From an uncultured delta proteobacterium (GTDB lineage Bacteria; Desulfobacterota; Binatia; JACPRU01), in contig CAVUWD010000005.1 of assembly GCA_963745025.1 (NCBI GenBank), forward strand, positions 160,001-224,000: 64,000 bases of DNA, in the 5' to 3' direction. The notes under the pieces were generated by a model, which was given only the letters and a program-made list of their open reading frames with translations, ran no database searches and had not been told where the DNA came from. How positions within the stretch are numbered: the stretch's first letter is position 1; each line of letters starts with the position of its first letter. Made by a program: the position numbers and the translations under genes. Of this stretch, positions 1 to 64,000 are shown piece by piece.

Positions 1-882
<882 letters not shown>

Positions 883-890
883 GCGCAGCG

Positions 891-1313
891 CTAGCCCTGC
901 GACCGGAGCTCGTGGCGCAGCCGCTTGACTTCGGCCTCGAGCTCCGCCGTACGCGTGGCACGCTCGACGATCAACCGGAGCTCGTCGACGTCGAAGGGCT
1001 TCTGGAGGTAGTCGAAGGCGCCGAGCTTCATCGCCGCGACTGCCGTCTTGACGGTCTTGGTGGCGGTCAGAATCACGACCGGGAGCCCCGGATCGCTGGC
1101 GCGGACGCGTTCGAGAAGCTCCATGCCGTCCATCCCCGGCATGATGATGTCGAGCAGCACCAGATGCGGCCGCTCGCGCTGGATCGCGTCGAGCGCTGCG
1201 TCCCCCGAAGCCACCGTGATCACGTCGTAGTCCCCGCTGAGCAGGATGCGAATCGATTCACGAACTCCGAGCTCGTCGTCGACGGCCAAGACCCGCTTGC
1301 GACTATCGGCCAT
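891..1313 (-). CDS. Response regulator receiver domain (N-terminal part of the NtrC-like regulator)
   Basis: VLAVDDE, LVLLDIIMPGMDG, VVILTA and GAFDYLQKPF motifs, followed by the linker helix typical of NtrC-family proteins. Confidence 0.9.
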   Translation of the reverse strand: MADSRKRVLAVDDELGVRESIRILLSGDYDVITVASGDAALDAIQRERPHLVLLDIIMPGMDGMELLERVRASDPGLPVVILTATKTVKTAVAAMKLGAFDYLQKPFDVDELRLIVERATRTAELEAEVKRLRHELRSQG

Positions 1314-2694
1314 CCGTCCCTCGCTCTGTGTTCGGCAAACTCACACGAACCTGCAGCTCGCCCTGATCGCGCACGATGCGACTCGAGCCTCCGTTCCGTC
1401 GAATCAGTGCGTCCGCCATCATGAGATCGAGCGACCAGGGGGCGCTCGCGTTGATTTCGTGGTCGAGAGCGCTCTGGAGCTTCTGTTGCATACCGCCACC
1501 TGCGCTCGAGTGGAACACCAGCTCGCCCTCCGGGGACAGATCGACCAGGATGAAGGCATCCATCGGGATCTCTCGGCAGAGACCGCGGACGAGCGATTTC
1601 AGCGCAAAGGTGAGCTGATCCTCGTCGACGCGGACCATCTGCTTCGGCGAGAGCCCGTTGGTCTTCACGCGCTCGCGGACCCGGCCTTCGTTGGCGTCGA
1701 TTGCGCGGGCGAGCGTCTGGGTCAACGACAGCGTCTGGAGGCGGGGCTCCGCGTAGCGCGAGAAACGCAGCAGCTCCTCGAGAAAGCCATCCATCCGGTC
1801 GATTGCCTCGCGCGTCAATCCGACGAACTTCTCCCGCAGGCCCGGATCGTTCAACAACTGCTCGAGGTTCTCGGCGAAGGTCTTGATCGTGACCATCGGA
1901 TTTTTCAGCTCGTGTGCGAGCTCGGCGATCACCATTTCGAGCTCGTGAATCGCCGGGCCGCCCGGTTTCGCCGGCTTGGAGGCAGACGCGGCCGCGGCGC
2001 GAGGCGGTTCCACCGCGGTTGGCCGCGATGCGGCCGCGCTTCGTGCGAAGCGCGCCACCTCGAAATCGGCGATGCGCGCGCCTTCGGCCGCGATCAGGCC
2101 CCGGGTGATCACCGCGGCGAGCTCGTCGAGGTTGCCCGGCCAGTCGCGCTCGCACAGTGCACGCACCGCGGCATCGTCGATCGTCGGCTCGGGCAGCCGC
2201 AGCTCTTCGGAAATGTGTTCGGCGAGAACCAGAGCGATCGCCGGAATCTCGCTCTGGCGGACGGACAGGGGTGGCAAGGAAATCGTCAGCGAAGACAGCC
2301 TGTGGCGCAGTGCAGGAAGGAGGTCGCTCGGGCGGAATCCTTCGTCGGACTGCGCCAACAGACGGATCGGGACGACGCGGGTCGCCCAGCGGATTCCCTC
2401 GTCGCTCCATCGCAGAATCCGTTCTTGCACGGCGGGCGGCTGCCGCTCGATCCGCTCGACGTAGAGACTCATGGCCTCGATCGACGGATCCGACTCGAGA
2501 GCGCTGCGGATGCGCTCCTCGAGGTCGCCGGAACCGCTGACCAGTTGGCGTACCGATACGAAGCCCACGGGATCGCCGTTTTCGTGGAGCGCGCGTGAAA
2601 CCTCGTACGCCCCGGCGCCGGGTCCGCCGATCAGCCAAACCGGATGTCGCCATCGGAGCGCGCGTAAGACCGGTGACACCGCCGCGGAAACCAA
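1303..2694 (-). CDS. Hybrid protein: degenerate sigma54-interaction AAA+ domain + HisKA + degenerate HATPase-like domain
   Basis: PVWLIGGPGAGAYEVSRALH and DWPGNLDELAAVITR resemble bEBP AAA+ motifs; LAHELKNPMVTIKTF is an H-box. Overlaps the start of the receiver gene. Start uncertain. Confidence 0.75.
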   Translation of the reverse strand: MVSAAVSPVLRALRWRHPVWLIGGPGAGAYEVSRALHENGDPVGFVSVRQLVSGSGDLEERIRSALESDPSIEAMSLYVERIERQPPAVQERILRWSDEGIRWATRVVPIRLLAQSDEGFRPSDLLPALRHRLSSLTISLPPLSVRQSEIPAIALVLAEHISEELRLPEPTIDDAAVRALCERDWPGNLDELAAVITRGLIAAEGARIADFEVARFARSAAASRPTAVEPPRAAAASASKPAKPGGPAIHELEMVIAELAHELKNPMVTIKTFAENLEQLLNDPGLREKFVGLTREAIDRMDGFLEELLRFSRYAEPRLQTLSLTQTLARAIDANEGRVRERVKTNGLSPKQMVRVDEDQLTFALKSLVRGLCREIPMDAFILVDLSPEGELVFHSSAGGGMQQKLQSALDHEINASAPWSLDLMMADALIRRNGGSSRIVRDQGELQVRVSLPNTERGTDGR

Positions 2695-2923
2695 GAAGGG
2701 AGCCCGGAGGGCGTAGGGCAGAGACCCCGTCTCACCAGCAGTGCGACGATTCGAATGCAGCGAAGACTCCTCAACCCCCGAGTCGCCGACCCGCGAGACT
2801 GTTCACTCAGTCGCTCCGGACCGCCGACCCCTGTTGATGATTCTTACAGTTATTCCGTCGATTATCGCGACCGGTCACGCCGACGGCGCCCTCGCCGACT
2901 GTCCCCACCCTTGCTCTTCTTAC

Positions 2924-2953
2924 AGAGTAAAAGGCCGCTCACCGCCGTGTCAA
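2924..2953 (-). promoter_or_regulatory. Putative sigma70 promoter for the hybrid kinase/regulator operon
   Basis: Minus strand reads TTGACA-N18-TACTCT. TTCTTACAG direct repeats lie at 2841-2849 and 2917-2925. Confidence 0.45.
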
Positions 2954-3042
2954 GAAAACCTTTGTGAATTCGCCTGAGTGCTTCAATTCGACAATACGAT
3001 GACAACGGCAATGCCAGCGTATTCCGAAATGAAACTCACCGC

Positions 3043-3405
3043 TCAGCGGCCGCTCGGCACGAGATTGGGGTAGCGACGAACCCGGCGCGCCGCCCAGCCG
3101 CCGATCAGGCACACGGAGCCAAGGAGCACCATGAACCGGCCTCCGCTCAATACAACCTGATAGAACTCGAGCTTGGCGCGCGCGACGTCTCGCTCTTGGC
3201 GCTCCTCATCCGGCGGCTCGAGCAGGTCGGCCTTTAGGTTCTGATTCCGCAGCTTCGGGCCGGGATGAAGCCGCAGATACTCCACGTAGGGACGGGTTCG
3301 CACCGCACCCGTCGCCCAATTGCCGACGCCGAACAGAATCAGTAGCACGCCGGCGACGAGCAGCATGCTCTTGTGGGCAGGGAGACGCCGAACGGCGGCC
3401 GGCAT
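3043..3405 (-). CDS. Hypothetical membrane protein (two hydrophobic segments)
   Basis: MLLVAGVLLILFGVGNW and FMVLLGSVCLIGGW segments. ATG at 3405 chosen within ORF 3043-3570. Confidence 0.6.
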   Translation of the reverse strand: MPAAVRRLPAHKSMLLVAGVLLILFGVGNWATGAVRTRPYVEYLRLHPGPKLRNQNLKADLLEPPDEERQERDVARAKLEFYQVVLSGGRFMVLLGSVCLIGGWAARRVRRYPNLVPSGR

Positions 3406-3661
3406 GACGTCGTGCAGTGTACGGATTTCTGGCTCCGGTGCCAAGGGAGACGGTTTGTCGGGAATGGTCCTTTTGGCAGTCGACACCGCTCTGAGCCAGC
3501 AGGGCGCTGTGGCGAGCAAACAATTTCGATGATACCGCCACGGCCCCTTCACCATCTGCTCAGATTCCAAAATTGCCCGCTACCGAATTGTGACGCTGCA
3601 TCGCGTAGGCTATACGAGGAGTTTCCCGGGACGTGCAGACGAACCGTGGAGAGACCCAAGC

Positions 3662-4336
3662 ATGAAGAGAGGCACCTGGCATGCTCTCGGATTCGTATCG
3701 TATCGAAGCGGTCTGGCGATCCAAGACCGCGTCGCCGATGAGCGGGTGCGCAACCTCCGGCCCGATACGCTGCTTCTCCTCGAGCACCCGCCGACGATCA
3801 CGCTCGGCCGCCGCGCGTCCGATGCAGACGTCTTGTGGAATCCCGAACGTCTCGAACGTTCGGGCATCTCCCTCGAACGAGTGGGCCGAGGTGGAGGAGC
3901 GACGGTTCACGTTCCCGGACAGCTCGTCGGCTATCCGATCGTGCGGCTCCCGCACGGCGGCCGCGCGGTGCGTGCGTTCGTGGCCGGACTCGAGGCATTG
4001 CTGCTCGACGTGGCCCGGAGCTTCGGTGTGCGTGCCGGCCGTCGTCCGGGGCACCCCGGCGTCTGGGTCGGCGAACGGAAGCTCGCATCGATCGGCATCG
4101 AAGTCCGCCGTGGGATCAGTCGGCACGGTTTTGCCCTGAACGTCGACGTGGAGCTGACGCCATTTCGAGCGATCGTGGCGTGCGGGATCCCCGGCCTCGA
4201 GATGACCGATCTCTCTCGCGAGGTGGGAGCGCGGATCCGCATTGCGGAAGCGACCGATGTCGTGGCGCGCGCATGGCGGGCGCGGTTCGGGGCGATGGAA
4301 GGGGAGACCTGGAATGAGCTCGAAGCTGCTCGTTGA
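3662..4336 (+). CDS. lipB: Lipoyl(octanoyl) transferase LipB
   Basis: LLLLEHPPTITLGR, RGGGATVHVPGQLVGYPI, RKLASIGI, HGFALNV and IVACG motifs. Confidence 0.92.
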   Translation: MKRGTWHALGFVSYRSGLAIQDRVADERVRNLRPDTLLLLEHPPTITLGRRASDADVLWNPERLERSGISLERVGRGGGATVHVPGQLVGYPIVRLPHGGRAVRAFVAGLEALLLDVARSFGVRAGRRPGHPGVWVGERKLASIGIEVRRGISRHGFALNVDVELTPFRAIVACGIPGLEMTDLSREVGARIRIAEATDVVARAWRARFGAMEGETWNELEAAR

Positions 4337-5084
4337 GACCCGCGATCGGGTGCGGTGGCTCACGGTGAACCGCGCGGAGCGGCGCAATGCTCTGGACCGC
4401 GAGACCATGACGCTCTTGAAGGAAGCCGTCGTCCGGGGCGGCCACGATCCCGAGGTTCGGGTGATCGTGATCAGCGGCGCGGGTGGCGCGTTCTCGGCAG
4501 GCGCCGATCTCAAGGCCAACGCCGAGGTCCACGGTCAGGAGGACCTGATCGAGAGCTACTACAACCCCGTGATCCGAGCCATCCGCCATGCGAAGAAGCC
4601 GGTGATCGCCGCCGTCGATGGCGTTGCGGCAGGCTACGGCTGCTCTCTGGCGCTCGCCTGCGACATCCGTCTCGCTTCCGAGCGTGTTCGGATGTCGTTG
4701 ATCTTCGTCAAGGTCGGCCTCGGCCTCGACGGCGGTGCGAGCTACTTCCTGCCGCGTCTCGTCGGGCTCCGCGCGTACGAACTCGGCCTGACGGGCGACA
4801 TGGTCGAGGCCGAGGAGGCGCAGCGCATCGGATTGGTGAACCGGGTCTATCCGGTCGAAGGTTTCGCGGAGCGCGTTCAGAGCTATGCGCTGAAGCTCGC
4901 GGCGCAGGCCCCGATCGCGATGGGCAAGATCAAAGAATCGATCGATCGAGCGCTCGACGCCGGGCTCGACGAGGTGCTTGAGAACGAGCGTTTCCACCAG
5001 CAAGACATCTTCCGCACGGAAGACTTCAACGAAGGTGTTGCGGCGTTCCTCGAGAAGCGCGCTGCGACCTACAGGGGCCGCTGA
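4314..5084 (+). CDS. Enoyl-CoA hydratase/isomerase family protein
   Basis: FSAGADL, KPVIAAVDGVAAGYG and LALACDIR crotonase motifs; C-terminal EGVAAFLEKR. Confidence 0.92.
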   Translation: MSSKLLVETRDRVRWLTVNRAERRNALDRETMTLLKEAVVRGGHDPEVRVIVISGAGGAFSAGADLKANAEVHGQEDLIESYYNPVIRAIRHAKKPVIAAVDGVAAGYGCSLALACDIRLASERVRMSLIFVKVGLGLDGGASYFLPRLVGLRAYELGLTGDMVEAEEAQRIGLVNRVYPVEGFAERVQSYALKLAAQAPIAMGKIKESIDRALDAGLDEVLENERFHQQDIFRTEDFNEGVAAFLEKRAATYRGR

Positions 5085-6076
5085 TGGAGCGCGCCCCGAA
5101 TTCGATCGACGCGCTGACCGAGCGCATGCTCGGCGGCGATCGTGTCGCGCTCGCACGACTCATCACCATCGTCGAGAACCGCGATCCCGAGACCCGCCGC
5201 GTCATGAGCGCGGTCTACGAGCGCGCGGGCAACGCGTACATCATCGGCATCACCGGTCCGCCCGGTGCCGGCAAGTCGACGCTCGTGGATCGACTGATCG
5301 TCCATTTGAGGAAGGCGGGCGCTTCGGTCGGCGTGGTTGCGGTGGATCCGTCGAGCCCGTTCACTGGCGGAGCGGTGCTCGGGGATCGCATCCGCATGCA
5401 GACTCACTTTCTCGACGAGGGCGTGTTCATCCGCAGTCTGTCTACGCGCGGGCGGCACGGCGGGCTCGCCCGCGCCACGCGCGACGTCGTTCGGCTCCTC
5501 GACGCCTCCGGGAAGCACTTCGTGCTCGTCGAGACCGTCGGGGTGGGCCAGACCGAGCTCGACGTCATGGAGCTCGCCGAGACGACGCTCGTCGTACTGG
5601 TTCCGGAGGCCGGAGACACCGTGCAGGTCATGAAGGCCGGCTTGCTCGAGATCGCCGACATCTTCGTCGTCAACAAGGCGGATCGCGAGGGGGCGGATCG
5701 CATGATCGGCGAGCTCGAGCGAATGCTCCACATGTTGCCGAGCCAGTCGAGCTGGCAAGTTCCCGTGCTCGCCACGCAAGCGAGCAACGACGTCGGCATC
5801 GCCGAGCTCGTGGACGCGATCCGCAACCACCGCGACCATTGCCGCGCTCGAGTCGAGCCAGCGCTGCTGCGCAAGGCTCGACGGCGTGAGGTCTACGATA
5901 TCGTTGAGGAAGAGCTCGCAGCGCGGTTGCGCCGCGGTATGGACGAGAGCACGTTTGAGGATATCTTGGCTCGGGTCGACCGAGGGGAGTCGGATCCCTA
6001 CGGGGCAGCGGGAGAGATCCTGGAGGATCGCATGAGACTTGCGACCGTTCTCGGGTCCAATCGCGGCGATCGCTGA
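5084..6076 (+). CDS. meaB: Methylmalonyl-CoA mutase-associated GTPase MeaB/ArgK
   Basis: GITGPPGAGKST, AVDPSSPFTGGAVLGDRIRM, ETVGVGQ and NKAD motifs. Confidence 0.93.
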   Translation: MERAPNSIDALTERMLGGDRVALARLITIVENRDPETRRVMSAVYERAGNAYIIGITGPPGAGKSTLVDRLIVHLRKAGASVGVVAVDPSSPFTGGAVLGDRIRMQTHFLDEGVFIRSLSTRGRHGGLARATRDVVRLLDASGKHFVLVETVGVGQTELDVMELAETTLVVLVPEAGDTVQVMKAGLLEIADIFVVNKADREGADRMIGELERMLHMLPSQSSWQVPVLATQASNDVGIAELVDAIRNHRDHCRARVEPALLRKARRREVYDIVEEELAARLRRGMDESTFEDILARVDRGESDPYGAAGEILEDRMRLATVLGSNRGDR

Positions 6077-6092
6077 TCGAGGCGGACGCTCG

Positions 6093-6851
6093 ATGCAGGG
6101 CTCTGGCGATCGTTCTGAGAAGGCTACGGGTCGGCTGCTCGCCGTGGGCGACATTCACGGCTGTCTCGACGAGTTGAGCGTGCTCCTCGACGCAATCCAG
6201 CCCACGTCGGCCGACAAGATCGTCTTCCTCGGCGACTACGTCGACCGCGGTCCGAGCCCACGCGGGGTCATCGATCTGCTCATCGCGCTGCGCGACTCCA
6301 GGCGCTGCCAGACCGTGTTCCTGCGCGGCAACCACGAGGACATGTTCCTCGACTTCATCGGCGAACGCGGCCGTCACGGCGAGGCGTTTCTCTTCAACGG
6401 CGGGCGGATCACGCTGGCGAGCTATGGGCTGCCGACGGTCCTGGCGGGAGACGAGGTTCGCGTGCAACTCCCCGAGCCTCACTTGGAGTTTCTTCGGGGC
6501 CTCGAGCTCCGTCATCTCGATGAGCCGTTTCTGTTCGTCCATGCCGGCGTCTCGCCGATCCGGCCGTTCGCCGAGCAGAACGAAGAGGATCTGCTCTGGA
6601 TTCGCGACGAGTTCATCCGCAACCGCCATCCCTTCTCACAGACCATCGTCTTCGGACACACGCCACAGCGGGAGGTGCTGTGGCATCTTCCGTTCAAGAT
6701 CGGTCTCGACACCGGCTGCGTGTACGGAAACAAACTCTCGTGTCTCGATTTCACTTCGGGAACACTCTTGCAGGTCGAGCGAGACTCTCACCGCGTGAAC
6801 CGCAGTGACGTGTCCACGGCGGTGGCGAGCTTGAAGGTGATCCACACGTAG
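6093..6851 (+). CDS. Metallophosphoesterase (PPP/PrpA-like Ser/Thr phosphatase family)
   Basis: GDIHG, GDYVDRG, RGNHE, HAG, FGHTP and DTG motifs. Confidence 0.9.
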   Translation: MQGSGDRSEKATGRLLAVGDIHGCLDELSVLLDAIQPTSADKIVFLGDYVDRGPSPRGVIDLLIALRDSRRCQTVFLRGNHEDMFLDFIGERGRHGEAFLFNGGRITLASYGLPTVLAGDEVRVQLPEPHLEFLRGLELRHLDEPFLFVHAGVSPIRPFAEQNEEDLLWIRDEFIRNRHPFSQTIVFGHTPQREVLWHLPFKIGLDTGCVYGNKLSCLDFTSGTLLQVERDSHRVNRSDVSTAVASLKVIHT

Positions 6852-6910
6852 ACGAGGATCTCGGTGTCGCGGAGTTCGGGATCGATTTCCCGTTTGTGGA
6901 GCCGTGATGA

Positions 6911-6975
6911 GGCTACGGGCTTCGGGCTACAGCAAAGACATCGCGGAGTCTTTCCCCGTAGCCTGTAGCCCGTAG
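6911..6975. repeat. Heptamer-armed REP-like palindrome, copy 1
   Basis: GGCTACGGGCTTCGGGCTAC..AAAGAC..GTCTTT..GTAGCCTGTAGCCCGTAG. Confidence 0.75.
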
Positions 6976-6985
6976 ACCTGATCCC

Positions 6986-7960
6986 ATGCGCGCGATGGTG
7001 GCGACGGAGTGGTGTGAGCCGGCGGATATGAGGCTCGCGGAGGTTCCGATTCCGGAGCCAAAGGCCGGCCAGGTTGCCATCGACGTCCGCGCCATCGGTT
7101 GCAACTTCTTCGACATGCTCATGGTGCAGGGGAAGTACCAGGTGCGACCTCCGCTGCCGTTTTCGCCCGGTGGCGAGGTCTCGGGCACGGTTCGCTCCAT
7201 GGGCGCGGGCGTGACGAACGTGAGGCCCGGCGATCGCGTGTCCGCGATGCTCGGCTGGGGAGGCTATGCGGAGGTCGCTGTCGCTGCCGCGGACAGCGTG
7301 GTGAAGATGCCTCCCTCGATGTCGTTCGAGCATGGCGCCGCGTTCGGCATCGTCTACCAGACGTCGTACGTCGCGCTCGTTCATCGCGCCGACCTGCGAG
7401 CGGGCGAGACGTTGCTCGTGCATGCGGCGGCCGGTGGCGTGGGGCTCGCCGCGGTTCAAATCGGCCGCGCGCTCGGCGCGCGCGTGCTGGCGACCGCCGG
7501 CTCGGCGCAGAAGCTCGCCATCGCGCGTGAGCACGGCGCCGGGGAGGCCTTCGACTATTCGACGCCGGACTGGGTGGATCGCGTCAAGGAGGCGACCGGT
7601 GGGAGGGGCGCGGACGTGATTTACGATCCCGTGGGCGGTGACGTCTTCGAGCGATCGATGAAATGCATCGCCTTCGGCGGTCGGCTTCTGGTGATCGGCT
7701 TTGCGTCGGGGATAATCCCGTCGATCCAGGCGAACCGCATCCTTCTCAAGAACATCTCCATCGTCGGACTTCACTGGGGAGCGTACCGCACTCACGACCC
7801 CGCAAAGATCGGCGAAACGATGATCGCGCTGTTTGCGCTGTACGAGCGAGGCGCCATCCGCCCGGTGGTGTCGTCGATTCGCCCGCTGGCCGAGGCCGCT
7901 GCCGCTCTCGAGGAGATCGCCTCGCGGAAGAGCGTTGGCAAGGTGCTCCTCGTGCCCTAG
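6986..7960 (+). CDS. NADPH:quinone oxidoreductase (zeta-crystallin/MDR family)
   Basis: GKYQVRPPLPFSPGGE, LVHAAAGGVG, GGRLLVIGFASG and terminal GKVLL motifs. Confidence 0.92.
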   Translation: MRAMVATEWCEPADMRLAEVPIPEPKAGQVAIDVRAIGCNFFDMLMVQGKYQVRPPLPFSPGGEVSGTVRSMGAGVTNVRPGDRVSAMLGWGGYAEVAVAAADSVVKMPPSMSFEHGAAFGIVYQTSYVALVHRADLRAGETLLVHAAAGGVGLAAVQIGRALGARVLATAGSAQKLAIAREHGAGEAFDYSTPDWVDRVKEATGGRGADVIYDPVGGDVFERSMKCIAFGGRLLVIGFASGIIPSIQANRILLKNISIVGLHWGAYRTHDPAKIGETMIALFALYERGAIRPVVSSIRPLAEAAAALEEIASRKSVGKVLLVP

Positions 7961-7965
7961 CGACC

Positions 7966-9639
7966 CTAGTCGGCTGAGATTTGGACCGGCACGAGCACCT
8001 GGAACAGGGATCCTGCTTCCGGACGGCTTTCGACCTGGATCACGCCGCCGAGCGTGTCCGTCAAGCGGCGAGCCAGCGCGAGTCCGATGCCGAGCCCACC
8101 GTATGGACGATCGAGCCCGCTGACCCCTTGGCGGAAATCCTGAAAGATCTTTCCGATCTCCCCGTCATCGATGCCGATGCCGGTATCCTCGACCGACAAG
8201 GACAGGAGTCGTTCCCAGGGCTGCAATCTCTTCGGCAACGCGGCCGACGCGCCATTTGCGCTCTTCACCAGCGCCGCCGTGATGCGCACCGAGCCGCGCG
8301 GCGTGAACTTGATCGCATTCAAGACGATGCTGTCGACGACGCGCTCGAGCTTGTCGCCGTCGGTGTAGACCTCGGCGGCGTCAGGGGCGATCTCCAGACC
8401 GAACTCGATCGGACCTTGCTTCGGTAGATGCTCGGCCTGCTCGACGACACGGTGAAGCATGGTCGCCAGGTCGACGCGGGCGACCCGCTTACGGTCGCGT
8501 CCGAGCGTCGCCTGGGAGAGCGCCAGCAGGCTCTCGACGTGCTTCGTCATTCCGCGGGCGTTGCGGGAAATTCGCTCGATCGAGTCGATGAGGTCCGCAT
8601 CCCCGATGCGCTCGGCGTCTGTCGCGGCGATTTCCGAGAAACCGACGATCGCATTGAGCGGCGTACGCAACTCGTGAGAGAGATTCGCGAGGAATTCCGA
8701 CTTCGCGCGCTCAATCTCCACCAGGCTCTCGTACTGCCGTGCGTTTTTCAGCGCGGGAGCGGCTGCATTGGCGATGACCTGACAGAGCTCGATCTCCTCG
8801 GCATCGAATGCGCTTCCCGGCCGCCGGGCGCCGACCAGAAGCACGCCGAGCGGCTCGAGGTCGTAGTAGATGGGCAGGGCGAGCACCGAGGTCGACGAAT
8901 CGCCCGTCGCCAACTCCGGCCGCCAGATGGGCTTTCGCTTCTCGAGCGCCTCGGCGGCTGCCGCGGAGATCGTCTGCGAAACGTCGGCCGAGACGAGCTC
9001 GATCGAGCAGCGCTCGGTGCCGAGGGTTGCCTTGATGGTGTTGGCAGCCCGCTCGAGAACCTGCTGGCTCACCAGGAAAGACGAAAACGAGCGCGTGACC
9101 TGCAGCAGGCAGTCCAGGCTGCGAATTCGCTCGTCTGCCTGCAAGCGCTTCGCGTGCTCGCTACGCACGCGTTCCATCATGTAGCCGTAGAAGACGGTGG
9201 TGATGAACAGAAACGGCAAACGGATCAGCAGCGACGGGTTGTTCAGCGCGTTCCAGTTACGAAGGATCCAGAACGAATAAACACCGGTGACGAGGAACCC
9301 CGCTCCGGCGATCCGGCGCTCCGAGTCTCCGAACGTCGCCATCAGGATGCAGAGGAAGTACCCGATAAGAAGATCTTGTGAGCTGGAGTCGCTGAGCAGG
9401 ACGCCCACCAGCACGAAGATCGTGTCGAGGGTCAGGAGGACGGAACCGAAGGTCTTCGGATTGCGATAGGGAATCCTGGGTATGACGAGGTTGCTAGCGA
9501 GAAGCAGGCCGACGTAGATAAGCGCGGGCGGACGAGTGACCAGACCGCCCGAACCGACGAGGATCATGTACGCGAGCGAAACGATCAATGTCCAACGAAG
9601 GTAGACTAACGACTGTTCGACCGGTTTGTCTTGGGTCAC
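7966..9639 (-). CDS. Membrane sensor histidine kinase with GAF domain
   Basis: Several N-terminal transmembrane helices, a GAF-like segment, FLANLSHELRTPLNAI, NAIKFT, DTGIG and GGLGIGL. Confidence 0.92.
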   Translation of the reverse strand: MTQDKPVEQSLVYLRWTLIVSLAYMILVGSGGLVTRPPALIYVGLLLASNLVIPRIPYRNPKTFGSVLLTLDTIFVLVGVLLSDSSSQDLLIGYFLCILMATFGDSERRIAGAGFLVTGVYSFWILRNWNALNNPSLLIRLPFLFITTVFYGYMMERVRSEHAKRLQADERIRSLDCLLQVTRSFSSFLVSQQVLERAANTIKATLGTERCSIELVSADVSQTISAAAAEALEKRKPIWRPELATGDSSTSVLALPIYYDLEPLGVLLVGARRPGSAFDAEEIELCQVIANAAAPALKNARQYESLVEIERAKSEFLANLSHELRTPLNAIVGFSEIAATDAERIGDADLIDSIERISRNARGMTKHVESLLALSQATLGRDRKRVARVDLATMLHRVVEQAEHLPKQGPIEFGLEIAPDAAEVYTDGDKLERVVDSIVLNAIKFTPRGSVRITAALVKSANGASAALPKRLQPWERLLSLSVEDTGIGIDDGEIGKIFQDFRQGVSGLDRPYGGLGIGLALARRLTDTLGGVIQVESRPEAGSLFQVLVPVQISAD

Positions 9640-9653
9640 GAGGTGAAATCACA

Positions 9654-9668
9654 ACAAGACTCATGCCA
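9654..9668 (-). promoter_or_regulatory. Sigma54-like -24/-12 promoter
   Basis: Minus strand TGGCATG-AGTC-TTGT versus consensus TGGCACG-N4-TTGC, at the edge of an AT-rich intergenic region. Confidence 0.4.
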
Positions 9669-10088
9669 TGCATCTTAGTAGGCTAAATGCCTCATAGACA
9701 CTGATTATCTTTACGCAAATACTGTTTCCAAATAAGAATATCGCTGAACAACGTCTGTATTATCAACCAATACTCATCAGTAATATTAAGAATATCTAAA
9801 TATGCCAAATTTATGTCTATGTCAAAACATTCTCTCTTATGATCTATGTCATTTCGTGTCTGTTCGTTCATTTTGGTACGAATAGCCTCTAGCGGTAACT
9901 AGGTAGATGACCAGTGCCCAAGCTGTGGCGACAGCGTTGGCGGCAGGAATCTCCGCGGCGCGCGCCGCGCGCGAATACATCTCGGGGGACTTCATTAGCG
10001 TCGATGGGACAGAAGTTCTCCGCGAGCGCCCCTCCGACGGCGCGAAACCGCGGATCTTAGAGGCCCTGAACCATCGGCACCTCGTCCG

Positions 10089-10865
10089 TCAGGCGAGCAG
10101 CCGTCGCCGCACGAGTGTCGTCGCCACCCAATAAGACACCGCGCCGTAGGCGAGCATTACGGAGATATGGAGCGGCGCTCGGGCTGGCCACGCGCCGGTC
10201 ATGAGCGGCCGGATGATCTCGACCGCATGTGTGAGCGGCAGGAAGGTAGCCACCCACTGGAGCGGCATCGGCAGACCCTGCAACGGGAAAAACACGCCGC
10301 AGAAGAGCATCATCGGCGTGACCACCAGCGTCATGTAGTAGAGAAAGAACTCGTAGCTCTTGGAGATCGCGGTGACTACCAATGCCATGGCCGCGAAGCA
10401 GGTGCCGACGAGCAATGCGACGGGCAATACCAGCACCGCGCGAGTCCCGTGCACGATGCCGAGCGCCGCGGCGACGACGAGAATCGCTCCGGCGCTGATC
10501 AGACTCTTGCTCCCCGCCCAGACCATCTCGCCCATGACGATGTCATCGACGTCGAGCGGTGTCGCCAGCATTCCCGCCCACGTCTGCTGCGTCGTCATGC
10601 GGGTGAAGGCGGAATACAGCGATTCGAAGGTCGCCGTGTTCATCGCGCTCGAGCAGACGATTCCGGAGGCGAGAAACGTGATGTAGGGCATCCCGTCCAT
10701 CGAGCCGACGAAGCGTCCGAGGCCATAGCCGAGCGCCAGGAGGTACAACAGTGGATCGCCGAAGTTGCCGACGAGCGAAGGGACGGATAGCTTCCGCCAT
10801 ACCAGTACGTGTCGCTGCCACACGGGAATCCAGCGCAGGCTGAGGGATGGCAGTGGGGCGCTCAT
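10089..10865 (-). CDS. NodJ-like ABC-2 transporter permease
   Basis: DPLLYLLALGYGLG, ATFESLYSAFTRM and FCGVFFP. Its ATG overlaps the ATPase stop codon. Confidence 0.88.
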   Translation of the reverse strand: MSAPLPSLSLRWIPVWQRHVLVWRKLSVPSLVGNFGDPLLYLLALGYGLGRFVGSMDGMPYITFLASGIVCSSAMNTATFESLYSAFTRMTTQQTWAGMLATPLDVDDIVMGEMVWAGSKSLISAGAILVVAAALGIVHGTRAVLVLPVALLVGTCFAAMALVVTAISKSYEFFLYYMTLVVTPMMLFCGVFFPLQGLPMPLQWVATFLPLTHAVEIIRPLMTGAWPARAPLHISVMLAYGAVSYWVATTLVRRRLLA

Positions 10866-11791
10866 CCGTCGCGGAGCTCCCGCCCGGTCAGCTTCACGAA
10901 AACGTCTTCGAGATTGGCGGGCCGATGGAGAAAGCGGAGCTCTGGGTGTCCGCGCAAATCGTCGAGCAGGGGCCCTTCGTCGTGTGCGTAGCAGAAAACG
11001 GTCTCGCCGACCTGCTCCGTGCGCTCGCAGAGCGAGCGGCCGGGCGCGCCGAGCCATCGTTCCACGCCTGGGCCGTAGACCTCGAGGACCTGCGGCTCCA
11101 CGTGATCCTCGATGAGCGCCTGCGGGCTCCCGCTCGCCAGGATCTTCCCATGATCCATGATCACAAGACGGTCGCACAGCCGCTCCGCCTCCTCCATGTA
11201 GTGGGTCGTCAGGATGATGGTCTTCCCTTGCCCGAGCAGCGAGCGCAGACGCTGCCAGATGAGCTGACGCGCCTGCGGGTCGAGCCCGGTCGTCGGTTCG
11301 TCGAGCACCAGTAGATCGGGCTGGTTGATCAGTGCGCGCGCGAGGATCAGGCGGCGTCGCATGCCGCCCGAGAGCGTGTGGATCGCCGCCACCGCCTTCG
11401 ACTCGAGCGCCGCGAACGCGAGTAACCCGGGAATCCTCTCCGCCACGGTCTTGCGCGGGATGTCGAAGTAGCTTCCGTAGACGGCGAGATTTTCGGTCAC
11501 GGTGAAGTCGGGATCGAGATTGTCCCCCTGCGGGACCACGCCGATGCGCCGTCGCATGACGCGAGCGTGATCCGGAATCGGGAAGCCGAGCACTTCGAGC
11601 CGTCCGCCGCTCGGCGGCGTCGTGCCGATTAGCATTCGCAGAATGGTCGTCTTGCCTGCCCCATTCGGCCCGAGAATGCCGAAGCACTCGCCCCGCTCGA
11701 CCTGAAGGTCGATCGCATCGACCACGGGCCGGCCGTCGTAAATCTTGGTTAGCCCGCTCGCCTGTACGACACCGCCGTTGCGCTCGCTCAT
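10862..11791 (-). CDS. NodI-like ABC transporter ATP-binding protein
   Basis: GPNGAGKTT, LSGGMRRRL, LDEPTTGLDPQAR and C-terminal RPANLEDVFVKLTGRELRD. Confidence 0.9.
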   Translation of the reverse strand: MSERNGGVVQASGLTKIYDGRPVVDAIDLQVERGECFGILGPNGAGKTTILRMLIGTTPPSGGRLEVLGFPIPDHARVMRRRIGVVPQGDNLDPDFTVTENLAVYGSYFDIPRKTVAERIPGLLAFAALESKAVAAIHTLSGGMRRRLILARALINQPDLLVLDEPTTGLDPQARQLIWQRLRSLLGQGKTIILTTHYMEEAERLCDRLVIMDHGKILASGSPQALIEDHVEPQVLEVYGPGVERWLGAPGRSLCERTEQVGETVFCYAHDEGPLLDDLRGHPELRFLHRPANLEDVFVKLTGRELRDG

Positions 11792-11945
11792 GATCGGATT
11801 CAGGATAACGTCTGCGCAATGTAGCAAAGTCAACGCTGGAGGAAGGCGTGCGACACCACGAGTTCACGATCGAGCTGCGCAGGGTTCCGGCCGGATCTCG
11901 TCGAGCGGAGCCGGATCTCGATCGCGCGGATCTGGCAAGACGATC

Positions 11946-12479
11946 GTGAAGGCGCTACGGGTCGTCGCACTCTTGGTTCTCGCCGTTGCTCTGGCACGGC
12001 TCGTCGGCAATTCCATGGTTGCGAAGATCGTCGTCTCGAAGTCGCAGCGCTCGCTCACCGCCTATGGCGCGGACGGCCGTGTCTTGAGGGTTTTCCCGGT
12101 GATCGTCGGGCGCGAGCCTACGGGAACGAAGGAGCGGGAAGGCGATGAACGGACGCCCGAAGGCGAGTACTACGTCTGCTTCAAGAACCCCCAGAGCCGA
12201 TTCCATCTCTCGCTCGGGCTGAGCTACCCGAGCCTCGCCGATGCAGAGCGTGGGCTCGAAGCCGGCATGATCGGCTCTGCCGAGTACCGGGAGATCGCCG
12301 AGGCGCACGCGGCGCGGCGGATCCCCCCTTGGAAGACGTCGCTCGGCGGCGAGATCTTCATCCACGGGGAGATGGGCGAGCGCGGCGGAACCGCGGGGTG
12401 CGTCGCGGTCAGCGACCAGGCGATGGAAGAGCTCTTCCCGCAGGTGGACCTCGGCACTCCGGTGTTGATCGAGCCGTGA
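11946..12479 (+). CDS. L,D-transpeptidase (YkuD family)
   Basis: Signal anchor, KEREGDERTPEGEY and the catalytic motif IFIHG...GTAGCVAV. Confidence 0.85.
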   Translation: MKALRVVALLVLAVALARLVGNSMVAKIVVSKSQRSLTAYGADGRVLRVFPVIVGREPTGTKEREGDERTPEGEYYVCFKNPQSRFHLSLGLSYPSLADAERGLEAGMIGSAEYREIAEAHAARRIPPWKTSLGGEIFIHGEMGERGGTAGCVAVSDQAMEELFPQVDLGTPVLIEP

Positions 12480-12515
12480 CAGGACGCGGGCGGGGGGCTA
12501 CACTTGAGCGGCGGC

Positions 12516-12576
12516 TTCACAGTCTGTACAGTTTCGCCGCGAGGTGTCGTAGCTCCGAAACCGTACAAACTGTGAA
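12516..12576. repeat. 21-bp imperfect inverted repeat upstream of sufT
   Basis: TTCACAGTCTGTACAGTTTCG (12516-12536) pairs with CGAAACCGTACAAACTGTGAA (12556-12576), 2 mismatches. Confidence 0.75.
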
Positions 12577-12600
12577 ACGTACCCTCGAAGAGGAGCGTTC

Positions 12601-13158
12601 ATGAGCCACGTCGGAGACCAAGTCCAATTCAGCCGCGATTGCGAGGTCGTGCAGATTCCCGCCGGTCACCGTCTCACGCTGCCGCGCGGCACGGAAGCCA
12701 TCCTCACGCAGTCCCTCGGCGGCACCTTCACGCTGCAGGTGCCCAAGCTCGGCGCGCTGGTTCGCCTTTCCGGTAGCGACGCGGACGCGATCGGCCTCGA
12801 GGCGGGCGTTCTGCCGCAGTCGGGCGTTCTGAGCGCCGCGGCCGGCGATCTCGAGCATGAAGTGTGGGAGATGCTGAAGACCTGCTACGATCCCGAGATC
12901 CCGGTCAACATCGTCGATCTCGGTCTCGTCTACGACCTGCGGGTCTCGTCGACGCCGAGCGGTCAGAGCGAGGTGGAGGTGAAGATGACCCTCACCGCGC
13001 AGGGTTGCGGCATGGGCGCCACGATCGCTGCCGATGCGCAGCAAAAGATCGAGATGCTGTCGGGAGTCGAAGAGGCGCGAGTCGAGATCGTCTGGGACCC
13101 GCCGTGGAGCCCGCAGATGATCTCGCGCGAGGGACGCGAGAAGCTGGGAATCGATTAG
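12601..13158 (+). CDS. sufT: Putative Fe-S cluster assembly protein SufT (DUF59)
   Basis: LTQSLGGTFT, YDPEIPVNIVDLGLVY, MTLTAQGCGMG and VWDPPWS; GAGGAG RBS. Confidence 0.88.
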   Translation: MSHVGDQVQFSRDCEVVQIPAGHRLTLPRGTEAILTQSLGGTFTLQVPKLGALVRLSGSDADAIGLEAGVLPQSGVLSAAAGDLEHEVWEMLKTCYDPEIPVNIVDLGLVYDLRVSSTPSGQSEVEVKMTLTAQGCGMGATIAADAQQKIEMLSGVEEARVEIVWDPPWSPQMISREGREKLGID

Positions 13159-13160
13159 GG

Positions 13161-13225
13161 GGCTGCAGGCTTCGGGCTGCGGGAAGGACACCGCCGCGCT
13201 CTCCCGGAGCTCGTAGCCGGCAGCC
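13161..13225. repeat. Heptamer-armed REP-like palindrome, copy 2
   Basis: GGCTGCAGGCTTCGGGCTGC...GGAGCTCGTAGCCGGCAGCC. Confidence 0.65.
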
Positions 13226-13524
13226 GGCATGTGACCCGCACCCGATCAGTTTTCGCACGACGCTCGAGGAGACGGACGCGGTCGGTTGTGGTCGGCCCGT
13301 ACTCGGGTCGATCACAATCGACCGCAACCGCGCGGAGCGCGGAAGACAATAACCCTCGACACGGTGCTGTCCTTAGGACAGCACCCTCGACACTGGTCTA
13401 TTGTCTTCCGCGCTTGCGCGCGGTGGCTGGATTTTCCGGTCGACCCGAATCCGGGCCGACGGGAAAATCCAGCGCTTCCGGATCGCGAGCGCCGGAGGCG
13501 AAGACTGAGGGCATCACAGCCGGC
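13223..13524. repeat. Multi-hairpin structured element, copy A (candidate ncRNA or MITE)
   Basis: Three long hairpins (13278-13325, 13327-13424, 13426-13473) inside imperfect terminal inverted repeats; homologous to 44097-44279. Confidence 0.8.
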
Positions 13525-13527
13525 AGC

Positions 13528-13962
13528 CTAATTCGTTTGTATCTCCACCAGCCGTCCGTCCTCGAACGTGAGCGTGCCGAGAATCGAGAGCTGGCCGTTG
13601 TAGACCCAGGTCTCGCGGCGCTGTCCGCTGTCGGTCGTGCGAGTCTCGCGTCGTTCCGGCGACCCAGCCGCTTCGAGAGTCTCTTGGTCCGACATGCCGA
13701 GACGAAGGCCGTTCAGCCGGCGTGTTTGTGCTTCGTCCTGGCCAATCAGGTCGAACACGGTCGACTTGAAATCCTGCGCCGCTTGGACGCGGGGATCGGG
13801 CCGCGGCTCGCAGCCGATCGCTGCGAGCGTGACGAGCGTCAGAAGCGTCGCTTGGAGCCGCGTAATGGATTCTCCCGGTGGGGGGCGACGAAGTCGAACC
13901 AAGATGCTCCGCACCTCTGCAGCGTGCGCGGGCAAGTTAGCCGCTGAACCTCCGGCGCGCAA
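13528..13962 (-). CDS. Hypothetical lipoprotein (SmpA/BamE-like C-terminal pattern)
   Basis: Lipobox-like LVTLAAIGC, then LRLGMS..E..G.P, ETWVY and LTFEDGRLV. Start uncertain. Confidence 0.6.
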   Translation of the reverse strand: MRAGGSAANLPAHAAEVRSILVRLRRPPPGESITRLQATLLTLVTLAAIGCEPRPDPRVQAAQDFKSTVFDLIGQDEAQTRRLNGLRLGMSDQETLEAAGSPERRETRTTDSGQRRETWVYNGQLSILGTLTFEDGRLVEIQTN

Positions 13963-14014
13963 GCAAAGTCCTCGAAGGCCAGTCGCGGCGCTGGACCGCT
14001 CCGAGCGATCTCGG

Positions 14015-16408
14015 TCATGCGCGCCCGCTTGTCTCGCGCAGCTCGTCGATGGCGGCGACGGCGAAGCGTGGCCGAATCAGATTCACCATCGGCGGAATGA
14101 AGATCAGCGCGCCGATCAGGTGGAAGGCGAGGAGCAACGTGAGCAGGAGCGCCATCTCGGCCTGGAACTTCATGGGGAAGAACACCCAGTAGATGATGCT
14201 CGCGGTCAGCGACACGCCGGTGAAGAGTACGGTCTTGCCGGTCGTGCGGATGGCGCGCGCGATCGCGTCGTCGAAGCGCCCACCGGCCTCGTCGAGCGGT
14301 ATTCCTCGACGATGCGGCTGAGGCACGTAGTAGCCGTAGTCGATGCCGATGCCGATGCCGACCGCCGCGACCGGCAGCGAGTTGATGTTCATGTCGATGC
14401 CGAGCCAGTACATGACCGCCTCCGACAGCGGCTGCGCGACCAGCGACGGCAGCATGACGATCAACGCGCCGATGACCGACACGTAGGTCAGGTAGCTGAC
14501 AGGACGAACACGACGGTCAGGATCAGCGCCAGGTTGACTCGGTAGGACCACTCGACCTCCTCGTTCACCGCGGCGAGGATGCCGAGCAGGCCGCCGGCCA
14601 GGAGATAGCGGACCGCGTCGTCGGGCTTGGCGACGTGCTGGCGATGTAGTCCTTCGCCTGCGCGATCGAGTTCTTGATCGTCTCGTGGTTGTAGTCCTGG
14701 TAGAAGACAGTGATCGTCGCGTTCGTGTAGGTCGGGTCGAAGAATCGATCGATCTCGCCACGGCGCGTGTTCGACGTGAGCAGGAAGAAGAGTTGCCCGA
14801 CGTGATCGTCGCGATCGGGCAGCATGTTCCACTTCGGATCGCCCTCGTGGAAGGCGCGGAAGATCTTCTTGAGCAGCGTCGCGGCGGTGATCGAGCCGCC
14901 AGCGCCCTGTTTCTCCATGTGCCGGGCGAATCGCTCGAGCTGCTCGAGCGCGTGCGCGTTCTTGAGCGCTTCCCTCCTTTTCCCTTCGGCGATGATCACC
15001 AGCTGCGAAGCGCCGACGAACTTCTCGTTCACTTTGCGAAAGGCGACGTTGTAGGGATGGTCGGGATAGAGCAGCGCCTCGCCGGGTGTCGTGTCTCCGA
15101 CCTTCAGCAGGCGCGAGTAGTAGAGGCCGATCGCCAGCATCACCACGAGCGACGCGGCCATGACGATGCGGCGGGAGCCGGTTGCGAGCCAGAGTGTCGC
15201 GTCGGCGAATCGATCGTAGAAACGCGAGAACAGATTCGGCGCGCTTTCCGGGGGCTGCTTGGGCGGCTTGACGAACGAGAGGATGATCGGGTGCAGCGTG
15301 ACGACGCTGACGAAGATCGAGATGATCCAGAAGCTCGCACAGCAGCGCGAGCTTCTGGATGATCGGAATGCGTGCCACGAAGAGCGTGAGGATCGCGAGC
15401 CCGTCGGCGAGCATCGACACCATCGCGGGCGCGTAGATCTCGGTGTACGACTTGACGATCGGCGGCATCCTTGTCGCGGAGCCGGTGGTACTCCTCGTGG
15501 TAGCGCTCCATCGACTGCACGGAGTGCGAGTGCGCGCGCGCGGTGATGAGGAGCGGGATCACGAGTACGAGCGGATCGAGCGACAGACCGAAGACGCCGC
15601 CGAACCCGAGGCCCCAGATCGCCGACAGGGTGCCGCAGAAGACGGGGATCACTACGCCCTGCCAGCTGCGGAACTCGAGCCAGAGGATCGCGATCATCGT
15701 CGCGACCGAGGCGACCAGCACCCACTCATCTGCGGCAGGAGCTCCATGAAGTAGGCGTAGAGGATCGGCAAACCCCGTCACGTAGATCTTGGTGTTGGCG
15801 TCCTCCTCACGGTGGACGATCTCCTGGAGCTTCTTCCACATTCCGGCGAGGTCGAAGTACTCCTCCCAGAAGCCGGCGACGATGAGCGTCGCCTTGTCGT
15901 CGTCCGAGACGAAGAGGCCGTGAACGCCCTCGGTCGTGTAGACCTTCTGCCTCAGGAAGGCGAGGTCTTCCTTCGTCCTGCGGGAGACGCGGGATAGGTG
16001 AGCGGCACGACCTTGATGCCCGAGCCCGCGGTCAGCGTGGTCTTCAGCTTCGGGTGCGTGATCGAGATCACCTGCTCGCCGTTCACGCCGGGGATGTCGT
16101 GCAGCAGGTCGAGCGTGATGCGGTCGACCTTCTGGATGGTCTCCGGCTTGGTCGAAGATGTCTCCGTCCTTCACCTCGACGATGAGCAGCACGATGTTCG
16201 CCGTGCCGAACATGTCACGGTACTTCGTGTAGAGCTGGATGTACGGATGGCCCGGCGGATAGAGATCGAAGAAGTTCGTGTAAATCGCCATGTGGTACAT
16301 CATGAAGTAGATGAAGTAGGCCGTCGTGACGCCGATGACCCCGATCACGTGCCAGCGGTGTCTCAGCAAGAAAAAGAGATACTTCTCGATGTATCGGCGC
16401 GGCAGCAT
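14015..16408 (-). CDS. MMPL/RND family transporter, broken by several frameshifts
   Basis: ORF pieces in different frames carry LDPLVLVIPLLITARAHSHSVQSMERY, AVGIGIGIDYGYY and TGKTVLFTG and join into one gene of about 790 aa. Confidence 0.82.
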
Positions 16409-16596
16409 TTAGGCCTGTCCGACTCTTATCGATTCTCCAAACGTTCGTTTCGGCTGAAAGGGGTGCGCCATATCACCGCGCTTCGCCGCGAAGCAAAGCC
16501 ACAAGCCTGCCGTGGCGGGTCAGTTTGGGGTCTGCGCCGACGGTGAAGGGGACGTTGCCGGCCTACCAACCGCGCCGGAAAACCCTGCGGACGGCG

Positions 16597-17031
16597 TCAG
16601 CGGGAGTAGATGTATTGCTTCAGGAAATGAATCTCGACCGATTGCTCGTCGCTGATCTCTTTCATCAGGTCCCCGATCGAGACCAGTCCGACGAGCCGCT
16701 CGCCCTCGACGACGGGGAGGTGCCGGCAGCGATGGCGTGTCATCTTGCTCATCGCCTCCTCTCCCGCCTCGTCGGGCTCGGTGAAGATCAGGTCCCGCGT
16801 CATCACCTGTGAGACCGCGGTCGCGGCGATGTCGTGTCCCCGCAGCACGACCCGCCGCATCAGGTCCCGTTCCGTGAAGATGCCCGCCAAACGGTTCCCA
16901 TCGAGGACGACGACGGAACCCGTGTTCGCGTGGTCCATGCGGCGCACGGCTTCGAGTACGGTATCGCCCGCTCCGACCGTGACCACGTCGCCAAGATGCT
17001 TGGCCGCCAGGATCTCGCCGATGGTACGCAT
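16597..17031 (-). CDS. CBS domain-containing protein
   Basis: GIFTERDL, VSQVMT and RHLPVVEGERLVGLVSIGDL; GGGAG RBS. Confidence 0.9.
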   Translation of the reverse strand: MRTIGEILAAKHLGDVVTVGAGDTVLEAVRRMDHANTGSVVVLDGNRLAGIFTERDLMRRVVLRGHDIAATAVSQVMTRDLIFTEPDEAGEEAMSKMTRHRCRHLPVVEGERLVGLVSIGDLMKEISDEQSVEIHFLKQYIYSR

Positions 17032-17191
17032 GAAAGGTCGCTCCCTTCCGCGCCGATGCGGACGCGACTGCAGACTAGCAAAGCCGACAGGGGAAGCCCA
17101 ACCCGGCGAGCGAGCCCTTGCCGACGCTCGGCCTCGCGTCGATGCGGATGGAGCGGACGACACTCTCGCGCTGCTCCTTCGCCTCCTGCGC

Positions 17192-19810
17192 TCAGAGCGA
17201 AGAGGGTGTCGATGGATCCGCGGTCTGAGCCGGCGTGCGCGAGCCGAGGGTGCTGCGTGGGGTGTGTGTCCAGAATTCGACCGTCGCCTCATCCAGTTGC
17301 CGTAGCGCTACGGCGGAGGACGGCTCGCCGACCGCTCGGAGCAGAGCGAGCAGCGGAGCGGGACTCGTGAAGCGATCGATGGCGGCGTGCAGCGACCGCA
17401 GCGGGAGCCCAATCAACCCGAGGCGTCGGGTCTGGCGCTCGAGGCGCCGCCACGCGACGAGCGCCTGGGGATACGGCTGAAAGCTCTCGAACTGCCGAGG
17501 CTTGGGCACGAGCCGTCCGAGCGCCGCGCCGAGCAGGTGCTTGTGCAACGTGCGAACCTCGCGCACCAACTGCTCCGTCTCTTCGACTAGCGCGTAGAGC
17601 CAGGCGGGATCTTCCTCGATGCGCTCGACCTCCCGGCGCAACGCGCGCAGCCGCTCAAGAAGCTCGTCGGCCCGCCGTAGGCGGGAGCGACCGTCGCCCC
17701 GCGCCAGCGGTCCGAGCCCCTCGAGCGCCTCGAGGAAAGAGTCCGCGACGACGATCCGCTCATCGAGACGACGCGCAAGATGCTGCCGCAAGGCGAGGCC
17801 GCCGGCCGAGCGACCGCTCTCGGCACTGCTCGGAACCAGGTCCAATCCTGCCGGATGGGCGCGATCGAAGAACAGCGCGCGGCCGTCCGATTCCGGATCG
17901 AGCAGGCATCCGCGACGGCATCGGCGCAAGCACACCTCCTCGGCGAACCAGCGACCCGCGCTGACGAGCGCTGCGGCGAATCGCGCCGCCGACTCGGGAG
18001 TCGCGGTCAGTACGGTGATTTCCGCGCAGATTCGCTGCTCGAGCCGGGTCCGGGTGCCGTCGCCACGGATGCGCCGGCGCACCACCGCCGACGGCGCGGT
18101 CTGCGGCACTTCCATCCCGGGCAAACGCGCCTGCTCGCTCGCGTCGCGCGAGAATTCTTCGACGCAAGCTCCGGCGGCGGCCATCGCCATCGCCTCCATC
18201 TGCGCGAGGGTGAGGCGGTCGCCCGGGGCGGCGCGCTCGTTCAGATTCTCGAGCTGTCGATAGAGCGCCTCGGCGAGGTCGAGAGTCGCCACGGCTCGTC
18301 GCCGCAGAGCCGTAGTCTCTTCGATCGTTCGCTTGAATCCGTCGCGTACGTCGGAGCGCGGGGCTTTCGGCCCATGAAGCAGGCTCGCCACCATCGAGCG
18401 CTCGACCATGCGGCGGGCAAAACCGCTCGCGGAGAGGCCACGCTCCTCGATCTCCCTGGCGGCGGCGAGGCTGCGGGCCGCGAGCGACGTTTCCGAACGC
18501 AGGCGATGGACCTCGCTCTGATGACGAAGCATTGCCACGAGTCGCGCCGCTGCCGCGCTTCCTGCGAGATCGCGAAGCGCCGTGCGCGCCGCGGCTCGCA
18601 GCCGGTGCGAGGTCGGTGCTCCCTCGCCGGCGAGGGACCGTGGCATGCTCAACTCCGCGCCGCCGAACGTCCACGTCGCGTAGGCGGGCGCATCGAGCAG
18701 TGTCGCGAGCTGGCGTCGGGGTGCCGGAGGAACGACCCCGGCGGGCGCCGCCGGCCTGGCCACGGCCAGCGGACGGCGAAGATACGGCATGGCGAGCGTG
18801 AACCCCTCCGGTAGCGCGCGGCCGAGCTCGATGGTGCGCCGGCGCGCGGCTTCGATGTGATGCAAGGCCGCGGGAACGTCGATCGGCGCCACCGGAATCG
18901 CCTGTCCTTCCTCGAGCGCTCGACCGATCTCTCCGGTGGTCTCGGGAGCGACGGCCGTGACGAGGTTCACTGCGCGCAGGCCGGCGTCGACGCTGATGCA
19001 GGCGAGGACGATGTCGCGAAGCTCGAGCGCTCCCGGGAACGAGATGCCGACGTTGAAGCTGCCCGTGGCGTCCGCCCCGCTCACCCAGGCCTCGAGGCTC
19101 CGCGCCGCCGGCCGAATGCCGAGGTGCTCGAGCCGGCGCAAGGCCTCGAGCACGCGGCGCCGCTCGGCGCCGTGCGCTCGAGCGAGCCAGCGGCCGAGGG
19201 CTCGCGCCCCGGCGGGCTCGCCGCGGTTGGCGACGCGCTGGATCATCAGCGTGCGGAGCGCTTCGTCGCTCTCGTGGGGAAACAAGGGGTCGAACGCCGC
19301 GCCGAGTCTCACCTGGGCGTGCGGTCGTGCGGTCGCGACCGAAATGGCGTCGAGAAGCGCTCGGCGCTCGCGTGGAGGGGATCCGCGGTAGAGCTCGACG
19401 ACCTGCGCCATACCCGTGCGATCACGCAGGCGATCGAGCAGCGTGTCGATCGACAAGAGGCTCAGGTAACGGATCTCCTCCGGCTCGAGGAGCCGTTCGA
19501 GCTGATCGGCGGCCACACCGGTCAACACCTGCGCGATCTCGGCTCGGGCGCGCTCGGAGCGTTCTGCATCGCGAAAGGCATTGGTCAGCGTCTGCGTATC
19601 AGCGGGGGTGGCGATCTCGTGGAGGGCGGCAGCAGCCATGCCGTGGACGGACGGCTCGCCCCCGAGCAGGTCGAGAAGGAGCGGCACGGCCGTCTCGCGT
19701 GCCGCACGAAGCGGCTCGACCCGATAGCGGAATTCCGCTTCCGACATCGGCATTCGATCCGCGAGATCGGAGAGTAGGCGGCGAATGTCCGGTGCGCAGT
19801 CGTCGCTCAT
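17192..19810 (-). CDS. Large hypothetical protein (helical/HEAT-like N-terminus)
   Basis: 872-codon ORF filling the gap between recognisable genes. No family recognised. Confidence 0.65.
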   Translation of the reverse strand: MSDDCAPDIRRLLSDLADRMPMSEAEFRYRVEPLRAARETAVPLLLDLLGGEPSVHGMAAAALHEIATPADTQTLTNAFRDAERSERARAEIAQVLTGVAADQLERLLEPEEIRYLSLLSIDTLLDRLRDRTGMAQVVELYRGSPPRERRALLDAISVATARPHAQVRLGAAFDPLFPHESDEALRTLMIQRVANRGEPAGARALGRWLARAHGAERRRVLEALRRLEHLGIRPAARSLEAWVSGADATGSFNVGISFPGALELRDIVLACISVDAGLRAVNLVTAVAPETTGEIGRALEEGQAIPVAPIDVPAALHHIEAARRRTIELGRALPEGFTLAMPYLRRPLAVARPAAPAGVVPPAPRRQLATLLDAPAYATWTFGGAELSMPRSLAGEGAPTSHRLRAAARTALRDLAGSAAAARLVAMLRHQSEVHRLRSETSLAARSLAAAREIEERGLSASGFARRMVERSMVASLLHGPKAPRSDVRDGFKRTIEETTALRRRAVATLDLAEALYRQLENLNERAAPGDRLTLAQMEAMAMAAAGACVEEFSRDASEQARLPGMEVPQTAPSAVVRRRIRGDGTRTRLEQRICAEITVLTATPESAARFAAALVSAGRWFAEEVCLRRCRRGCLLDPESDGRALFFDRAHPAGLDLVPSSAESGRSAGGLALRQHLARRLDERIVVADSFLEALEGLGPLARGDGRSRLRRADELLERLRALRREVERIEEDPAWLYALVEETEQLVREVRTLHKHLLGAALGRLVPKPRQFESFQPYPQALVAWRRLERQTRRLGLIGLPLRSLHAAIDRFTSPAPLLALLRAVGEPSSAVALRQLDEATVEFWTHTPRSTLGSRTPAQTADPSTPSSL

Positions 19811-19930
19811 GCCGCGCTTGTTATCGAGACCAAACCACCACGTTGTCAAATCCAGCCGCCGGGGACGAAGACGATGGTCAAGTCCGTCGACCGTGGTCGG
19901 CGTCGGTGCCATCTGCTACGTAGCGATCCG

Positions 19931-21121
19931 ATGCCAGGTGATCGATTGAGGTTGGGCTTCGTCGTGCCGCGCTATGGCCCGGAGATCGTCGGCGGAGCCG
20001 AGACGCTGGCGAGGGGTTTTGCGGAGAAGCTTCCGGTGGACCGCTTCGAGGTCGAGGTGCTGACGACGTGCGCGCGCGATCATCACACCTGGACCAACGT
20101 ACTGCCGAGCGGGGAGGAACGCAGCGGCGCGGTGACGGTGCGGCGCTTCGCCGTGTCGGCGCGCGACGTGGGGCGGTTTCTGGCGATCCAACAGCGAATG
20201 TCGGAAGGCTTTCCCCTCGAGCTCGAGGAGGAGCTCGCTTGGGCCGAGGGCAGCGTCAACTCGGAGGATCTCTACGACTACCTCCACGCCGAGCGCGAGC
20301 GCTTCTCCGCGCTGATCTTCCTCCCCTACCTGTTCGGCACGACGCTGCTCGGTACGCAAATCGATCCGGCGCGCTCCGTGCTGATCCCCTGTCTGCACGA
20401 CGAGCCGTTCGCCTACTTGAGGGTCGTCCGGCATCTGTTTCGCAGCGTGCGGGCCGTGCTGTTCAACAGCGCCCCCGAGCGTTCGCTCGCCCGGCGGCTC
20501 TATGGAGGCCCGAGGCAGGCGCCCGTGGTCGGCTTCGGCTTCGACCTCGTCGAGACGGCGAAAGAGGCGAGTCGCAGCTTTCGTTCGCGCTACGGGATCG
20601 ATGGGGACTACCTTCTGTATTTCGGACGGAAGGAGGGCGGAAAGAATCTGCCGTTGCTCCTCGAGTGCTTCCGCGCCTGCCGCGATGCGGGTCGGGGTTT
20701 GTCGCTCGTCGTCGCCGGCGACGGTTCCGTCGATGCGTCCGCCGGGATCGACGGGCTCGTCGACCTGCCTCGTTTGAGCGAAGACGAGAAGAACGCCGCC
20801 TGCGCGGGCGCGCTCGCCGTCTGCCAACCGTCGGTCAACGAATCCTTCTCGATCGTGCTGATGGAAGCGTGGCTTCAGGAGACACCGGCGCTCGTGAACG
20901 CACGCTGCCCGGTCACCTGCCATCACGTTGCGCTTTCGAACGGCGGGCTCTATTTCAACGACACCACGGAGTTCGCCGCCGAAGTCGAGTACCTGCGCGT
21001 GCACCGCGACGATCGCCGCGAGCTGGGTCGGCAGGGACGGCGCTACGTCGTCGAAAACTACTCGTGGCCGGCAGTGCTCGGGCGGTTCGAGCGCGCGCTC
21101 CACGCGGTTCTGGAAAGCTGA
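19931..21121 (+). CDS. Glycosyltransferase family 4
   Basis: VVPRYG..GGAE, PCLHDEP, YFGRKEGGKN and PSVNESFSIVLMEAW. Confidence 0.9.
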   Translation: MPGDRLRLGFVVPRYGPEIVGGAETLARGFAEKLPVDRFEVEVLTTCARDHHTWTNVLPSGEERSGAVTVRRFAVSARDVGRFLAIQQRMSEGFPLELEEELAWAEGSVNSEDLYDYLHAERERFSALIFLPYLFGTTLLGTQIDPARSVLIPCLHDEPFAYLRVVRHLFRSVRAVLFNSAPERSLARRLYGGPRQAPVVGFGFDLVETAKEASRSFRSRYGIDGDYLLYFGRKEGGKNLPLLLECFRACRDAGRGLSLVVAGDGSVDASAGIDGLVDLPRLSEDEKNAACAGALAVCQPSVNESFSIVLMEAWLQETPALVNARCPVTCHHVALSNGGLYFNDTTEFAAEVEYLRVHRDDRRELGRQGRRYVVENYSWPAVLGRFERALHAVLES

Positions 21122-21126
21122 GACGG

Positions 21127-21525
21127 ATGGACGCCACGGGAGGACCCAGCTTTCGGATTGCCGGAGAGATCGGTCGCGGTGTGGTCGAGAAGGTGCGTGC
21201 CAGGCTCGCCGACCGGTTGGCGCGTGGCATTCTCGATCGCGACGAGATCGCGCGTGTCTCGACGATGCCTCTTCGTACCTTCGCCGGCGGCGACGCGGCC
21301 TCGGAGATCTTCCGCCGCTGTTGCGTGACCTGGGAGGTCGATCGAGTGCCCGCCCTCACCTCGCACCGACCGCTGATCGGTCCGCTGCTCGTCGCGATCA
21401 AGCGCGTCGCTCGGCGCCTGCTCCGATTTCAGACCGAGGCGCAGTTCTCCCGCCAGCGGGATTTCAACTGGAACTTGTTGCTGGTGCTCCGGGAGCTTCT
21501 CGAGAGGGATGGGCGGCGGGGCTGA
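21127..21525 (+). CDS. Hypothetical protein in glycosyltransferase cluster
   Basis: TSHRPLIGPLLVAIKRVARRLLRF..QRDFN pattern; sits tightly between GT genes. Confidence 0.7.
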   Translation: MDATGGPSFRIAGEIGRGVVEKVRARLADRLARGILDRDEIARVSTMPLRTFAGGDAASEIFRRCCVTWEVDRVPALTSHRPLIGPLLVAIKRVARRLLRFQTEAQFSRQRDFNWNLLLVLRELLERDGRRG

Positions 21526-22594
21526 GGTCTTGGAACGATTTGTCCACCAGCTCGTGCCGAATCTCGCCTTCGGCGACGCGATCTCGCAACAGGCCCTGAC
21601 GCTGCGGCGGATCCTTCGTGCGCTGGGGGCGCGCTCGGAGATCTTCGCGGAGCACGTCGATTCCCAGCTTCGCGGCGAAGCTCGGCCGTACCGGCAGCTC
21701 CGCGACGAGGCGCGCGACGGCACGGTCGCGCTGTACCACTTCTCGATCGGCTCCGAGGTCACCGACCTCTATCGGCTGCTGCCGAATCCGCGAATCCTCG
21801 TCTACCACAACATCACCCCGCCCGAGTTCTTCCGCGGCGTCAATGCCGAGGTGGCTCGCCTGTGCGCCCGCGGGCGGGAAGAGCTCCGAGCCTTGCGAGC
21901 GCACTGCACGCTCGCGCTCGCCGATTCCGAGTTCAACCGTCAGGAGCTCGCGGCGCTCGGCTTCGAGCATACGGCCGTGCTGCCGATTCTCCTCGATCCC
22001 GAGCGATACCGCGTCCGACCGGTGCGCCGTCTCGAGCGGCCGTACCGGGATGGGCACGTGAACTTCCTGCACGTCGGCCGTTTGGTGCCGAACAAACGGA
22101 TCGAGGATGTGCTCAAGGTCTTCTACTTCTACCGGCGGCGCATCAACCCCGACAGCCGCCTCTTTCTCGTCGGCATCGACACCGACATGGAGATCTACTC
22201 CGTGGCGCTGCGGCAGATGATCCACGACCTCGGGCTCTCGGGAGTCGCCTTTGCGGGACGGGTATCGCAGCGCGAGCTGGTGACCTACTACCGCCTGGCT
22301 CACGTCTACCTCTGCATGAGCGAGCACGAAGGGTTCTGTGTGCCCCTCGTCGAGGCCATGCACTTCGGCGTGCCGATCATCGCCTACGCCGCCGGAGCAG
22401 TCCCCGAGACGCTCGGCGACGCGGGCGCGCTGGTCCTGCGCAAGGACTTTGCCGAGATCGCGGAGCTGGCGGCGATGATTTGCGAGGACCCGACCCTGCG
22501 CGAAGCGCTGGCCGCCAGAGGTCGCGCCCGCGCCCGCGAGTTCCTCCCCGAGGCGGTCACTCCGGGGCTCGAGCGGCTCCTCGGCTCGGTATGA
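21509..22594 (+). CDS. Glycosyltransferase family 4
   Basis: GDAISQ, YHNITPPEFF, VGRLVPNKRIED and SEHEGFCVPLVEAM. Confidence 0.9.
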   Translation: MGGGAEVLERFVHQLVPNLAFGDAISQQALTLRRILRALGARSEIFAEHVDSQLRGEARPYRQLRDEARDGTVALYHFSIGSEVTDLYRLLPNPRILVYHNITPPEFFRGVNAEVARLCARGREELRALRAHCTLALADSEFNRQELAALGFEHTAVLPILLDPERYRVRPVRRLERPYRDGHVNFLHVGRLVPNKRIEDVLKVFYFYRRRINPDSRLFLVGIDTDMEIYSVALRQMIHDLGLSGVAFAGRVSQRELVTYYRLAHVYLCMSEHEGFCVPLVEAMHFGVPIIAYAAGAVPETLGDAGALVLRKDFAEIAELAAMICEDPTLREALAARGRARAREFLPEAVTPGLERLLGSV

Positions 22595-23793
22595 GCCCGG
22601 CTCAGAGCGTGGCGAGTTCCTCGAGGCCGTGCGTCGCCCTCGTCGTGCAGCGCTACGGGGCCGAGGTCGACGGCGGATCCGAAACGCTCTGCCGACAAGT
22701 GGCCGAGCGGCTCACGGATTGGGCGAGCGTCGAGGTCGTCACCACGACGGCCGTGGACTATCTCACGTGGAAGAACGAGCTGCCTGCCGGGGTGACCGAG
22801 CGAGGAGGCGTCCGCGTACGGCGCTTCCCGGTAGCGAGTCGCCGCTGGGTGCGCAGCTTCGGCCGCCTGTCCGAGCGTCTGTACCGTACGCCGCATACCA
22901 TCGAGGACGAGCTCGACTGGATGATCCGCCAAGGGCCACGGACGCCGGAGCTCCTCGCGTATCTGAAGGAGGCGGAATCTCGCTTCGACGCGTTCGTGTT
23001 CTTCACGTACCTCTATTATCCGACGTACTTCGGGCTCCCGCTGGTGGCCGGCAAGAGCGTGCTCGTTCCGACCCTTCACGAGGAGCCGCCGGCGCGTTTC
23101 GACATCTTCCGTTCGCTCTTCCGGCTGCCGCGCGCCTTCGTGTGGAATACGCCGGAGGAGCGTGATCTCGCTCGCGCGATGTTCGGCATCGAGGCCGAAG
23201 GGGAGGTCGCGGGAATCGGCATCGATCCGCCGGCAACGCATACGCCCGACGGCTTTCGCCGTCGTCACGGGCTCGGCGAATTCCTCCTCTACGTCGGCCG
23301 TCTCGACGTATGGAAGGGCATTCCGGAGCTGCTCGATCACTTTGGTCGCTACCGTTCCGAGCGTGCTCCGGATCTCACCCTGGTACTCGCCGGCAAGCGG
23401 CACATGAAGCTACCGCGGCGGGCGGGGGTCGCGCCCGTCGGCTATCTCGAGGACGGGGAGAAGATGCAGGCATTCGCGGGCGCGAGCGCTACGATCATCC
23501 CGTCGCCCTTCGAGAGCCTCTCCGTCGTTGCCCTCGAGAGTTGGGCCGTGGGCACGCCCGTCGCCGCCAGCGCGCGAAGTCGGGCCGTGGTCGGCCAGTG
23601 CGAGCGAAGCGGTGCCGGACTCGCCTACTCCACCTACGAGGAGTTTCGATCGGCCATCGACCGGCTGCGCTCGCCCGAGGGAAGGGAGCTCGGGAACAAC
23701 GGTCGGCGCTTCGTGGCGGAGCAGTGCTCGTGGGAGCGTATCGTCGGCGTCTATCGGCGAGCGATCGAACGCGCGAGCGGAGCCAGTCGGTGA
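22591..23793 (+). CDS. Glycosyltransferase family 4
   Basis: VVQRYG..GGSE, FFTYLYYPT and PSPFESLSVVALESW; paralog of 19931-21121. Confidence 0.9.
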   Translation: MSPAQSVASSSRPCVALVVQRYGAEVDGGSETLCRQVAERLTDWASVEVVTTTAVDYLTWKNELPAGVTERGGVRVRRFPVASRRWVRSFGRLSERLYRTPHTIEDELDWMIRQGPRTPELLAYLKEAESRFDAFVFFTYLYYPTYFGLPLVAGKSVLVPTLHEEPPARFDIFRSLFRLPRAFVWNTPEERDLARAMFGIEAEGEVAGIGIDPPATHTPDGFRRRHGLGEFLLYVGRLDVWKGIPELLDHFGRYRSERAPDLTLVLAGKRHMKLPRRAGVAPVGYLEDGEKMQAFAGASATIIPSPFESLSVVALESWAVGTPVAASARSRAVVGQCERSGAGLAYSTYEEFRSAIDRLRSPEGRELGNNGRRFVAEQCSWERIVGVYRRAIERASGASR

Positions 23794-24980
23794 CACCGCT
23801 TCCCCGCGTCGCGGTCGACGTCCGCGGCTTGCAGAAGGGCTTCAAGTCACACGAGGGACGCGGCATCGGACGCTACGTGCGCTCGCTCCTCGAGGCGATG
23901 CTCCCGCTCGACCCGGAGCGGCGCATCGGCTTTCTCGCCGACGCCGACGGCGAGCTCGACGGCATCGGCCGCGGCAGCGCCGAGCGACTGCATCGTATTG
24001 CTTCACCGCGCTGGCTCAAACGGCTCGGGCCGGAAGCGGCCCACGTTCGCCAGCACATCTACTGGCCGCGCGCCCTGCCAGCTCTGCCGTTCGATCTCTA
24101 CCACTTTTGCTCGCAGACCGATGCCCCGGCGACGCTCGACTCCCCCTACGTGGTGACGGTCCTCGATCTCATTCCCCATCGTCTGCCCGAGCTCTATCGT
24201 CAGGGAAAGAACCGTGCGCGCTTCCTGCTCGGCCGCTGGCTCGAGCGACGCGCGCTGCGACGCGCGCGCGGACTGATCGCGATCTCCAAGTATACGGCGG
24301 ACGATTTGGTGAGGCTGCTTGGCATTCCGCGCAGTCGCATCGCGGTCACGCCGCTCGCCGTGCGCGCCGGGCTCGCGCCTGCTCGGGAGCCCGAGGTCGC
24401 CGCCTTCTGTCGACGCCACCGGCTCCGCGCGGGCTACCTGCTTTACGTCGGCGGGATCGACCGGCGGAAGAACATCCCGTTTCTCCTCGAGGGGATGCGT
24501 GCGATCGTCGCCCAGCGACCCGACGCGGAGCTGGTGCTCGCGGGTCGCTATCGCGACGATCCCGACTTCGCCGAGCTCGTCGTACGCTTGAAGCGCCTCG
24601 GCCTCGAGGACTCGGTGCGGCTCGCGGGCTACGTGGCGGAGGAAGAGCTGGCGGCGCTCTACGCGGGTGCTTCGGTGTTCGTCTATCCTAGCCTCTACGA
24701 GGGTTTCGGATTGCCGCCGCTCGAGGCGATGGCCTGCGGCGCGCCGGTCGTAGCCGCCGATCGCACCGCGCTCCCGGAAGTGCTCGGCCATGCGGCGCTG
24801 CTCGTCGATCCGCAAGACGTGGCCGAGTTCGCCGAGGCGACCCTCTCCTTGCTGGATCACCCGGAGCGGAGACGGGAGCTCTCCGAAGCTGGGCAGCGGC
24901 AAGCGAAGCGCTTCACTTGGGATGCGACCGCGCGGGCGACGCTCGAGGCGTATCGGCAGTTCGCGGAGCTGCCGCCATAA
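23790..24980 (+). CDS. Glycosyltransferase family 4 (mannosyltransferase-like)
   Basis: GIGRYV, YVGGIDRRKN and PSLYEGFGLPPLEAMACG. Confidence 0.9.
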   Translation: MTPLPRVAVDVRGLQKGFKSHEGRGIGRYVRSLLEAMLPLDPERRIGFLADADGELDGIGRGSAERLHRIASPRWLKRLGPEAAHVRQHIYWPRALPALPFDLYHFCSQTDAPATLDSPYVVTVLDLIPHRLPELYRQGKNRARFLLGRWLERRALRRARGLIAISKYTADDLVRLLGIPRSRIAVTPLAVRAGLAPAREPEVAAFCRRHRLRAGYLLYVGGIDRRKNIPFLLEGMRAIVAQRPDAELVLAGRYRDDPDFAELVVRLKRLGLEDSVRLAGYVAEEELAALYAGASVFVYPSLYEGFGLPPLEAMACGAPVVAADRTALPEVLGHAALLVDPQDVAEFAEATLSLLDHPERRRELSEAGQRQAKRFTWDATARATLEAYRQFAELPP

Positions 24981-24982
24981 GA

Positions 24983-25051
24983 GACTACCGGCTACCGACT
25001 ACCGCAAGAGACACCGTTGAGTCTTTGCCGGTAGCCGGAACCCGGTAGCCG
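24983..25051. repeat. Heptamer-armed REP-like palindrome, copy 3
   Basis: GACTACCGGCTACCGACTACCG..AGAGAC..GTCTTT..CCGGTAGCCGGAACCCGGTAGCCG. Confidence 0.75.
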
Positions 25052-25067
25052 TTTTCGGAGGTGCATC

Positions 25068-25670
25068 ATGCGACTCTATGACTTTCTCCCTTCGGGCAAC
25101 GGTTACAAGGTCCGGCTGCTGCTCACCCAGTTAGCCATTCCGTTCGAGCGCATGGAGATGAACATCCTCGAGCAGGCCACGCGCACGCCCGAATTCCTCG
25201 CCAAGAATCCGAACGGCAGGATTCCCGTGCTCGAGCTCGAGGATGGGACGTTCCTCGCCGAGTCGAACGCGATTCTCTTCTACCTCGCCGAAGGGACGCC
25301 GCTTCTACCGAGCGGCCGCCTGGAGCGTGCGCGCGTGCTGCAGTGGATGTTCTTCGAACAGTACAGCCACGAGCCGTACATCGCCGTGGCGCGTGCGTGG
25401 CTGCACATCTTCGGCATGGACGAGGAGCGCCGTCGGCAGCTGTCGCAGAAGCAGAAACTCGGCTACGACGCGCTCGGCGTCATGGAGGGTCATTTGGCGG
25501 CGCGCGCGTTCTTCGTCGGCGAGCGCTACTCGATTGCCGACATCGCGCTCTACGCCTACACGCACGTCGCCGACGAGGGCGGATTCGATCTCGCGCGTTT
25601 TCCGGCCGTGCGCGCCTGGCTCGATCGTGTACGCGCAGAGCCGCGGCACATTCCGATTACGCAGGGATGA
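25068..25670 (+). CDS. Glutathione S-transferase
   Basis: SGNGYKVRLLL, NPNGRIPVL, ESNAIL and SIADIALY; GGAGG RBS. Confidence 0.93.
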   Translation: MRLYDFLPSGNGYKVRLLLTQLAIPFERMEMNILEQATRTPEFLAKNPNGRIPVLELEDGTFLAESNAILFYLAEGTPLLPSGRLERARVLQWMFFEQYSHEPYIAVARAWLHIFGMDEERRRQLSQKQKLGYDALGVMEGHLAARAFFVGERYSIADIALYAYTHVADEGGFDLARFPAVRAWLDRVRAEPRHIPITQG

Positions 25671-25671
25671 T

Positions 25672-25725
25672 CGGCTACCGGCTGCCGGCTACCGCACGAG
25701 AGACCTTGATATTCTTGCCGGCGGC
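25672..25725. repeat. Heptamer-armed REP-like palindrome, copy 4 (degenerate right arm)
   Basis: CGGCTACCGGCTGCCGGCTACCG...TTCTTGCCGGCGGCC. Confidence 0.6.
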
Positions 25726-25807
25726 CGCCTTCAGTCCGCGCCGGATCTCGACGACTCGTGAGAACCGCTCGTCGACGAGCTCGCGCGTCGTCATCGCGGC
25801 CGTTTCG

Positions 25808-26719
25808 TCAATCGCGCCTGATCCGATAGCCGACGCGCGGAAAGTGGACGATGACCTCGCCGACGGAGGCATCTTCGCGCAGCAGAGAGATCTCCTGCGC
25901 GCTCGTGCGCACGAGCGCGCCGGAGACCTTCTCGACGCCGTAATCGTCGGGCACGACGCTGACACGGTCTCCCGGCTTGAGCCCGTTCGGGTCCTCGCCG
26001 TCGATCCCCTCGGGAGTGAGCGGCAGGCTGTGACGGGCGATCGCCAGGGCTTCGTCCGGATCGAGCGGGGTCATCTCGCCTCGCCCCATGGCGTCGACGC
26101 GGTCGAACCACTTCTTCAGCGCCGGGCGAGCCGCCACCCAGGCGAGCGAGTCGGCGTCGCTGCGCAGGAACCACAAGGGGTGGAAGCACGCGGCGTCGGC
26201 GAGGCTGAAGGCGGCGCCGAGCAGATAGTCCCGGCCACGCAGCTGCGTATCCAGCCAATCGATCGCCGCGACCAGCCGACTGCGGCAGTCGGGCAGCGAG
26301 GCTTTGAAATTCTCGAACGTCAAGCCCGGCGACATCGCCTGGCGATCCTTCATGAACTCCGGCGGTAGCGCATCGATGATCTTGACGATCGCGGGGGGGA
26401 CCGCCGCCATGAACAGCCAATGATCCGCCCAGTGGGCGATGATCTCGCATGCGCCCTGGCTGGCGCCGGGAAAGCAGGACGGCTCTGGTACGCGCTCTTC
26501 CAGGACGCGCGCGATGAGCGCGGTATCGCAGTAGACGTCCGCGCCGATCTGCAGCACCGGGATCTTTCGGTAGCCGCCGGTCAGCGGTGTCAGCTTCGGC
26601 TTCGGGGCGATGATCGGCTGCTCGACGCCGCGCCACGCGATGCCCTTCAGGGCGAGGATCTTGCGGATCTTCTCGGAGAACGGCGAGACGTCGTAGTGAT
26701 GAAGAATGATCTCTTCCAT
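25808..26719 (-). CDS. Glutathione S-transferase family protein (long form)
   Basis: SPFSEKIR, LTGGYRKIPVLQIGADVYCDT and C-terminal VHFPRVGY. Confidence 0.88.
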   Translation of the reverse strand: MEEIILHHYDVSPFSEKIRKILALKGIAWRGVEQPIIAPKPKLTPLTGGYRKIPVLQIGADVYCDTALIARVLEERVPEPSCFPGASQGACEIIAHWADHWLFMAAVPPAIVKIIDALPPEFMKDRQAMSPGLTFENFKASLPDCRSRLVAAIDWLDTQLRGRDYLLGAAFSLADAACFHPLWFLRSDADSLAWVAARPALKKWFDRVDAMGRGEMTPLDPDEALAIARHSLPLTPEGIDGEDPNGLKPGDRVSVVPDDYGVEKVSGALVRTSAQEISLLREDASVGEVIVHFPRVGYRIRRD

Positions 26720-26727
26720 GAAGTTCC

Positions 26728-27834
26728 TCAACGGGCGCCGAGCGCGCGCCGCTTCTCGTAGGCCTCGCGGACGATGCGAACGTCCTCGAGGTAGCCTGGG
26801 AGATCGCGGAGGAGGAGGGCCTGCGGGCCATCACAGAGCGCGACCTCGGGTGCCGGGTGGAAATCGACGAGCAGCATGTTGGCGCCGGCGATGACCGCCT
26901 GGGCCGAGACGTGATGGATGTCGAGCAGGCCGTCGGGGGCTGCCTCGCGGCGGCCGATGGAATGGGACGGATCGACGCACACGGGGAGCCGAGTCAGCCG
27001 CTTGACGACGGGCACGTGAGCGACGTCGACGAAGTTGCGGTGCGGATCGCCGAGGTTCGACTTGACGCCGCGCAGACAGAAGACGATCCGACGGTTGCCC
27101 TCGCTCGCCACGTATTCACACGCGTTGAAGGACTCCTCGAGCGTGATTCCCATGCCCCGCTTGTAGAGCACGGGAAACTCGGTCTGCTGCCCGACCACCT
27201 TGAGAAGCTCGAAATTCTGCGCGTTGCGGGTTCCAATCTGCAGCATGACACCGGTCGGGTTCCCGGCTGCGGCGAGCGCGGAGCGGATCTCCCCGATCTG
27301 TTGCTCGTGGGTCACTTCCATGGCGATCACGCGGATGCCGTATTTACCGGCGAGCTCGAACACGTAAGGGAGGCACTGGCGGCCGTGGCCCTGGAAGTCA
27401 TAGGGGCTGGTGCGCGGCTTGTACGCACCCATGCGCGTCGTCACCTGGCCGGCGTCGCGGAGCGCGCGCATCGTCTCCTCGGTGTGCTCGCGCGAGTCGA
27501 CCGCGCAGAGCCCGGCGAACACGTGCAGCGACTCCTGATCGAATCGCACGCCATTGTACTCGAAGCCGAACGACTCCACCTGACCGCGGTGCCGGCCGAT
27601 CAGCCGGTAGCGGTCCGAGACTCGCACCACCTGCTGCACGCCGGGCAGCTCTTCGAGCGGCTCCTTGGGGATCGCCGCCGTGGTGCCGATCACGTGGATC
27701 TCGATCACCGAACGGGTCTGTCCGCGCTCGGCGTGGACGCGCGTGGTCACGCCCGGATAAGCGGAGAGAGCGCGCATGATCCGCTCGACCTCGGGACCGG
27801 TCGCAGTGACGTCGGGCTTCAGGAGAATGATCAC
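26728..27834 (-). CDS. aroF: 3-deoxy-7-phosphoheptulonate (DAHP) synthase, type I-beta, with N-terminal regulatory domain
   Basis: GAYKPRTSPYDFQG, QIGTRNAQNF, KRGMG, VDPSH and HPAPEVALCDG. Confidence 0.88.
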   Translation of the reverse strand: MIILLKPDVTATGPEVERIMRALSAYPGVTTRVHAERGQTRSVIEIHVIGTTAAIPKEPLEELPGVQQVVRVSDRYRLIGRHRGQVESFGFEYNGVRFDQESLHVFAGLCAVDSREHTEETMRALRDAGQVTTRMGAYKPRTSPYDFQGHGRQCLPYVFELAGKYGIRVIAMEVTHEQQIGEIRSALAAAGNPTGVMLQIGTRNAQNFELLKVVGQQTEFPVLYKRGMGITLEESFNACEYVASEGNRRIVFCLRGVKSNLGDPHRNFVDVAHVPVVKRLTRLPVCVDPSHSIGRREAAPDGLLDIHHVSAQAVIAGANMLLVDFHPAPEVALCDGPQALLLRDLPGYLEDVRIVREAYEKRRALGAR

Positions 27835-27844
27835 GGGAGTCGCT

Positions 27845-28744
27845 TCAGAGAACCTTGTTCAGGGGGTATTCGATGATGCCGACGGCGCCGGTCGAGAGCA
27901 GCTTTGGCACCAGCTCCCGAACCATCGCTTCGGAGATCACGCTCTCGACCGACAGCCAGTGCTCTCCGTGCAGGTTCGGGGTCGGATGGAGATTCGCCAC
28001 CGTCGGCGCGGTGAGGCTCGGGATCAGCGCAATCACTCGCTCGAGGTCGTCCTTGCGCACGTTCATCTTGATGCCGACCTGGCTCTCTGCGGCCATCGCC
28101 CCGACGACGAGTCGCTCGATCTGCGCAATCTTCTCGCGCTTCCAGGGATCCGCCATGGCGGAAGAATTGGCGACGAGCTGCGGATTCGATTCGAGCAGGT
28201 CGGCAACGATCCGTAGACCGTGCGCGCGGATCGTCGAGCCCGTCTCGGTGACCTCGATGATCGCGTCGACGAGACCCTCGGCCGCCTTGGCCTCGGTCGC
28301 GCCCCACGAGAACTCGACTTGGACGGCGATGCCGCGCTCCTCGAAGTAGCGGCGCGAGAAATTCGTCATCTCGCTGGCGATCCGCTTGCCGGCGAGGTCC
28401 TCGAGCTTGCGGATCGGCGAATCGGCCGGCACGGCGAGCACCCAGCGCGTCGGGCGGCGGCTGACCTTCGAGTAAACGAAGTCGGCGACGACCTCGAGAT
28501 CGACACCGTTCTCGACGATCCAATCTTTGCCGGTGACGCCTGCGTCGAGCGTGCCGTCGGCGATGTAGCGCGGCATCTCCTGCGGGCGCATCAGCGCGCA
28601 GCGGATCTCGGGATCGTCGATCGAGGGGAAGTAGCTCCGCTCGCCGGCGGAGATCTTCCACCCCGCTTTGCGGAAGAGCTCGATGGTCGCCTGCTCGAGG
28701 CTCCCCTTCGGCAGGCCAAGCTTCAGCACGCGCTCGGTGCTCAC
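27845..28744 (-). CDS. hisG: ATP phosphoribosyltransferase (long form)
   Basis: [29 protein letters not shown] and [10 protein letters not shown]. Confidence 0.93.
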
Positions 28745-29133
28745 TTCTTCTTCGCTCCGTACACCTTCTCGGGATCGAACACCGGCTCGAGAATCGTCCG
28801 CCACGAGGCGCCGTCTTTGGTCTCGCGATAGAAACAGTTTCGCCGACCGGTGTGGCAAGCGGCTCCGCCGTGCTGGTGGACCTTCAAGAGGATCGTGTCG
28901 GCGTCGCAGTCGACGTAGATGCCGCGGACGTCTTGATGGTTTCCGGATTCTTCGCCTTTGCGCCAGAGTCCCCGCGAGCGGCTCCAGTACACCGCGCGCC
29001 GGGACTCCACGGTCGCGCGAAACGCCTGCTCGTTCATGTGCGCGAGCATCAGGACTTCACCCGTCTCCGCGTCCTGGGTGATCACCGGCACGAGCCCGCC
29101 GCCCTTGTCGAAATCGATTTTGATCTCTTCCAT
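28741..29133 (-). CDS. hisI: Phosphoribosyl-AMP cyclohydrolase
   Basis: [20 protein letters not shown] and [10 protein letters not shown]. Confidence 0.93.
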
Positions 29134-29181
29134 GGCTAAGCGGGCAAATATTCCGTACGGGAGGGGCAAAAGCAAACTGGC

Positions 29182-29379
29182 CTACTCTCGGCGCGCCCCA
29201 CGATCGCATCGCGAAGCGTCTTCAGACGGGATCGTACCGGTGTGGAGCGAGGTGCCGCCGAGCCTGTGACGCCGGTCGGTGACCGCCACCCGCTTGCGTG
29301 GCATGGCCGCGCGGATCACGGCCTTCCGTCCGGCAGGTCCGCTGCCGATCACGACGAGGTCGTACGGATCGTCCGGCAC
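29182..29379 (-). pseudogene. 5-prime remnant of a soluble pyridine-nucleotide transhydrogenase (SthA)/flavoprotein disulfide reductase
   Basis: YDLVVIGSGPAG..LGGTSLHTGTIPS; after a 1-nt shift it reads KTLRDA, then the homology ends. Confidence 0.7.
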
Positions 29380-29485
29380 GCCGCTGTTCCCAGAGCCCAG
29401 ACGTCCGGCGGGCAAGCGACGCGCGCACGCGCGCTCCTGTCGCCGGCCCTTTTTCTTCCCGGCACGATTCGGTAATCAGCGAGTC

Positions 29486-30511
29486 ATGAAGCTCGGCGAT
29501 CTGGCGCGGCAGCTCGGCTGCGAGCTCGAGGGCGATCCGACGATCGAGATCACCGGCCCGGCGCCGATTGGTGAGGCCGGCCCCGGCCAGGTGACCTTCG
29601 TTGCCAATCCGCGCTACCAGTCTAGGTTGAAGAGCCTGCAGGCGGCGGCTGTGATCCTCGCCCCGGGCCTGGAGGCTCCCGGCGTGGCCGTGCTGCGCTC
29701 GTCGCAGCCGTACGCCGCCTTCGTCCGCCTGCTCACTCTCTTTCACGAGCCGTATCGGCCTCCCCCCGGCATCGACGCGACGGCGCGGATCGCGCCGAGC
29801 GCGACGATCGGTCCGCGCGCGTCGATTGGCGCCTACGCAGTCGTCGGGGAAGACGTGACGATCGGCGCCGATGCGCGCATCGATCCCCACGTCGTGATCT
29901 ATCCGAGCGTGACGATCGGCGACCGCTTCACCGCGCACGCGGGCGCCGTAGTTCGCGAGCGCGCGACGATCGGTCACGACGTGAAGCTCCAGTCGGGCGT
30001 GCTGATCGGCGGCGACGGCTTCGGCTATCTGCCCGACGAGAAGGGCGGCGTGCACGCGATTCCCCAGACGGGAAGCGTCGTGCTCGAGGACGGCGTCGAG
30101 ATCGGCGCCAACACCGCAATCGATCGTGCGGCAGTCGGTGTCACGCGGATTCGCCGCGCGGCGAAGATCGACAATCTCGTGCAGATCGGTCACGGCTGCG
30201 AGGTCGGCGAGGGCGCGCTTCTCGCCGCGCAGGTCGGCCTGGCTGGAAGCACGCAGGTCGGGGCGGGGGCGCAGCTCGGCGGTCAGGTCGGAGCCGCCGG
30301 TCATCTGACGATCGGTGCCGGCGCACGAATCGCCGCACAGTCGGGAATTCCCAACGACGTCGAACCGGGAGCAGTGCTTTCCGGATACCCGGCGGTAGAG
30401 ATCCGCACCTGGCGACGATATGTCGCCGCCGTGCTTCACCTTCCCAAGCTGCTTCGCCGGGTGCGCCGTATCGAACGACGGCTCGGCATCGGCGCGAGCC
30501 GGGAAGACTGA
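29486..30511 (+). CDS. lpxD: UDP-3-O-(3-hydroxyacyl)glucosamine N-acyltransferase
   Basis: Hexapeptide repeats, IGGDGFGY, IPQTGSV, EIGANTAIDR and KIDNLVQIGH. Confidence 0.94.
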   Translation: MKLGDLARQLGCELEGDPTIEITGPAPIGEAGPGQVTFVANPRYQSRLKSLQAAAVILAPGLEAPGVAVLRSSQPYAAFVRLLTLFHEPYRPPPGIDATARIAPSATIGPRASIGAYAVVGEDVTIGADARIDPHVVIYPSVTIGDRFTAHAGAVVRERATIGHDVKLQSGVLIGGDGFGYLPDEKGGVHAIPQTGSVVLEDGVEIGANTAIDRAAVGVTRIRRAAKIDNLVQIGHGCEVGEGALLAAQVGLAGSTQVGAGAQLGGQVGAAGHLTIGAGARIAAQSGIPNDVEPGAVLSGYPAVEIRTWRRYVAAVLHLPKLLRRVRRIERRLGIGASRED

Positions 30512-30679
30512 AGACGGTCTTCGACCTTCATCTTCAGTCCCCGGCGCGAGAGGCAATCGGCCAATTGCCCAGAGCCGCGAGCCGATGGCCGTTTCCGGTG
30601 GTCTTTCCTTGCACGGGGGTCCACGTTATATTCGCAAGTCTTGCTCGCCTTTTCACCCGGCGGATAAGCGGGGGCTGCC

Positions 30680-31204
30680 GTGAAGATTCGCATCGAGGAG
30701 ATCAAGGACACCGAGAAGGACGCCGCGTTCGTGGAAGAAGTCTCGGAGATCAACGCAGAGCTCGCCCGTACGGGGGTGATCGACTATCAGTTCCAGGGCG
30801 CCGTGCCGGTGAACGTCCACTACTACCGCTTGGGCGCCGACCTTTTCTTCCGCGGCCAATTCGCGGGCCGCGTCGCGGGCACCTGCGCACGCTGCCTCGC
30901 CAATTACCCCTTCTCCCTGCACAAGGAGTTCACGTTCATCTTGAAGCCGCACGCCGAGCAGGCGGCGGGCGAGGAACTCGCCGAAGAGGACTTGTCGCTC
31001 AGCTTCTATCAGGGAGACGAGGTGGATCTCGCGCCGCTCGTGCGCGAGGCCATGATTCTCTCGCTCCCGACACGACCCCTCTGCAGCGACGAATGCCGCG
31101 GGCTTTGCCCGCATTGCGGCGCGAACCGAAACGTCCGTGCCTGCGGCTGTCACGAGGAATGGATCGACCCCCGCCTCGCGGTCCTGCGCACGTTGAAGCG
31201 GTGA
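30680..31204 (+). CDS. YceD/DUF177 family protein
   Basis: CARCL, LCSDECRGLCPHCGAN and DPRLAVL; lies just upstream of rpmF. Confidence 0.9.
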   Translation: MKIRIEEIKDTEKDAAFVEEVSEINAELARTGVIDYQFQGAVPVNVHYYRLGADLFFRGQFAGRVAGTCARCLANYPFSLHKEFTFILKPHAEQAAGEELAEEDLSLSFYQGDEVDLAPLVREAMILSLPTRPLCSDECRGLCPHCGANRNVRACGCHEEWIDPRLAVLRTLKR

Positions 31205-31228
31205 TCCCGCGCCCGACTGGAGATCGCA

Positions 31229-31411
31229 ATGGCCCTACCGAAGCGAAGAACGTCTCGTCAAAAGCGCAACAAGCGCCGCGCGCACGACGCGCTGGTCGTG
31301 CCGCAGTACGTCGCTTGTCCCGCCTGCGGCGAGCCCACGCAACGGCATCGCGCCTGCCGGCATTGCGGGCAGTACCGCGGGCGGCAAGTCGTCGAGATCG
31401 CGGAGGAGTAA
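31229..31411 (+). CDS. rpmF: 50S ribosomal protein L32
   Basis: [30 protein letters not shown]. Confidence 0.95.
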
Positions 31412-31451
31412 GCGCGTGGAGCGGTCCTTCGGCGGCCGCATCCCTTGACCC

Positions 31452-32621
31452 ATGAAGACCATTGCCGTCGATGCGATGGGCGGTGATCACGCCCCCGAGG
31501 CGATCATCGAGGGGGCCATCGCCGCGGCTCGCGAGCTGCGCATACCCCTGACGCTGGTCGGCGATCGCGACACGATCACCCACGAGCTCGGCCGGCATCG
31601 CGCGGGGAATCTGCCGATCCAGGTGCACCACGCCTCGCAGGTCGTGGAGATGGACGACAGCCCCGTCGAGGCTTTGCGACGCAAGCGCGACAGCTCGATC
31701 CGCGTCGGCTTCGCGCTCGTCAAGTCCGGCGACGCCGACGCTTTCGTCAGCGCCGGCAATTCCGGGGCGATGATGGCTGCGGCGGTGATGCTGCTCGGCA
31801 ACCTGTCCGGTGTCGACCGTCCGGCGATCGGCATCGAGCTCCCGTCGCGCCGCGGCCACGTCACGCTTCTCGATGCCGGCGCCAACGTCGAATGCGCGCC
31901 CCTAAATCTCGTACAGTTCGCGGTCATGGGGGACGTGTTCGCCCGAAGCGTGCGCGGGCTCCTGTCTCCACGCGTCGGCATCGTCAGCAACGGCGAGGAG
32001 GAGAGCAAGGGAACCGAGCTCACCCGCGCCGCCGACCGGGTGCTCCGCCAGATGCCGCTCAACTACGTCGGCTACATCGAGGGGCGCGACATCAATGCCG
32101 GGAACGTCGATGTCGCCGTTACCGACGGCTTCACCGGTAACGCGATCCTCAAGTCGCTCGAGGGCCTCGGCAGCTTCGTACAGTTCCTGCTGCGGCAGAT
32201 GTTCGAGCGGAATCTGAAGACCAGGCTTGCCTACCTGCTGCTAAAGAAAGATCTCGACCGCATCCGAGAGGTGCTCGACTACGACGCCGTCGGGGGCGCG
32301 CCGTTGCTCGGCGTGAAGGGCGTGACGATCATCGCCCATGGCTCGTCGAGCCCGAAGGCGATCAAGAACGCGATCCGCGTCGCCGCCGATTCCACGAGGA
32401 AGAACTTGATCGCCGAGATCTCGGGAGGGCTGCGAGTCGTCCCCGATATTCAAGAGCTTCCCGGGGCGGTTACGCGACGTGGCGGCCGCTTCTGGCAACA
32501 GCTGAAGGGCCGGTTCCGCCGCGATGGTAAGACCGATCGCAACGGCGACGCACGCGGGGAGGACGCCGAAGACAAGAGCGCATCGGAAGAGGAAGAGGAG
32601 GACGCTCCGAAGCGCAATTGA
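31452..32621 (+). CDS. plsX: Phosphate acyltransferase PlsX
   Basis: IAVDAMGGDHAP, SAGNSGA, LDAGAN, DGFTGN and HGSS. Confidence 0.95.
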   Translation: MKTIAVDAMGGDHAPEAIIEGAIAAARELRIPLTLVGDRDTITHELGRHRAGNLPIQVHHASQVVEMDDSPVEALRRKRDSSIRVGFALVKSGDADAFVSAGNSGAMMAAAVMLLGNLSGVDRPAIGIELPSRRGHVTLLDAGANVECAPLNLVQFAVMGDVFARSVRGLLSPRVGIVSNGEEESKGTELTRAADRVLRQMPLNYVGYIEGRDINAGNVDVAVTDGFTGNAILKSLEGLGSFVQFLLRQMFERNLKTRLAYLLLKKDLDRIREVLDYDAVGGAPLLGVKGVTIIAHGSSSPKAIKNAIRVAADSTRKNLIAEISGGLRVVPDIQELPGAVTRRGGRFWQQLKGRFRRDGKTDRNGDARGEDAEDKSASEEEEEDAPKRN

Positions 32622-32750
32622 CGGATGGACGCACACGGGAGCAGTGGTGGATCGCCAGGCGAGCGCCACGGACCCCGTCCGGCGGCTCCCTGTTCCTCGC
32701 CAGGTCGATGTGATAGGGACGCCGGAATCTCAACGGGAGGTCACACGAAC

Positions 32751-33008
32751 ATGGCAGGTGCTGAAGGGGCGGCGAAGGACACTGAAGCGCGGGTGAGGGA
32801 GATCATCTGCGAGCACCTCGGAGTGGGAGAAGAAGAAGTCACGCGGGAAGCCTCGTTCATCGAGGATCTCGGGGCGGACTCGCTCGATATCGTCGAGTTG
32901 GTGATGGCGCTCGAGGAAGAGTACGAGATGGAAATCTCCGACGAGGATGCGGAGAAGATCCGGACCGTCGGCGACGTCGTGAAGTACATCGAGGAACACA
33001 AGAAATGA
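32751..33008 (+). CDS. acpP: Acyl carrier protein
   Basis: [19 protein letters not shown]; GGAGG RBS. Confidence 0.95.
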
Positions 33009-33009
33009 T

Positions 33010-33094
33010 GGCGACCGGCTACCGGCGACCGGCTGCCGCGAAAGATTCACGACGTCTTTTCCGGAAGCCAAAGCCGGAAGCTAGCCGGTAGCCG
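33010..33094. repeat. Heptamer-armed REP-like palindrome, copy 5
   Basis: GGCGACCGGCTACCGGCGACCGGCTGCC..AAAGA..GTCTTTT..CCGGAAGCC..GCCGGTAGCCG. Confidence 0.7.
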
Positions 33095-33102
33095 ACCCCC
33101 GG

Positions 33103-33612
33103 ATGAAATGCCCCTTTTGCCGAGATCTCGAAAACAAAGTCATCGATTCCCGCCTCAGTAAGGACGGCGACATCATCCGCCGCCGGCGCGAGTGCCTGCG
33201 CTGCCAGCGGCGCTTCACCACCTACGAACGCGTCGAGGAGATGCTGCCGATGATCGTCAAGAAGGACGGTCGTCGCGAGGTCTACGAGCGCCTGAAGGTG
33301 ATTTCGGGGCTGAAGAAGGCGTGCGAGAAGCGCCCGGTCAGCATGGAGATGATCGAGCAGACCGCCGACCGGATCGAGCGCATGCTGCAGGAGCGGGGCG
33401 AGAAAGAGGTGTCGAGCTCGGTGATCGGCGAGGCGATCATGCGAGCCCTCTACGACCTCGACAAAGTGGCCTACGTACGCTTCGCCTCCGTCTACCGCTC
33501 CTTCGAAGACGTGAACGAGTTCATGCGCGAGCTGAAGGACCTGATCCAGCAGAGCCGCACGGGCGAAGGCGCGAAGAAGAGCGGGCAGGGCAAAGGGAAG
33601 GCGAGGGCGTGA
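33103..33612 (+). CDS. nrdR: Transcriptional repressor NrdR
   Basis: [29 protein letters not shown] and [10 protein letters not shown]. Confidence 0.95.
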
Positions 33613-34736
33613 GCGCGGCGCGACCCGTGCGCGCCACCGTGACGTCTGCCGACGCCCGTTACATGGCCGAGGCACTGCGCCTCGCGCGTCGCGGGCTCGG
33701 CCGCACGAGCCCCAATCCCGCGGTCGGCGCGGTCGTGGTGAGGGGGGGTACGATCGTCGGACGCGGCTTTCACCGCCAGGCGGGTGGACCGCACGCCGAG
33801 GTATTCGCGCTTCGCGAGGCCGGCCGGCGCTCCCGCGGCGCCACGCTCTACGTCACCCTCGAGCCCTGTTTCCACTTCGGTCGCACCCCGCCCTGCGTGG
33901 ACGCGGTACTGGAATCCGCGGTGGCCCGCGTCGTGGTCGGCACGCTTGACCCGAATCCGCGGGTGCGCGGGCGCGGGATTCGGCGCCTGCGCCGCTCCGG
34001 CCTCGCCGTCGACATTGGCATTCGCGAGGCGGAGTGCCGCGCACTGAACGTCGACTTCGAGAAATACGTGGCGACGGGCCTTCCCTTCGTGGTGCTGAAG
34101 CTCGCGGCGACGCTCGACGGCCGGATCGCCACCGCCAGCGGCGATTCGCGCTGGGTGACGGGTGAGGCCTCGCGGCGGAGGGTCCATGAGATGCGCAACC
34201 GTTGGGATGCCGTCATCGTTGGATCCGAGACCGTGCTGCTGGATGATCCGGAGCTGACCTGCCGGATCCGTGGCGGCCGGCATCCGTTGCGGGTCATTCT
34301 CGACGGGCGGCTGCGCAGCCCCGAGTCGGCCCGCGCGTTCGCCCACGATCCGGAACGCACCCGGGTTTATACGCTCGCCGAGGACGGCGCCAAGGCCGGG
34401 CGGCTCCGGCGGCGAGGCGTCGCCGTGCATCGGGGGGCGGGAGACCGCGTAGGATCGCTCCGCCGCGTGCTCCGCGACTTAGCGAAATCGGGCATCAAGA
34501 GCGTCTTGATCGAGGGCGGAGGGGTGCTGGCGGCGCATGCGCTGCGGGGAGGTCTCGTCGATCGCGTCGCTCTCTTCTTCGCGCCGAAGCTGCTCGGCGG
34601 AGATGGCCGGCCCATGGTTGCGGCGATGGGTCTCGGCCGCATGAACGAGGCAATTCCGGTCGTTGACGCGACGCTCGAGCGGCTCGGGGAAGACCTCTTG
34701 ATCGAAGGGCAGCCGGCCTTCCGAAAGAGCCGATGA
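33609..34736 (+). CDS. ribD: Riboflavin biosynthesis deaminase/reductase RibD
   Basis: [36 protein letters not shown] and LIEGGG. Confidence 0.94.
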
Positions 34737-34775
34737 AACGCTAGGATTGCCTTTGGCCGACGACGATCGGGAATG

Positions 34776-34822
34776 GGCTTTGGCATCCCCAACGAGCCTT
34801 TGCCGAAAGCCGAAAGCCGAGC
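34776..34822. repeat. REP-like palindrome, GGCTTT variant
   Basis: GGCTTTGGCA...TGCCGAAAGCCGAAAGCCG. Confidence 0.5.
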
Positions 34823-34826
34823 GCAG

Positions 34827-36020
34827 ATGGATTTCACCCAGGTCCTCGAGGGAATTCGCGGAGGCGAGATGGTCGTGGTCGTGGACGACCGCGACGGCAG
34901 CGGTGAGCTTTGCCTCGCAGCCTCCCGTGTGACCCCGGAGGCGATCAATTTCATGGCGACCCATGCGCGCGGCCTGGTGTGCTTGGTGCTCACCGAGGAG
35001 AAGCTCCGCGCGCTCGGCATTCCGCTCGTGGGGGGCGAGGGCAGCGCGCGACGGACCTTCGGGGTGTCCATCGAGGCCCGGCGCGGGGTTTCGACCGGGA
35101 TCTCGGCGGCGGACCGTGCGACTACCATCCGCGCCGCGGTCGCCGAAGGCGCAAGCGCCGATGATCTGGTCATGCCAGGACACGTGCTTCCGGTACAAGT
35201 GCGGCGTGGTGGGGTACTCTCGCGCCCGCAGATTCCCGAGGCGGCCGTCGACCTCGTGCGTCTGGCGGGCATGCCTCCCATGGCAGTCACGTGCGCGATT
35301 CTTCGCGACGACGGTGCGATCGCGCACGCGGCGGACCTCGAGGCGTTCGCCGAGCGGTACGATCTGTCGCGCGTCGGCATCGAATCGCTGGTGCGCTATC
35401 GTCTGCGATTCGAGACCCTCGTCACTCGCGTCGCCTGCTCGTGGATCCAGACTCCAGTCGGCGAGTTCGAGGCGATCGCCTACCGCAGTGAGGTGGACCC
35501 ATACGAGCACGTGGCCCTGGTGCGGGGCGACGTCGCCGGAGACGACCCCGTCATCGTGCGCATCCATTCGCAATGCCTGACCGGCGACGTCTTCGGATCG
35601 CTGCGCTGCGACTGCGGCGATCAGCTGCAGCAGGCGTTCGTCCAGATCGCCCGTGAGGATCGAGGGGTTCTCGTCTACATGCGCCAGGAGGGACGAGGCA
35701 TCGGGCTCGGCAACAAGATCCGTGCCTACGCGCTCCAGGACAAGGGCCGCGACACCGTGCAGGCGAATCTCGATCTCGGCTTCAAGGAGGATCTGCGCGA
35801 CTACGGCATCGCCGCGCAGATCCTCCGCGAGCTCGGCGTCTCCACGGTGCGCTTGCTCACCAACAACCCGCGGAAGATCGCCGGGCTGCAGCGCTATGGG
35901 GTCAACGTGATCGAGCGGATCGCGCTCGAATCGACGCCGCACGACGACAACATCGAGTATCTGCGCACCAAGCGGGAGAAGCTCGGTCACTTCTTCAACA
36001 CGCTGCCGCTGATTACGTAG
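34827..36020 (+). CDS. ribBA: RibBA fusion: DHBP synthase-like domain (degenerate) + GTP cyclohydrolase II
   Basis: RIHSQCLTGDVFGSLRCDC, RQEGRGIGL and LLTNNPRK are intact. The RibB part keeps INFMATHARGLVC and TGISAADRA but has altered catalytic motifs. Confidence 0.88.
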   Translation: MDFTQVLEGIRGGEMVVVVDDRDGSGELCLAASRVTPEAINFMATHARGLVCLVLTEEKLRALGIPLVGGEGSARRTFGVSIEARRGVSTGISAADRATTIRAAVAEGASADDLVMPGHVLPVQVRRGGVLSRPQIPEAAVDLVRLAGMPPMAVTCAILRDDGAIAHAADLEAFAERYDLSRVGIESLVRYRLRFETLVTRVACSWIQTPVGEFEAIAYRSEVDPYEHVALVRGDVAGDDPVIVRIHSQCLTGDVFGSLRCDCGDQLQQAFVQIAREDRGVLVYMRQEGRGIGLGNKIRAYALQDKGRDTVQANLDLGFKEDLRDYGIAAQILRELGVSTVRLLTNNPRKIAGLQRYGVNVIERIALESTPHDDNIEYLRTKREKLGHFFNTLPLIT

Positions 36021-36031
36021 GCGGGACGGTC

Positions 36032-36511
36032 ATGCCCCGTGAGATCAACGGCTCGCTCGACGGCACCGGGCTTCGGATCGGCGTCGTCGTGGCCCGCTTC
36101 AACGCGTACATCACCGAGCGCCTGCTCGCGGGCGCGCTGCGGGCGCTCACCGACGCCGGGGTCATCGACGAAGACGTGACGATCGTTCGCGTGCCCGGAG
36201 CCTTCGAGGTGCCGCTCGCGGCTCGCGAGCTCGCCGCCAGCGGGGAGGCCGACGCAGTCGTGTGTCTGGCCGCGGTGATCCGCGGCGAGACGCCTCACTT
36301 CGAGTTCGTCGCGCAGTCGGCCGCCGACGGTGTCGGCACGACGATGCTGGATCTCGGTGTGCCGATTGCGTTCGGCGTGTTGACGACGAACACTGTGGAG
36401 CAGGCGGTGGAACGCTCCAACGAGGGCCAGGGAAACAAAGGAGCCGAAGCCGTACAGACGGCGATCGAGATGGTCCGCGTGCAGCGTGCGATCCGGCGAG
36501 GGCGGCACTGA
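36032..36511 (+). CDS. ribH: 6,7-dimethyl-8-ribityllumazine synthase
   Basis: VARFN, VPGAFEVP, VIRGETPHF and NKGAEA. Confidence 0.95.
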   Translation: MPREINGSLDGTGLRIGVVVARFNAYITERLLAGALRALTDAGVIDEDVTIVRVPGAFEVPLAARELAASGEADAVVCLAAVIRGETPHFEFVAQSAADGVGTTMLDLGVPIAFGVLTTNTVEQAVERSNEGQGNKGAEAVQTAIEMVRVQRAIRRGRH

Positions 36512-36957
36512 TGGGAGCCCGGCGACAGGGTCGCGAGATCGCGCTGCAGGCGCTCTACCGAATCGAGCTCACGGGCGACGCCTCGCCCGAGGCGCTCGAG
36601 CGGCTCTGGCAGCACTTCGAAGCGCCGATCGAAGCCCGCGGGTTCGCGCTCGAGCTCATCGACGGCGTGCTCGCCGAGCGCGAGGCGATCGACCGAATGC
36701 TCGCCGACGCGGCGGAGCATTGGCGCCTCGAACGGCTCTCTCGCGTCGACCTGAACGTGCTGCGCATTGCCGCCTACGAGCTCCTCCAGCACGACGAACA
36801 CGTTTTCACGAGCGTGGTGATCGACGAGGCGATCGAGATTGCGCGCCGCTTCGGAGGCGAGGAATCGTCGCGGTTCGTGAACGGCATCCTCGACGAGATC
36901 GCCGGCCGGCTCGGCGTGCGCGAGCGCCGTGACCCGTCGCCCGCCGTCAAGGAATGA
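36511..36957 (+). CDS. nusB: Transcription antitermination factor NusB
   Basis: RRQGREIALQALY, WRLERL..VD, VVIDEAIEIA and FVNGILD. Confidence 0.93.
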   Translation: MGARRQGREIALQALYRIELTGDASPEALERLWQHFEAPIEARGFALELIDGVLAEREAIDRMLADAAEHWRLERLSRVDLNVLRIAAYELLQHDEHVFTSVVIDEAIEIARRFGGEESSRFVNGILDEIAGRLGVRERRDPSPAVKE

Positions 36958-37016
36958 CCGCGCGGTTCGCCCTCGCAGACGACCCTGCAGCAGGCGCGAC
37001 ATAGCGAGACCCGTTC

Positions 37017-39542
37017 ATGCCCTACGACCACAAGACCGCCGAGCCCAAGTGGCAGTCCCGCTGGGAGGCGGAGCACGCCTTCGCGACCGACACCGACGCG
37101 TCGAAGCCGAAGATCTACCTTCTCGACATGTTCCCCTATCCGTCGGGTGCGGGGCTTCACGTCGGCCATTGCGAAGGCTACACGGCCACCGACGTCCTCG
37201 CTCGCTACAAGCGGGCGAAGGGCTTCCGCGTGCTCCACCCGATGGGCTGGGATGCCTTTGGTCTTCCGGCGGAGCTCTACGCGGTGCGCACCGGCATCCA
37301 CCCAGCGAAGACCACCGCGGCGGCGATTGCAACCTTCAAGCGGCAGATCCGCTCGCTCGGCTTCTCCTACGACTGGTCGCGCGAGATCGATACGACCGAT
37401 CCTCTGTACTATCGCTGGACGCAGTGGATTTTCCTGAAGCTCTTCGAGCGCGGCCTCGCATACCAGGACGTGGTGCCGATCAACTGGTGCCCGAATGACC
37501 GCACCGGCCTCGCCAACGAGGAGGTGAAGCAGGGGCGCTGCGAGCGCTGTGGCACGCTCGTCGAGAAGCGAAATCTCCGCCAGTGGATGCTGCGCATCAC
37601 GGCGTACGCCGACCGCTTGCTCGCCGACCTCGAGGGATTGGATTGGCCCGAGGGCACGCTCACCATGCAGCGCGAATGGATCGGTCGGAGCGAGGGCGCC
37701 GACATCACTTTTCTCGTGGCCGAGGGCTCGCCCGGGGCCGGCGAGCCGATCGTCGTGTTCACCACGCGCCCCGACACGCTTTACGGCGCGACCTACGTGG
37801 TCCTCGCCCCAGAACATCCGCTTGTCGGGAAGGTCACGACGGAGGCGCAGCGCACGGCCGTCGCCGCATACGTGGAGGCGGCCCGGGACAAGAGCGAGCG
37901 CGAGCGGGTCGAGCAGGTGAAGACCAAGACGGGCGTTGCGACCGGGGCGTTCGCCATCAATCCCGTGAACGGCGAGCGGGTGCCGATCTGGATCGCCGAT
38001 TATGTGCTGTGGGGCTACGGCACCGGCGCGATCATGGCCGTGCCGGCGCACGACCAGCGCGACTTCGAGTTCGCCCAGGCCTTCCGCCTGCCGATCGTGC
38101 AGGTGATCGCGCCGAGGGACGGCTCGCCCGTTTCCGAGGATCGCGCCTTCCTCGACGCCGGCCCTGGCGTCGTGATGGTGAGCTCCGGACCACACACCGG
38201 CCTCGATTCAGACGCCGGTAAGAAGGCGGTCATCGAATCGCTGGCGACCAAAGCGCTCGCGCGCCCGAAGGTCGGTTACAAGCTCCGCGACTGGATCTTC
38301 TCGCGCCAGCGCTACTGGGGCGAGCCCATCCCGATCGTGCACTGCGAGCGCTGCGGGGTCGTTCCGGTGCCGGAGAAGGAGCTCCCGGTTTTGCTGCCGG
38401 CCGTCGAGCGCTTCGAGCCTTCGGGCACCGGGGAGAGCCCGCTCGCCACGATCGAGGAGTGGATCCGCACGCGCGTGCCCGAAGTGCGATGGCGAGGCTC
38501 GAGCGCGAGACCAACACGATGCCCCAGTGGGCGGGCTCGTGCTGGTACTACCTGCGCTTCCTGGACCCGAGGAATGACCAGCGCCGCGTGGGATCCGAGG
38601 ATCGAGCGGCAGTGGATGCCGGTCGACCTCTACGTCGGCGGCGCCGAGCACGCGGTGCTGCATCTGCTCTACGCGCGTTTCTGGCACAAGGTGCTCTTCG
38701 ATCGCGGGCCACGTGTCGACGAAGGAGCCGTTCGCGAAGCTGCGCCACCAGGGGATGGTGCTCGCCTACGCGTATCGCGACGCGCCAGGACCGCTGGCAG
38801 GGCTACGAGGAGATCGAGTTTCGCGGCGCCGAGGTGCACTTGAAGGCCACCGGCGAGAAGCTCGTCGCGTCGGTCGAGAAGATGTCGAAGTCGCGGCTGA
38901 ACGTGCATCAATCCCGACGACGTGGTCGCCGAGCACGGCGCCGACGTGCTGCGTCTCTACGAGATGTTCATGGGCGACTTCGAGCAGCCGAAGCCCTGGG
39001 ACACGCGCGCGATCATCGGGCTCGTGCGCTTCGTGCACAACGTGTGGCGCCTGGTCGAAGAGCCGAAGTGTGTCCCGGGCGACCCGCATCTTCGTCTGCG
39101 CCACAAGACCATTCGCGCCGTGGGCGAGCGCATCGAGGCGCTCAAGTTCAACACCGCGATCGCGGCGCTGATGGAGTACGTCGGCGAGCTCCAATCGAAG
39201 GGGGCGAGCCGCGCCGATCGAGAGACACTGCTCCGTCTCGCGGCGCCGTTCGCGCCTCACGTGGCCGAGGAGGGTTGGCATCATCTCGGGCATGCCACGC
39301 TCCTCTGCAAGGAGCCCTGGCCGGACTACGACCCGGCACTGACGATCGACGCGACCGTGACGATCGCGGTTCAGGTCTCGGGCAAGATGCGCGGCACCGT
39401 CGAGACCGAGCGCGGCGCCGACGAAGCGACGGTACGGGCCGCAGCCGAGAAGCTCGCCACCGTGACGCGCGCCCTCGCGGGGAGGCGGATCGTGAAGACC
39501 ATCTTCGTCCCCGCCAAGCTATTGAACCTCGTAGTCGATTGA
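37017..39542 (+). CDS. leuS: Leucine--tRNA ligase (several frameshifts between about 38480 and 38930)
   Basis: [65 protein letters not shown] and QVSGKMR are spread across frames. Confidence 0.92.
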
Positions 39543-39561
39543 TGGAGAGTAGGGCGCGACG

Positions 39562-40164
39562 ATGAAGCGAGAATCGACGCGAACGAGAGGCCTTTTCGCC
39601 GTGGCTCTGGCGTTCGGGTCGCTCGCGGGCTGCGGCTATCAATTCGCTGGCACCGGCAACCGGCTGCCGCCGGAGATCCGCGCGATCAGCCTCGGGCCGA
39701 TCCAGAATGCGACGCGCGAGGTCGGCATCGAGAAGCTGCTGATCGAATCTCTCGAGGACGAGGTGGCCAGCCACGGCCGGCTGAAGGTCGTGCCGATCGG
39801 GGAGGGCGATGCGCAGCTGACCGGCGTGGTCCGCTACTATGTTTCGCGGCCCGTCGGCTACAACTCCAATGACGAGGCGACGCTATATCAAGCCAGTGTC
39901 GCGGTGGACCTGGCTCTCCGCCGGCGGGACAATGGAAAGCTGCTCTGGAAGACGGTTGGCCAGCGCGGGACGCAGGAGTACAGCGCCGTGCCCGGCACGG
40001 TTGTCACCAGCTCGTCGCAGTTCCAGCGGAGCGCCGTGAACGTCAAGTCGATCCCTCAGTTCACCGACATCCAGCTGTCCGAGAGCACGCGGCGCGAGGC
40101 CAACGAGCGGCTGATCGAGCAACTCTCGCGCGACCTCTACAATGTGATGATGGAGGACTTTTAG
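39562..40164 (+). CDS. lptE: LPS assembly lipoprotein LptE
   Basis: Lipobox LAGCGY; conserved leuS-lptE-holA gene order. Confidence 0.8.
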
Positions 40165-40230
40165 CGCTCGGCGTCCGGCTTTCGGCAAAGACGCATTGAG
40201 CCTCTGCCGAGAGCCAAAGACCGACAGCCG
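40164..40230. repeat. REP-like palindrome, GGCTTTCGGC variant
   Basis: CGGCGTCCGGCTTTCGGCAAAGAC..GCCTCTGCCGAGAGCCAAAGACCGACAGCCG. Confidence 0.6.
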
Positions 40231-40239
40231 ATCGCCTCG

Positions 40240-40268
40240 TTCACCGAGCGCGCGCGCCCTGATACACT
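40240..40268 (+). promoter_or_regulatory. Putative extended -10 promoter giving a leaderless holA mRNA
   Basis: TTCACC-N17-TACACT with TG at the extended position; the GTG start lies 7 nt downstream and has no SD. Confidence 0.4.
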
Positions 40269-40275
40269 TCGCCGC

Positions 40276-41280
40276 GTGGACTCCCAGGTGTTCCGCGCGG
40301 CGCTCCGCCAGAAGAAGATCCTTCCCGCCTATCTCTTCACGGGAGCCCAGGACCTGCTGAAAGCAGAAGCGCTCGAGGAGCTCCGCCGTGCGGCGGGTGG
40401 CGAGCGTGCAACGGTCCGGAGCTTCTTCGGCGGCGAGAGCGAGGCGGCGAGGAAGATCCTCGAGGCGAAGCAGAATCTTTCGCTCCTCGATCCGGTGGCG
40501 GCGATCGTCGTGCGGCAGGCGGCGAAGCTTCCCCGTGCCGAAGCCGAGGCGCTCGCCGCGAGCCTCTCCCCCGACGGGCCGCCGGTCGTCTTTTGGGACC
40601 AGAGCCTCGACAAGCGACAAAAGCTCTACGCGGAGATCGCGCGCGCGGGAGGGGAAGTGGAGTTCGAGGCGCCCCGGGGGGAAGCGCTCGCCGCCTGGGT
40701 GCGACGCGAGAGCGAGCGCCTCGGCCATCGGCTCGATCCCGCAGTCGCCGGCGAGCTCATCGAGCTCGTTGGCGACGATCTGTTGCGCCTGCGCTCGACG
40801 CTCGAGCGGCTCTCGCTCGCAGTCGGCAAGGGCGCGGCGATCGACGAGGAGAGCGTGACGGAGCACGTGGCGTCGTCGCGAATGCACGCGATCTACGAGC
40901 TGCAGGATGCCCTGTCCGCCAAGCATGGGACGAAGGCGGTCGGCCTCTTCCGCCAGCTCGTCGACGAGGGAAGCGAGACGCCGGCGCTCGTCGGGGCGCT
41001 GGTCGCGCAGATTCGGCGGCTGCTGCTCGCCCGCGAGGCGTCGAGCTCGGCGAACCTCGCCGCACTCCTCGGCGTGGCGCCGCATCGTGTGAGGTACGTC
41101 GTCGAGCATTCACGGCGATTCTCCGCCGCCCGCCTTCGACGGGCGATCGAGGACCTCGCCGACCTCGACGTAGCGAGCAAGACCGGGCGCGGAGATGCGG
41201 TCGCCGCGCTCGAGGAATGGCTGATCGCGCTCTGCGCGCCCGAGCGCAAGCCGGCAAGCTCCCATGTGGGAAGACGTTGA
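40276..41280 (+). CDS. holA: DNA polymerase III subunit delta
   Basis: PAYLFTGAQDLL, LSLL, VGDDLLRL..LERL and DVASKTG; position after lptE. Confidence 0.85.
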   Translation: MDSQVFRAALRQKKILPAYLFTGAQDLLKAEALEELRRAAGGERATVRSFFGGESEAARKILEAKQNLSLLDPVAAIVVRQAAKLPRAEAEALAASLSPDGPPVVFWDQSLDKRQKLYAEIARAGGEVEFEAPRGEALAAWVRRESERLGHRLDPAVAGELIELVGDDLLRLRSTLERLSLAVGKGAAIDEESVTEHVASSRMHAIYELQDALSAKHGTKAVGLFRQLVDEGSETPALVGALVAQIRRLLLAREASSSANLAALLGVAPHRVRYVVEHSRRFSAARLRRAIEDLADLDVASKTGRGDAVAALEEWLIALCAPERKPASSHVGRR

Positions 41281-42697
41281 ACGGTGCTTCCGGGAGAACG
41301 CTCCCGCGGTAGAACACTGCTCGCTTCGTCTGGTGGAAGAGCGAGAAGAGCACCTCTCGGTGCGCCGCGGCGTGTTGGAGACGGTTTCGAGTTCGCTCGA
41401 CGTCGGGGCCATGGTCTCCGTGGTCGACGACGGCGGCATGGGTTATGCCGCGACCTCGGACCTCACCGCCTCGGGCTTGCGGCATGCCGTCGATCGAGCC
41501 CTCGCCTGGGCACGAGAGACGCGCGGCCGCGGTCTCTTCGATCCAGCCAGGCTCATTCGGGCTCCGCGGGTCGGCGAGTATGCGAGCGTCGTGCGGATTC
41601 CCTGGGACTCCGTTTCCCTCGGCGACAAGATCGACCTCTTGCGCATGCAGAGCGAGCGACTCAAGTGCGACCGCCGGATCGAGGACTGGGAGGCGGGTCT
41701 CTGGTTCACCGCGAAGGAGACTCTTCTCGTGAGCGCCGGCGGCGGTTGCCTCCGCCAGCGCTTCCAGCACCTCCTACCGACGCTCTCGGCGAGCGCGAAC
41801 GAAGGCGCCGAGACCCAGACGCGCACGTTCGGCGGTCACGCCTATTGCCGCCAGGGCGGCTTCGAGGTGCTCGAAGAAACGGGATTCGGCGAGGCGCCCG
41901 CGCGGATCGCCGCCGAGGCGCTCGAGCTCCTGTACGCGCGGAACTGCCCGAGCGGCATGATGGATCTTCTGCTCGCGCCGGACCAGATGATCCTCCAGAT
42001 CCACGAATCGATCGGGCATCCGCTGGAGCTCGACCGCATTCTCGGCGACGAGCGGAACTATGCCGGGCGAAGCTTCGTCACGCTCGACATGTTCGGCCAC
42101 TATCGCTACGGCTCGGAGCTCCTGAACGTCACGTTCGATCCCACTCGGCGCGGGGAGTTGGCGAGCTACGCGTTCGACGACGAAGGCGATCCGGCGACGA
42201 GGGAAGAGATCATTCGCGAGGGCATTCTCCTCCGCCCGCTCGGCGGCCGGGTGTCGCAGGTGCGTTCTGGCATTCGGGGGGTTGCCAGCGCGCGGGCATC
42301 GAGCTGGAATCGGCCGCCGATCGACCGGATGGCGAATCTCAACCTCGAGGCCGGCCGGTCGACCCTCGACGAGATGATCGCCGGCATCGAGCGCGGCGTG
42401 TACATGAAGACGAATTGCTCGTGGTCGATCGACGACTCGCGCAACAAGTTCCAGTTCGGCTGCGAGTGGGCGCGGCTCATCGAGAACGGGCGCCTCACCG
42501 CGGTCGTCAAGAACCCCAACTACCGTGGCATCTCCGCGACGTTCTGGCGAGGCTTGAAGGCCGTCGGCGACGCCGACACCGTCGACGTGCTCGGCACACC
42601 CTATTGCGGCAAAGGGGAGCCGAATCAGGCGATCGCCGTGGGGCACGCCTCGCCCCCGTGCGTGTTTGCCGACGTCGACGTGTTCGGCGGCGCGTGA
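41264..42697 (+). CDS. tldD: TldD metalloprotease
   Basis: HESIGHPLELDR, FDDEG, PIDRMANL and CGKGEPNQ. Confidence 0.92.
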   Translation: MWEDVERCFRENAPAVEHCSLRLVEEREEHLSVRRGVLETVSSSLDVGAMVSVVDDGGMGYAATSDLTASGLRHAVDRALAWARETRGRGLFDPARLIRAPRVGEYASVVRIPWDSVSLGDKIDLLRMQSERLKCDRRIEDWEAGLWFTAKETLLVSAGGGCLRQRFQHLLPTLSASANEGAETQTRTFGGHAYCRQGGFEVLEETGFGEAPARIAAEALELLYARNCPSGMMDLLLAPDQMILQIHESIGHPLELDRILGDERNYAGRSFVTLDMFGHYRYGSELLNVTFDPTRRGELASYAFDDEGDPATREEIIREGILLRPLGGRVSQVRSGIRGVASARASSWNRPPIDRMANLNLEAGRSTLDEMIAGIERGVYMKTNCSWSIDDSRNKFQFGCEWARLIENGRLTAVVKNPNYRGISATFWRGLKAVGDADTVDVLGTPYCGKGEPNQAIAVGHASPPCVFADVDVFGGA

Positions 42698-42701
42698 CGT
42701 G

Positions 42702-44024
42702 ATGGAAAGCTATTTCCACGACGTCGCCGCGATCGTCACGAGCCTGGTTCGAGGGCAAGAGATCCACCTCTCGAGCTTCTACGGCGAGGATTCGGACTTC
42801 GTGCGGATGAGTCAGGGACGGGTGCGGCAAGCGGGCGCGGTGGCGATGCGCTCGCTGACGGTCGACCTCATCCGCGGCCGGCGGCATGCGTCAGGAAGCG
42901 TATCGCTCTCGGGTGACCTCAAGCTCGATCGCATGCGCATCGCTCGGCTCGTCGAGGATCTCCGCGAGCGCTCGGCGGTGGTGCCCGAGGATCCGTTCCT
43001 CCTCTACGCCACCGAGCCGCGCTCGAGCGCGCGCCGCTCCGAGAACCGATTGCCGGGCGGCGGGGAGGCGCTCGAGGAGATTCAGTGCGCGGCGCGGGGC
43101 CGTGATCTCGTCGGAATCTACGCGGCCGGAGACATCTACTGCGGCTTTGCCAACACGCTCGGCCAGCGCAACTGGTACGCCAACTCGAGCTACAACCTCG
43201 ACTGGAGCTTCGTGCGCTCCGCCGACCGGGCGGTGACCGCGAACTATGCCGGGTTCGAGTGGAAGCGGGAGGAGCTCCAGCGGAAGGTCGACGCTGCACT
43301 CGCGGAGCTCGAGCTGCTGTCGCGCCCGGCGCGCACGATCCCGCCGGGACGATATCGCGTCTACCTCGCTCCGGCTGCGCTCAGCGACTTTCTCGGCCTT
43401 CTCGGCTGGGGTGGATTCGGTCTGCGCGCGCACCGCAGCAAGACGACGCCGCTGCTGCGCATGATCGAGCAGGGCCAGCGCCTGCATCCGAGCGTGCGGC
43501 TCGTCGAGAACACGTGCGCGGGCCTCGCCCCCGATTTCCAGGAGGAGGGATTTCTGCGTCCCGACCAGGTGCCGCTGATCGAGGGTGGAGCGTACCGGGA
43601 GTGCCTCGCTTCGCCGCGCTCGGCGGCCGAGTATGGAGTGCCGACGAACGGCGCCTTCGCGGCGGAAATGCCGCAGTCTCTCGAGGTCGGCGCCGGCAGC
43701 GTCCCTCGCGCGGACGTGCTTCGGCAGCTCGGCAAGGGAATCTACATCGGCAACGTCTGGTATCTGAACTACTCGGACCGTGTCGCGTGTCGCACGACCG
43801 GTATGACTCGGTTCGCGACCTTCTGGGTCGAGAACGGGGCCTTGCAAGCTCCGCTCGACGTCATGCGCTTCGACGAGACGATTTATCGGATGCTCGGCGA
43901 GAACCTCGTCGGATTGACGGCCGAGCGCGAGTGGATCCTCGATCCGAGCACGTACTCGCGGCGCTCGACCGCGACCACGTACGTGCCCGGGGCGCTGATC
44001 GAGGACTTCCGGTTGACGTTGTAA
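42702..44024 (+). CDS. TldE/PmbA family partner subunit
   Basis: Follows tldD, lacks HExxxH; FQEEG and TGMTRFATFWVENG..MRF. Confidence 0.85.
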   Translation: MESYFHDVAAIVTSLVRGQEIHLSSFYGEDSDFVRMSQGRVRQAGAVAMRSLTVDLIRGRRHASGSVSLSGDLKLDRMRIARLVEDLRERSAVVPEDPFLLYATEPRSSARRSENRLPGGGEALEEIQCAARGRDLVGIYAAGDIYCGFANTLGQRNWYANSSYNLDWSFVRSADRAVTANYAGFEWKREELQRKVDAALAELELLSRPARTIPPGRYRVYLAPAALSDFLGLLGWGGFGLRAHRSKTTPLLRMIEQGQRLHPSVRLVENTCAGLAPDFQEEGFLRPDQVPLIEGGAYRECLASPRSAAEYGVPTNGAFAAEMPQSLEVGAGSVPRADVLRQLGKGIYIGNVWYLNYSDRVACRTTGMTRFATFWVENGALQAPLDVMRFDETIYRMLGENLVGLTAEREWILDPSTYSRRSTATTYVPGALIEDFRLTL

Positions 44025-44096
44025 CGTCGCGGGGGTCGTGGGTCATCGTGGCGATCGCCGCCGCGGTGGAAGGGGGCGTTGCCCCTCTAGTAAGGC

Positions 44097-44279
44097 CTCA
44101 GTTTTTGCCTCGAATACTTGTGGAGGACAACCGCGCGGAGCGCGGCAGGCAGTAACCCGCGAGTTGGTGCATTGCCTTCCGCGCTTGCGCGCGGTGGCTG
44201 GATTCTCCGGTTGACCCGAGTACGGGCCGACCGGAGAATCCAGCGCTTCGGAATCTCGAGCGCTCGAGGCAACACTGAG
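44097..44279. repeat. Multi-hairpin structured element, copy B
   Basis: Terminal inverted repeats CTCAGTTTTTGCCTCGA / TCGAGGCAACACTGAG; hairpins 44130-44195 and 44197-44244 are homologous to copy A. Confidence 0.8.
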
Positions 44280-44293
44280 CGGATACCCAGCGC

Positions 44294-44365
44294 GCCGCTT
44301 TATCGGAATTGTTTCGACCGCTCGTAAGCTGTAAGCCAATTGTGGGGTAACAACGATAAAGCGGC
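44294..44365. repeat. 12-bp perfect inverted repeat
   Basis: GCCGCTTTATCG (44294-44305) / CGATAAAGCGGC (44354-44365). Confidence 0.7.
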
Positions 44366-44418
44366 AACGTCTCCTTCGCCATCTGCCCAGGTCCCAAAAT
44401 GACCCACGCCCCGGGCCG

Positions 44419-45168
44419 GTGAGCTTCTGGAAGAACTACTTTGCCGCGTATGCCGGCGAGTACCGGCGTTTTCGCCCGACCTATCCGAGCAGGCTGTTCG
44501 AGATCCTGGCCGACTTGAGCCCCGCGCTGCGGCTCGCGTGGGACTGTGGAACGGGAAACGGACAGGCGGCGCTCGCGCTCGCGGCGCACTTCGAGCGCGT
44601 GGTCGCTACCGATGCGAGCCAGGAACAGATCGCACTGGCGACGCTCCACCCGCGTGTCGAGTATCGAGTCGCCCCCGCGGAGAACGGCGGGCTAGAGGAT
44701 TCTTCGGTGGATCTAGTCACCGTGGCGCAGGCCGTCCACTGGTTCGACCTCGATCGTTTCTACGCGGAGGTACGGCGCGTGGCCCGCCCGCGTGCGGTGA
44801 TCGCCCTGTGGTGCTACACGCTGCTCGAGATCGATCCGGCGATCGACGCGCTGATCGAGCGATTCTATGCCGACGTCGTCGGTCCCTACTGGCCGAAGCA
44901 GCGCGTTCAGGTCGATCGGGGATATCGGGATCTGCCGTTCCCCTTCGAGGAGCTCACGTCCCCGAGCCTCGCGGTGGAGGCGGAATGGAGTCTCGCCCAG
45001 CTCCTCGGCTACGTGGACACCTGGTCGCCGGTACGGATCTTTCGGGAGAAGAGGGGTGAGGACCCGCTAGCCGAGCTCGCCGAGCCGCTCGCGCGAGTCT
45101 GGGGAGAGCCCACGTGCGTGCGGCGGGTGCGTTTTCCGCTGTGCTTCCGGATCGGCCGCGTCGCGTGA
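44419..45168 (+). CDS. Class I SAM-dependent methyltransferase
   Basis: FRPTYP, WDCGTGNGQ, TDAS and VAQAVHWFD. Confidence 0.9.
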   Translation: MSFWKNYFAAYAGEYRRFRPTYPSRLFEILADLSPALRLAWDCGTGNGQAALALAAHFERVVATDASQEQIALATLHPRVEYRVAPAENGGLEDSSVDLVTVAQAVHWFDLDRFYAEVRRVARPRAVIALWCYTLLEIDPAIDALIERFYADVVGPYWPKQRVQVDRGYRDLPFPFEELTSPSLAVEAEWSLAQLLGYVDTWSPVRIFREKRGEDPLAELAEPLARVWGEPTCVRRVRFPLCFRIGRVA

Positions 45169-45177
45169 CGCGAGCCG

Positions 45178-46593
45178 TTACTTCGTCGTCGGCGCGGGAG
45201 CCGGCGTCGGCGGGGTCTCGACGAAGTCTTCCTTCTTCTTGTCGAGGTGCGAGTAGAGGTATCCGCGGAGGTGGTAGACGATATCCCCGCCTTCGGCCAT
45301 GGCGTAGGCGTTGGTGTTCGAGCCGCTGCCGCTCTGGCTGGCGAGAATGCGGCCAAGCGGCTTTCCGCTCGCATCAATGAGCGAGAAGGCGATGTCGGGC
45401 TCGGCAAGGCCATATTGTCCGAGATCGCCCGGCTTCTCCGCGGCGATCTCGTAACCCTTGAGGTCGCGGAGATCGCCGACGAGCTCACCGATCTGTTCGC
45501 TCTTCGAGGTCTTGGCGCCGTCGACCTTCCAGGTCTCCGCCGCCGGGGTCGGTAGCGGGGTGGCGCCGCCGGGAGCGCTCTCCTTCACCAACCGATACGC
45601 TTCACCCCCGCGACGCACGACCTCCACCGTGGCGAGGCTCGAGAGCTCGAACGGCAGGACGGTCTTGTCCCGGAAGGCAGAGAGATTCTTGTGTAGGCTC
45701 GTCCACGTCCAGGTGCCGACCGCGTAGACGGTGTCCGCATCGGCCCGCTTGACGTAGAGGACGTTCTTCGAGTCCTTGGCCTTCTCGGCGCCGATCCAGA
45801 GCTCCTTGCGCGCCATCTCCTTGCCGACGAGGACGGCGACTTTCTCGCGCGGATTGTCGAGGCCATACTCGGCGAACGCGCCCGGCTCGTCGATGAAGTC
45901 CTCGGCGCGGGCCCCGCGCAGTGAAGAGAGAAACGCGTTGACCTCGCTCGTGTCGGCCTTCAAGGGCTGCGGCTTCTCGATCTTCCAGCCCTCGCTCTCG
46001 CGCGCGAGCTCGATCGTCGATTCGGGCGTGGTCACCTCGATCGTCTTCACGTCGGCCTCCTGGAAATCCAGGACCGTCTTGTCGCGGAGGTCTTTCACCT
46101 CGCGCTTCATGCCCGTCTGGAGGACCGAAGGAACGAGCTTCACCTCCGTGCTGCCCTCGAGCTGCGCGTATGCCGAGAAGCCGACCGGCGCTGCCTTGCC
46201 GATGCGAATCGACGGCAGCGCCTTGCCGCTCGAGAGAGTCAGTGTGACGATCGCTTCGGGCTTGTCGAGGCCATAGACGTCCAGAGACTTCGCGTCGCCT
46301 TCGAGCGTCCGCTTGACCTCGGCATCGGCGACCGCGCGGACGAGATTTTGCACGGCGGACTGATCGGCGCCGGCGTCGATCGGCTTCTGCAGGTGCCAGC
46401 CGGCGCCCGTCTTCCTCACGACGATCTGCTGGTCGGGGTAGGTGAGCACGACCTCGCTCACGTCGTCCGGCTTGAAGTGCAGCAGCTTCTTCTGCTCGGC
46501 CTCCTGCTGATGGCGCGGTGTCTCGACGAAGTAGAGATAGCCGGCGAGAGCGAGGAACAGAACCGCGACCGCGAGCGTGTTGCGGGATTTCAT
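45178..46593 (-). CDS. DUF4340 domain-containing protein
   Basis: N-terminal anchor, repeated YGLDKP/YGLDNP/YGLAEP and RDK motifs; last gene of a Gld-like ABC operon. Confidence 0.82.
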   Translation of the reverse strand: MKSRNTLAVAVLFLALAGYLYFVETPRHQQEAEQKKLLHFKPDDVSEVVLTYPDQQIVVRKTGAGWHLQKPIDAGADQSAVQNLVRAVADAEVKRTLEGDAKSLDVYGLDKPEAIVTLTLSSGKALPSIRIGKAAPVGFSAYAQLEGSTEVKLVPSVLQTGMKREVKDLRDKTVLDFQEADVKTIEVTTPESTIELARESEGWKIEKPQPLKADTSEVNAFLSSLRGARAEDFIDEPGAFAEYGLDNPREKVAVLVGKEMARKELWIGAEKAKDSKNVLYVKRADADTVYAVGTWTWTSLHKNLSAFRDKTVLPFELSSLATVEVVRRGGEAYRLVKESAPGGATPLPTPAAETWKVDGAKTSKSEQIGELVGDLRDLKGYEIAAEKPGDLGQYGLAEPDIAFSLIDASGKPLGRILASQSGSGSNTNAYAMAEGGDIVYHLRGYLYSHLDKKKEDFVETPPTPAPAPTTK

Positions 46594-46612
46594 CGGGCTT
46601 GCGTGGGCGGCC

Positions 46613-48151
46613 TCACAGCGTCCGGCGGCGGCTCCACACCGAGATCCCGAGCAGCAGCAGCAGCTCGGGAACGATCAGCACCGAGAGATAGAAGATCAGC
46701 GACACCTGGTCCGAGGTGAGCTGCACGCGCGAGGCGCGTACCGAACGCGCCCGGATCGAGATCTGCTTGTCCTCCCCGACCGCCCAATTCACCGCGTTCA
46801 GCATCAGGTCGCGGTTGTAGAAGTTGCTCAGGAACTTGTTGTCGACGAACTCGTCGCTGCCGAACACGACGAGGCGAGACGCGACGTCCTTGTCGCCCAG
46901 CTTGGCCGTTACGGTGGCGGCGACCGCGATCGAGATCGGTCCCTTGCGATCGGTCTTCGAGTCGAGGGTCGCCTGGCCCTTGTTGAAGAGCGCGTCGAGA
47001 TCGGACTCGGCCCAGCTCGAAACGCTGGTCTTGACGATCGAGGTGGCCTCGATGCCGGCCTTCTTGTCGGCAGCGACGTCGACGGATCGGGTGAACGGAT
47101 AGATCGTCCGCTGTGCGAAGCCCTCGGTGATCGGGTGCCGCCCGTACTTGTCGGCGATCGGCTCGACGCCGAGCGCCGGACCCTGGAAGAGGCGCAGCAC
47201 TTGATCGACGACGACGTCGTTTCCGACCTGAATCCCATAGTCCGCAAGCAACGGACCGAGCTCGGGCCCGCGCCGCGCGGCGAGCAGGAACACGGCGCGG
47301 CCGCCGCTGGCGAGATAGTCCTTGACGAGCTTGATCTCCGGCTCGAGGTACGGCTTCTGCGGAGCGGCCACGATCAGCAGGTTGCAGTCCTCCGGCACCT
47401 TCTGCTGCGTGGCGAGCAGTACCGACTTCGTGATGTAGTTCTCGCTCTCGAGCGCGGTTCGGAAGCCGCCGTAGCCCTTCGGGTTCTCCATGTCGGCCGC
47501 GTCGGGCTCGCCGTGGCCCTCGACCAGACAGAGCGTCTTCTTGGTCGAGTGCGTGACCTTGATGATCGCGTTGGTGATCGATTCCTCGTTCCCCTTGGTG
47601 ATGAGCGTCGACTGATCTCCGTACGCGACGCGGATCGTGCCGTAAGTCGTGATGTTGTACTTCTGGGCGAGATCGGGGCTCTTGTCGGGATCGATCATCT
47701 GATACTTCACGTGGCTCGATTCTTCGGCATAGCTCTTGAATAGCTCCTCGATCCCCGGATCCTTGCCCATCTCGACGAACGCCTGCAGATCGAGGTCCTG
47801 GTTCAGTTCCTTCACGTACGTCGCGGACAGCGGGGACAGGCTGTAGACGCCGGCCTCGGTCGTGTCGAAGCGCTTGAAGTGCCGCGCCGCCAGAAAGTTC
47901 ACCATCACGAGAATGCCGATGAAGAGCACCGAATAGAGAGCCGCGTTGGCGCCGAACTTGGTCGAGCGCTCGCCGAGGAACGCGCCGAAGGTATCGCGAG
48001 CCGATGCCGCGTAGGCGATCAGCGCGAAGATGCCGAACAGCACGTTGGCCACGACGAAGAAGCTCACTTCTTGAGTGATCGCGTAGGCCACGCCGCCGAA
48101 GAACAGCGTGGCGAGGCCGATCGTCCCGAGGCTCGTCTGGCTCCGTCGCAT
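46613..48151 (-). CDS. GldG-family ABC auxiliary component
   Basis: RFDTT..YSLS, EESITNAI, GHGE, NRDLMLNAVNW and C-terminal TM + WSRRR. Confidence 0.85.
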   Translation of the reverse strand: MRRSQTSLGTIGLATLFFGGVAYAITQEVSFFVVANVLFGIFALIAYAASARDTFGAFLGERSTKFGANAALYSVLFIGILVMVNFLAARHFKRFDTTEAGVYSLSPLSATYVKELNQDLDLQAFVEMGKDPGIEELFKSYAEESSHVKYQMIDPDKSPDLAQKYNITTYGTIRVAYGDQSTLITKGNEESITNAIIKVTHSTKKTLCLVEGHGEPDAADMENPKGYGGFRTALESENYITKSVLLATQQKVPEDCNLLIVAAPQKPYLEPEIKLVKDYLASGGRAVFLLAARRGPELGPLLADYGIQVGNDVVVDQVLRLFQGPALGVEPIADKYGRHPITEGFAQRTIYPFTRSVDVAADKKAGIEATSIVKTSVSSWAESDLDALFNKGQATLDSKTDRKGPISIAVAATVTAKLGDKDVASRLVVFGSDEFVDNKFLSNFYNRDLMLNAVNWAVGEDKQISIRARSVRASRVQLTSDQVSLIFYLSVLIVPELLLLLGISVWSRRRTL

Positions 48152-48184
48152 GGGCTCAGAATTCGTCAGGAAGTCGGCGGACGG

Positions 48185-48961
48185 TCATCTCCAGCGAAGC
48201 GACTCGACCGAACGGTGCGTGAGGAACAGCGCCGCGGCGATGAGCGAGACGAAGTAGGCGAGCGCGCGGCTGTCGATCACGCCCTTGACGAACTCGCTGA
48301 AGTGCTCCGTCACCGAGAGATAGTGGAGCACGGCGCCGATCGTCGGTGTCGAGGTGTCGGCCGGCCAGTTGATCACGTAGAGGAGAAGGAGCGCCACCAG
48401 GGACGAAACGGCGGCGATGATCTGGTTCTCGGTGAGCGAGGAGGTGAGGAGCCCGATCGACAAGAAGCTCGCCGCGACGAGGAAGAGGCCGAGGTATCCG
48501 GAGAGCATGATGCCCATCTCGGGGTCGCCGTAGACGACGAGCAGAATCGGATAGATCGCGGTCAGCGACAGCATCAACGTGACGAAAACGAGTGCGCCCA
48601 AGAACTTGCCGGCGACGATCTCGCCGACGCGCAGCGGCGAGGTGAGCAGCAGCTCGAAGGTGCCGAGGCGCTTCTCTTCGGCGAAGGTGCGCATGGTGAT
48701 CATCGGGATCAGGATCACCAGCACGACGGAGAGGTTGTGAAGGAGCGGCGAAATCACGAACTCGTTCAGATTCAACCGCTCGAGCTCTGCGCCGCCGCGC
48801 CCCATGCTTCCGTAGATCTGCAGTAGGTAGCTGAAGCGCGCGAGCAGATTGAAGAAGAACCAGCCGGAGAGGAGCAGGAACCCCGTCAGCACGACGTAGG
48901 CGATCGGCGAGACGAAGTAGGAGCGGATCTCCCGAGCGGCGATGGCCAGCGCGTTCTTCAT
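48185..48961 (-). CDS. GldF-like ABC-2 permease
   Basis: REIRSYFVSPIAY, TMRTFAEEKRLGTFELLLTSP and SSLTENQIIA. Confidence 0.9.
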   Translation of the reverse strand: MKNALAIAAREIRSYFVSPIAYVVLTGFLLLSGWFFFNLLARFSYLLQIYGSMGRGGAELERLNLNEFVISPLLHNLSVVLVILIPMITMRTFAEEKRLGTFELLLTSPLRVGEIVAGKFLGALVFVTLMLSLTAIYPILLVVYGDPEMGIMLSGYLGLFLVAASFLSIGLLTSSLTENQIIAAVSSLVALLLLYVINWPADTSTPTIGAVLHYLSVTEHFSEFVKGVIDSRALAYFVSLIAAALFLTHRSVESLRWR

Positions 48962-49719
48962 GGCGCTTCCGCGCCGGCTTCGGCCTGCGCCTCGGCTTCC
49001 TCCAGCGCTTCCTCTTTGGAGATCGCCTGAAGAAAGATCTCCTCGAGGCTCAAGCCCTGCTTCAAGAGATTCTCCATGCGCTCTTCGAGCGCGATTCGAC
49101 CCGCCGCGATGATCACGACCTTCTCGCAGATCTGCGACACCTCGGGGAGGATGTGCGTCGATAGGATGACCGTGCGATTGCCGGCGAGCTCGCGGATGAG
49201 CTTGCGGATCTCGATGATCTGACGGGGATCGAGGCCGATCGTCGGCTCGTCGAGCACGAGGACCGGCGGATCGTGAATCAGCGCCTGCGCGAGCCCGACG
49301 CGCTGCCGGTATCCCTTCGACAGGTGGCCGGTCAGCCGCGCACGCACGTCCGTGAGCCCGCAGGTTGCCAATACCCGCGCGACGGCGTCGGCGATGTCGC
49401 TTCGCGGCACCGCCTTGATGCGCGCGACGAACTGTAGGTAACTCTCGACCGTCATGTCGGTGTAGAGCGGCGGAGTCTCGGGTAGGTAGCCGATCCGCCG
49501 ACGCACCTCGAAGGAGCTCTCGAAGACGTCGAAGCCGTCGACCGTGACGGTGCCGCTCGTCGCCGGCATGAAGCCGGTGAGGATCCGCATCGTCGTCGTC
49601 TTGCCGGCACCGTTCGGGCCGAGGAACCCGAGGATCTCCCCGCGCGCGACGTTGAAGGATACATCGCGGATCGCCATGAGATCGCCGTACCGCTTGGTGA
49701 GATTGCGGACCTCGATCAT
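48958..49719 (-). CDS. GldA-like ABC ATP-binding protein
   Basis: GPNGAGKTT, LSKGYRQRVGLAQAL, LDEPT and STHILPEV. Confidence 0.92.
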   Translation of the reverse strand: MIEVRNLTKRYGDLMAIRDVSFNVARGEILGFLGPNGAGKTTTMRILTGFMPATSGTVTVDGFDVFESSFEVRRRIGYLPETPPLYTDMTVESYLQFVARIKAVPRSDIADAVARVLATCGLTDVRARLTGHLSKGYRQRVGLAQALIHDPPVLVLDEPTIGLDPRQIIEIRKLIRELAGNRTVILSTHILPEVSQICEKVVIIAAGRIALEERMENLLKQGLSLEEIFLQAISKEEALEEAEAQAEAGAEAP

Positions 49720-49885
49720 GGCGCAGTCAAAGCGAACAAGGTTTCACGCATCTGTAGGGTTCACCAATGAATGTGCAGAACGCTCGGGCCTCGTGAGCGG
49801 CCCCGATTAACCATCGACCTAGTCGAAGTCAAGGAAGCCGCCCGGCTCTATTGACGATGTCTCGCCGAGTATATTCATTGCCTTC

Positions 49886-52522
49886 ATGCCGAGGCCGGTG
49901 TCACGCCTCTATTTGGTCGACGTCAGCTCCTACATCTTCCGCGCCTTCCACGCGATCCCGCCCCTCAACAACAAGAACGGGTTGCCGACCAACGCGATCC
50001 TCGGCGTCGTCAACATGCTTCTCAAGCTCGTGAACGAGGAGCGTCCCGAGCGCATGGGGATCGTGTTCGATGCGGCCGGGCCGACGTTTCGCGACGAGAT
50101 CGACGGCGACTACAAGGCCAACCGCAGTCCGACGCCCGATGCGCTCGTGCCTCAGCTGCCCTACGTCCGGAGAGTCATCGAGGCGTTGCGGCTGCGTTGC
50201 CTGGAGATCCCAGGCGTGGAGGCGGACGACGTCATCGCCACGCTCGCGCGGAGCTTCGCTTCCGAGTCGATCGAGGTGGTCGTCGTGACCGGCGACAAGG
50301 ACTTGATGCAGCTCGTCGGGCCGCACGTCACGCTGTACATGCCGAGCGGCGGCCGGGGCGGCACGCTCGAGCCGCGCCGTGTCGGTCGTGCGGAAGTCGA
50401 GGCGCGCTTCGGCGTTCCGCCGGAGAAGGTCGTGGAGGTCATGGGCCTCACCGGGGACTCGATCGACAACATTCCCGGCGTGAAGGGAATCGGCGACAAG
50501 ACCGCGCAGGCGCTCATCCAGAAGTTCGGTTCCGTCGACGAGCTGCTCGCTCGGCTCGACGAGGTGGGAACGCTCGGTCTGCGCGGCGCCAAGCGCATCC
50601 GCGAGCTCCTCGCGAACCAAGCCGACTCGGCGCGACAGTCGCGAGAGCTCGCGCGGCTGAAGAGTGACGTCCCGCTCGAGGTGACGCTCGACGACTTTCG
50701 CATGCAGGCGCCGGATTACCTGACGCTGCGGACGCTCTTCACCGAGCTCGGTTTTCAGTCGAAGATCCCGCTCGTCGCGCCGCGCGAGCCGTCGAAGAGC
50801 GGGACGACGGGATGGATCGAGACCCGGGCGGAGCTCGATCTCTTCGCCCAGACGCTCGCCGGCAGGAGCCGGATCGCGATCGAGCTCGTCGAGGGAGAAG
50901 GGAAGCGCCTAGACTGCCTGGCGGTCGCTCCGGAAGAGAGCGAAGCGTTCGTCATCACCTTCGGGCGCGAGATCCGGCCGAGCGACCTCGCCCCGTGGCT
51001 CGGCTCGGCGGCCCTCGCCAAAGTGGGTTCCGATCTGAAGCGCGCGGTCGTCCGCCTCGAGCGTGAAGGGGTCTCGCTCGGTGGCCTCGACTTCGACGTG
51101 GGCGTCGCCTCCTACGTGGTCAACCCTTCACGGCAGAGCCACCGCGTGGAGGACCTCGCGCTCGAATACCTCGGCCGGAGCCTGGTGACTGGCCTCGAGG
51201 AATCGGAGCACGGGGTGGGGGAGGCGGCGGCCGAGCGCGCGCGCTCCGTGGTCCGTCTCGAGGCGGTGCTCCGCGAGAAGCTCGCCGAGCAGCAGGCGGA
51301 GAGCCTCTTTCGCGAGATCGAGATGCCGCTCGTCTCGGTGCTCGCACGCATGGAAGCGCGCGGCGTGCGCATTGACACGGAGCTCCTCGCCGCGCTCGGA
51401 GCGGAGCTCGACGGGCGGATGCGCGCGCTGCTCGGCGAGATCTACGAGCTCGCCGGCGGCGAGTTCAACGTCAACTCACCGCCGCAGCTGCGCGAGGTCC
51501 TGTTCGCCAAGCTGAAGATCTCGACGCGAGGGGTGCGGCGCGGCAAGACCGGGCTTTCGACCGACGTCGACGTGCTCACCCGTCTTGCCCGCGAGCATCC
51601 GCTCCCGCAGAGGATCCTCGACTACCGGAGCCTCGCCAAGCTCAAGTCGACGTACGTCGATGCGTTGCCCGCGCTGGTCGATCCCGAGACCGGCCGCATC
51701 CACTGCTCCTTCAATCAGACGGTGGCGGCCACCGGGCGGCTCTCGTCGAGCGATCCCAATCTGCAGAACATCCCGATCCGGACCGAGGAGGGGCGGCGCA
51801 TTCGCGCCGCCTTCTTGCCCGCGCCCGGCCATCGCTTGATCTCGGCCGACTACTCGCAGATCGAGCTCCGCGTGCTCGCCCACATCTCGGCCGACCCGAT
51901 GCTGATCTCCGCGTTCCAGAAGCGCGAGGACATCCACATGCGCACCGCCGCGGAGGTCTTCGGGGTCGATGCCGGGGCGGTCAGCGCCGATCAGCGCCGC
52001 ACCGCCAAGGTCATCAACTTCGGCATCCTCTACGGCATGGGTCCTTCGCGGCTCTCGAAGGAGCTCGAGATCTCGCTCGAGGAGGCGAAGAGCTACATCG
52101 ACAGCTACTTCGCTCGCTATCCCGGCGTTTCGGAGTACATCCGCACGACGCTCGAGGAGGCGAGAGCCAGGGGCTACGTCACGACCCTCTTCGGCCGACG
52201 CCGATTCATTCCCGATCTCACGAGCACGGAAGGGGGTGTGCGGCAGTTCGCCGAGCGCACGGCCGTCAACACGCCGATCCAGGGTACGGCGGCCGACCTG
52301 ATCAAGGCGGCGATGGTACGGATCGATCGCCGCCTCGCCGAGCGAGCGAGCGCCGCCGGCATCATCCTACAGGTCCACGACGAGCTCATTCTCGAGGCAC
52401 CAGAGGCCGAGGTCGATCAGGTGGTGGCGCTGGTTCGCGAGGAGATGGAAGGCGCGGCACGGCTCTCGGTTCCCCTCGAAGTTTCGGTCGGGGTAGGATC
52501 GAACTGGGCGGAAATCCATTGA
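49886..52522 (+). CDS. polA: DNA polymerase I
   Basis: 5-3 exonuclease (YKANR, EADDVI, GDSIDNIPGVKGIG) and polymerase motifs TGRLSS, DYSQIELR, NFGILYG and QVHDEL. Confidence 0.96.
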   Translation: MPRPVSRLYLVDVSSYIFRAFHAIPPLNNKNGLPTNAILGVVNMLLKLVNEERPERMGIVFDAAGPTFRDEIDGDYKANRSPTPDALVPQLPYVRRVIEALRLRCLEIPGVEADDVIATLARSFASESIEVVVVTGDKDLMQLVGPHVTLYMPSGGRGGTLEPRRVGRAEVEARFGVPPEKVVEVMGLTGDSIDNIPGVKGIGDKTAQALIQKFGSVDELLARLDEVGTLGLRGAKRIRELLANQADSARQSRELARLKSDVPLEVTLDDFRMQAPDYLTLRTLFTELGFQSKIPLVAPREPSKSGTTGWIETRAELDLFAQTLAGRSRIAIELVEGEGKRLDCLAVAPEESEAFVITFGREIRPSDLAPWLGSAALAKVGSDLKRAVVRLEREGVSLGGLDFDVGVASYVVNPSRQSHRVEDLALEYLGRSLVTGLEESEHGVGEAAAERARSVVRLEAVLREKLAEQQAESLFREIEMPLVSVLARMEARGVRIDTELLAALGAELDGRMRALLGEIYELAGGEFNVNSPPQLREVLFAKLKISTRGVRRGKTGLSTDVDVLTRLAREHPLPQRILDYRSLAKLKSTYVDALPALVDPETGRIHCSFNQTVAATGRLSSSDPNLQNIPIRTEEGRRIRAAFLPAPGHRLISADYSQIELRVLAHISADPMLISAFQKREDIHMRTAAEVFGVDAGAVSADQRRTAKVINFGILYGMGPSRLSKELEISLEEAKSYIDSYFARYPGVSEYIRTTLEEARARGYVTTLFGRRRFIPDLTSTEGGVRQFAERTAVNTPIQGTAADLIKAAMVRIDRRLAERASAAGIILQVHDELILEAPEAEVDQVVALVREEMEGAARLSVPLEVSVGVGSNWAEIH

Positions 52523-52525
52523 AGA

Positions 52526-52597
52526 CGGCTACCGACTACGGACTACCTAACGGTAAGGCACCGTGGAGTCTTTTCTGGTACCGGCAGCCGGTAGCCT
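52526..52597. repeat. Heptamer-armed REP-like palindrome
   Basis: CGGCTACCGACTACGGACTACC..AAGGCAC..GAGTCTTTT..GGTACCGGCAGCCGGTAGCC. Confidence 0.72.
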
Positions 52598-52625
52598 GAA
52601 TTTCGCTTCCCCGGCGGCCGTCAAA
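52598..52625 (+). promoter_or_regulatory. RpoE-type ECF promoter, likely autoregulatory
   Basis: GAATTT-N16-GTCAAA immediately upstream of the ECF sigma gene (RpoE consensus GAACTT-N16-GTCAAA). Confidence 0.6.
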
Positions 52626-52639
52626 CAGGACGTGGCGAT

Positions 52640-53194
52640 TTGGCTGAGAACGATTGGGAGCTCGTCCGGCGTAGCTTGGCTGGGGATCAGCAGGGGTTCC
52701 GAGCGCTCTTCGACCGCTATCATCGTCAGGTACTCGCGATCGCCGTCGGTATGACCGGCAACGGCGATGATGCGATGGATGTCGTCCAAGAGACTTTCGT
52801 ACGTGCTCATAAGAACCTGGGTAGCTTTCTCGGCGAGTCGAGCTTCTACACGTGGCTCTACCGGATCGCCGTCAACGTTGGCATCGACTTTCGCCGGCGC
52901 CAGTCACGGCGTGCCGAGATCGTTCAGCTCGAGCCCATCGATGAAAACGTGGGCGATAGCGAGCGTGCGGTCGACCCGAGAACGGAGGTCGAGCGACGCG
53001 AGCTCGGTCGGCGCATTCTCCAGGCGGTTGACGAGTTGACGCCCGAGCACAAAGCCGCCATCATTCTTCGTGAAATCGAAGGCCTATCCTACGAAGAGAT
53101 CAGCAAGGTCATGCAGTGTTCGAAGGGGACGGTGATGAGCCGCCTCCACTACGCTCGCAAGAAGTTGCAAGCGAAGCTGCGTGAGCTCTTGTAG
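52640..53194 (+). CDS. ECF RNA polymerase sigma factor (RpoE-like)
   Basis: DVVQETF, SSFYTWLYRIAVN, LREIEGLSYEEI and GTVMSRLHYAR. Confidence 0.93.
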   Translation: MAENDWELVRRSLAGDQQGFRALFDRYHRQVLAIAVGMTGNGDDAMDVVQETFVRAHKNLGSFLGESSFYTWLYRIAVNVGIDFRRRQSRRAEIVQLEPIDENVGDSERAVDPRTEVERRELGRRILQAVDELTPEHKAAIILREIEGLSYEEISKVMQCSKGTVMSRLHYARKKLQAKLRELL

Positions 53195-53208
53195 GAGTGC
53201 ATGCAGCC

Positions 53209-53748
53209 ATGACCTTCGAAAGAGATACGAGCTGTCAGGACTTCGCCAGGCGCTTCGACGGCTTTCTCGACGGTGAGATGGATGCGCATTCGCTGCGCGC
53301 CATGGCCTTGCATGCGAGCCATTGTCCCGCGTGTGGTCTCGATCTCGAGAGCACGGAGACTCTCCAGGAGCTGATCCTCAAAGCGGTCGAGGGCGAGGTC
53401 GAGCGGCTCGACACCTCCTCGCTCTGGGCCACGATCGAGACGCGGCTCGAGCCCCCGCGGGCGCCGCTCCGAATCCGGCTGCGCGGATATTTCGAAGAGC
53501 GGAGCTGGTCGAGGCCGGTGCCGGCGCTCGTGCTCGGGGGAGCGCTCGCCGCGCTCGTCGTCACGCTTCTCTGGCCGGTCGCGTTGGCGCCGGAGCGATT
53601 CGCGACCGCACCGGTCGAACCCGTCGACAATCGCGCGCAGATCGAGCGCATCGAATCGAATCGATCGCATGTCGCGGTTTGGAGCGAGCCGTCGGCGCAC
53701 ACCACGGCGATCTGGGTCGCGAGCTACGAGCCGGAGGGAGCGCCGTGA
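53209..53748 (+). CDS. Zinc-finger (ZAS/zf-HC2) anti-sigma factor
   Basis: FLDGE..HASHCPAC (HxxxCxxC) followed by a single TM helix. Confidence 0.85.
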   Translation: MTFERDTSCQDFARRFDGFLDGEMDAHSLRAMALHASHCPACGLDLESTETLQELILKAVEGEVERLDTSSLWATIETRLEPPRAPLRIRLRGYFEERSWSRPVPALVLGGALAALVVTLLWPVALAPERFATAPVEPVDNRAQIERIESNRSHVAVWSEPSAHTTAIWVASYEPEGAP

Positions 53749-54218
53749 CGATCGGCTTGCCGTCCGTACGAAGCTGCGGGATCCCGTTGATCATCGTGCT
53801 ATGCGTGTTCGCGGTGCGGATCGCGCTCGCCGATGACGAGGCGGTCGCCCTGCACGTTCGGACGGTGCTCGCGACCGACAGCGGATCGGACTTCGACACG
53901 CGCTTGGACGGCTACCGCCGACAGCTACGCGGCCTTTTCCGTTACAACTCATACCGTCTGGTCAAAGAAGAAGAGAGGCACTGTGCCTTCGGACGTTCCA
54001 ACAACTTCGAGATCCCGGGCGGGCGCTACCTCGAGGTCCTGCCCGTGCAGTTTCGAGAGGACCGACTGAAGCTACGCGTGCTGCTGATCGAGGGCACGAG
54101 CTCCCCACCTCTCGATACGGACTTCACGGTCCCGAACCGCGGCAACATCTGGGTGGGAGGGCCGAGAAATCCCGATGGGGTGCTGCTGATCTCGATCGGC
54201 GCGGAGGCGACACAATGA
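53745..54218 (+). CDS. Hypothetical secreted protein
   Basis: Signal peptide, LRGLFRYNSYRL and VGGP; translationally coupled to the anti-sigma gene. Confidence 0.7.
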   Translation: MTIGLPSVRSCGIPLIIVLCVFAVRIALADDEAVALHVRTVLATDSGSDFDTRLDGYRRQLRGLFRYNSYRLVKEEERHCAFGRSNNFEIPGGRYLEVLPVQFREDRLKLRVLLIEGTSSPPLDTDFTVPNRGNIWVGGPRNPDGVLLISIGAEATQ

Positions 54219-54505
54219 ACTCACCGTTCACGATACTGCGAGAGCAGCTCTACGGATTGTGGCAACAGGTACGCGAGCGGGGCGCCGAGCAAGGGTATCT
54301 GCCGCTGCTTCGCCCGGTGGCTCCCTATGCCGGTCCCGAGGCGCTCTCGCCGGTCACCATGCTCGGGGTGATGCTCGGGATCGTCGTGAGCTCCGGGGTG
54401 GCGCTCGCGGCGCTCGGCGTGCTGCTGCTCGCGCTCCTCGTGCTTTACTTCCTCTTCACCGAGGTTCTCGGCCTCACCATCGAAGTGAAGCCGCTCGCCT
54501 TCTGA
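54215..54505 (+). CDS. Hypothetical membrane protein
   Basis: Long hydrophobic C-terminal half; GGAGG RBS; overlaps the previous stop. Confidence 0.7.
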   Translation: MNSPFTILREQLYGLWQQVRERGAEQGYLPLLRPVAPYAGPEALSPVTMLGVMLGIVVSSGVALAALGVLLLALLVLYFLFTEVLGLTIEVKPLAF

Positions 54506-55095
54506 ACTCCCTCCGCCTCGTTCTCGACTACGCGGGCTCCGCGGAAGCTCCGGCGGAGTATCCGCGCTGGTCGCTCCCCGAGATCGCGCTCGCCGGGCGC
54601 TCGAACTCGGGAAAGTCTTCGCTATTGAACCGCATCGCCGGACGGCGCGATCTCGCGCGGGTGAGCAAGACTCCCGGCCGCACGCGGCGGATCCATTTCT
54701 TCGCCGACCCTCACGCGGGCCTCGCCCTCGTGGACCTTCCCGGCTACGGATTCGCGCACGCGGCCAAGAGCGACCGCCGGCGCTTCGCCGCTGCGGTCGA
54801 GCGCTATCTCTCCGAACGGCCGCTGCTTCGCGGCCTCGTTCTGCTGCTCGACGTACGTCGCGCCCCCGAAGAGGAGGAGCGAATGCTCGTCGACTTCGCG
54901 CGGTCTCGGACGATCGGCATCGCGCCCGTCGTAACCAAGGTGGACAAGCTCGGCCGCGGCGAGCGGATACGACGGCTTCGCGAGCTCGATCGCGCTGGGA
55001 TCGGTACCTGGATTCCCTTCTCGGCGACGACCGGCGAGGGGAAGGACGCGGTCCTCGAGGCGATCGTCGCGCTTGCCGCCGAACGCCGGCGTTGA
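54502..55095 (+). CDS. engB: Ribosome biogenesis GTPase YihA/YsxC (probable CTG start)
   Basis: PEIALAGRSNSGKSSLLN, SKTPGRT, DLPGYG and TKVDK. Confidence 0.88.
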   Translation: MNSLRLVLDYAGSAEAPAEYPRWSLPEIALAGRSNSGKSSLLNRIAGRRDLARVSKTPGRTRRIHFFADPHAGLALVDLPGYGFAHAAKSDRRRFAAAVERYLSERPLLRGLVLLLDVRRAPEEEERMLVDFARSRTIGIAPVVTKVDKLGRGERIRRLRELDRAGIGTWIPFSATTGEGKDAVLEAIVALAAERRR

Positions 55096-55336
55096 CAGGG
55101 GCTCTATCGAGAGTGCATCCCCATGGATATGCGAACCAGGCTCGATCTCGGTGAGGTGGTCGTCGAGCGGAAGAGGCGCCTCGCGGCGCCCGGCAGGATG
55201 GAGGAGACGCTCGAACGGATGCCGTGTCGCCCCCTGCCGAGATGATGCTGGCAGCTACCTCCGTTTGGGTCGGTCCCCTGTGCGCGGAGGGGTGAGTGGG
55301 CGCCGCCCGACGGCGGCTCGGGAGTCGAAGCGGTTG

Positions 55337-56137
55337 GTGACGGGAGACAGAGACGCGATCGGCATCTTCGATTCGGGAGTCGGTGGCCTCACCGTGATGC
55401 ACCAGCTCATCGAGGCGCTGCCCGCGGAGAGCCTCGTCTACCTCGGCGACACCGGCCGGTACCCCTACGGCAGCAAGTCGCCCGAGACGGTGACTCGCTA
55501 TTCCCTCGAGAACGCCGCCTTCCTCGTCGACAAAGGCATCAAGTTGCTGGTCGTCGCCTGTAACGCCGCCTCGTCCGTCGCTCTCGGCGCGCTGAAGGCA
55601 GAATGCCCTGTGCCGGTCGTCGGCGTGATCGAGCCTGGCGCCAAGGCCGCCGCGGCGCGCACGAGGAACGCCCGCGTGGGCGTCATCGGCACCGAGGTGA
55701 CGATTGCCAGCGGCTCCTACACGCGCGCGCTGAAGCGCCTTCGGCCCGACTTCGAGATCTACACACGCGCGTGCCCGCTGTTCGTACCGCTCGCGGAAGA
55801 GGGATGGACCGACAACGAGGTGGCGAGGGCGACGATCGCCCTGTACCTCGGAAGTTTGCAGAAAAGCGGGATCGACACGCTGATCCTTGGTTGCACGCAC
55901 TACCCGCTGCTGAAAGCCGCGATCGGCGAGTTTCTCGGCGACGCGGTGGCGCTCGTCGATTCGGCCGAAGAGACCGCGCGCGAAGTGCGCGAGACACTCA
56001 AGGGAGCCGGCCTGCTGCGGCGCCGGGGCCGCGGCGGCGCGAGCTTTTTCGTCACCGACGTTCCCGACCGCTTCATCAAAGTCGGCCGGCGCTTCCTCGG
56101 CGAGCGGGTGGAGTCGGCCGTGCGGATCGAGCGATGA
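55337..56137 (+). CDS. murI: Glutamate racemase
   Basis: FDSGVGGLTV, PYG, VACNAAS and LGCTHYP. Confidence 0.94.
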   Translation: MTGDRDAIGIFDSGVGGLTVMHQLIEALPAESLVYLGDTGRYPYGSKSPETVTRYSLENAAFLVDKGIKLLVVACNAASSVALGALKAECPVPVVGVIEPGAKAAAARTRNARVGVIGTEVTIASGSYTRALKRLRPDFEIYTRACPLFVPLAEEGWTDNEVARATIALYLGSLQKSGIDTLILGCTHYPLLKAAIGEFLGDAVALVDSAEETAREVRETLKGAGLLRRRGRGGASFFVTDVPDRFIKVGRRFLGERVESAVRIER

Positions 56138-57054
56138 ACGACGTCGACAAAGCGGCCGTCGGCACCCCGGTCGGGATGGCGGGGATGATGGAGTGGATCA
56201 CGCTCCTGCGGCCGTCGCAGTGGCTCAAGAACCTGCTCGTCTTTGCGGCGTTGATCTTCTCCCGGCATCTGGTCGTCGCGCAGTCGGTGGCGCGGGCGAT
56301 CCTCGCGTTCGCGAGCTTCTGTCTTCTCGCCAGCGCCTCCTACGTGGTGAACGACGTCCACGACGCCGAGAAGGACCGCCTTCACCCGATCAAGCGCCTG
56401 CGCCCGATCGCAGCGAACCGGGTCTCCACGCAATCGGCGCTCTGGCTGGCGGTCGTGCTCGCCTCGGCGGCGCTCGCGCTCGCCCTCGTCCTCGGTCCGG
56501 AATTTGCCGAGATCGTCGCGGCCTACGCGGTGCTCCAGCTCGTCTATTCCTTCGTGGTCAAGGACATCGTGATCCTCGACGTCATGGCGATCGCCACCGG
56601 CTTCGTGCTCCGGGCCGTGGGGGGTGGCGTGGTGATCGACGTGTACGTCTCGCCCTGGCTGGTCATCTGCACGTTCTTGCTCGCGCTCTTCCTCGGCTTC
56701 AGCAAGCGGCGCCACGAGGTCGTGTTGCTCGAGGGCGCCGCCAGCGCCCATCGCGAGAGCCTACGCGAGTATAGCCCGTATTTCTTGGATCAGATGATCT
56801 CGGTCGTCACCGCGTCGACCGTGCTCGCCTACGCGATCTACACCGTGTCGCCGGAGGTGCGCGAGAAGCTCCACACCGATTCGCTCTACCTGACCATCCC
56901 CTTTGTCTTGTACGGAATTTTCCGTTACCTATACTTAGTTCACCAGCGCGAGGGCGGCGGCAACCCGACGCGAGAGCTGCTCACCGACCGACCGCTTTGG
57001 GTGAACGTATTGCTCTGGATTGGGACGGCGATATGGCTTCTGTACGTTCACTAG
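56134..57054 (+). CDS. UbiA-family decaprenyl-phosphate phosphoribosyltransferase-like protein
   Basis: LRPSQWLKN, YVVNDVHDAEKDRLHPIKRLRPIA, KRRHE and YGIFRYL. Confidence 0.85.
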   Translation: MNDVDKAAVGTPVGMAGMMEWITLLRPSQWLKNLLVFAALIFSRHLVVAQSVARAILAFASFCLLASASYVVNDVHDAEKDRLHPIKRLRPIAANRVSTQSALWLAVVLASAALALALVLGPEFAEIVAAYAVLQLVYSFVVKDIVILDVMAIATGFVLRAVGGGVVIDVYVSPWLVICTFLLALFLGFSKRRHEVVLLEGAASAHRESLREYSPYFLDQMISVVTASTVLAYAIYTVSPEVREKLHTDSLYLTIPFVLYGIFRYLYLVHQREGGGNPTRELLTDRPLWVNVLLWIGTAIWLLYVH

Positions 57055-58181
57055 TCGCGGTCGTGAAGACCAAACCCGAGTCCGTTCTCGAGGACTACGG
57101 GAGGGTGATGCACCTGGCGGGATACCAGAACACGGTCTCGCCTGCAGGCGACACGCTGCTCAAGCTGAACCTCTCCTGGACACAATACTTCCCGGCGTGC
57201 TCGACAGAGCCCTGGCAGCTCGAGGGCGTCGTCCGGACCCTGCTCGAGGACGGCTACGCGCGTGAGCGCCTCTTCCCGGTCGAGAACAAGACCGTGGTCA
57301 CCAACCCGCGGAAGGGCTGCAAGAACAACCTCTGGGAGCCGATTCTCGACCGTTACGGCCTCACGTTCCAGCCGCTTCCCGAGGTCGAGTGGACCGTCTA
57401 CAAGTTCCAGTCGCCGCTGCTCAAGCTGAACGACATCTTCCCCGAGGGCATCGAGATCCCGAAGATGTACATCGGCAGGAGCATCATTCACTTTCCGACG
57501 GTAAAGACGCACGGCCACTCGATCACCACGGGAGCCATCAAGAATGCGTTCGGCGGCCTCCTCAAGGAGGTTCGCCACTATGCCCACAAGTACATCCACG
57601 AGGTGATGGTCGACCTCGTGATGATGCAGAAGGAGATCCATCCGGGAGTGTTCGCCGTGATGGACGGTACGGTGGCCGGCGACGGTGCCGGCCCGCGCAC
57701 GATGTTCCCGCGCATCAAGAACTACATCCTGGCGAGCTCGGACAGCGTGGCGATCGACGCGGTCGCCGCCAAGATGATGGGCTTTGCGCCGATGGAGATT
57801 CCCTATTTGCGCATGTGCCACGAGCGCGGCCTCGGCGTGGCCGATCCGCGCGAGATCGAGGTCGTCGGCGAGGACGTGTCGAGCGTGAACTTCGGCTTCG
57901 AGACCAAGCGGAGCTTCGTGATCTGGGGAGACCAGATGCTGCGCAAGGGGCCGCTCCAGTTTCTCGAGAAGGTGGCGCTGCACTCGCCGCTGGTCGTCTG
58001 GGCGCCGATGGCCTCGAACGTCTACCACGACTTTCTCTGGTACCCGACGGTCGGCCGGCAACGGATCCGGGAGTTCGGCAAGACCGAGTGGGGCCGGCTC
58101 TTCGAGCGTTACCGGGCCGAGGGCACGCGCGGCGGACCGCTCGCCGAGCCGCCGGTGGCAAAGAGAGCCGCGGTGTCGTGA
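57033..58181 (+). CDS. DUF362 domain-containing protein
   Basis: KLNLSW, PTVKTH, TGAIKNAFG, GAGP and DSVAIDAV. Confidence 0.82.
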   Translation: MASVRSLVAVVKTKPESVLEDYGRVMHLAGYQNTVSPAGDTLLKLNLSWTQYFPACSTEPWQLEGVVRTLLEDGYARERLFPVENKTVVTNPRKGCKNNLWEPILDRYGLTFQPLPEVEWTVYKFQSPLLKLNDIFPEGIEIPKMYIGRSIIHFPTVKTHGHSITTGAIKNAFGGLLKEVRHYAHKYIHEVMVDLVMMQKEIHPGVFAVMDGTVAGDGAGPRTMFPRIKNYILASSDSVAIDAVAAKMMGFAPMEIPYLRMCHERGLGVADPREIEVVGEDVSSVNFGFETKRSFVIWGDQMLRKGPLQFLEKVALHSPLVVWAPMASNVYHDFLWYPTVGRQRIREFGKTEWGRLFERYRAEGTRGGPLAEPPVAKRAAVS

Positions 58182-58187
58182 GTAAGA

Positions 58188-58257
58188 GGCTACCGGTTAC
58201 AGAAAAAGGCTTCGCGAACGCTCGGGTCTTTGCCGGTAGCCGGTAGCCGGAAGCCGG
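58188..58257. repeat. Heptamer-armed REP-like palindrome
   Basis: GGCTACCGGTTACAG..AAAGGC..GTCTTTGCCGGTAGCCGGTAGCCGGAAGCCGG. Confidence 0.72.
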
Positions 58258-58265
58258 ATCTTCCC

Positions 58266-61948
<3,683 letters not shown>

Positions 61949-62018
61949 CGGCTTCGACCGACCGCGCAGCGGGTTGAAGCGGAAGGGTCGGCCGTAGCGC
62001 ATCGCCGCGGACGAACTC

Positions 62019-63245
62019 TTGAGAGCTGCGCGCAACGCGAAGCCGATCGTGATCGCCGGCGGGGGCATCGGCGGATTGGCGGCGGCGCTCGGTCTGGCCA
62101 TCAAGGGTTTTTGCGTGCTCGTCATCGAGCAAGCGAATCAGTTCGCCGAGATCGGCGCCGGTATCCAGCTCGCGCCGAACGCCTGGCACGCGATCGATGC
62201 GCTTCGTGTAGGAGGGCGGGTGAAGGAGCAAGCGGTCTTCATCGAGCGCTTGCTGATGATGGACGCCGTAAGCGGGGAGACGGTGATCGACATCCCCGTC
62301 GACGACCGCTTCCGCAGGCGCTTCGGTAATCCCTACGCCGTCACGCATCGGGCTGACATCCACGGCGCGCTGCTCGACGGCTGCCGAGCGCGCAGAGATC
62401 GGATCGAGTTGCGTACCGAAAGCCGAGTCGTCGGATTCGACCTCGAATCGAACGGCGTGATCGTGAAGCTCGACAGCGGCGAGCGCCTTCGCGCCGCGGC
62501 GCTCGTCGGCGCCGATGGTTGGCGCTCGGCCGTGCGGGAAGGCATCGTCGGCGACGGCGAGCCACCGGTCTCGGGGCACATGTGTTATCGCGCGGTACTC
62601 GACGTTCAAGACATGCCGAGCGACCTTCGCTGGCCGGCGGCGACCTTGTGGGCGGGACCCAATACGCACGTCGTTCACTATCCGCTGCGCGGTTGGAAGC
62701 TCTTCAACCTCGTGGCCACGGCCGTGCGCGAAGAAGCCGCCGGCGGCCACAACGAGGAGGCCCCGTCCGAGGAAGTGCTGCCGCTCTTCGCCGAGGATTG
62801 CGACAAGCCTCTGACGATCTTGCGAGTGCCGAAGACGTTCCGCCGCTGGATGCTGCGCTTCCGCGAGCCGGTCGACAATTGGAGCCGCGGCCCCGTGACT
62901 CTGCTCGGCGATGCGGCGCATCTGATGCTGCAGTACGCCGCGCAAGGCGCGGCGATGGCACTGGAGGACGCGGTTTGCCTCGCTTCTCGAGTGGACGAAA
63001 GCGATGGCGACTGCGCCGCGGCGTTCCAGAGCTACCAGCAGACGCGGCTCGTGCGCGCCTCGCGGGTGCAGATCTCGGCGAGCCTTCTCGGACTTCTCTA
63101 TCATGCCAAGGGAGTCGGGCGATGGGTGCGCAACGACGTCTACGCAGGTTGGCGAGGCGAGCGGCAGTACGAGGCGTTCGACTGGATCTATCAGCCGCCC
63201 GACTACGTTCGCGACTTTGCAGCGTCGGCGCGGCGGGATTTCTAG
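62019..63245 (+). CDS. FAD-dependent monooxygenase, 3-hydroxybenzoate 6-hydroxylase/salicylate hydroxylase family
   Basis: GGGIGGL, EIGAGIQLAPN, FGNPYAVTHRAD, GADG and LLGDAAH..QYAAQGAAMALED. Confidence 0.87.
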   Translation: MRAARNAKPIVIAGGGIGGLAAALGLAIKGFCVLVIEQANQFAEIGAGIQLAPNAWHAIDALRVGGRVKEQAVFIERLLMMDAVSGETVIDIPVDDRFRRRFGNPYAVTHRADIHGALLDGCRARRDRIELRTESRVVGFDLESNGVIVKLDSGERLRAAALVGADGWRSAVREGIVGDGEPPVSGHMCYRAVLDVQDMPSDLRWPAATLWAGPNTHVVHYPLRGWKLFNLVATAVREEAAGGHNEEAPSEEVLPLFAEDCDKPLTILRVPKTFRRWMLRFREPVDNWSRGPVTLLGDAAHLMLQYAAQGAAMALEDAVCLASRVDESDGDCAAAFQSYQQTRLVRASRVQISASLLGLLYHAKGVGRWVRNDVYAGWRGERQYEAFDWIYQPPDYVRDFAASARRDF

Positions 63246-63358
63246 CCGAGCGAAGCGTTGCCGCCGTCAAACGAGCACAGGCAGCCGTCTCGCTCGAATG
63301 ACAACTCCGGACGACCGGCCGTCTGGGAACGGGACCGAATCACCGGATCGAGTTCGAG

Positions 63359-64000
63359 TCAGCCGGCGACTGCGTAGAGTCGCCACTCCCCGGGGATTCC
63401 CTTGAGCTCGCGATCCCCACGGTCATCGAAGCGGAGGCCGGAGCCGGCGACGAGATCCCTGACGGTCCCCGAGACGAGGATCTCGCCGGGAGCAGCCGAC
63501 GCGGCGACTCGCGCGCCGATGTGCACGGCGATGCCGGCGACCTTCTCGCCCGAGACCTCGCATTCGCCCGTGTGGAGCCCGGTGCGGACGACGAGACCGA
63601 GAGCGGCGACCGCATCGCGGATCGACTGAGCGCAGCGGATCGCCCGCGCCGGCCCGTCGAAGGTGGCGAAGAAGCCATCCCCCGCCGTGTCGACCTCGCG
63701 ACCGCGGAAGCGGCCGACCTCGTCGCGGACGCGACCCTGAAAGCTCTCGAGAAGATCCCGCCAGCGGCGGTCGCCGAGCTCTCGGGCCCGCTCGGTCGAG
63801 CCGACGACGTCGGTGAAGAGTACCGTCGCGAGCACCCGGTCGACCTCGGAGGCCCCGCGCGTCCCCGTCAGAAACTCCTCGATCTCGCCCACGAACGGCT
63901 CCGCGTCCCCGACCCAGGGGAGGTGGTCCCGTCCCTCGAGCTCCACGAACCGTGCTCCGGGCACGAGCTGCGCCACGTACCGCCCGACCTCGACCGGGAG
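63359..64000 (-). CDS. Alpha/beta hydrolase + class III adenylate/guanylate cyclase fusion (LipJ-like), 5-prime end outside window
   Basis: [45 protein letters not shown] and [10 protein letters not shown]. Confidence 0.88.

Follow-up and report, generated by a model that had tools for sequence, protein, structure and literature searches.

The two hairpin-rich repeats in the 64,000-nt stretch of DNA analysed here (the window) are best explained as members of a family of small, gene-less miniature transposons (MITEs) with IS66-type ends, dispersed in the genome of an uncultured bacterium, and we put the probability of this reading at roughly 0.85. The repeats make up a family with defined ends and target duplications, their hairpins covary, and an IS66-family element resides in the same genome. 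Since that element has matching ends and an 8-bp duplication of its own, the repeats are to be taken as a MITE family which, as far as can be judged from sequence, is most likely moved in trans by the co-resident IS66-family transposase. On this reading there is no new RNA gene here, but a mobile element of a rather ordinary kind whose internal hairpins are unusually well preserved. Its roughly 90 copies in one species show that the repeat has expanded recently in this uncultured lineage from soil.

A dispersed repeat family with sharp borders

The first-pass annotation had described two dispersed copies, here called copy A and copy B. Both are present where it located them and in the same orientation, but they are not just two: 84 places in the 5.6-Mb genome match copy A by BLASTN, and a profile search (nhmmer) yields 222 hits that merge into 91 places, distributed over 14 of the 20 contigs and near full length in 38 cases. 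The element, found at some 85-90 genomic places, is 197-290 nt long, below the rough limit of 500 bp for MITEs, and has no gene of its own, and indels of 1, 2, 10 and 31 nt between copies argue against a conserved reading frame. It is GC-rich, in a host of about 66% GC. When a rough ORF filter serves as gene caller, by which 78% of the genome is coding, 67 of the 91 places share less than 30% with called ORFs, although the uncalled part of the genome is only about 22%; with the same rough calls, neither a bias toward one type of intergenic region (35 tandem, 16 divergent, 16 convergent) nor a bias in orientation with respect to the adjacent genes (17 same, 18 opposite) is seen.

Alignments of the copies that include their flanks reveal sharp borders and terminal inverted repeats. 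The ends consist of an inverted repeat of about 20 nt, of the GTAAYGCCTCAGTCTTCGCC type and its variants; those of the short subfamily read GTAACGCCTCAGTCTTCGCC at the left and, inwards, GTAATGCCTCAGTCTTGGCC at the right, and compared with these, degenerate or altered sequence is seen at both ends of copy B and at the left end of the long subfamily. Exact direct repeats of at least 8 nt flank 19 of the 38 near-full-length copies; when left and right flanks were mismatched as a control, 26 of 1406 pairs had one. The target duplication in the family measures 8-9 bp. The other 19 near-full-length copies have no exact duplication of at least 8 nt, and copy B has none. Between its ends the element is modular, being built of a hairpin H1, a centre and a hairpin H3, and subfamilies lose or gain modules. 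As a whole it is a near-palindrome, in which the two 48-nt hairpins flank the GC-rich centre and have cores that are inverted versions of each other and cross-match on opposite strands; copy A can be aligned with its own reverse complement over 263 nt at 73% identity.

The spread of the family is narrow, covering the genus with faint traces in one sister genus, and a sample of 400 genomes from the phylum yielded no copies. A genus-mate (G001) has the flanking gene pairs of both window sites, at 79-88% identity, and the element at neither; the spacers there have diverged too far for alignment, so that the empty sites are not base-exact. G001 carries MITE copies as well, older and fewer than those in the present genome (G000).

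The two copies in the window

Copy A, a 288-nt MITE on the plus strand at 13230-13517 (profile match C5:173245-173512), belongs to a 'long' subfamily of nine copies that are 85-97% alike, and its borders come from the nine-copy alignment with flanks. It lies between the two copies of an 8-nt target-site duplication, AGCCGGCA, at 13222-13229 on the left and 13518-13525 on the right, as read from the sequence and the flank alignment. Copy B is a 197-nt plus-strand MITE at 44090-44286, of a subfamily without H1; its left end lies at C5:204090, and C5:204128-204284 matches profile positions 94-252. A flanking target duplication is not recognisable there. The extents proposed at first, 13223-13524 and 44097-44279, hit upon the right elements and have to be shifted to these true borders, and the inverted ends that were said to bound both copies are indeed present in the sequence.

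The left end of copy A (13230-13258, plus strand) has the atypical form of the long subfamily: TGTGA is followed by an extra CCCGCAC and then by CCGATCAGTTTTCGC, which makes about 7 extra bases after GTGA in comparison with the right end. The right terminal inverted repeat (13497-13517, minus strand), reading GTGATGCCCTCAGTCTTCGCC inwards and carrying an extra C, was taken from the sequence of copy A itself, the end-search list showing the right end for sister copies only. Copy B has a left terminal inverted repeat at 44090-44108 (plus strand; GTAAGGCCTCAGTTTTTGC), with 4 substitutions relative to the 19-nt IS66-family end described below, and a degenerate right one at 44268-44286 (minus strand; GTATCCGCTCAGTGTTGCC inwards), read from sequence and alignment.

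From 13327 to 13505 the core of copy A is almost identical to that of copy B (44130-44275), save for a 31-nt insertion in A and a few paired changes. The central region of copy A (13327-13424, plus strand) contains two short local hairpins, CCGCGC-GGAG-GCGCGG and CGCGC-TTG-GCGCG, and a variable stem, AAGAC.../...GTCTT, that joins them, and that of copy B, placed by alignment with copy A and other copies, spans 44130-44195 (plus strand). The insertion (13352-13393, plus strand), which adds 31 nt in the form of an 11-nt direct duplication (ACCCTCGACAC) around a 20-nt palindrome, is confined to copy A and a copy at C16:85415. H3, at 13426-13473 in copy A and, by alignments and folding, at 44197-44244 in copy B (plus strand in both), had been correctly recognised as a stem of about 22 bp with a 4-nt loop. 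Copy A has a further 48-nt hairpin, H1 (13278-13325, plus strand), with a 22-bp stem, a 4-nt loop and a conserved G.T wobble, which copy B lacks; the core of H3 is the reverse complement of the H1 core.

Folding and covariation of the hairpins

Copy A folds at -198.5 kcal/mol (z -16.9) and copy B at -116.3 kcal/mol (z -8.8), and in each case none of 200 shuffles is as low. The compensatory changes that had been pointed out, from AAGAC/GTCTT in A to AGGC/GCCT in B and from TTTT/AAAA to TTCT/AGAA, are present in both sequences. Is structure, then, conserved over sequence, as had been claimed? For the two large hairpins this holds, as changes on both sides occur in 9 of 22 pairs of H1, where 98.3% of cells are paired, and in 15 of 21 pairs of H3. 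It does not hold for the long central hairpin, in which the compensatory change is real but only 1 of 22 pairs covaries across 38 copies; changes in the central region favour two short local hairpins, one of which covaries at 2 of its 6 pairs and the other at 1 of 5.

Over the 38 copies, the paired share of cells is 96.7% and both-side changes are found in 27 pairs, against 9.8 +/- 1.9 in shuffles, none of 500 of which reaches that count, and 3-11 in slid controls; since the copies are related by descent, the covariation is less independent than the shuffle control makes it look. In copies from two species (5 from G000 and 12 from G001), the paired share is 98.5%, with covariation at 26 of 51 pairs. 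Stems stay 94-98% paired while unpaired spacers and loops diverge freely. One mismatch is conserved in 31 of the 38 copies, four copies carry an entirely different H3 stem, and intermediates with a single wobble or mismatch occur, such as AAAGT (six long-subfamily copies) and ATCCTCC (two copies). The conserved G.T of H1 has an A.C as its counterpart in H3, and by this mirroring neither strand is favoured.

A probable IS66-family partner in the same genome

What could move such an element? Three identical copies of an 1882-bp IS66-family insertion sequence are present in this genome, all with perfect 19-nt ends, GTAAGGCCTCAGTCTCCGT, and the copy at C19:80230-82111 is flanked by an 8-bp duplication, AACGATCG. 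Its 468-aa ORF, whose transposase protein is 100% identical among the three, matches DDE_Tnp_IS66 (E 6e-38; PF03050, 131.3 bits, cut-off 23.1), zf-IS66 (PF13005, 29.4 bits, cut-off 27.3) and NCBIfam transpos_IS66 (NF033517, 218.5 bits, cut-off 180), and a 105-aa upstream ORF reaches 27.0 bits for DUF6788, just below the cut-off of 27.2. The canonical IS66 organisation has three ORFs (tnpA, tnpB, tnpC). It is not found here, where a single transposase ORF stands with the upstream ORF, and this single-ORF build fits what we take to be the closest ISfinder group, the single-transposase ISBst12-like members.

When up to 4 substitutions are allowed in the 19-nt IS end, the genome has 6 IS ends, 37 inward-reading MITE ends and 30 sites elsewhere, and a shuffled-genome control has 9 such sites. 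A second repeat was also noticed in the genome, copies of which supply about 20 of the 30 sites elsewhere. The main MITE subfamily has about 15-17 of the 19 end bases in common with the insertion sequence and an unrelated interior, and for these reasons it is not a simple deletion derivative of it. In the 82%-complete genome of G001 the only IS66-type transposases are 31-32% identical, with no matching ends beside them or elsewhere. Thus, of what had been suggested from the two copies, a non-autonomous MITE-like element with its enzyme encoded elsewhere is borne out by the inverted repeats, the 8-9-bp duplications, the dozens of intergenic sites and the matching transposase-bearing element, while the enzymes then named (HUH/RAYT, IS110, reverse transcriptase) have to be replaced, as the ends match the DDE transposase of the IS66 family instead.

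Proposed movement of the element and fate of its hairpins

The DDE transposase of the insertion sequence would bind the MITE ends in trans, cut the element out and insert it elsewhere, with 8-9 bp of the target being duplicated. Master copies that fold may be those that go on spreading, by which the hairpins would be kept, and folding might be of benefit as single-stranded or cruciform DNA that brings both ends together, or as a harmless stable RNA. The mechanism of IS66-type transposases is poorly known. It is conceivable, but in our judgement rather improbable, that the covarying hairpins are functional parts of the transposition substrate, in that IS66-type transposases favour subterminal hairpin or cruciform extrusion or need a hairpin-binding host factor, or alternatively that they have a strand-independent RNA function which the host tolerates or uses. 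Another account keeps the MITE as described and takes the paired changes as unselected, brought about by template switching, by mismatch correction in palindromes or by descent from a few palindromic masters. Template switching during replication can restore perfect palindromes without selection. The whole element is near-palindromic (73% self reverse-complement identity), and many paired changes are common to whole subfamilies, as is the different H3 stem of four copies, so that independent events must be far fewer than the 98 covarying cells counted. On the other hand, the single wobble or mismatch intermediates fit stepwise compensation, the conserved mismatch persists where frequent homogenisation would predict its erasure, and stems remain paired while spacers and loops drift apart; unselected change is to be taken seriously, though we would not bet on it.

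Could the repeats instead be structured RNA genes or cis-elements (small RNA, terminator, mRNA stabiliser) kept by the host, with mobility incidental or long past? They fold strongly, two of their hairpins covary in two species, and transcripts of prokaryotic MITEs are generally described as folding into stable stem-loops, with a regulatory role having been proposed for them (PMC10969869). However, the whole window has no Rfam match at the gathering score, and at E<=1 three representative copies give microRNA-hairpin noise of 12-24 bits against cut-offs of 50-162, the best match being 24.3 bits against 90. The copies show no orientation bias and do not prefer gene ends, no T run follows the hairpins in copies A and B, neither strand is favoured, and the genus-mate is without the element at both window sites; target duplications and inverted ends are, moreover, not features of RNA genes. 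Host-kept RNA is thus very unlikely, and the 'undescribed structured RNA' of the first-pass annotation, having no support of its own, was a false lead to what the ends, the duplications and the IS66 partner mark as a miniature transposon. It is extremely improbable, too, that the repeats belong to the REP/REPIN type of palindrome, which a RAYT tyrosine transposase (HUH, IS200/IS605-like) would move by way of single-stranded hairpins. The GC-rich palindromic hairpins in inverted pairs (H1, H3) would suit such an enzyme, and two Y1_Tnp genes in the genome exceed the Pfam cut-off (42.4 and 39.8 bits). But 98 of 99 hairpin-core matches lie inside the 91 MITE places, which means that the hairpin does not occur alone, and no copy adjoins a Y1_Tnp gene, the nearest being about 5 kb away on contig C11 and none being near C13:188500. 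REPINs are not known to have terminal inverted repeats or target duplications, whereas this element ends in 20-nt inverted repeats and duplicates 8-9 bp of its target. The REPIN-like nature once considered is given up, since free-standing palindromes and RAYT-flanking copies were not found and target duplications are present.

Comparison with known systems

The MITE family and its IS66-family partner form a clean pair, and no such pairing was found described in the literature searched: the retrieved portions of publications on IS66 with MITE contain no description of an IS66-linked MITE family, and the available part of a 2024 MITE review has no occurrence of 'IS66'. More than 50 natural hairpin variants provide a test set for the role of hairpins in MITE transposition, and in annotation the elements should be masked before RNA genes are searched for in this lineage. 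With REP/REPIN sequences the family shares GC-rich extragenic palindromes arranged as inverted pairs and paired changes in stems, and differs from them by its terminal inverted repeats, its 8-9-bp duplications, the lack of free hairpins (98 of 99 within the element) and the lack of any Y1_Tnp-flanking copy. IS66 elements are described as carrying inverted repeats of 20-30 bp that begin with GTAAGCG, together with direct repeats of 8 bp (PMC11946415). The partner element is alike in its DDE_Tnp_IS66/zf-IS66 transposase, its inverted ends starting GTAAG and its 8-bp duplication, and the MITE ends and duplications also match these family traits; in contrast, the 19-nt perfect repeat of the partner starts GTAAGGC and not GTAAGCG (5 of 7 motif bases), accessory ORFs like tnpA and tnpB are absent from it, and the MITE itself has no transposase. 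Known prokaryotic MITEs include, for example, Correia/NEMIS, RUP and MITEAba12. Prokaryotic MITEs that derive from insertion sequences or are mobilised by them have been reviewed (PMC10969869, PMC3184786). The present family resembles them in features listed in the first of these reviews: small size, lack of a transposase gene, terminal inverted repeats, flanking direct repeats that fade with age, many intergenic copies, predicted stable stem-loops and a same-genome insertion sequence with matching ends (PMC10969869). Typical MITEs are AT-rich in that review (PMC10969869), whereas this family is GC-rich, and it differs further by an interior unrelated to the partner insertion sequence, by its modular H1-centre-H3 build and by hairpins that covary across subfamilies and species.

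A family of repeats

The two hairpin-rich stretches that the first-pass annotation had pointed out are present, and they align with each other in the same orientation. Copy A (13230-13517), with AGCCGGCA flanking it on both sides, is intergenic between an Fe-S assembly protein gene on the forward strand (12601-13158) and a convergent DUF2845 gene on the reverse strand (13528-13962). Copy B (44090-44286), also intergenic, is without a recognisable target duplication; its neighbours, both on the forward strand, are a PmbA/TldD-type gene (42666-44024) and a gene for a methyltransferase (44419-45168). The details that had been quoted are found as well: the GC-rich centre, the replacement of AAGAC/GTCTT by AGGC/GCCT, the inverted ends, and the 22-bp hairpin with its TTTT/AAAA to TTCT/AGAA change. 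Single-strand folding of the two stretches is far above that of shuffles (z = -16.9 and -8.8). What has to be given up is the count of two copies, as these are merely the two places of a large repeat family that fall in the window. When the window's own genome (G000, 5.65 Mb in 20 contigs, here numbered C1 onward) was searched, copy A as a query returned 101 match rows, BLASTN at E<=1e-5 gave 84 places after merging, and a profile based on 21 copies produced 222 matches that merge into 91 places, 38 of which span nearly the whole model.

Alignments of copies together with their flanks show sharp borders. An initial 14-nt pattern for the terminal inverted repeat, allowing 3 mismatches, was too loose (1094 matches), and a tighter one was used. 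Copies of the short subfamily are about 245-255 nt long, with GTAACGCCTCAGTCTTCGCC at the left end and GGCCAAGACTGAGGCATTAC at the right forming a 20-nt terminal inverted repeat. The long subfamily consists of nine copies, copy A among them, that are 85-97% alike; their right end is normal, and their left end is altered to TGTGA, about 7 extra bases and then CCGATCAGTTTTCGC. Between the ends there follow a 48-nt hairpin (H1), the GC-rich centre and another 48-nt hairpin (H3), and the subfamily of copy B is without the first of these. The core of H3 is the reverse complement of that of H1, and the full element is 73% identical to its own reverse complement over 263 nt; thus, it is a near-palindrome with local sub-palindromes inside.

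Copy A also carries an 11-nt direct duplication around a 20-nt palindrome (13352-13393, 31 extra nt), which looks as if template switching or slippage had occurred on a small scale within the element. Apart from copy A, the copy at C16:85415 alone has this 31-nt insertion, so the variant bearing it was copied after the insertion arose. At C11:414169-414566 two copies adjoin each other, and the repeated flank CTGATTCCGT suggests that one inserted next to, or within, an older copy. Further short elements with GTAAGGCCTCAG-type ends and a different subterminal sequence (C11:460346-460504, C16:565985, C11:480963, C18:2464 and C19:140536) probably represent sister families of MITEs served by the same transposase.

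Traces of mobility

By eye, eight of the nine long copies have a flanking repeat of 8-9 bp, some with one mismatch. For a test on all near-full copies, the longest exact repeat common to the 36-nt windows at the two ends was taken, and 1406 pairs in which left and right ends were taken from different copies served as controls. An exact repeat of at least 8 nt was found in 19 of the 38 near-full copies versus 26 of the 1406 control pairs. The genus-mate G001 keeps both of the flanking gene pairs at 79-88% identity and has no element at either site, its spacers being 225 nt versus 372 nt in G000 at the site of copy A and 78 nt versus 381 nt at that of copy B, although these have diverged too far for an empty site to be defined exactly to the base.

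The family is narrowly distributed. The DNA query matched three of 41 genomes, namely G000, G001 (26 match rows, 71-89% identity) and, weakly, G005 from a sister genus, while the 33 that represent other families of the class gave no match, nor did 400 other sampled genomes of the phylum, with two candidates scored per genome. A scan of 185,579 species genomes for the exact 19-nt hairpin core gave 15 stretches; four are real copies, all in one MAG record, and the other 11 have no profile match or a marginal one only.

Location was assessed with our own rough ORF filter, which called 78% of G000 coding. Of the 91 places, 67 overlap called ORFs by less than 30%, and these intergenic ones comprise 35 tandem, 16 divergent and 16 convergent cases, near the respective share of intergenic bases. 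Relative to co-directional neighbours, 18 lie in the opposite and 17 in the same orientation (9 versus 5 for near-full copies). An orientation bias of 15 versus 4, seen with a stricter filter (GC3 >= 0.80, 58% called coding), vanished with the better one.

Covarying hairpins

The RNAalifold consensus of the 38 near-full copies consists of H1, two short local hairpins and H3, with 96.7% of the cells paired. Changes on both sides occur at 27 of 54 pairs, versus 9.8 +/- 1.9 in column shuffles (none of 500 reaches 27) and 3-11 pairs when partners are slid by 1-3 columns, although all such covariation figures overstate the number of independent events because the copies have common ancestry. The covarying pairs lie mainly in the large hairpins, at 9 of 22 pairs in H1 and 15 of 21 in H3, and a set of five copies from G000 and 12 from G001 gave 98.5% pairing with 26 of 51 pairs covarying. 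Of the 22 pairs of the long central hairpin proposed in the first-pass annotation, only one covaries among the 38 copies. That pair is the AAGAC/AGGC position (GC 12, AU 10); elsewhere in the centre, changes disrupt the long hairpin and preserve the two local ones. A G.T conserved in H1 (31/38 copies) is mirrored by an A.C in H3 (31/38 copies), and therefore neither strand is favoured.

A probable IS66-family partner

Scanning G000 for the end motif revealed three elements of 1882 bp with perfect 19-nt inverted ends, GTAAGGCCTCAGTCTCCGT. One (C19:80230-82111) has the 8-bp repeat AACGATCG on both sides. The remaining two, identical and arranged head to tail (C6:484414-488185, locus L032), have exactly 8 bp, CTTCTGGA, between them, and these 8 bp are found again after the second element; the pair is a tandem dimer or, alternatively, reflects insertion of one element alongside another. 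A main ORF of 468 aa, whose protein is identical across the three elements, matches Pfam DDE_Tnp_IS66 and zf-IS66 and scores 218.5 bits against the NCBIfam IS66 equivalog (cut-off 180); G000 has no other full-length homologue. A published account describes IS66 elements as having 20-30-bp inverted repeats starting with GTAAGCG and 8-bp direct repeats (PMC11946415). With up to 4 substitutions allowed, the 19-nt IS end is matched by six IS ends, 37 inward-reading MITE ends and 30 other sites, versus nine sites in a shuffled genome. MITE and IS have only their ends in common, the interior of the MITE being unrelated to the IS. G001 encodes IS66-type transposases of only 31-32% identity; in this 82% complete genome the search for matching ends was negative, with only chance-level similarity beside the IS66-like genes.

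Roughly 20 of the 30 sites outside IS and MITE ends are accounted for by an unrelated second repeat, whose middle resembles the IS66 end. It is about 85-90 nt long, with sharp borders and 29 copies on contigs C3, C4, C6, C8, C11, C15, C16, C17 and C19 (for example C17:47543, 53902, 55383, 61141 and 63181, locus L112). Its copies form co-oriented clusters with spacings of 1.5-15 kb, and unrelated single genes lie between them (DUF808, Meth_synt_2, aldo/keto reductase, GSDH, O-methyltransferase), an arrangement that resembles integron-type cassette arrays with attC-like sites. Some ORFs in the vicinity encode tyrosine recombinases, e.g., at C17:44916-45446; none of them reaches the integron-integrase cut-off (best 73.9 bits versus 265), and the repeat has no Rfam match.

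Other readings of the repeats

Could the repeats be an RNA gene or a cis-element? Covarying hairpins might be read in this way, yet we consider it improbable: Rfam gave no match at gathering thresholds and noise only at E<=1, orientation is unbiased, no T-run follows the hairpins, and both sites are without the element, if not base-exactly, in the genus-mate. As to expression, two DNA and two RNA sequencing runs, all in the form of contigs, were compared with window positions 12700-14000. The contigs lie chiefly over the upstream Fe-S assembly gene at 12876-12963, where it is conserved; a wetland DNA contig of 210 nt spans the right end of copy A into the flank with no differences, and the RNA contigs fall outside the element and are uninformative either way on transcription. 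The same part of the gene has matches of 90-95% likeness in many bog, wetland and sediment metagenome contigs, which reflect a conserved domain, not the organism.

Still more remote is a REPIN/RAYT origin, against which it speaks that 98 of the 99 matches to the hairpin core fall within MITE places, that the two Y1_Tnp genes have no adjoining copies, and that target duplications are present. The Y1_Tnp (IS200/IS605-type) domains are located at C13:188500-188823 and C11:419866-420189, in unusually long frames (342 and 398 aa). A reading to be taken more seriously, albeit rather unlikely, accepts the MITE and lets its palindromes be kept up by non-selective processes; stepwise intermediates and the uncorrected conserved mismatch are mildly against it.

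Comparison with known systems

As far as its available text goes, the 2024 review of prokaryotic MITEs lists as their features inverted ends, stable predicted folds and direct repeats that decay over time, describes their mobilisation in trans by a related IS, and does not contain the term IS66 (PMC10969869). The literature searched on IS66 and MITEs yielded no described IS66-linked family, though supplementary lists might include some, and the accessible parts of PMC9769881, PMC3189936 and PMC12888890 link no MITE to IS66. The repeats described here form a genuine and clearly delimited MITE family that has covarying hairpins and an IS66-family partner. They share the defining features set out in the consulted text of PMC10969869, and judging from their sequences the IS66-family partner is predicted to mobilise them in trans; they differ from the MITEs treated there in being GC-rich and modular.

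Follow-up and report, generated by a model that had tools for sequence, protein, structure and literature searches.

We analysed a window of 64,000 nucleotides, that is, the whole stretch of DNA to which all positions below refer, together with the genome that contains it (G000), a 5.65-Mb draft in 20 contigs that is 92.65% complete and 7.6% contaminated. The locus under study lies between a sufT-like gene and a convergent gene, and consists of a hairpin built of heptamers and a structured element of 288 bp, hereafter copy A. The features of this locus and two related features elsewhere in the window are as follows, with the strand where one is assigned.

12601..13158, plus strand: sufT-like gene from the list of open reading frames (ORFs), 185 aa, with a TAG stop codon at 13156-13158 (Pfam FeS_assembly_P, E 1.8e-15)
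13161..13225: hairpin built of heptamers immediately 3' of sufT, defined by folding; one of a genome-wide family
13222..13229: left copy of the target-site duplication, AGCCGGCA, in the last heptamer units of the right arm and abutting the end of the element; 8/8 identical to 13518-13525
13230..13517: copy A, in all likelihood a 288-bp non-autonomous MITE of the IS66 family (subfamily 1), delimited by the alignment of copies, related loci and breakpoints of public contigs
13231..13255, plus strand: left terminal repeat of copy A in its diverged form, GTGACCC...GATCAGTTTTCG, from the alignment of 8 copies and by-eye comparison with the repeat of the insertion sequence (IS)
13278..13325: hairpin H1, 48 nt with a 22-bp stem, from folding; kept in 45 copies with compensatory pairs
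13328..13423: long central hairpin of copy A, including a 31-nt insert at 13352-13382
13426..13473: hairpin H3, 48 nt, with a core corresponding to that of H1 in inverted form, from folding and covariation in 45 copies
13497..13517, minus strand: right terminal inverted repeat of copy A (reverse complement GTGATGCCCTCAGTCTTCGCC), matching the repeat family GTAAKGCCTCAGTCTYCG of the MITEs and the resident IS
13518..13525: right copy of the target-site duplication, AGCCGGCA; the homology of the element-free allele restarts at 13518
13528..13962, minus strand: convergent downstream gene, 144 aa, DUF2845; the heptamer array reaches with its last base into the stop codon of this gene
25673..25693: solitary heptamer array GGCTACC GGCTGCC GGCTACC directly 3' of a stop codon, containing the third AGCCGGCAGCC match
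44090..44286: copy B, 197 bp, an older relative without H1 (left repeat GTAAGGCCTCAGTTTTTGCC); its flanks agree at 3/8 positions and no heptamers lie nearby

The hairpin at 13161-13225 begins three bases past the stop codon of the sufT-like gene and contains about three imperfect heptamers per arm, of the GGCTRCC type on the left and of the GGYAGCC type on the right. Its MFE was -43.1 kcal/mol when folded as RNA (shuffle z -2.95) and -23.5 when folded as DNA (z -2.57). The only ORFs listed in copy A are frame-shadow ORFs that extend into the adjoining DNA.

The 11-bp sequence AGCCGGCAGCC occurs exactly at 13215-13225 and 13518-13528 on the plus strand and at 25680-25690 on the minus strand. 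These three matches compare with 0.06 expected in the window, and none of the shuffles attained three (0/100). The first-pass annotation had described this sequence as directly flanking copy A, with its left occurrence in the right arm of the heptamer palindrome and without matching flanks at copy B; all of these observations were confirmed, and the left occurrence forms the 3' end of the hairpin. The left 11-bp copy stands 4 bases away from the left end of the element, and the functional direct repeat is the 8-bp sequence AGCCGGCA (13222-13229 and 13518-13525), which abuts the element ends TGTGACCC...GGGCATCAC (13230-13517). The target is an array with a period of 7, which lengthens the 8-bp duplication to the 11-bp repeat and puts this out of register by 4 bases.

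An allele without the element, the search for which in relatives had been proposed, was found downstream of sufT in a contig of the public run X1 and in two related genomes (G001 and G002). The X1 contig, of 2698 nt, matches the window at 12895-13159 (7 differences) and again at 13518-13950 (23 differences), its flanks being approximately 95% identical to the window. Between 13159 and 13518 it carries 52 other letters and nothing aligns over 13160-13517, so that it defines the right junction only; there, homology restarts at 13518, the first base after copy A. Since this contig is without the element and similarity is back at 13518, a close relative lacks the element. In G001, which belongs to the same genus, identity to the window is 84-86% for sufT and the downstream gene, and the spacer contains no copy of the element; in G002, of the same family, the spacer between the two genes is 66 bp long and the element is absent. 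Both of these spacers are too diverged for base-exact comparison. The target duplication and the element-free allele bear out the proposal that the element was inserted in the right arm of the heptamer hairpin. In keeping with the left boundary, public contigs from other copies break off at 13229/13230, and other copies without the extra G in the right repeat of copy A drop out of the alignment at 13510. Further contigs break at 13277, the point at H1 where the subfamily-2 copies join, and at 13362 (copies without the 31-nt insert). In the runs X2, X5 and X7 no contig spanned the site, a result that is neutral as to the element-free allele.

The G001 spacer (contig C9, locus L002) was observed to hold a different palindromic stretch of approximately 170 bp with inverted ends GGAGTGGGCGCCACGGAT... 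/ ...ATCCGTGGCGCACACTCC and CTAG flanking both sides; this stretch may be another small mobile element.

Copy A belongs to a dispersed family. A search of the genome using an nhmmer profile of 8 full-length copies (blastn was also used) yielded 190 matches, which merged into 87 related loci of 34-345 bp each, found in both orientations and mostly in intergenic DNA. The 8 full-length copies are 94-98% identical in pairs (gap columns ignored); their similarity ends at TGTGACCC... and ...GGCATCAC, and the flanks beyond are unrelated. The larger group of copies, subfamily 2, is approximately 250 bp long and has clear terminal inverted repeats, GTAA(C/T)GCCTCAGTCTTCGCC...GGCSAAGACTGAGGCATTAC, the consensus of which is evident in 15 aligned copies. 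In the alignment, the right repeat of copy A is good and its left repeat diverged. With at most one mismatch, the repeat 17-mer occurs 28 times in the genome, compared with 0 for the reversed control, and of 73 repeat-like sites with no more than 3 mismatches, 53 fall at the 87 loci. The 31-nt insert at 13352-13382 was present only in copy A and in a left-truncated copy (C16:85416-85690) that is 97% identical to it. This insert comprises a perfect mini-hairpin of 20 nt (7-bp stem) and an 11-base duplication of ACCCTCGACAC, and has the appearance of either a template-switch event or a secondary insertion of small size.

We compared exactly 8 flanking bases on each side at the 18 of 87 loci where both repeat-like ends were located automatically (at most 5 mismatches in 18). 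The flanks agreed at 8/8 positions in 7 loci, 7/8 in 3, 6/8 in 2 and 1 to 5 of 8 in the remaining 6; an identity of at least 7/8 was therefore found at 10 of the 18 loci, compared with 0% in a permuted null in which flanks were swapped between loci. Copy A failed the automatic repeat test, the left end of subfamily 1 being diverged, and was judged from the alignment instead. In subfamily 1, the flanks agree at 8/8 positions in copy A (AGCCGGCA) and at C11:346657 (GCGCCGCG), and at 7/8 in each of C10:163437 and C13:321962; the 8/8 agreement at C2:195181 was seen only by eye, with mutated element ends allowed for. The duplications share no consensus (AAGAGGAG, GCTGCTTG, CTTCTCGA, GGCGCTCG, CTCCCGCC, GATCGTCC, AGGCGGGC and GCGCCGCG). 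Terminal inverted repeats, a fixed 8-bp target-site duplication, small size, multiple copies, presence/absence polymorphism and the lack of a transposase gene, which together characterize a MITE, were all found in this family.

Copy A folds into a closing stem formed by both ends, the two 48-nt hairpins H1 and H3 and the long central hairpin, with an MFE of -196.8 kcal/mol for 288 nt. The stems of H1 and H3 are kept by double changes in 45 aligned copies with few non-canonical cells, these copies being related by descent and not representing 45 independent events. For example, pair 53-92 is UA in 36 copies, GC in 6 and CG in 2, and pair 173-206 is UA in 28 and CG in 11. The compensatory changes and the very low folding energy would also suit a family of structured non-coding RNA genes that are not mobile, with the flanking repeat as a coincidence of the heptamer array. 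We regard this explanation as very improbable: the 87 dispersed loci are accompanied by 8-bp duplications of unrelated sequence, and the existence of an element-free allele and the occurrence of both orientations are contrary to an immobile RNA gene. Moreover, the element matches no Rfam family; there were 0 matches at the gathering score in the window, and at E values up to 1 only far-sub-threshold matches appeared (the best with 24 bits, compared with a gathering score of 99). Mobility and a role at the RNA level are not mutually exclusive, and the internal hairpins, conserved by compensatory change, may have a role in transposition or as terminator or REP-like RNA structures.

A putative parent of the family resides in the same genome. 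This IS, of 1882 bp, is present in 3 copies (C6:484414-486295, C6:486304-488185 and C19:80230-82111) with at most one base difference, and has a perfect 19-bp terminal repeat (GTAAGGCCTCAGTCTCCGT) and 8-bp duplications (AACGATCG and CTTCTGGA). It encodes a 468-aa ORF with DDE_Tnp_IS66 (E 6e-38) and zf-IS66, preceded by a 105-aa ORF that falls narrowly below the DUF6788 cut-off (27.0 compared with 27.2 bits); the PF03050 matches in the genome consist of the 3 IS copies and one fragment. The repeat of the MITE matches that of the resident IS at 17 of 20 bases and differs at 3 of 20 positions. The two have only the terminal repeat of approximately 19 bp in common, and their interiors are unrelated. 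As would be expected of an IS66 derivative, the ends of the MITE are like those of an IS66-family IS, and the 8-bp duplication is found in both the MITEs and the resident IS.

At C6:484414-488185, two IS copies were observed head to tail, 8 bp apart and one base different. The 8 bases between them recur directly after the second copy, and a different 8 bases precede the first.

The resident IS was found because a variant end in another genome of the same class, G026, pointed back to G000. With at most one mismatch, the repeat 17-mer was absent from 7 other genomes of the order, and among 301 genomes of the class it was prominent only in G026, with 7 matches at approximately 120-135 bases from contig ends. 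Ten more contig ends of G026 carry the variant GTAAGGCCTCAGTCTCCG, and both sets are the two ends of one repeated element. The same IS thus appears at 17 contig ends in G026, and one of its ends, GTAATGCCTCAGTCTTCG, is identical to the MITE repeat (18/18). All 17 occurrences lie 117-140 bases from a contig end; it follows that the assembly lacks the interior of the IS and that at least 7-10 copies of the IS are present. Within G000, no pairs of the MITE 17-mer 0.7-3 kb apart were found at up to 3 mismatches. A 19-mer scan of a genome contig collection gave 10 loci, namely the 7 G026 contig ends and 3 chance matches (low-GC or unrelated DNA), and the same scan of a metagenome contig collection gave 5 loci, none with a transposase-bearing copy. 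The metagenome locus L040 may be a related MITE.

Other parents were considered and rejected. IS1, which we take to resemble the MITE in its ends and to make a 9-bp duplication, was discarded; PF03400 has no match in G000, and the duplication of the MITE is 8 bp. The case for IS4 rested on ends that we likewise presumed to be similar to those of the MITE, and it was set aside once the IS66 parent was found. As for other ISs of the DDE_Tnp_1 or IS256 type, there are six PF01609 matches and two PF00872 matches in G000, and the ends of four PF01609 loci (two on C8 and one each on C12 and C17) are unrelated to those of the MITE.

The element had previously been likened to IS110-family elements such as IS621. 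According to such an explanation, copy A would be the cargo or an end of an IS110-family element of the bridge-RNA type, brought to the heptamer repeat by RNA-guided, site-specific recombination. Indeed, the genome has IS110-family transposase genes (7 matches, 5 of them above the Pfam cut-off), and the available parts of three reports document elements of this family as REP targeters (PMC1525189, PMC11208158, PMC11187229). However, the analogy fails on the anatomy of the element, the terminal inverted repeats and 8-bp duplications of which match a resident IS66-family IS. No recombinase gene adjoins any copy examined, three nearly identical IS110-type copies in the genome have unrelated flanks without heptamer arrays or MITE sequence, and the insertion sites of the MITE copies differ among themselves, in contrast to the site-specificity of IS110. 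The arrangement typical of an IS110 or bridge-RNA element, that is, an adjoining DEDD recombinase gene or donor ends, no inverted repeats and one target, was not observed at these loci, and we consider this origin extremely improbable. Its inverted repeats, together with duplications of the staggered-cut type, give the element the anatomy of a DDE transposon.

We conclude that copy A is very likely a non-autonomous MITE, the ends of which are recognized by the DDE transposase of the resident IS66-family, single-transposase (ISBst12-like) IS; mobilization of the MITE by this particular transposase is what we infer from the sequences. An IS66-type transposase supplied in trans would act on the ends of copy A, and a cut with an 8-base stagger would be made in the last heptamer units of the right arm of the pre-existing hairpin behind sufT. 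Gap repair would then duplicate AGCCGGCA, and the periodicity of the target would make the duplication read as an 11-base repeat out of register by 4 bases. The site would have been hit mostly by chance or insertion tolerance, and not through recognition of the heptamers. The insertion of a small non-coding transposon copy into a repeat hairpin behind a gene is an ordinary event, and no general principle is altered by this finding.

The resident IS resembles the ISBst12 group and ISDge4 in its combination of DDE_Tnp_IS66 with zf-IS66, its repeats of the form GTAA/GTGA...CTCAG and its 8-bp duplications (PMC12898284). In the part of that report available, ISDge4 of Deinococcus geothermalis is described with repeats GTGACTACTCAGCA/GTAACTGCTCAGCA, an 8-bp direct repeat and a single transposase of 449 aa, compared with 468 aa in the resident IS, both having one large ORF (PMC12898284). 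Repeats of 8 bp are also described for IS66 elements of Paracoccus, in the accessible portion of PMC3281130. However, copy A differs from the ISBst12 group in that it is non-coding and has only the terminal repeat of approximately 19 bp in common with the IS, and the parent differs in its extra 105-aa upstream ORF.

As a short (<300 bp), non-coding, multi-copy and self-complementary sequence with inverted repeats and target duplications, copy A resembles known bacterial MITEs (Correia/NEMIS, ERIC, RUP, Chunjie and MITEPsy1), and it conforms to the MITE concept in that its repeats match those of a resident IS that presumably mobilizes it in trans (PMC3189936, PMC10969869; parts of both). It differs from those MITEs in its interior, which is not a deleted IS but consists of three REP-like hairpin modules with covariation. 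An IS66-family origin of a MITE was not found in a limited literature search, and a 2024 review does not mention IS66. For annotation, the 87 structured repeats would best be described as probable IS66-derived MITEs, and not as RNA genes or IS110 targets. With its resident IS, the family would provide a clean pair of MITE and parent for the poorly studied single-ORF branch of IS66.

The hairpin into which copy A was inserted also belongs to a family. In G000, the GGYAGCC unit in at least 2 tandem units occurs at 88 exact sites, and paired heptamer hairpins number 76, compared with a single one for the reversed control pattern. There are 102 exact double units in G000 and 13 in G001, with background counts in 39 other relatives. 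The heptamer hairpins, with (GGCTRCC)n ... (GGYAGCC)n arms, are thus a genus-limited, REP-like family. They lie mostly directly 3' of stop codons, and divergent spacers contain fewer of them (14 of 249 arrays). They may have arisen by slippage or through a mobilizing enzyme. Like REP/BIME sequences and REPINs, they are short GC-rich palindromes that stand right after stop codons, in many copies and in one lineage; unlike these, their arms are tandem 7-base units of variable number, and the two Y1 (RAYT-like) transposase genes of the genome (C13:188500-188823 and C11:419866-420189) are not flanked by heptamer hairpins. In the 700 bases on either side of the Y1 genes there were no heptamer arrays, with one isolated GGCAGCC unit near each, and no RAYT link of the hairpins was seen.

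It had been suggested that the large element may target the small repeat family, and that the flanks of all copies could be tested for enrichment of GGYAGCC heptamers. We counted a locus as inside a hairpin if, no more than 150 bp away, it had a (GGCTRCC)n array on its upstream side and a (GGYAGCC)n array on its downstream side; this rule replaced the removal of nhmmer intervals (1 match), those intervals being shorter than the elements. By this strict rule, 4 of the 87 loci are inside a hairpin, compared with 0.54, 0.78 and 1.04 expected for 872, 600 and 450 kb of intergenic DNA (P 0.002, 0.008 and 0.02, respectively). Because the final coding fraction of 0.84, after 0.72 and 0.81 with earlier gene callers, was still low, the expected counts were calculated for assumed sizes of the intergenic DNA as well. 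By eye, 6 of the 87 loci lie in heptamer hairpins, some with duplications visible inside the hairpin: in the loop at C11:541060, C19:275191, C8:197644 and C16:1135640, and in the right arm at copy A and C8:227807. In addition, 6 of the 87 loci have an array no more than 100 bp away, compared with 1.4 expected from random non-coding points (P 0.002).

The heptamer hairpins were thus hit more often than a uniform model predicts (4/87 compared with 0.5-1.0), which argues against pure chance. Such an excess would be expected if the transposition machinery had a real but partial preference for the loop or 3' arm of heptamer hairpins, as in the insertion of IS1397 and ISRm22 into REPs but weakly; we hold this to be possible, though on the unlikely side. 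However, 81 of the 87 loci have no association with heptamers, and the lack of a consensus among the duplications argues against heptamer targeting. No heptamers are seen in the 40-65 bases that flank the IS itself, at its 3 copies in G000 or at its 17 ends in G026, and 16 sites from which the element was removed in silico were not more hairpin-prone than random intergenic sequence (mean -15.1 compared with -15.9 kcal/mol, P 0.72). Moreover, the intergenic mask is crude and too large at this coding fraction and takes no account of selection or of the insertion tolerance of 3' spacers, and the excess largely vanishes if only a third of the intergenic DNA tolerates insertions.

In the survey of Tobes and Pareja, as far as the available part of it goes, accepted REP-targeting ISs have 45-100% of their copies in REPs, whereas IS1 in Shigella, which is not counted as a targeter, has 6 of 101 (PMC1525189). 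The MITEs resemble REP-targeting ISs (IS1397/ISKpn1, IS621, ISPpu9/10 and ISRm22) in that some copies occupy a REP-like palindrome located behind a gene, in either its loop or an arm. They differ in that the share is 5-7% (4/87 or 6/87) instead of the large share of copies in REP-like palindromes seen in those ISs, in the absence of a target consensus, and in the family concerned, IS66 as opposed to IS3, IS110, IS4, IS256 and IS5 (PMC1525189, in part). Of the suggested targeting, therefore, the enrichment itself stood, weakly (P 0.002-0.02), while a specificity comparable to that of REP-targeting ISs did not. The excess is weak and probably a tolerance effect. That an IS66-family transposase, via the MITE, structurally prefers the loop and 3' arm of lineage-specific tandem-heptamer hairpins appears distinctly unlikely. 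If this were true, IS66 would be a sixth IS family among the known REP targeters, and two selfish repeat families of one genus would interact, with the hairpins as safe landing pads. For target choice, a small testable lead is offered by the 4- to 8-fold excess in heptamer hairpins.

Finally, in the sediment metagenomes X1 and X5, the summed contig depth over the hairpins at 13222-13529 was 30-50x the depth over the single-copy genes on either side. The family is thus an abundant one in these communities, the depths being sums over organisms and not a copy number.
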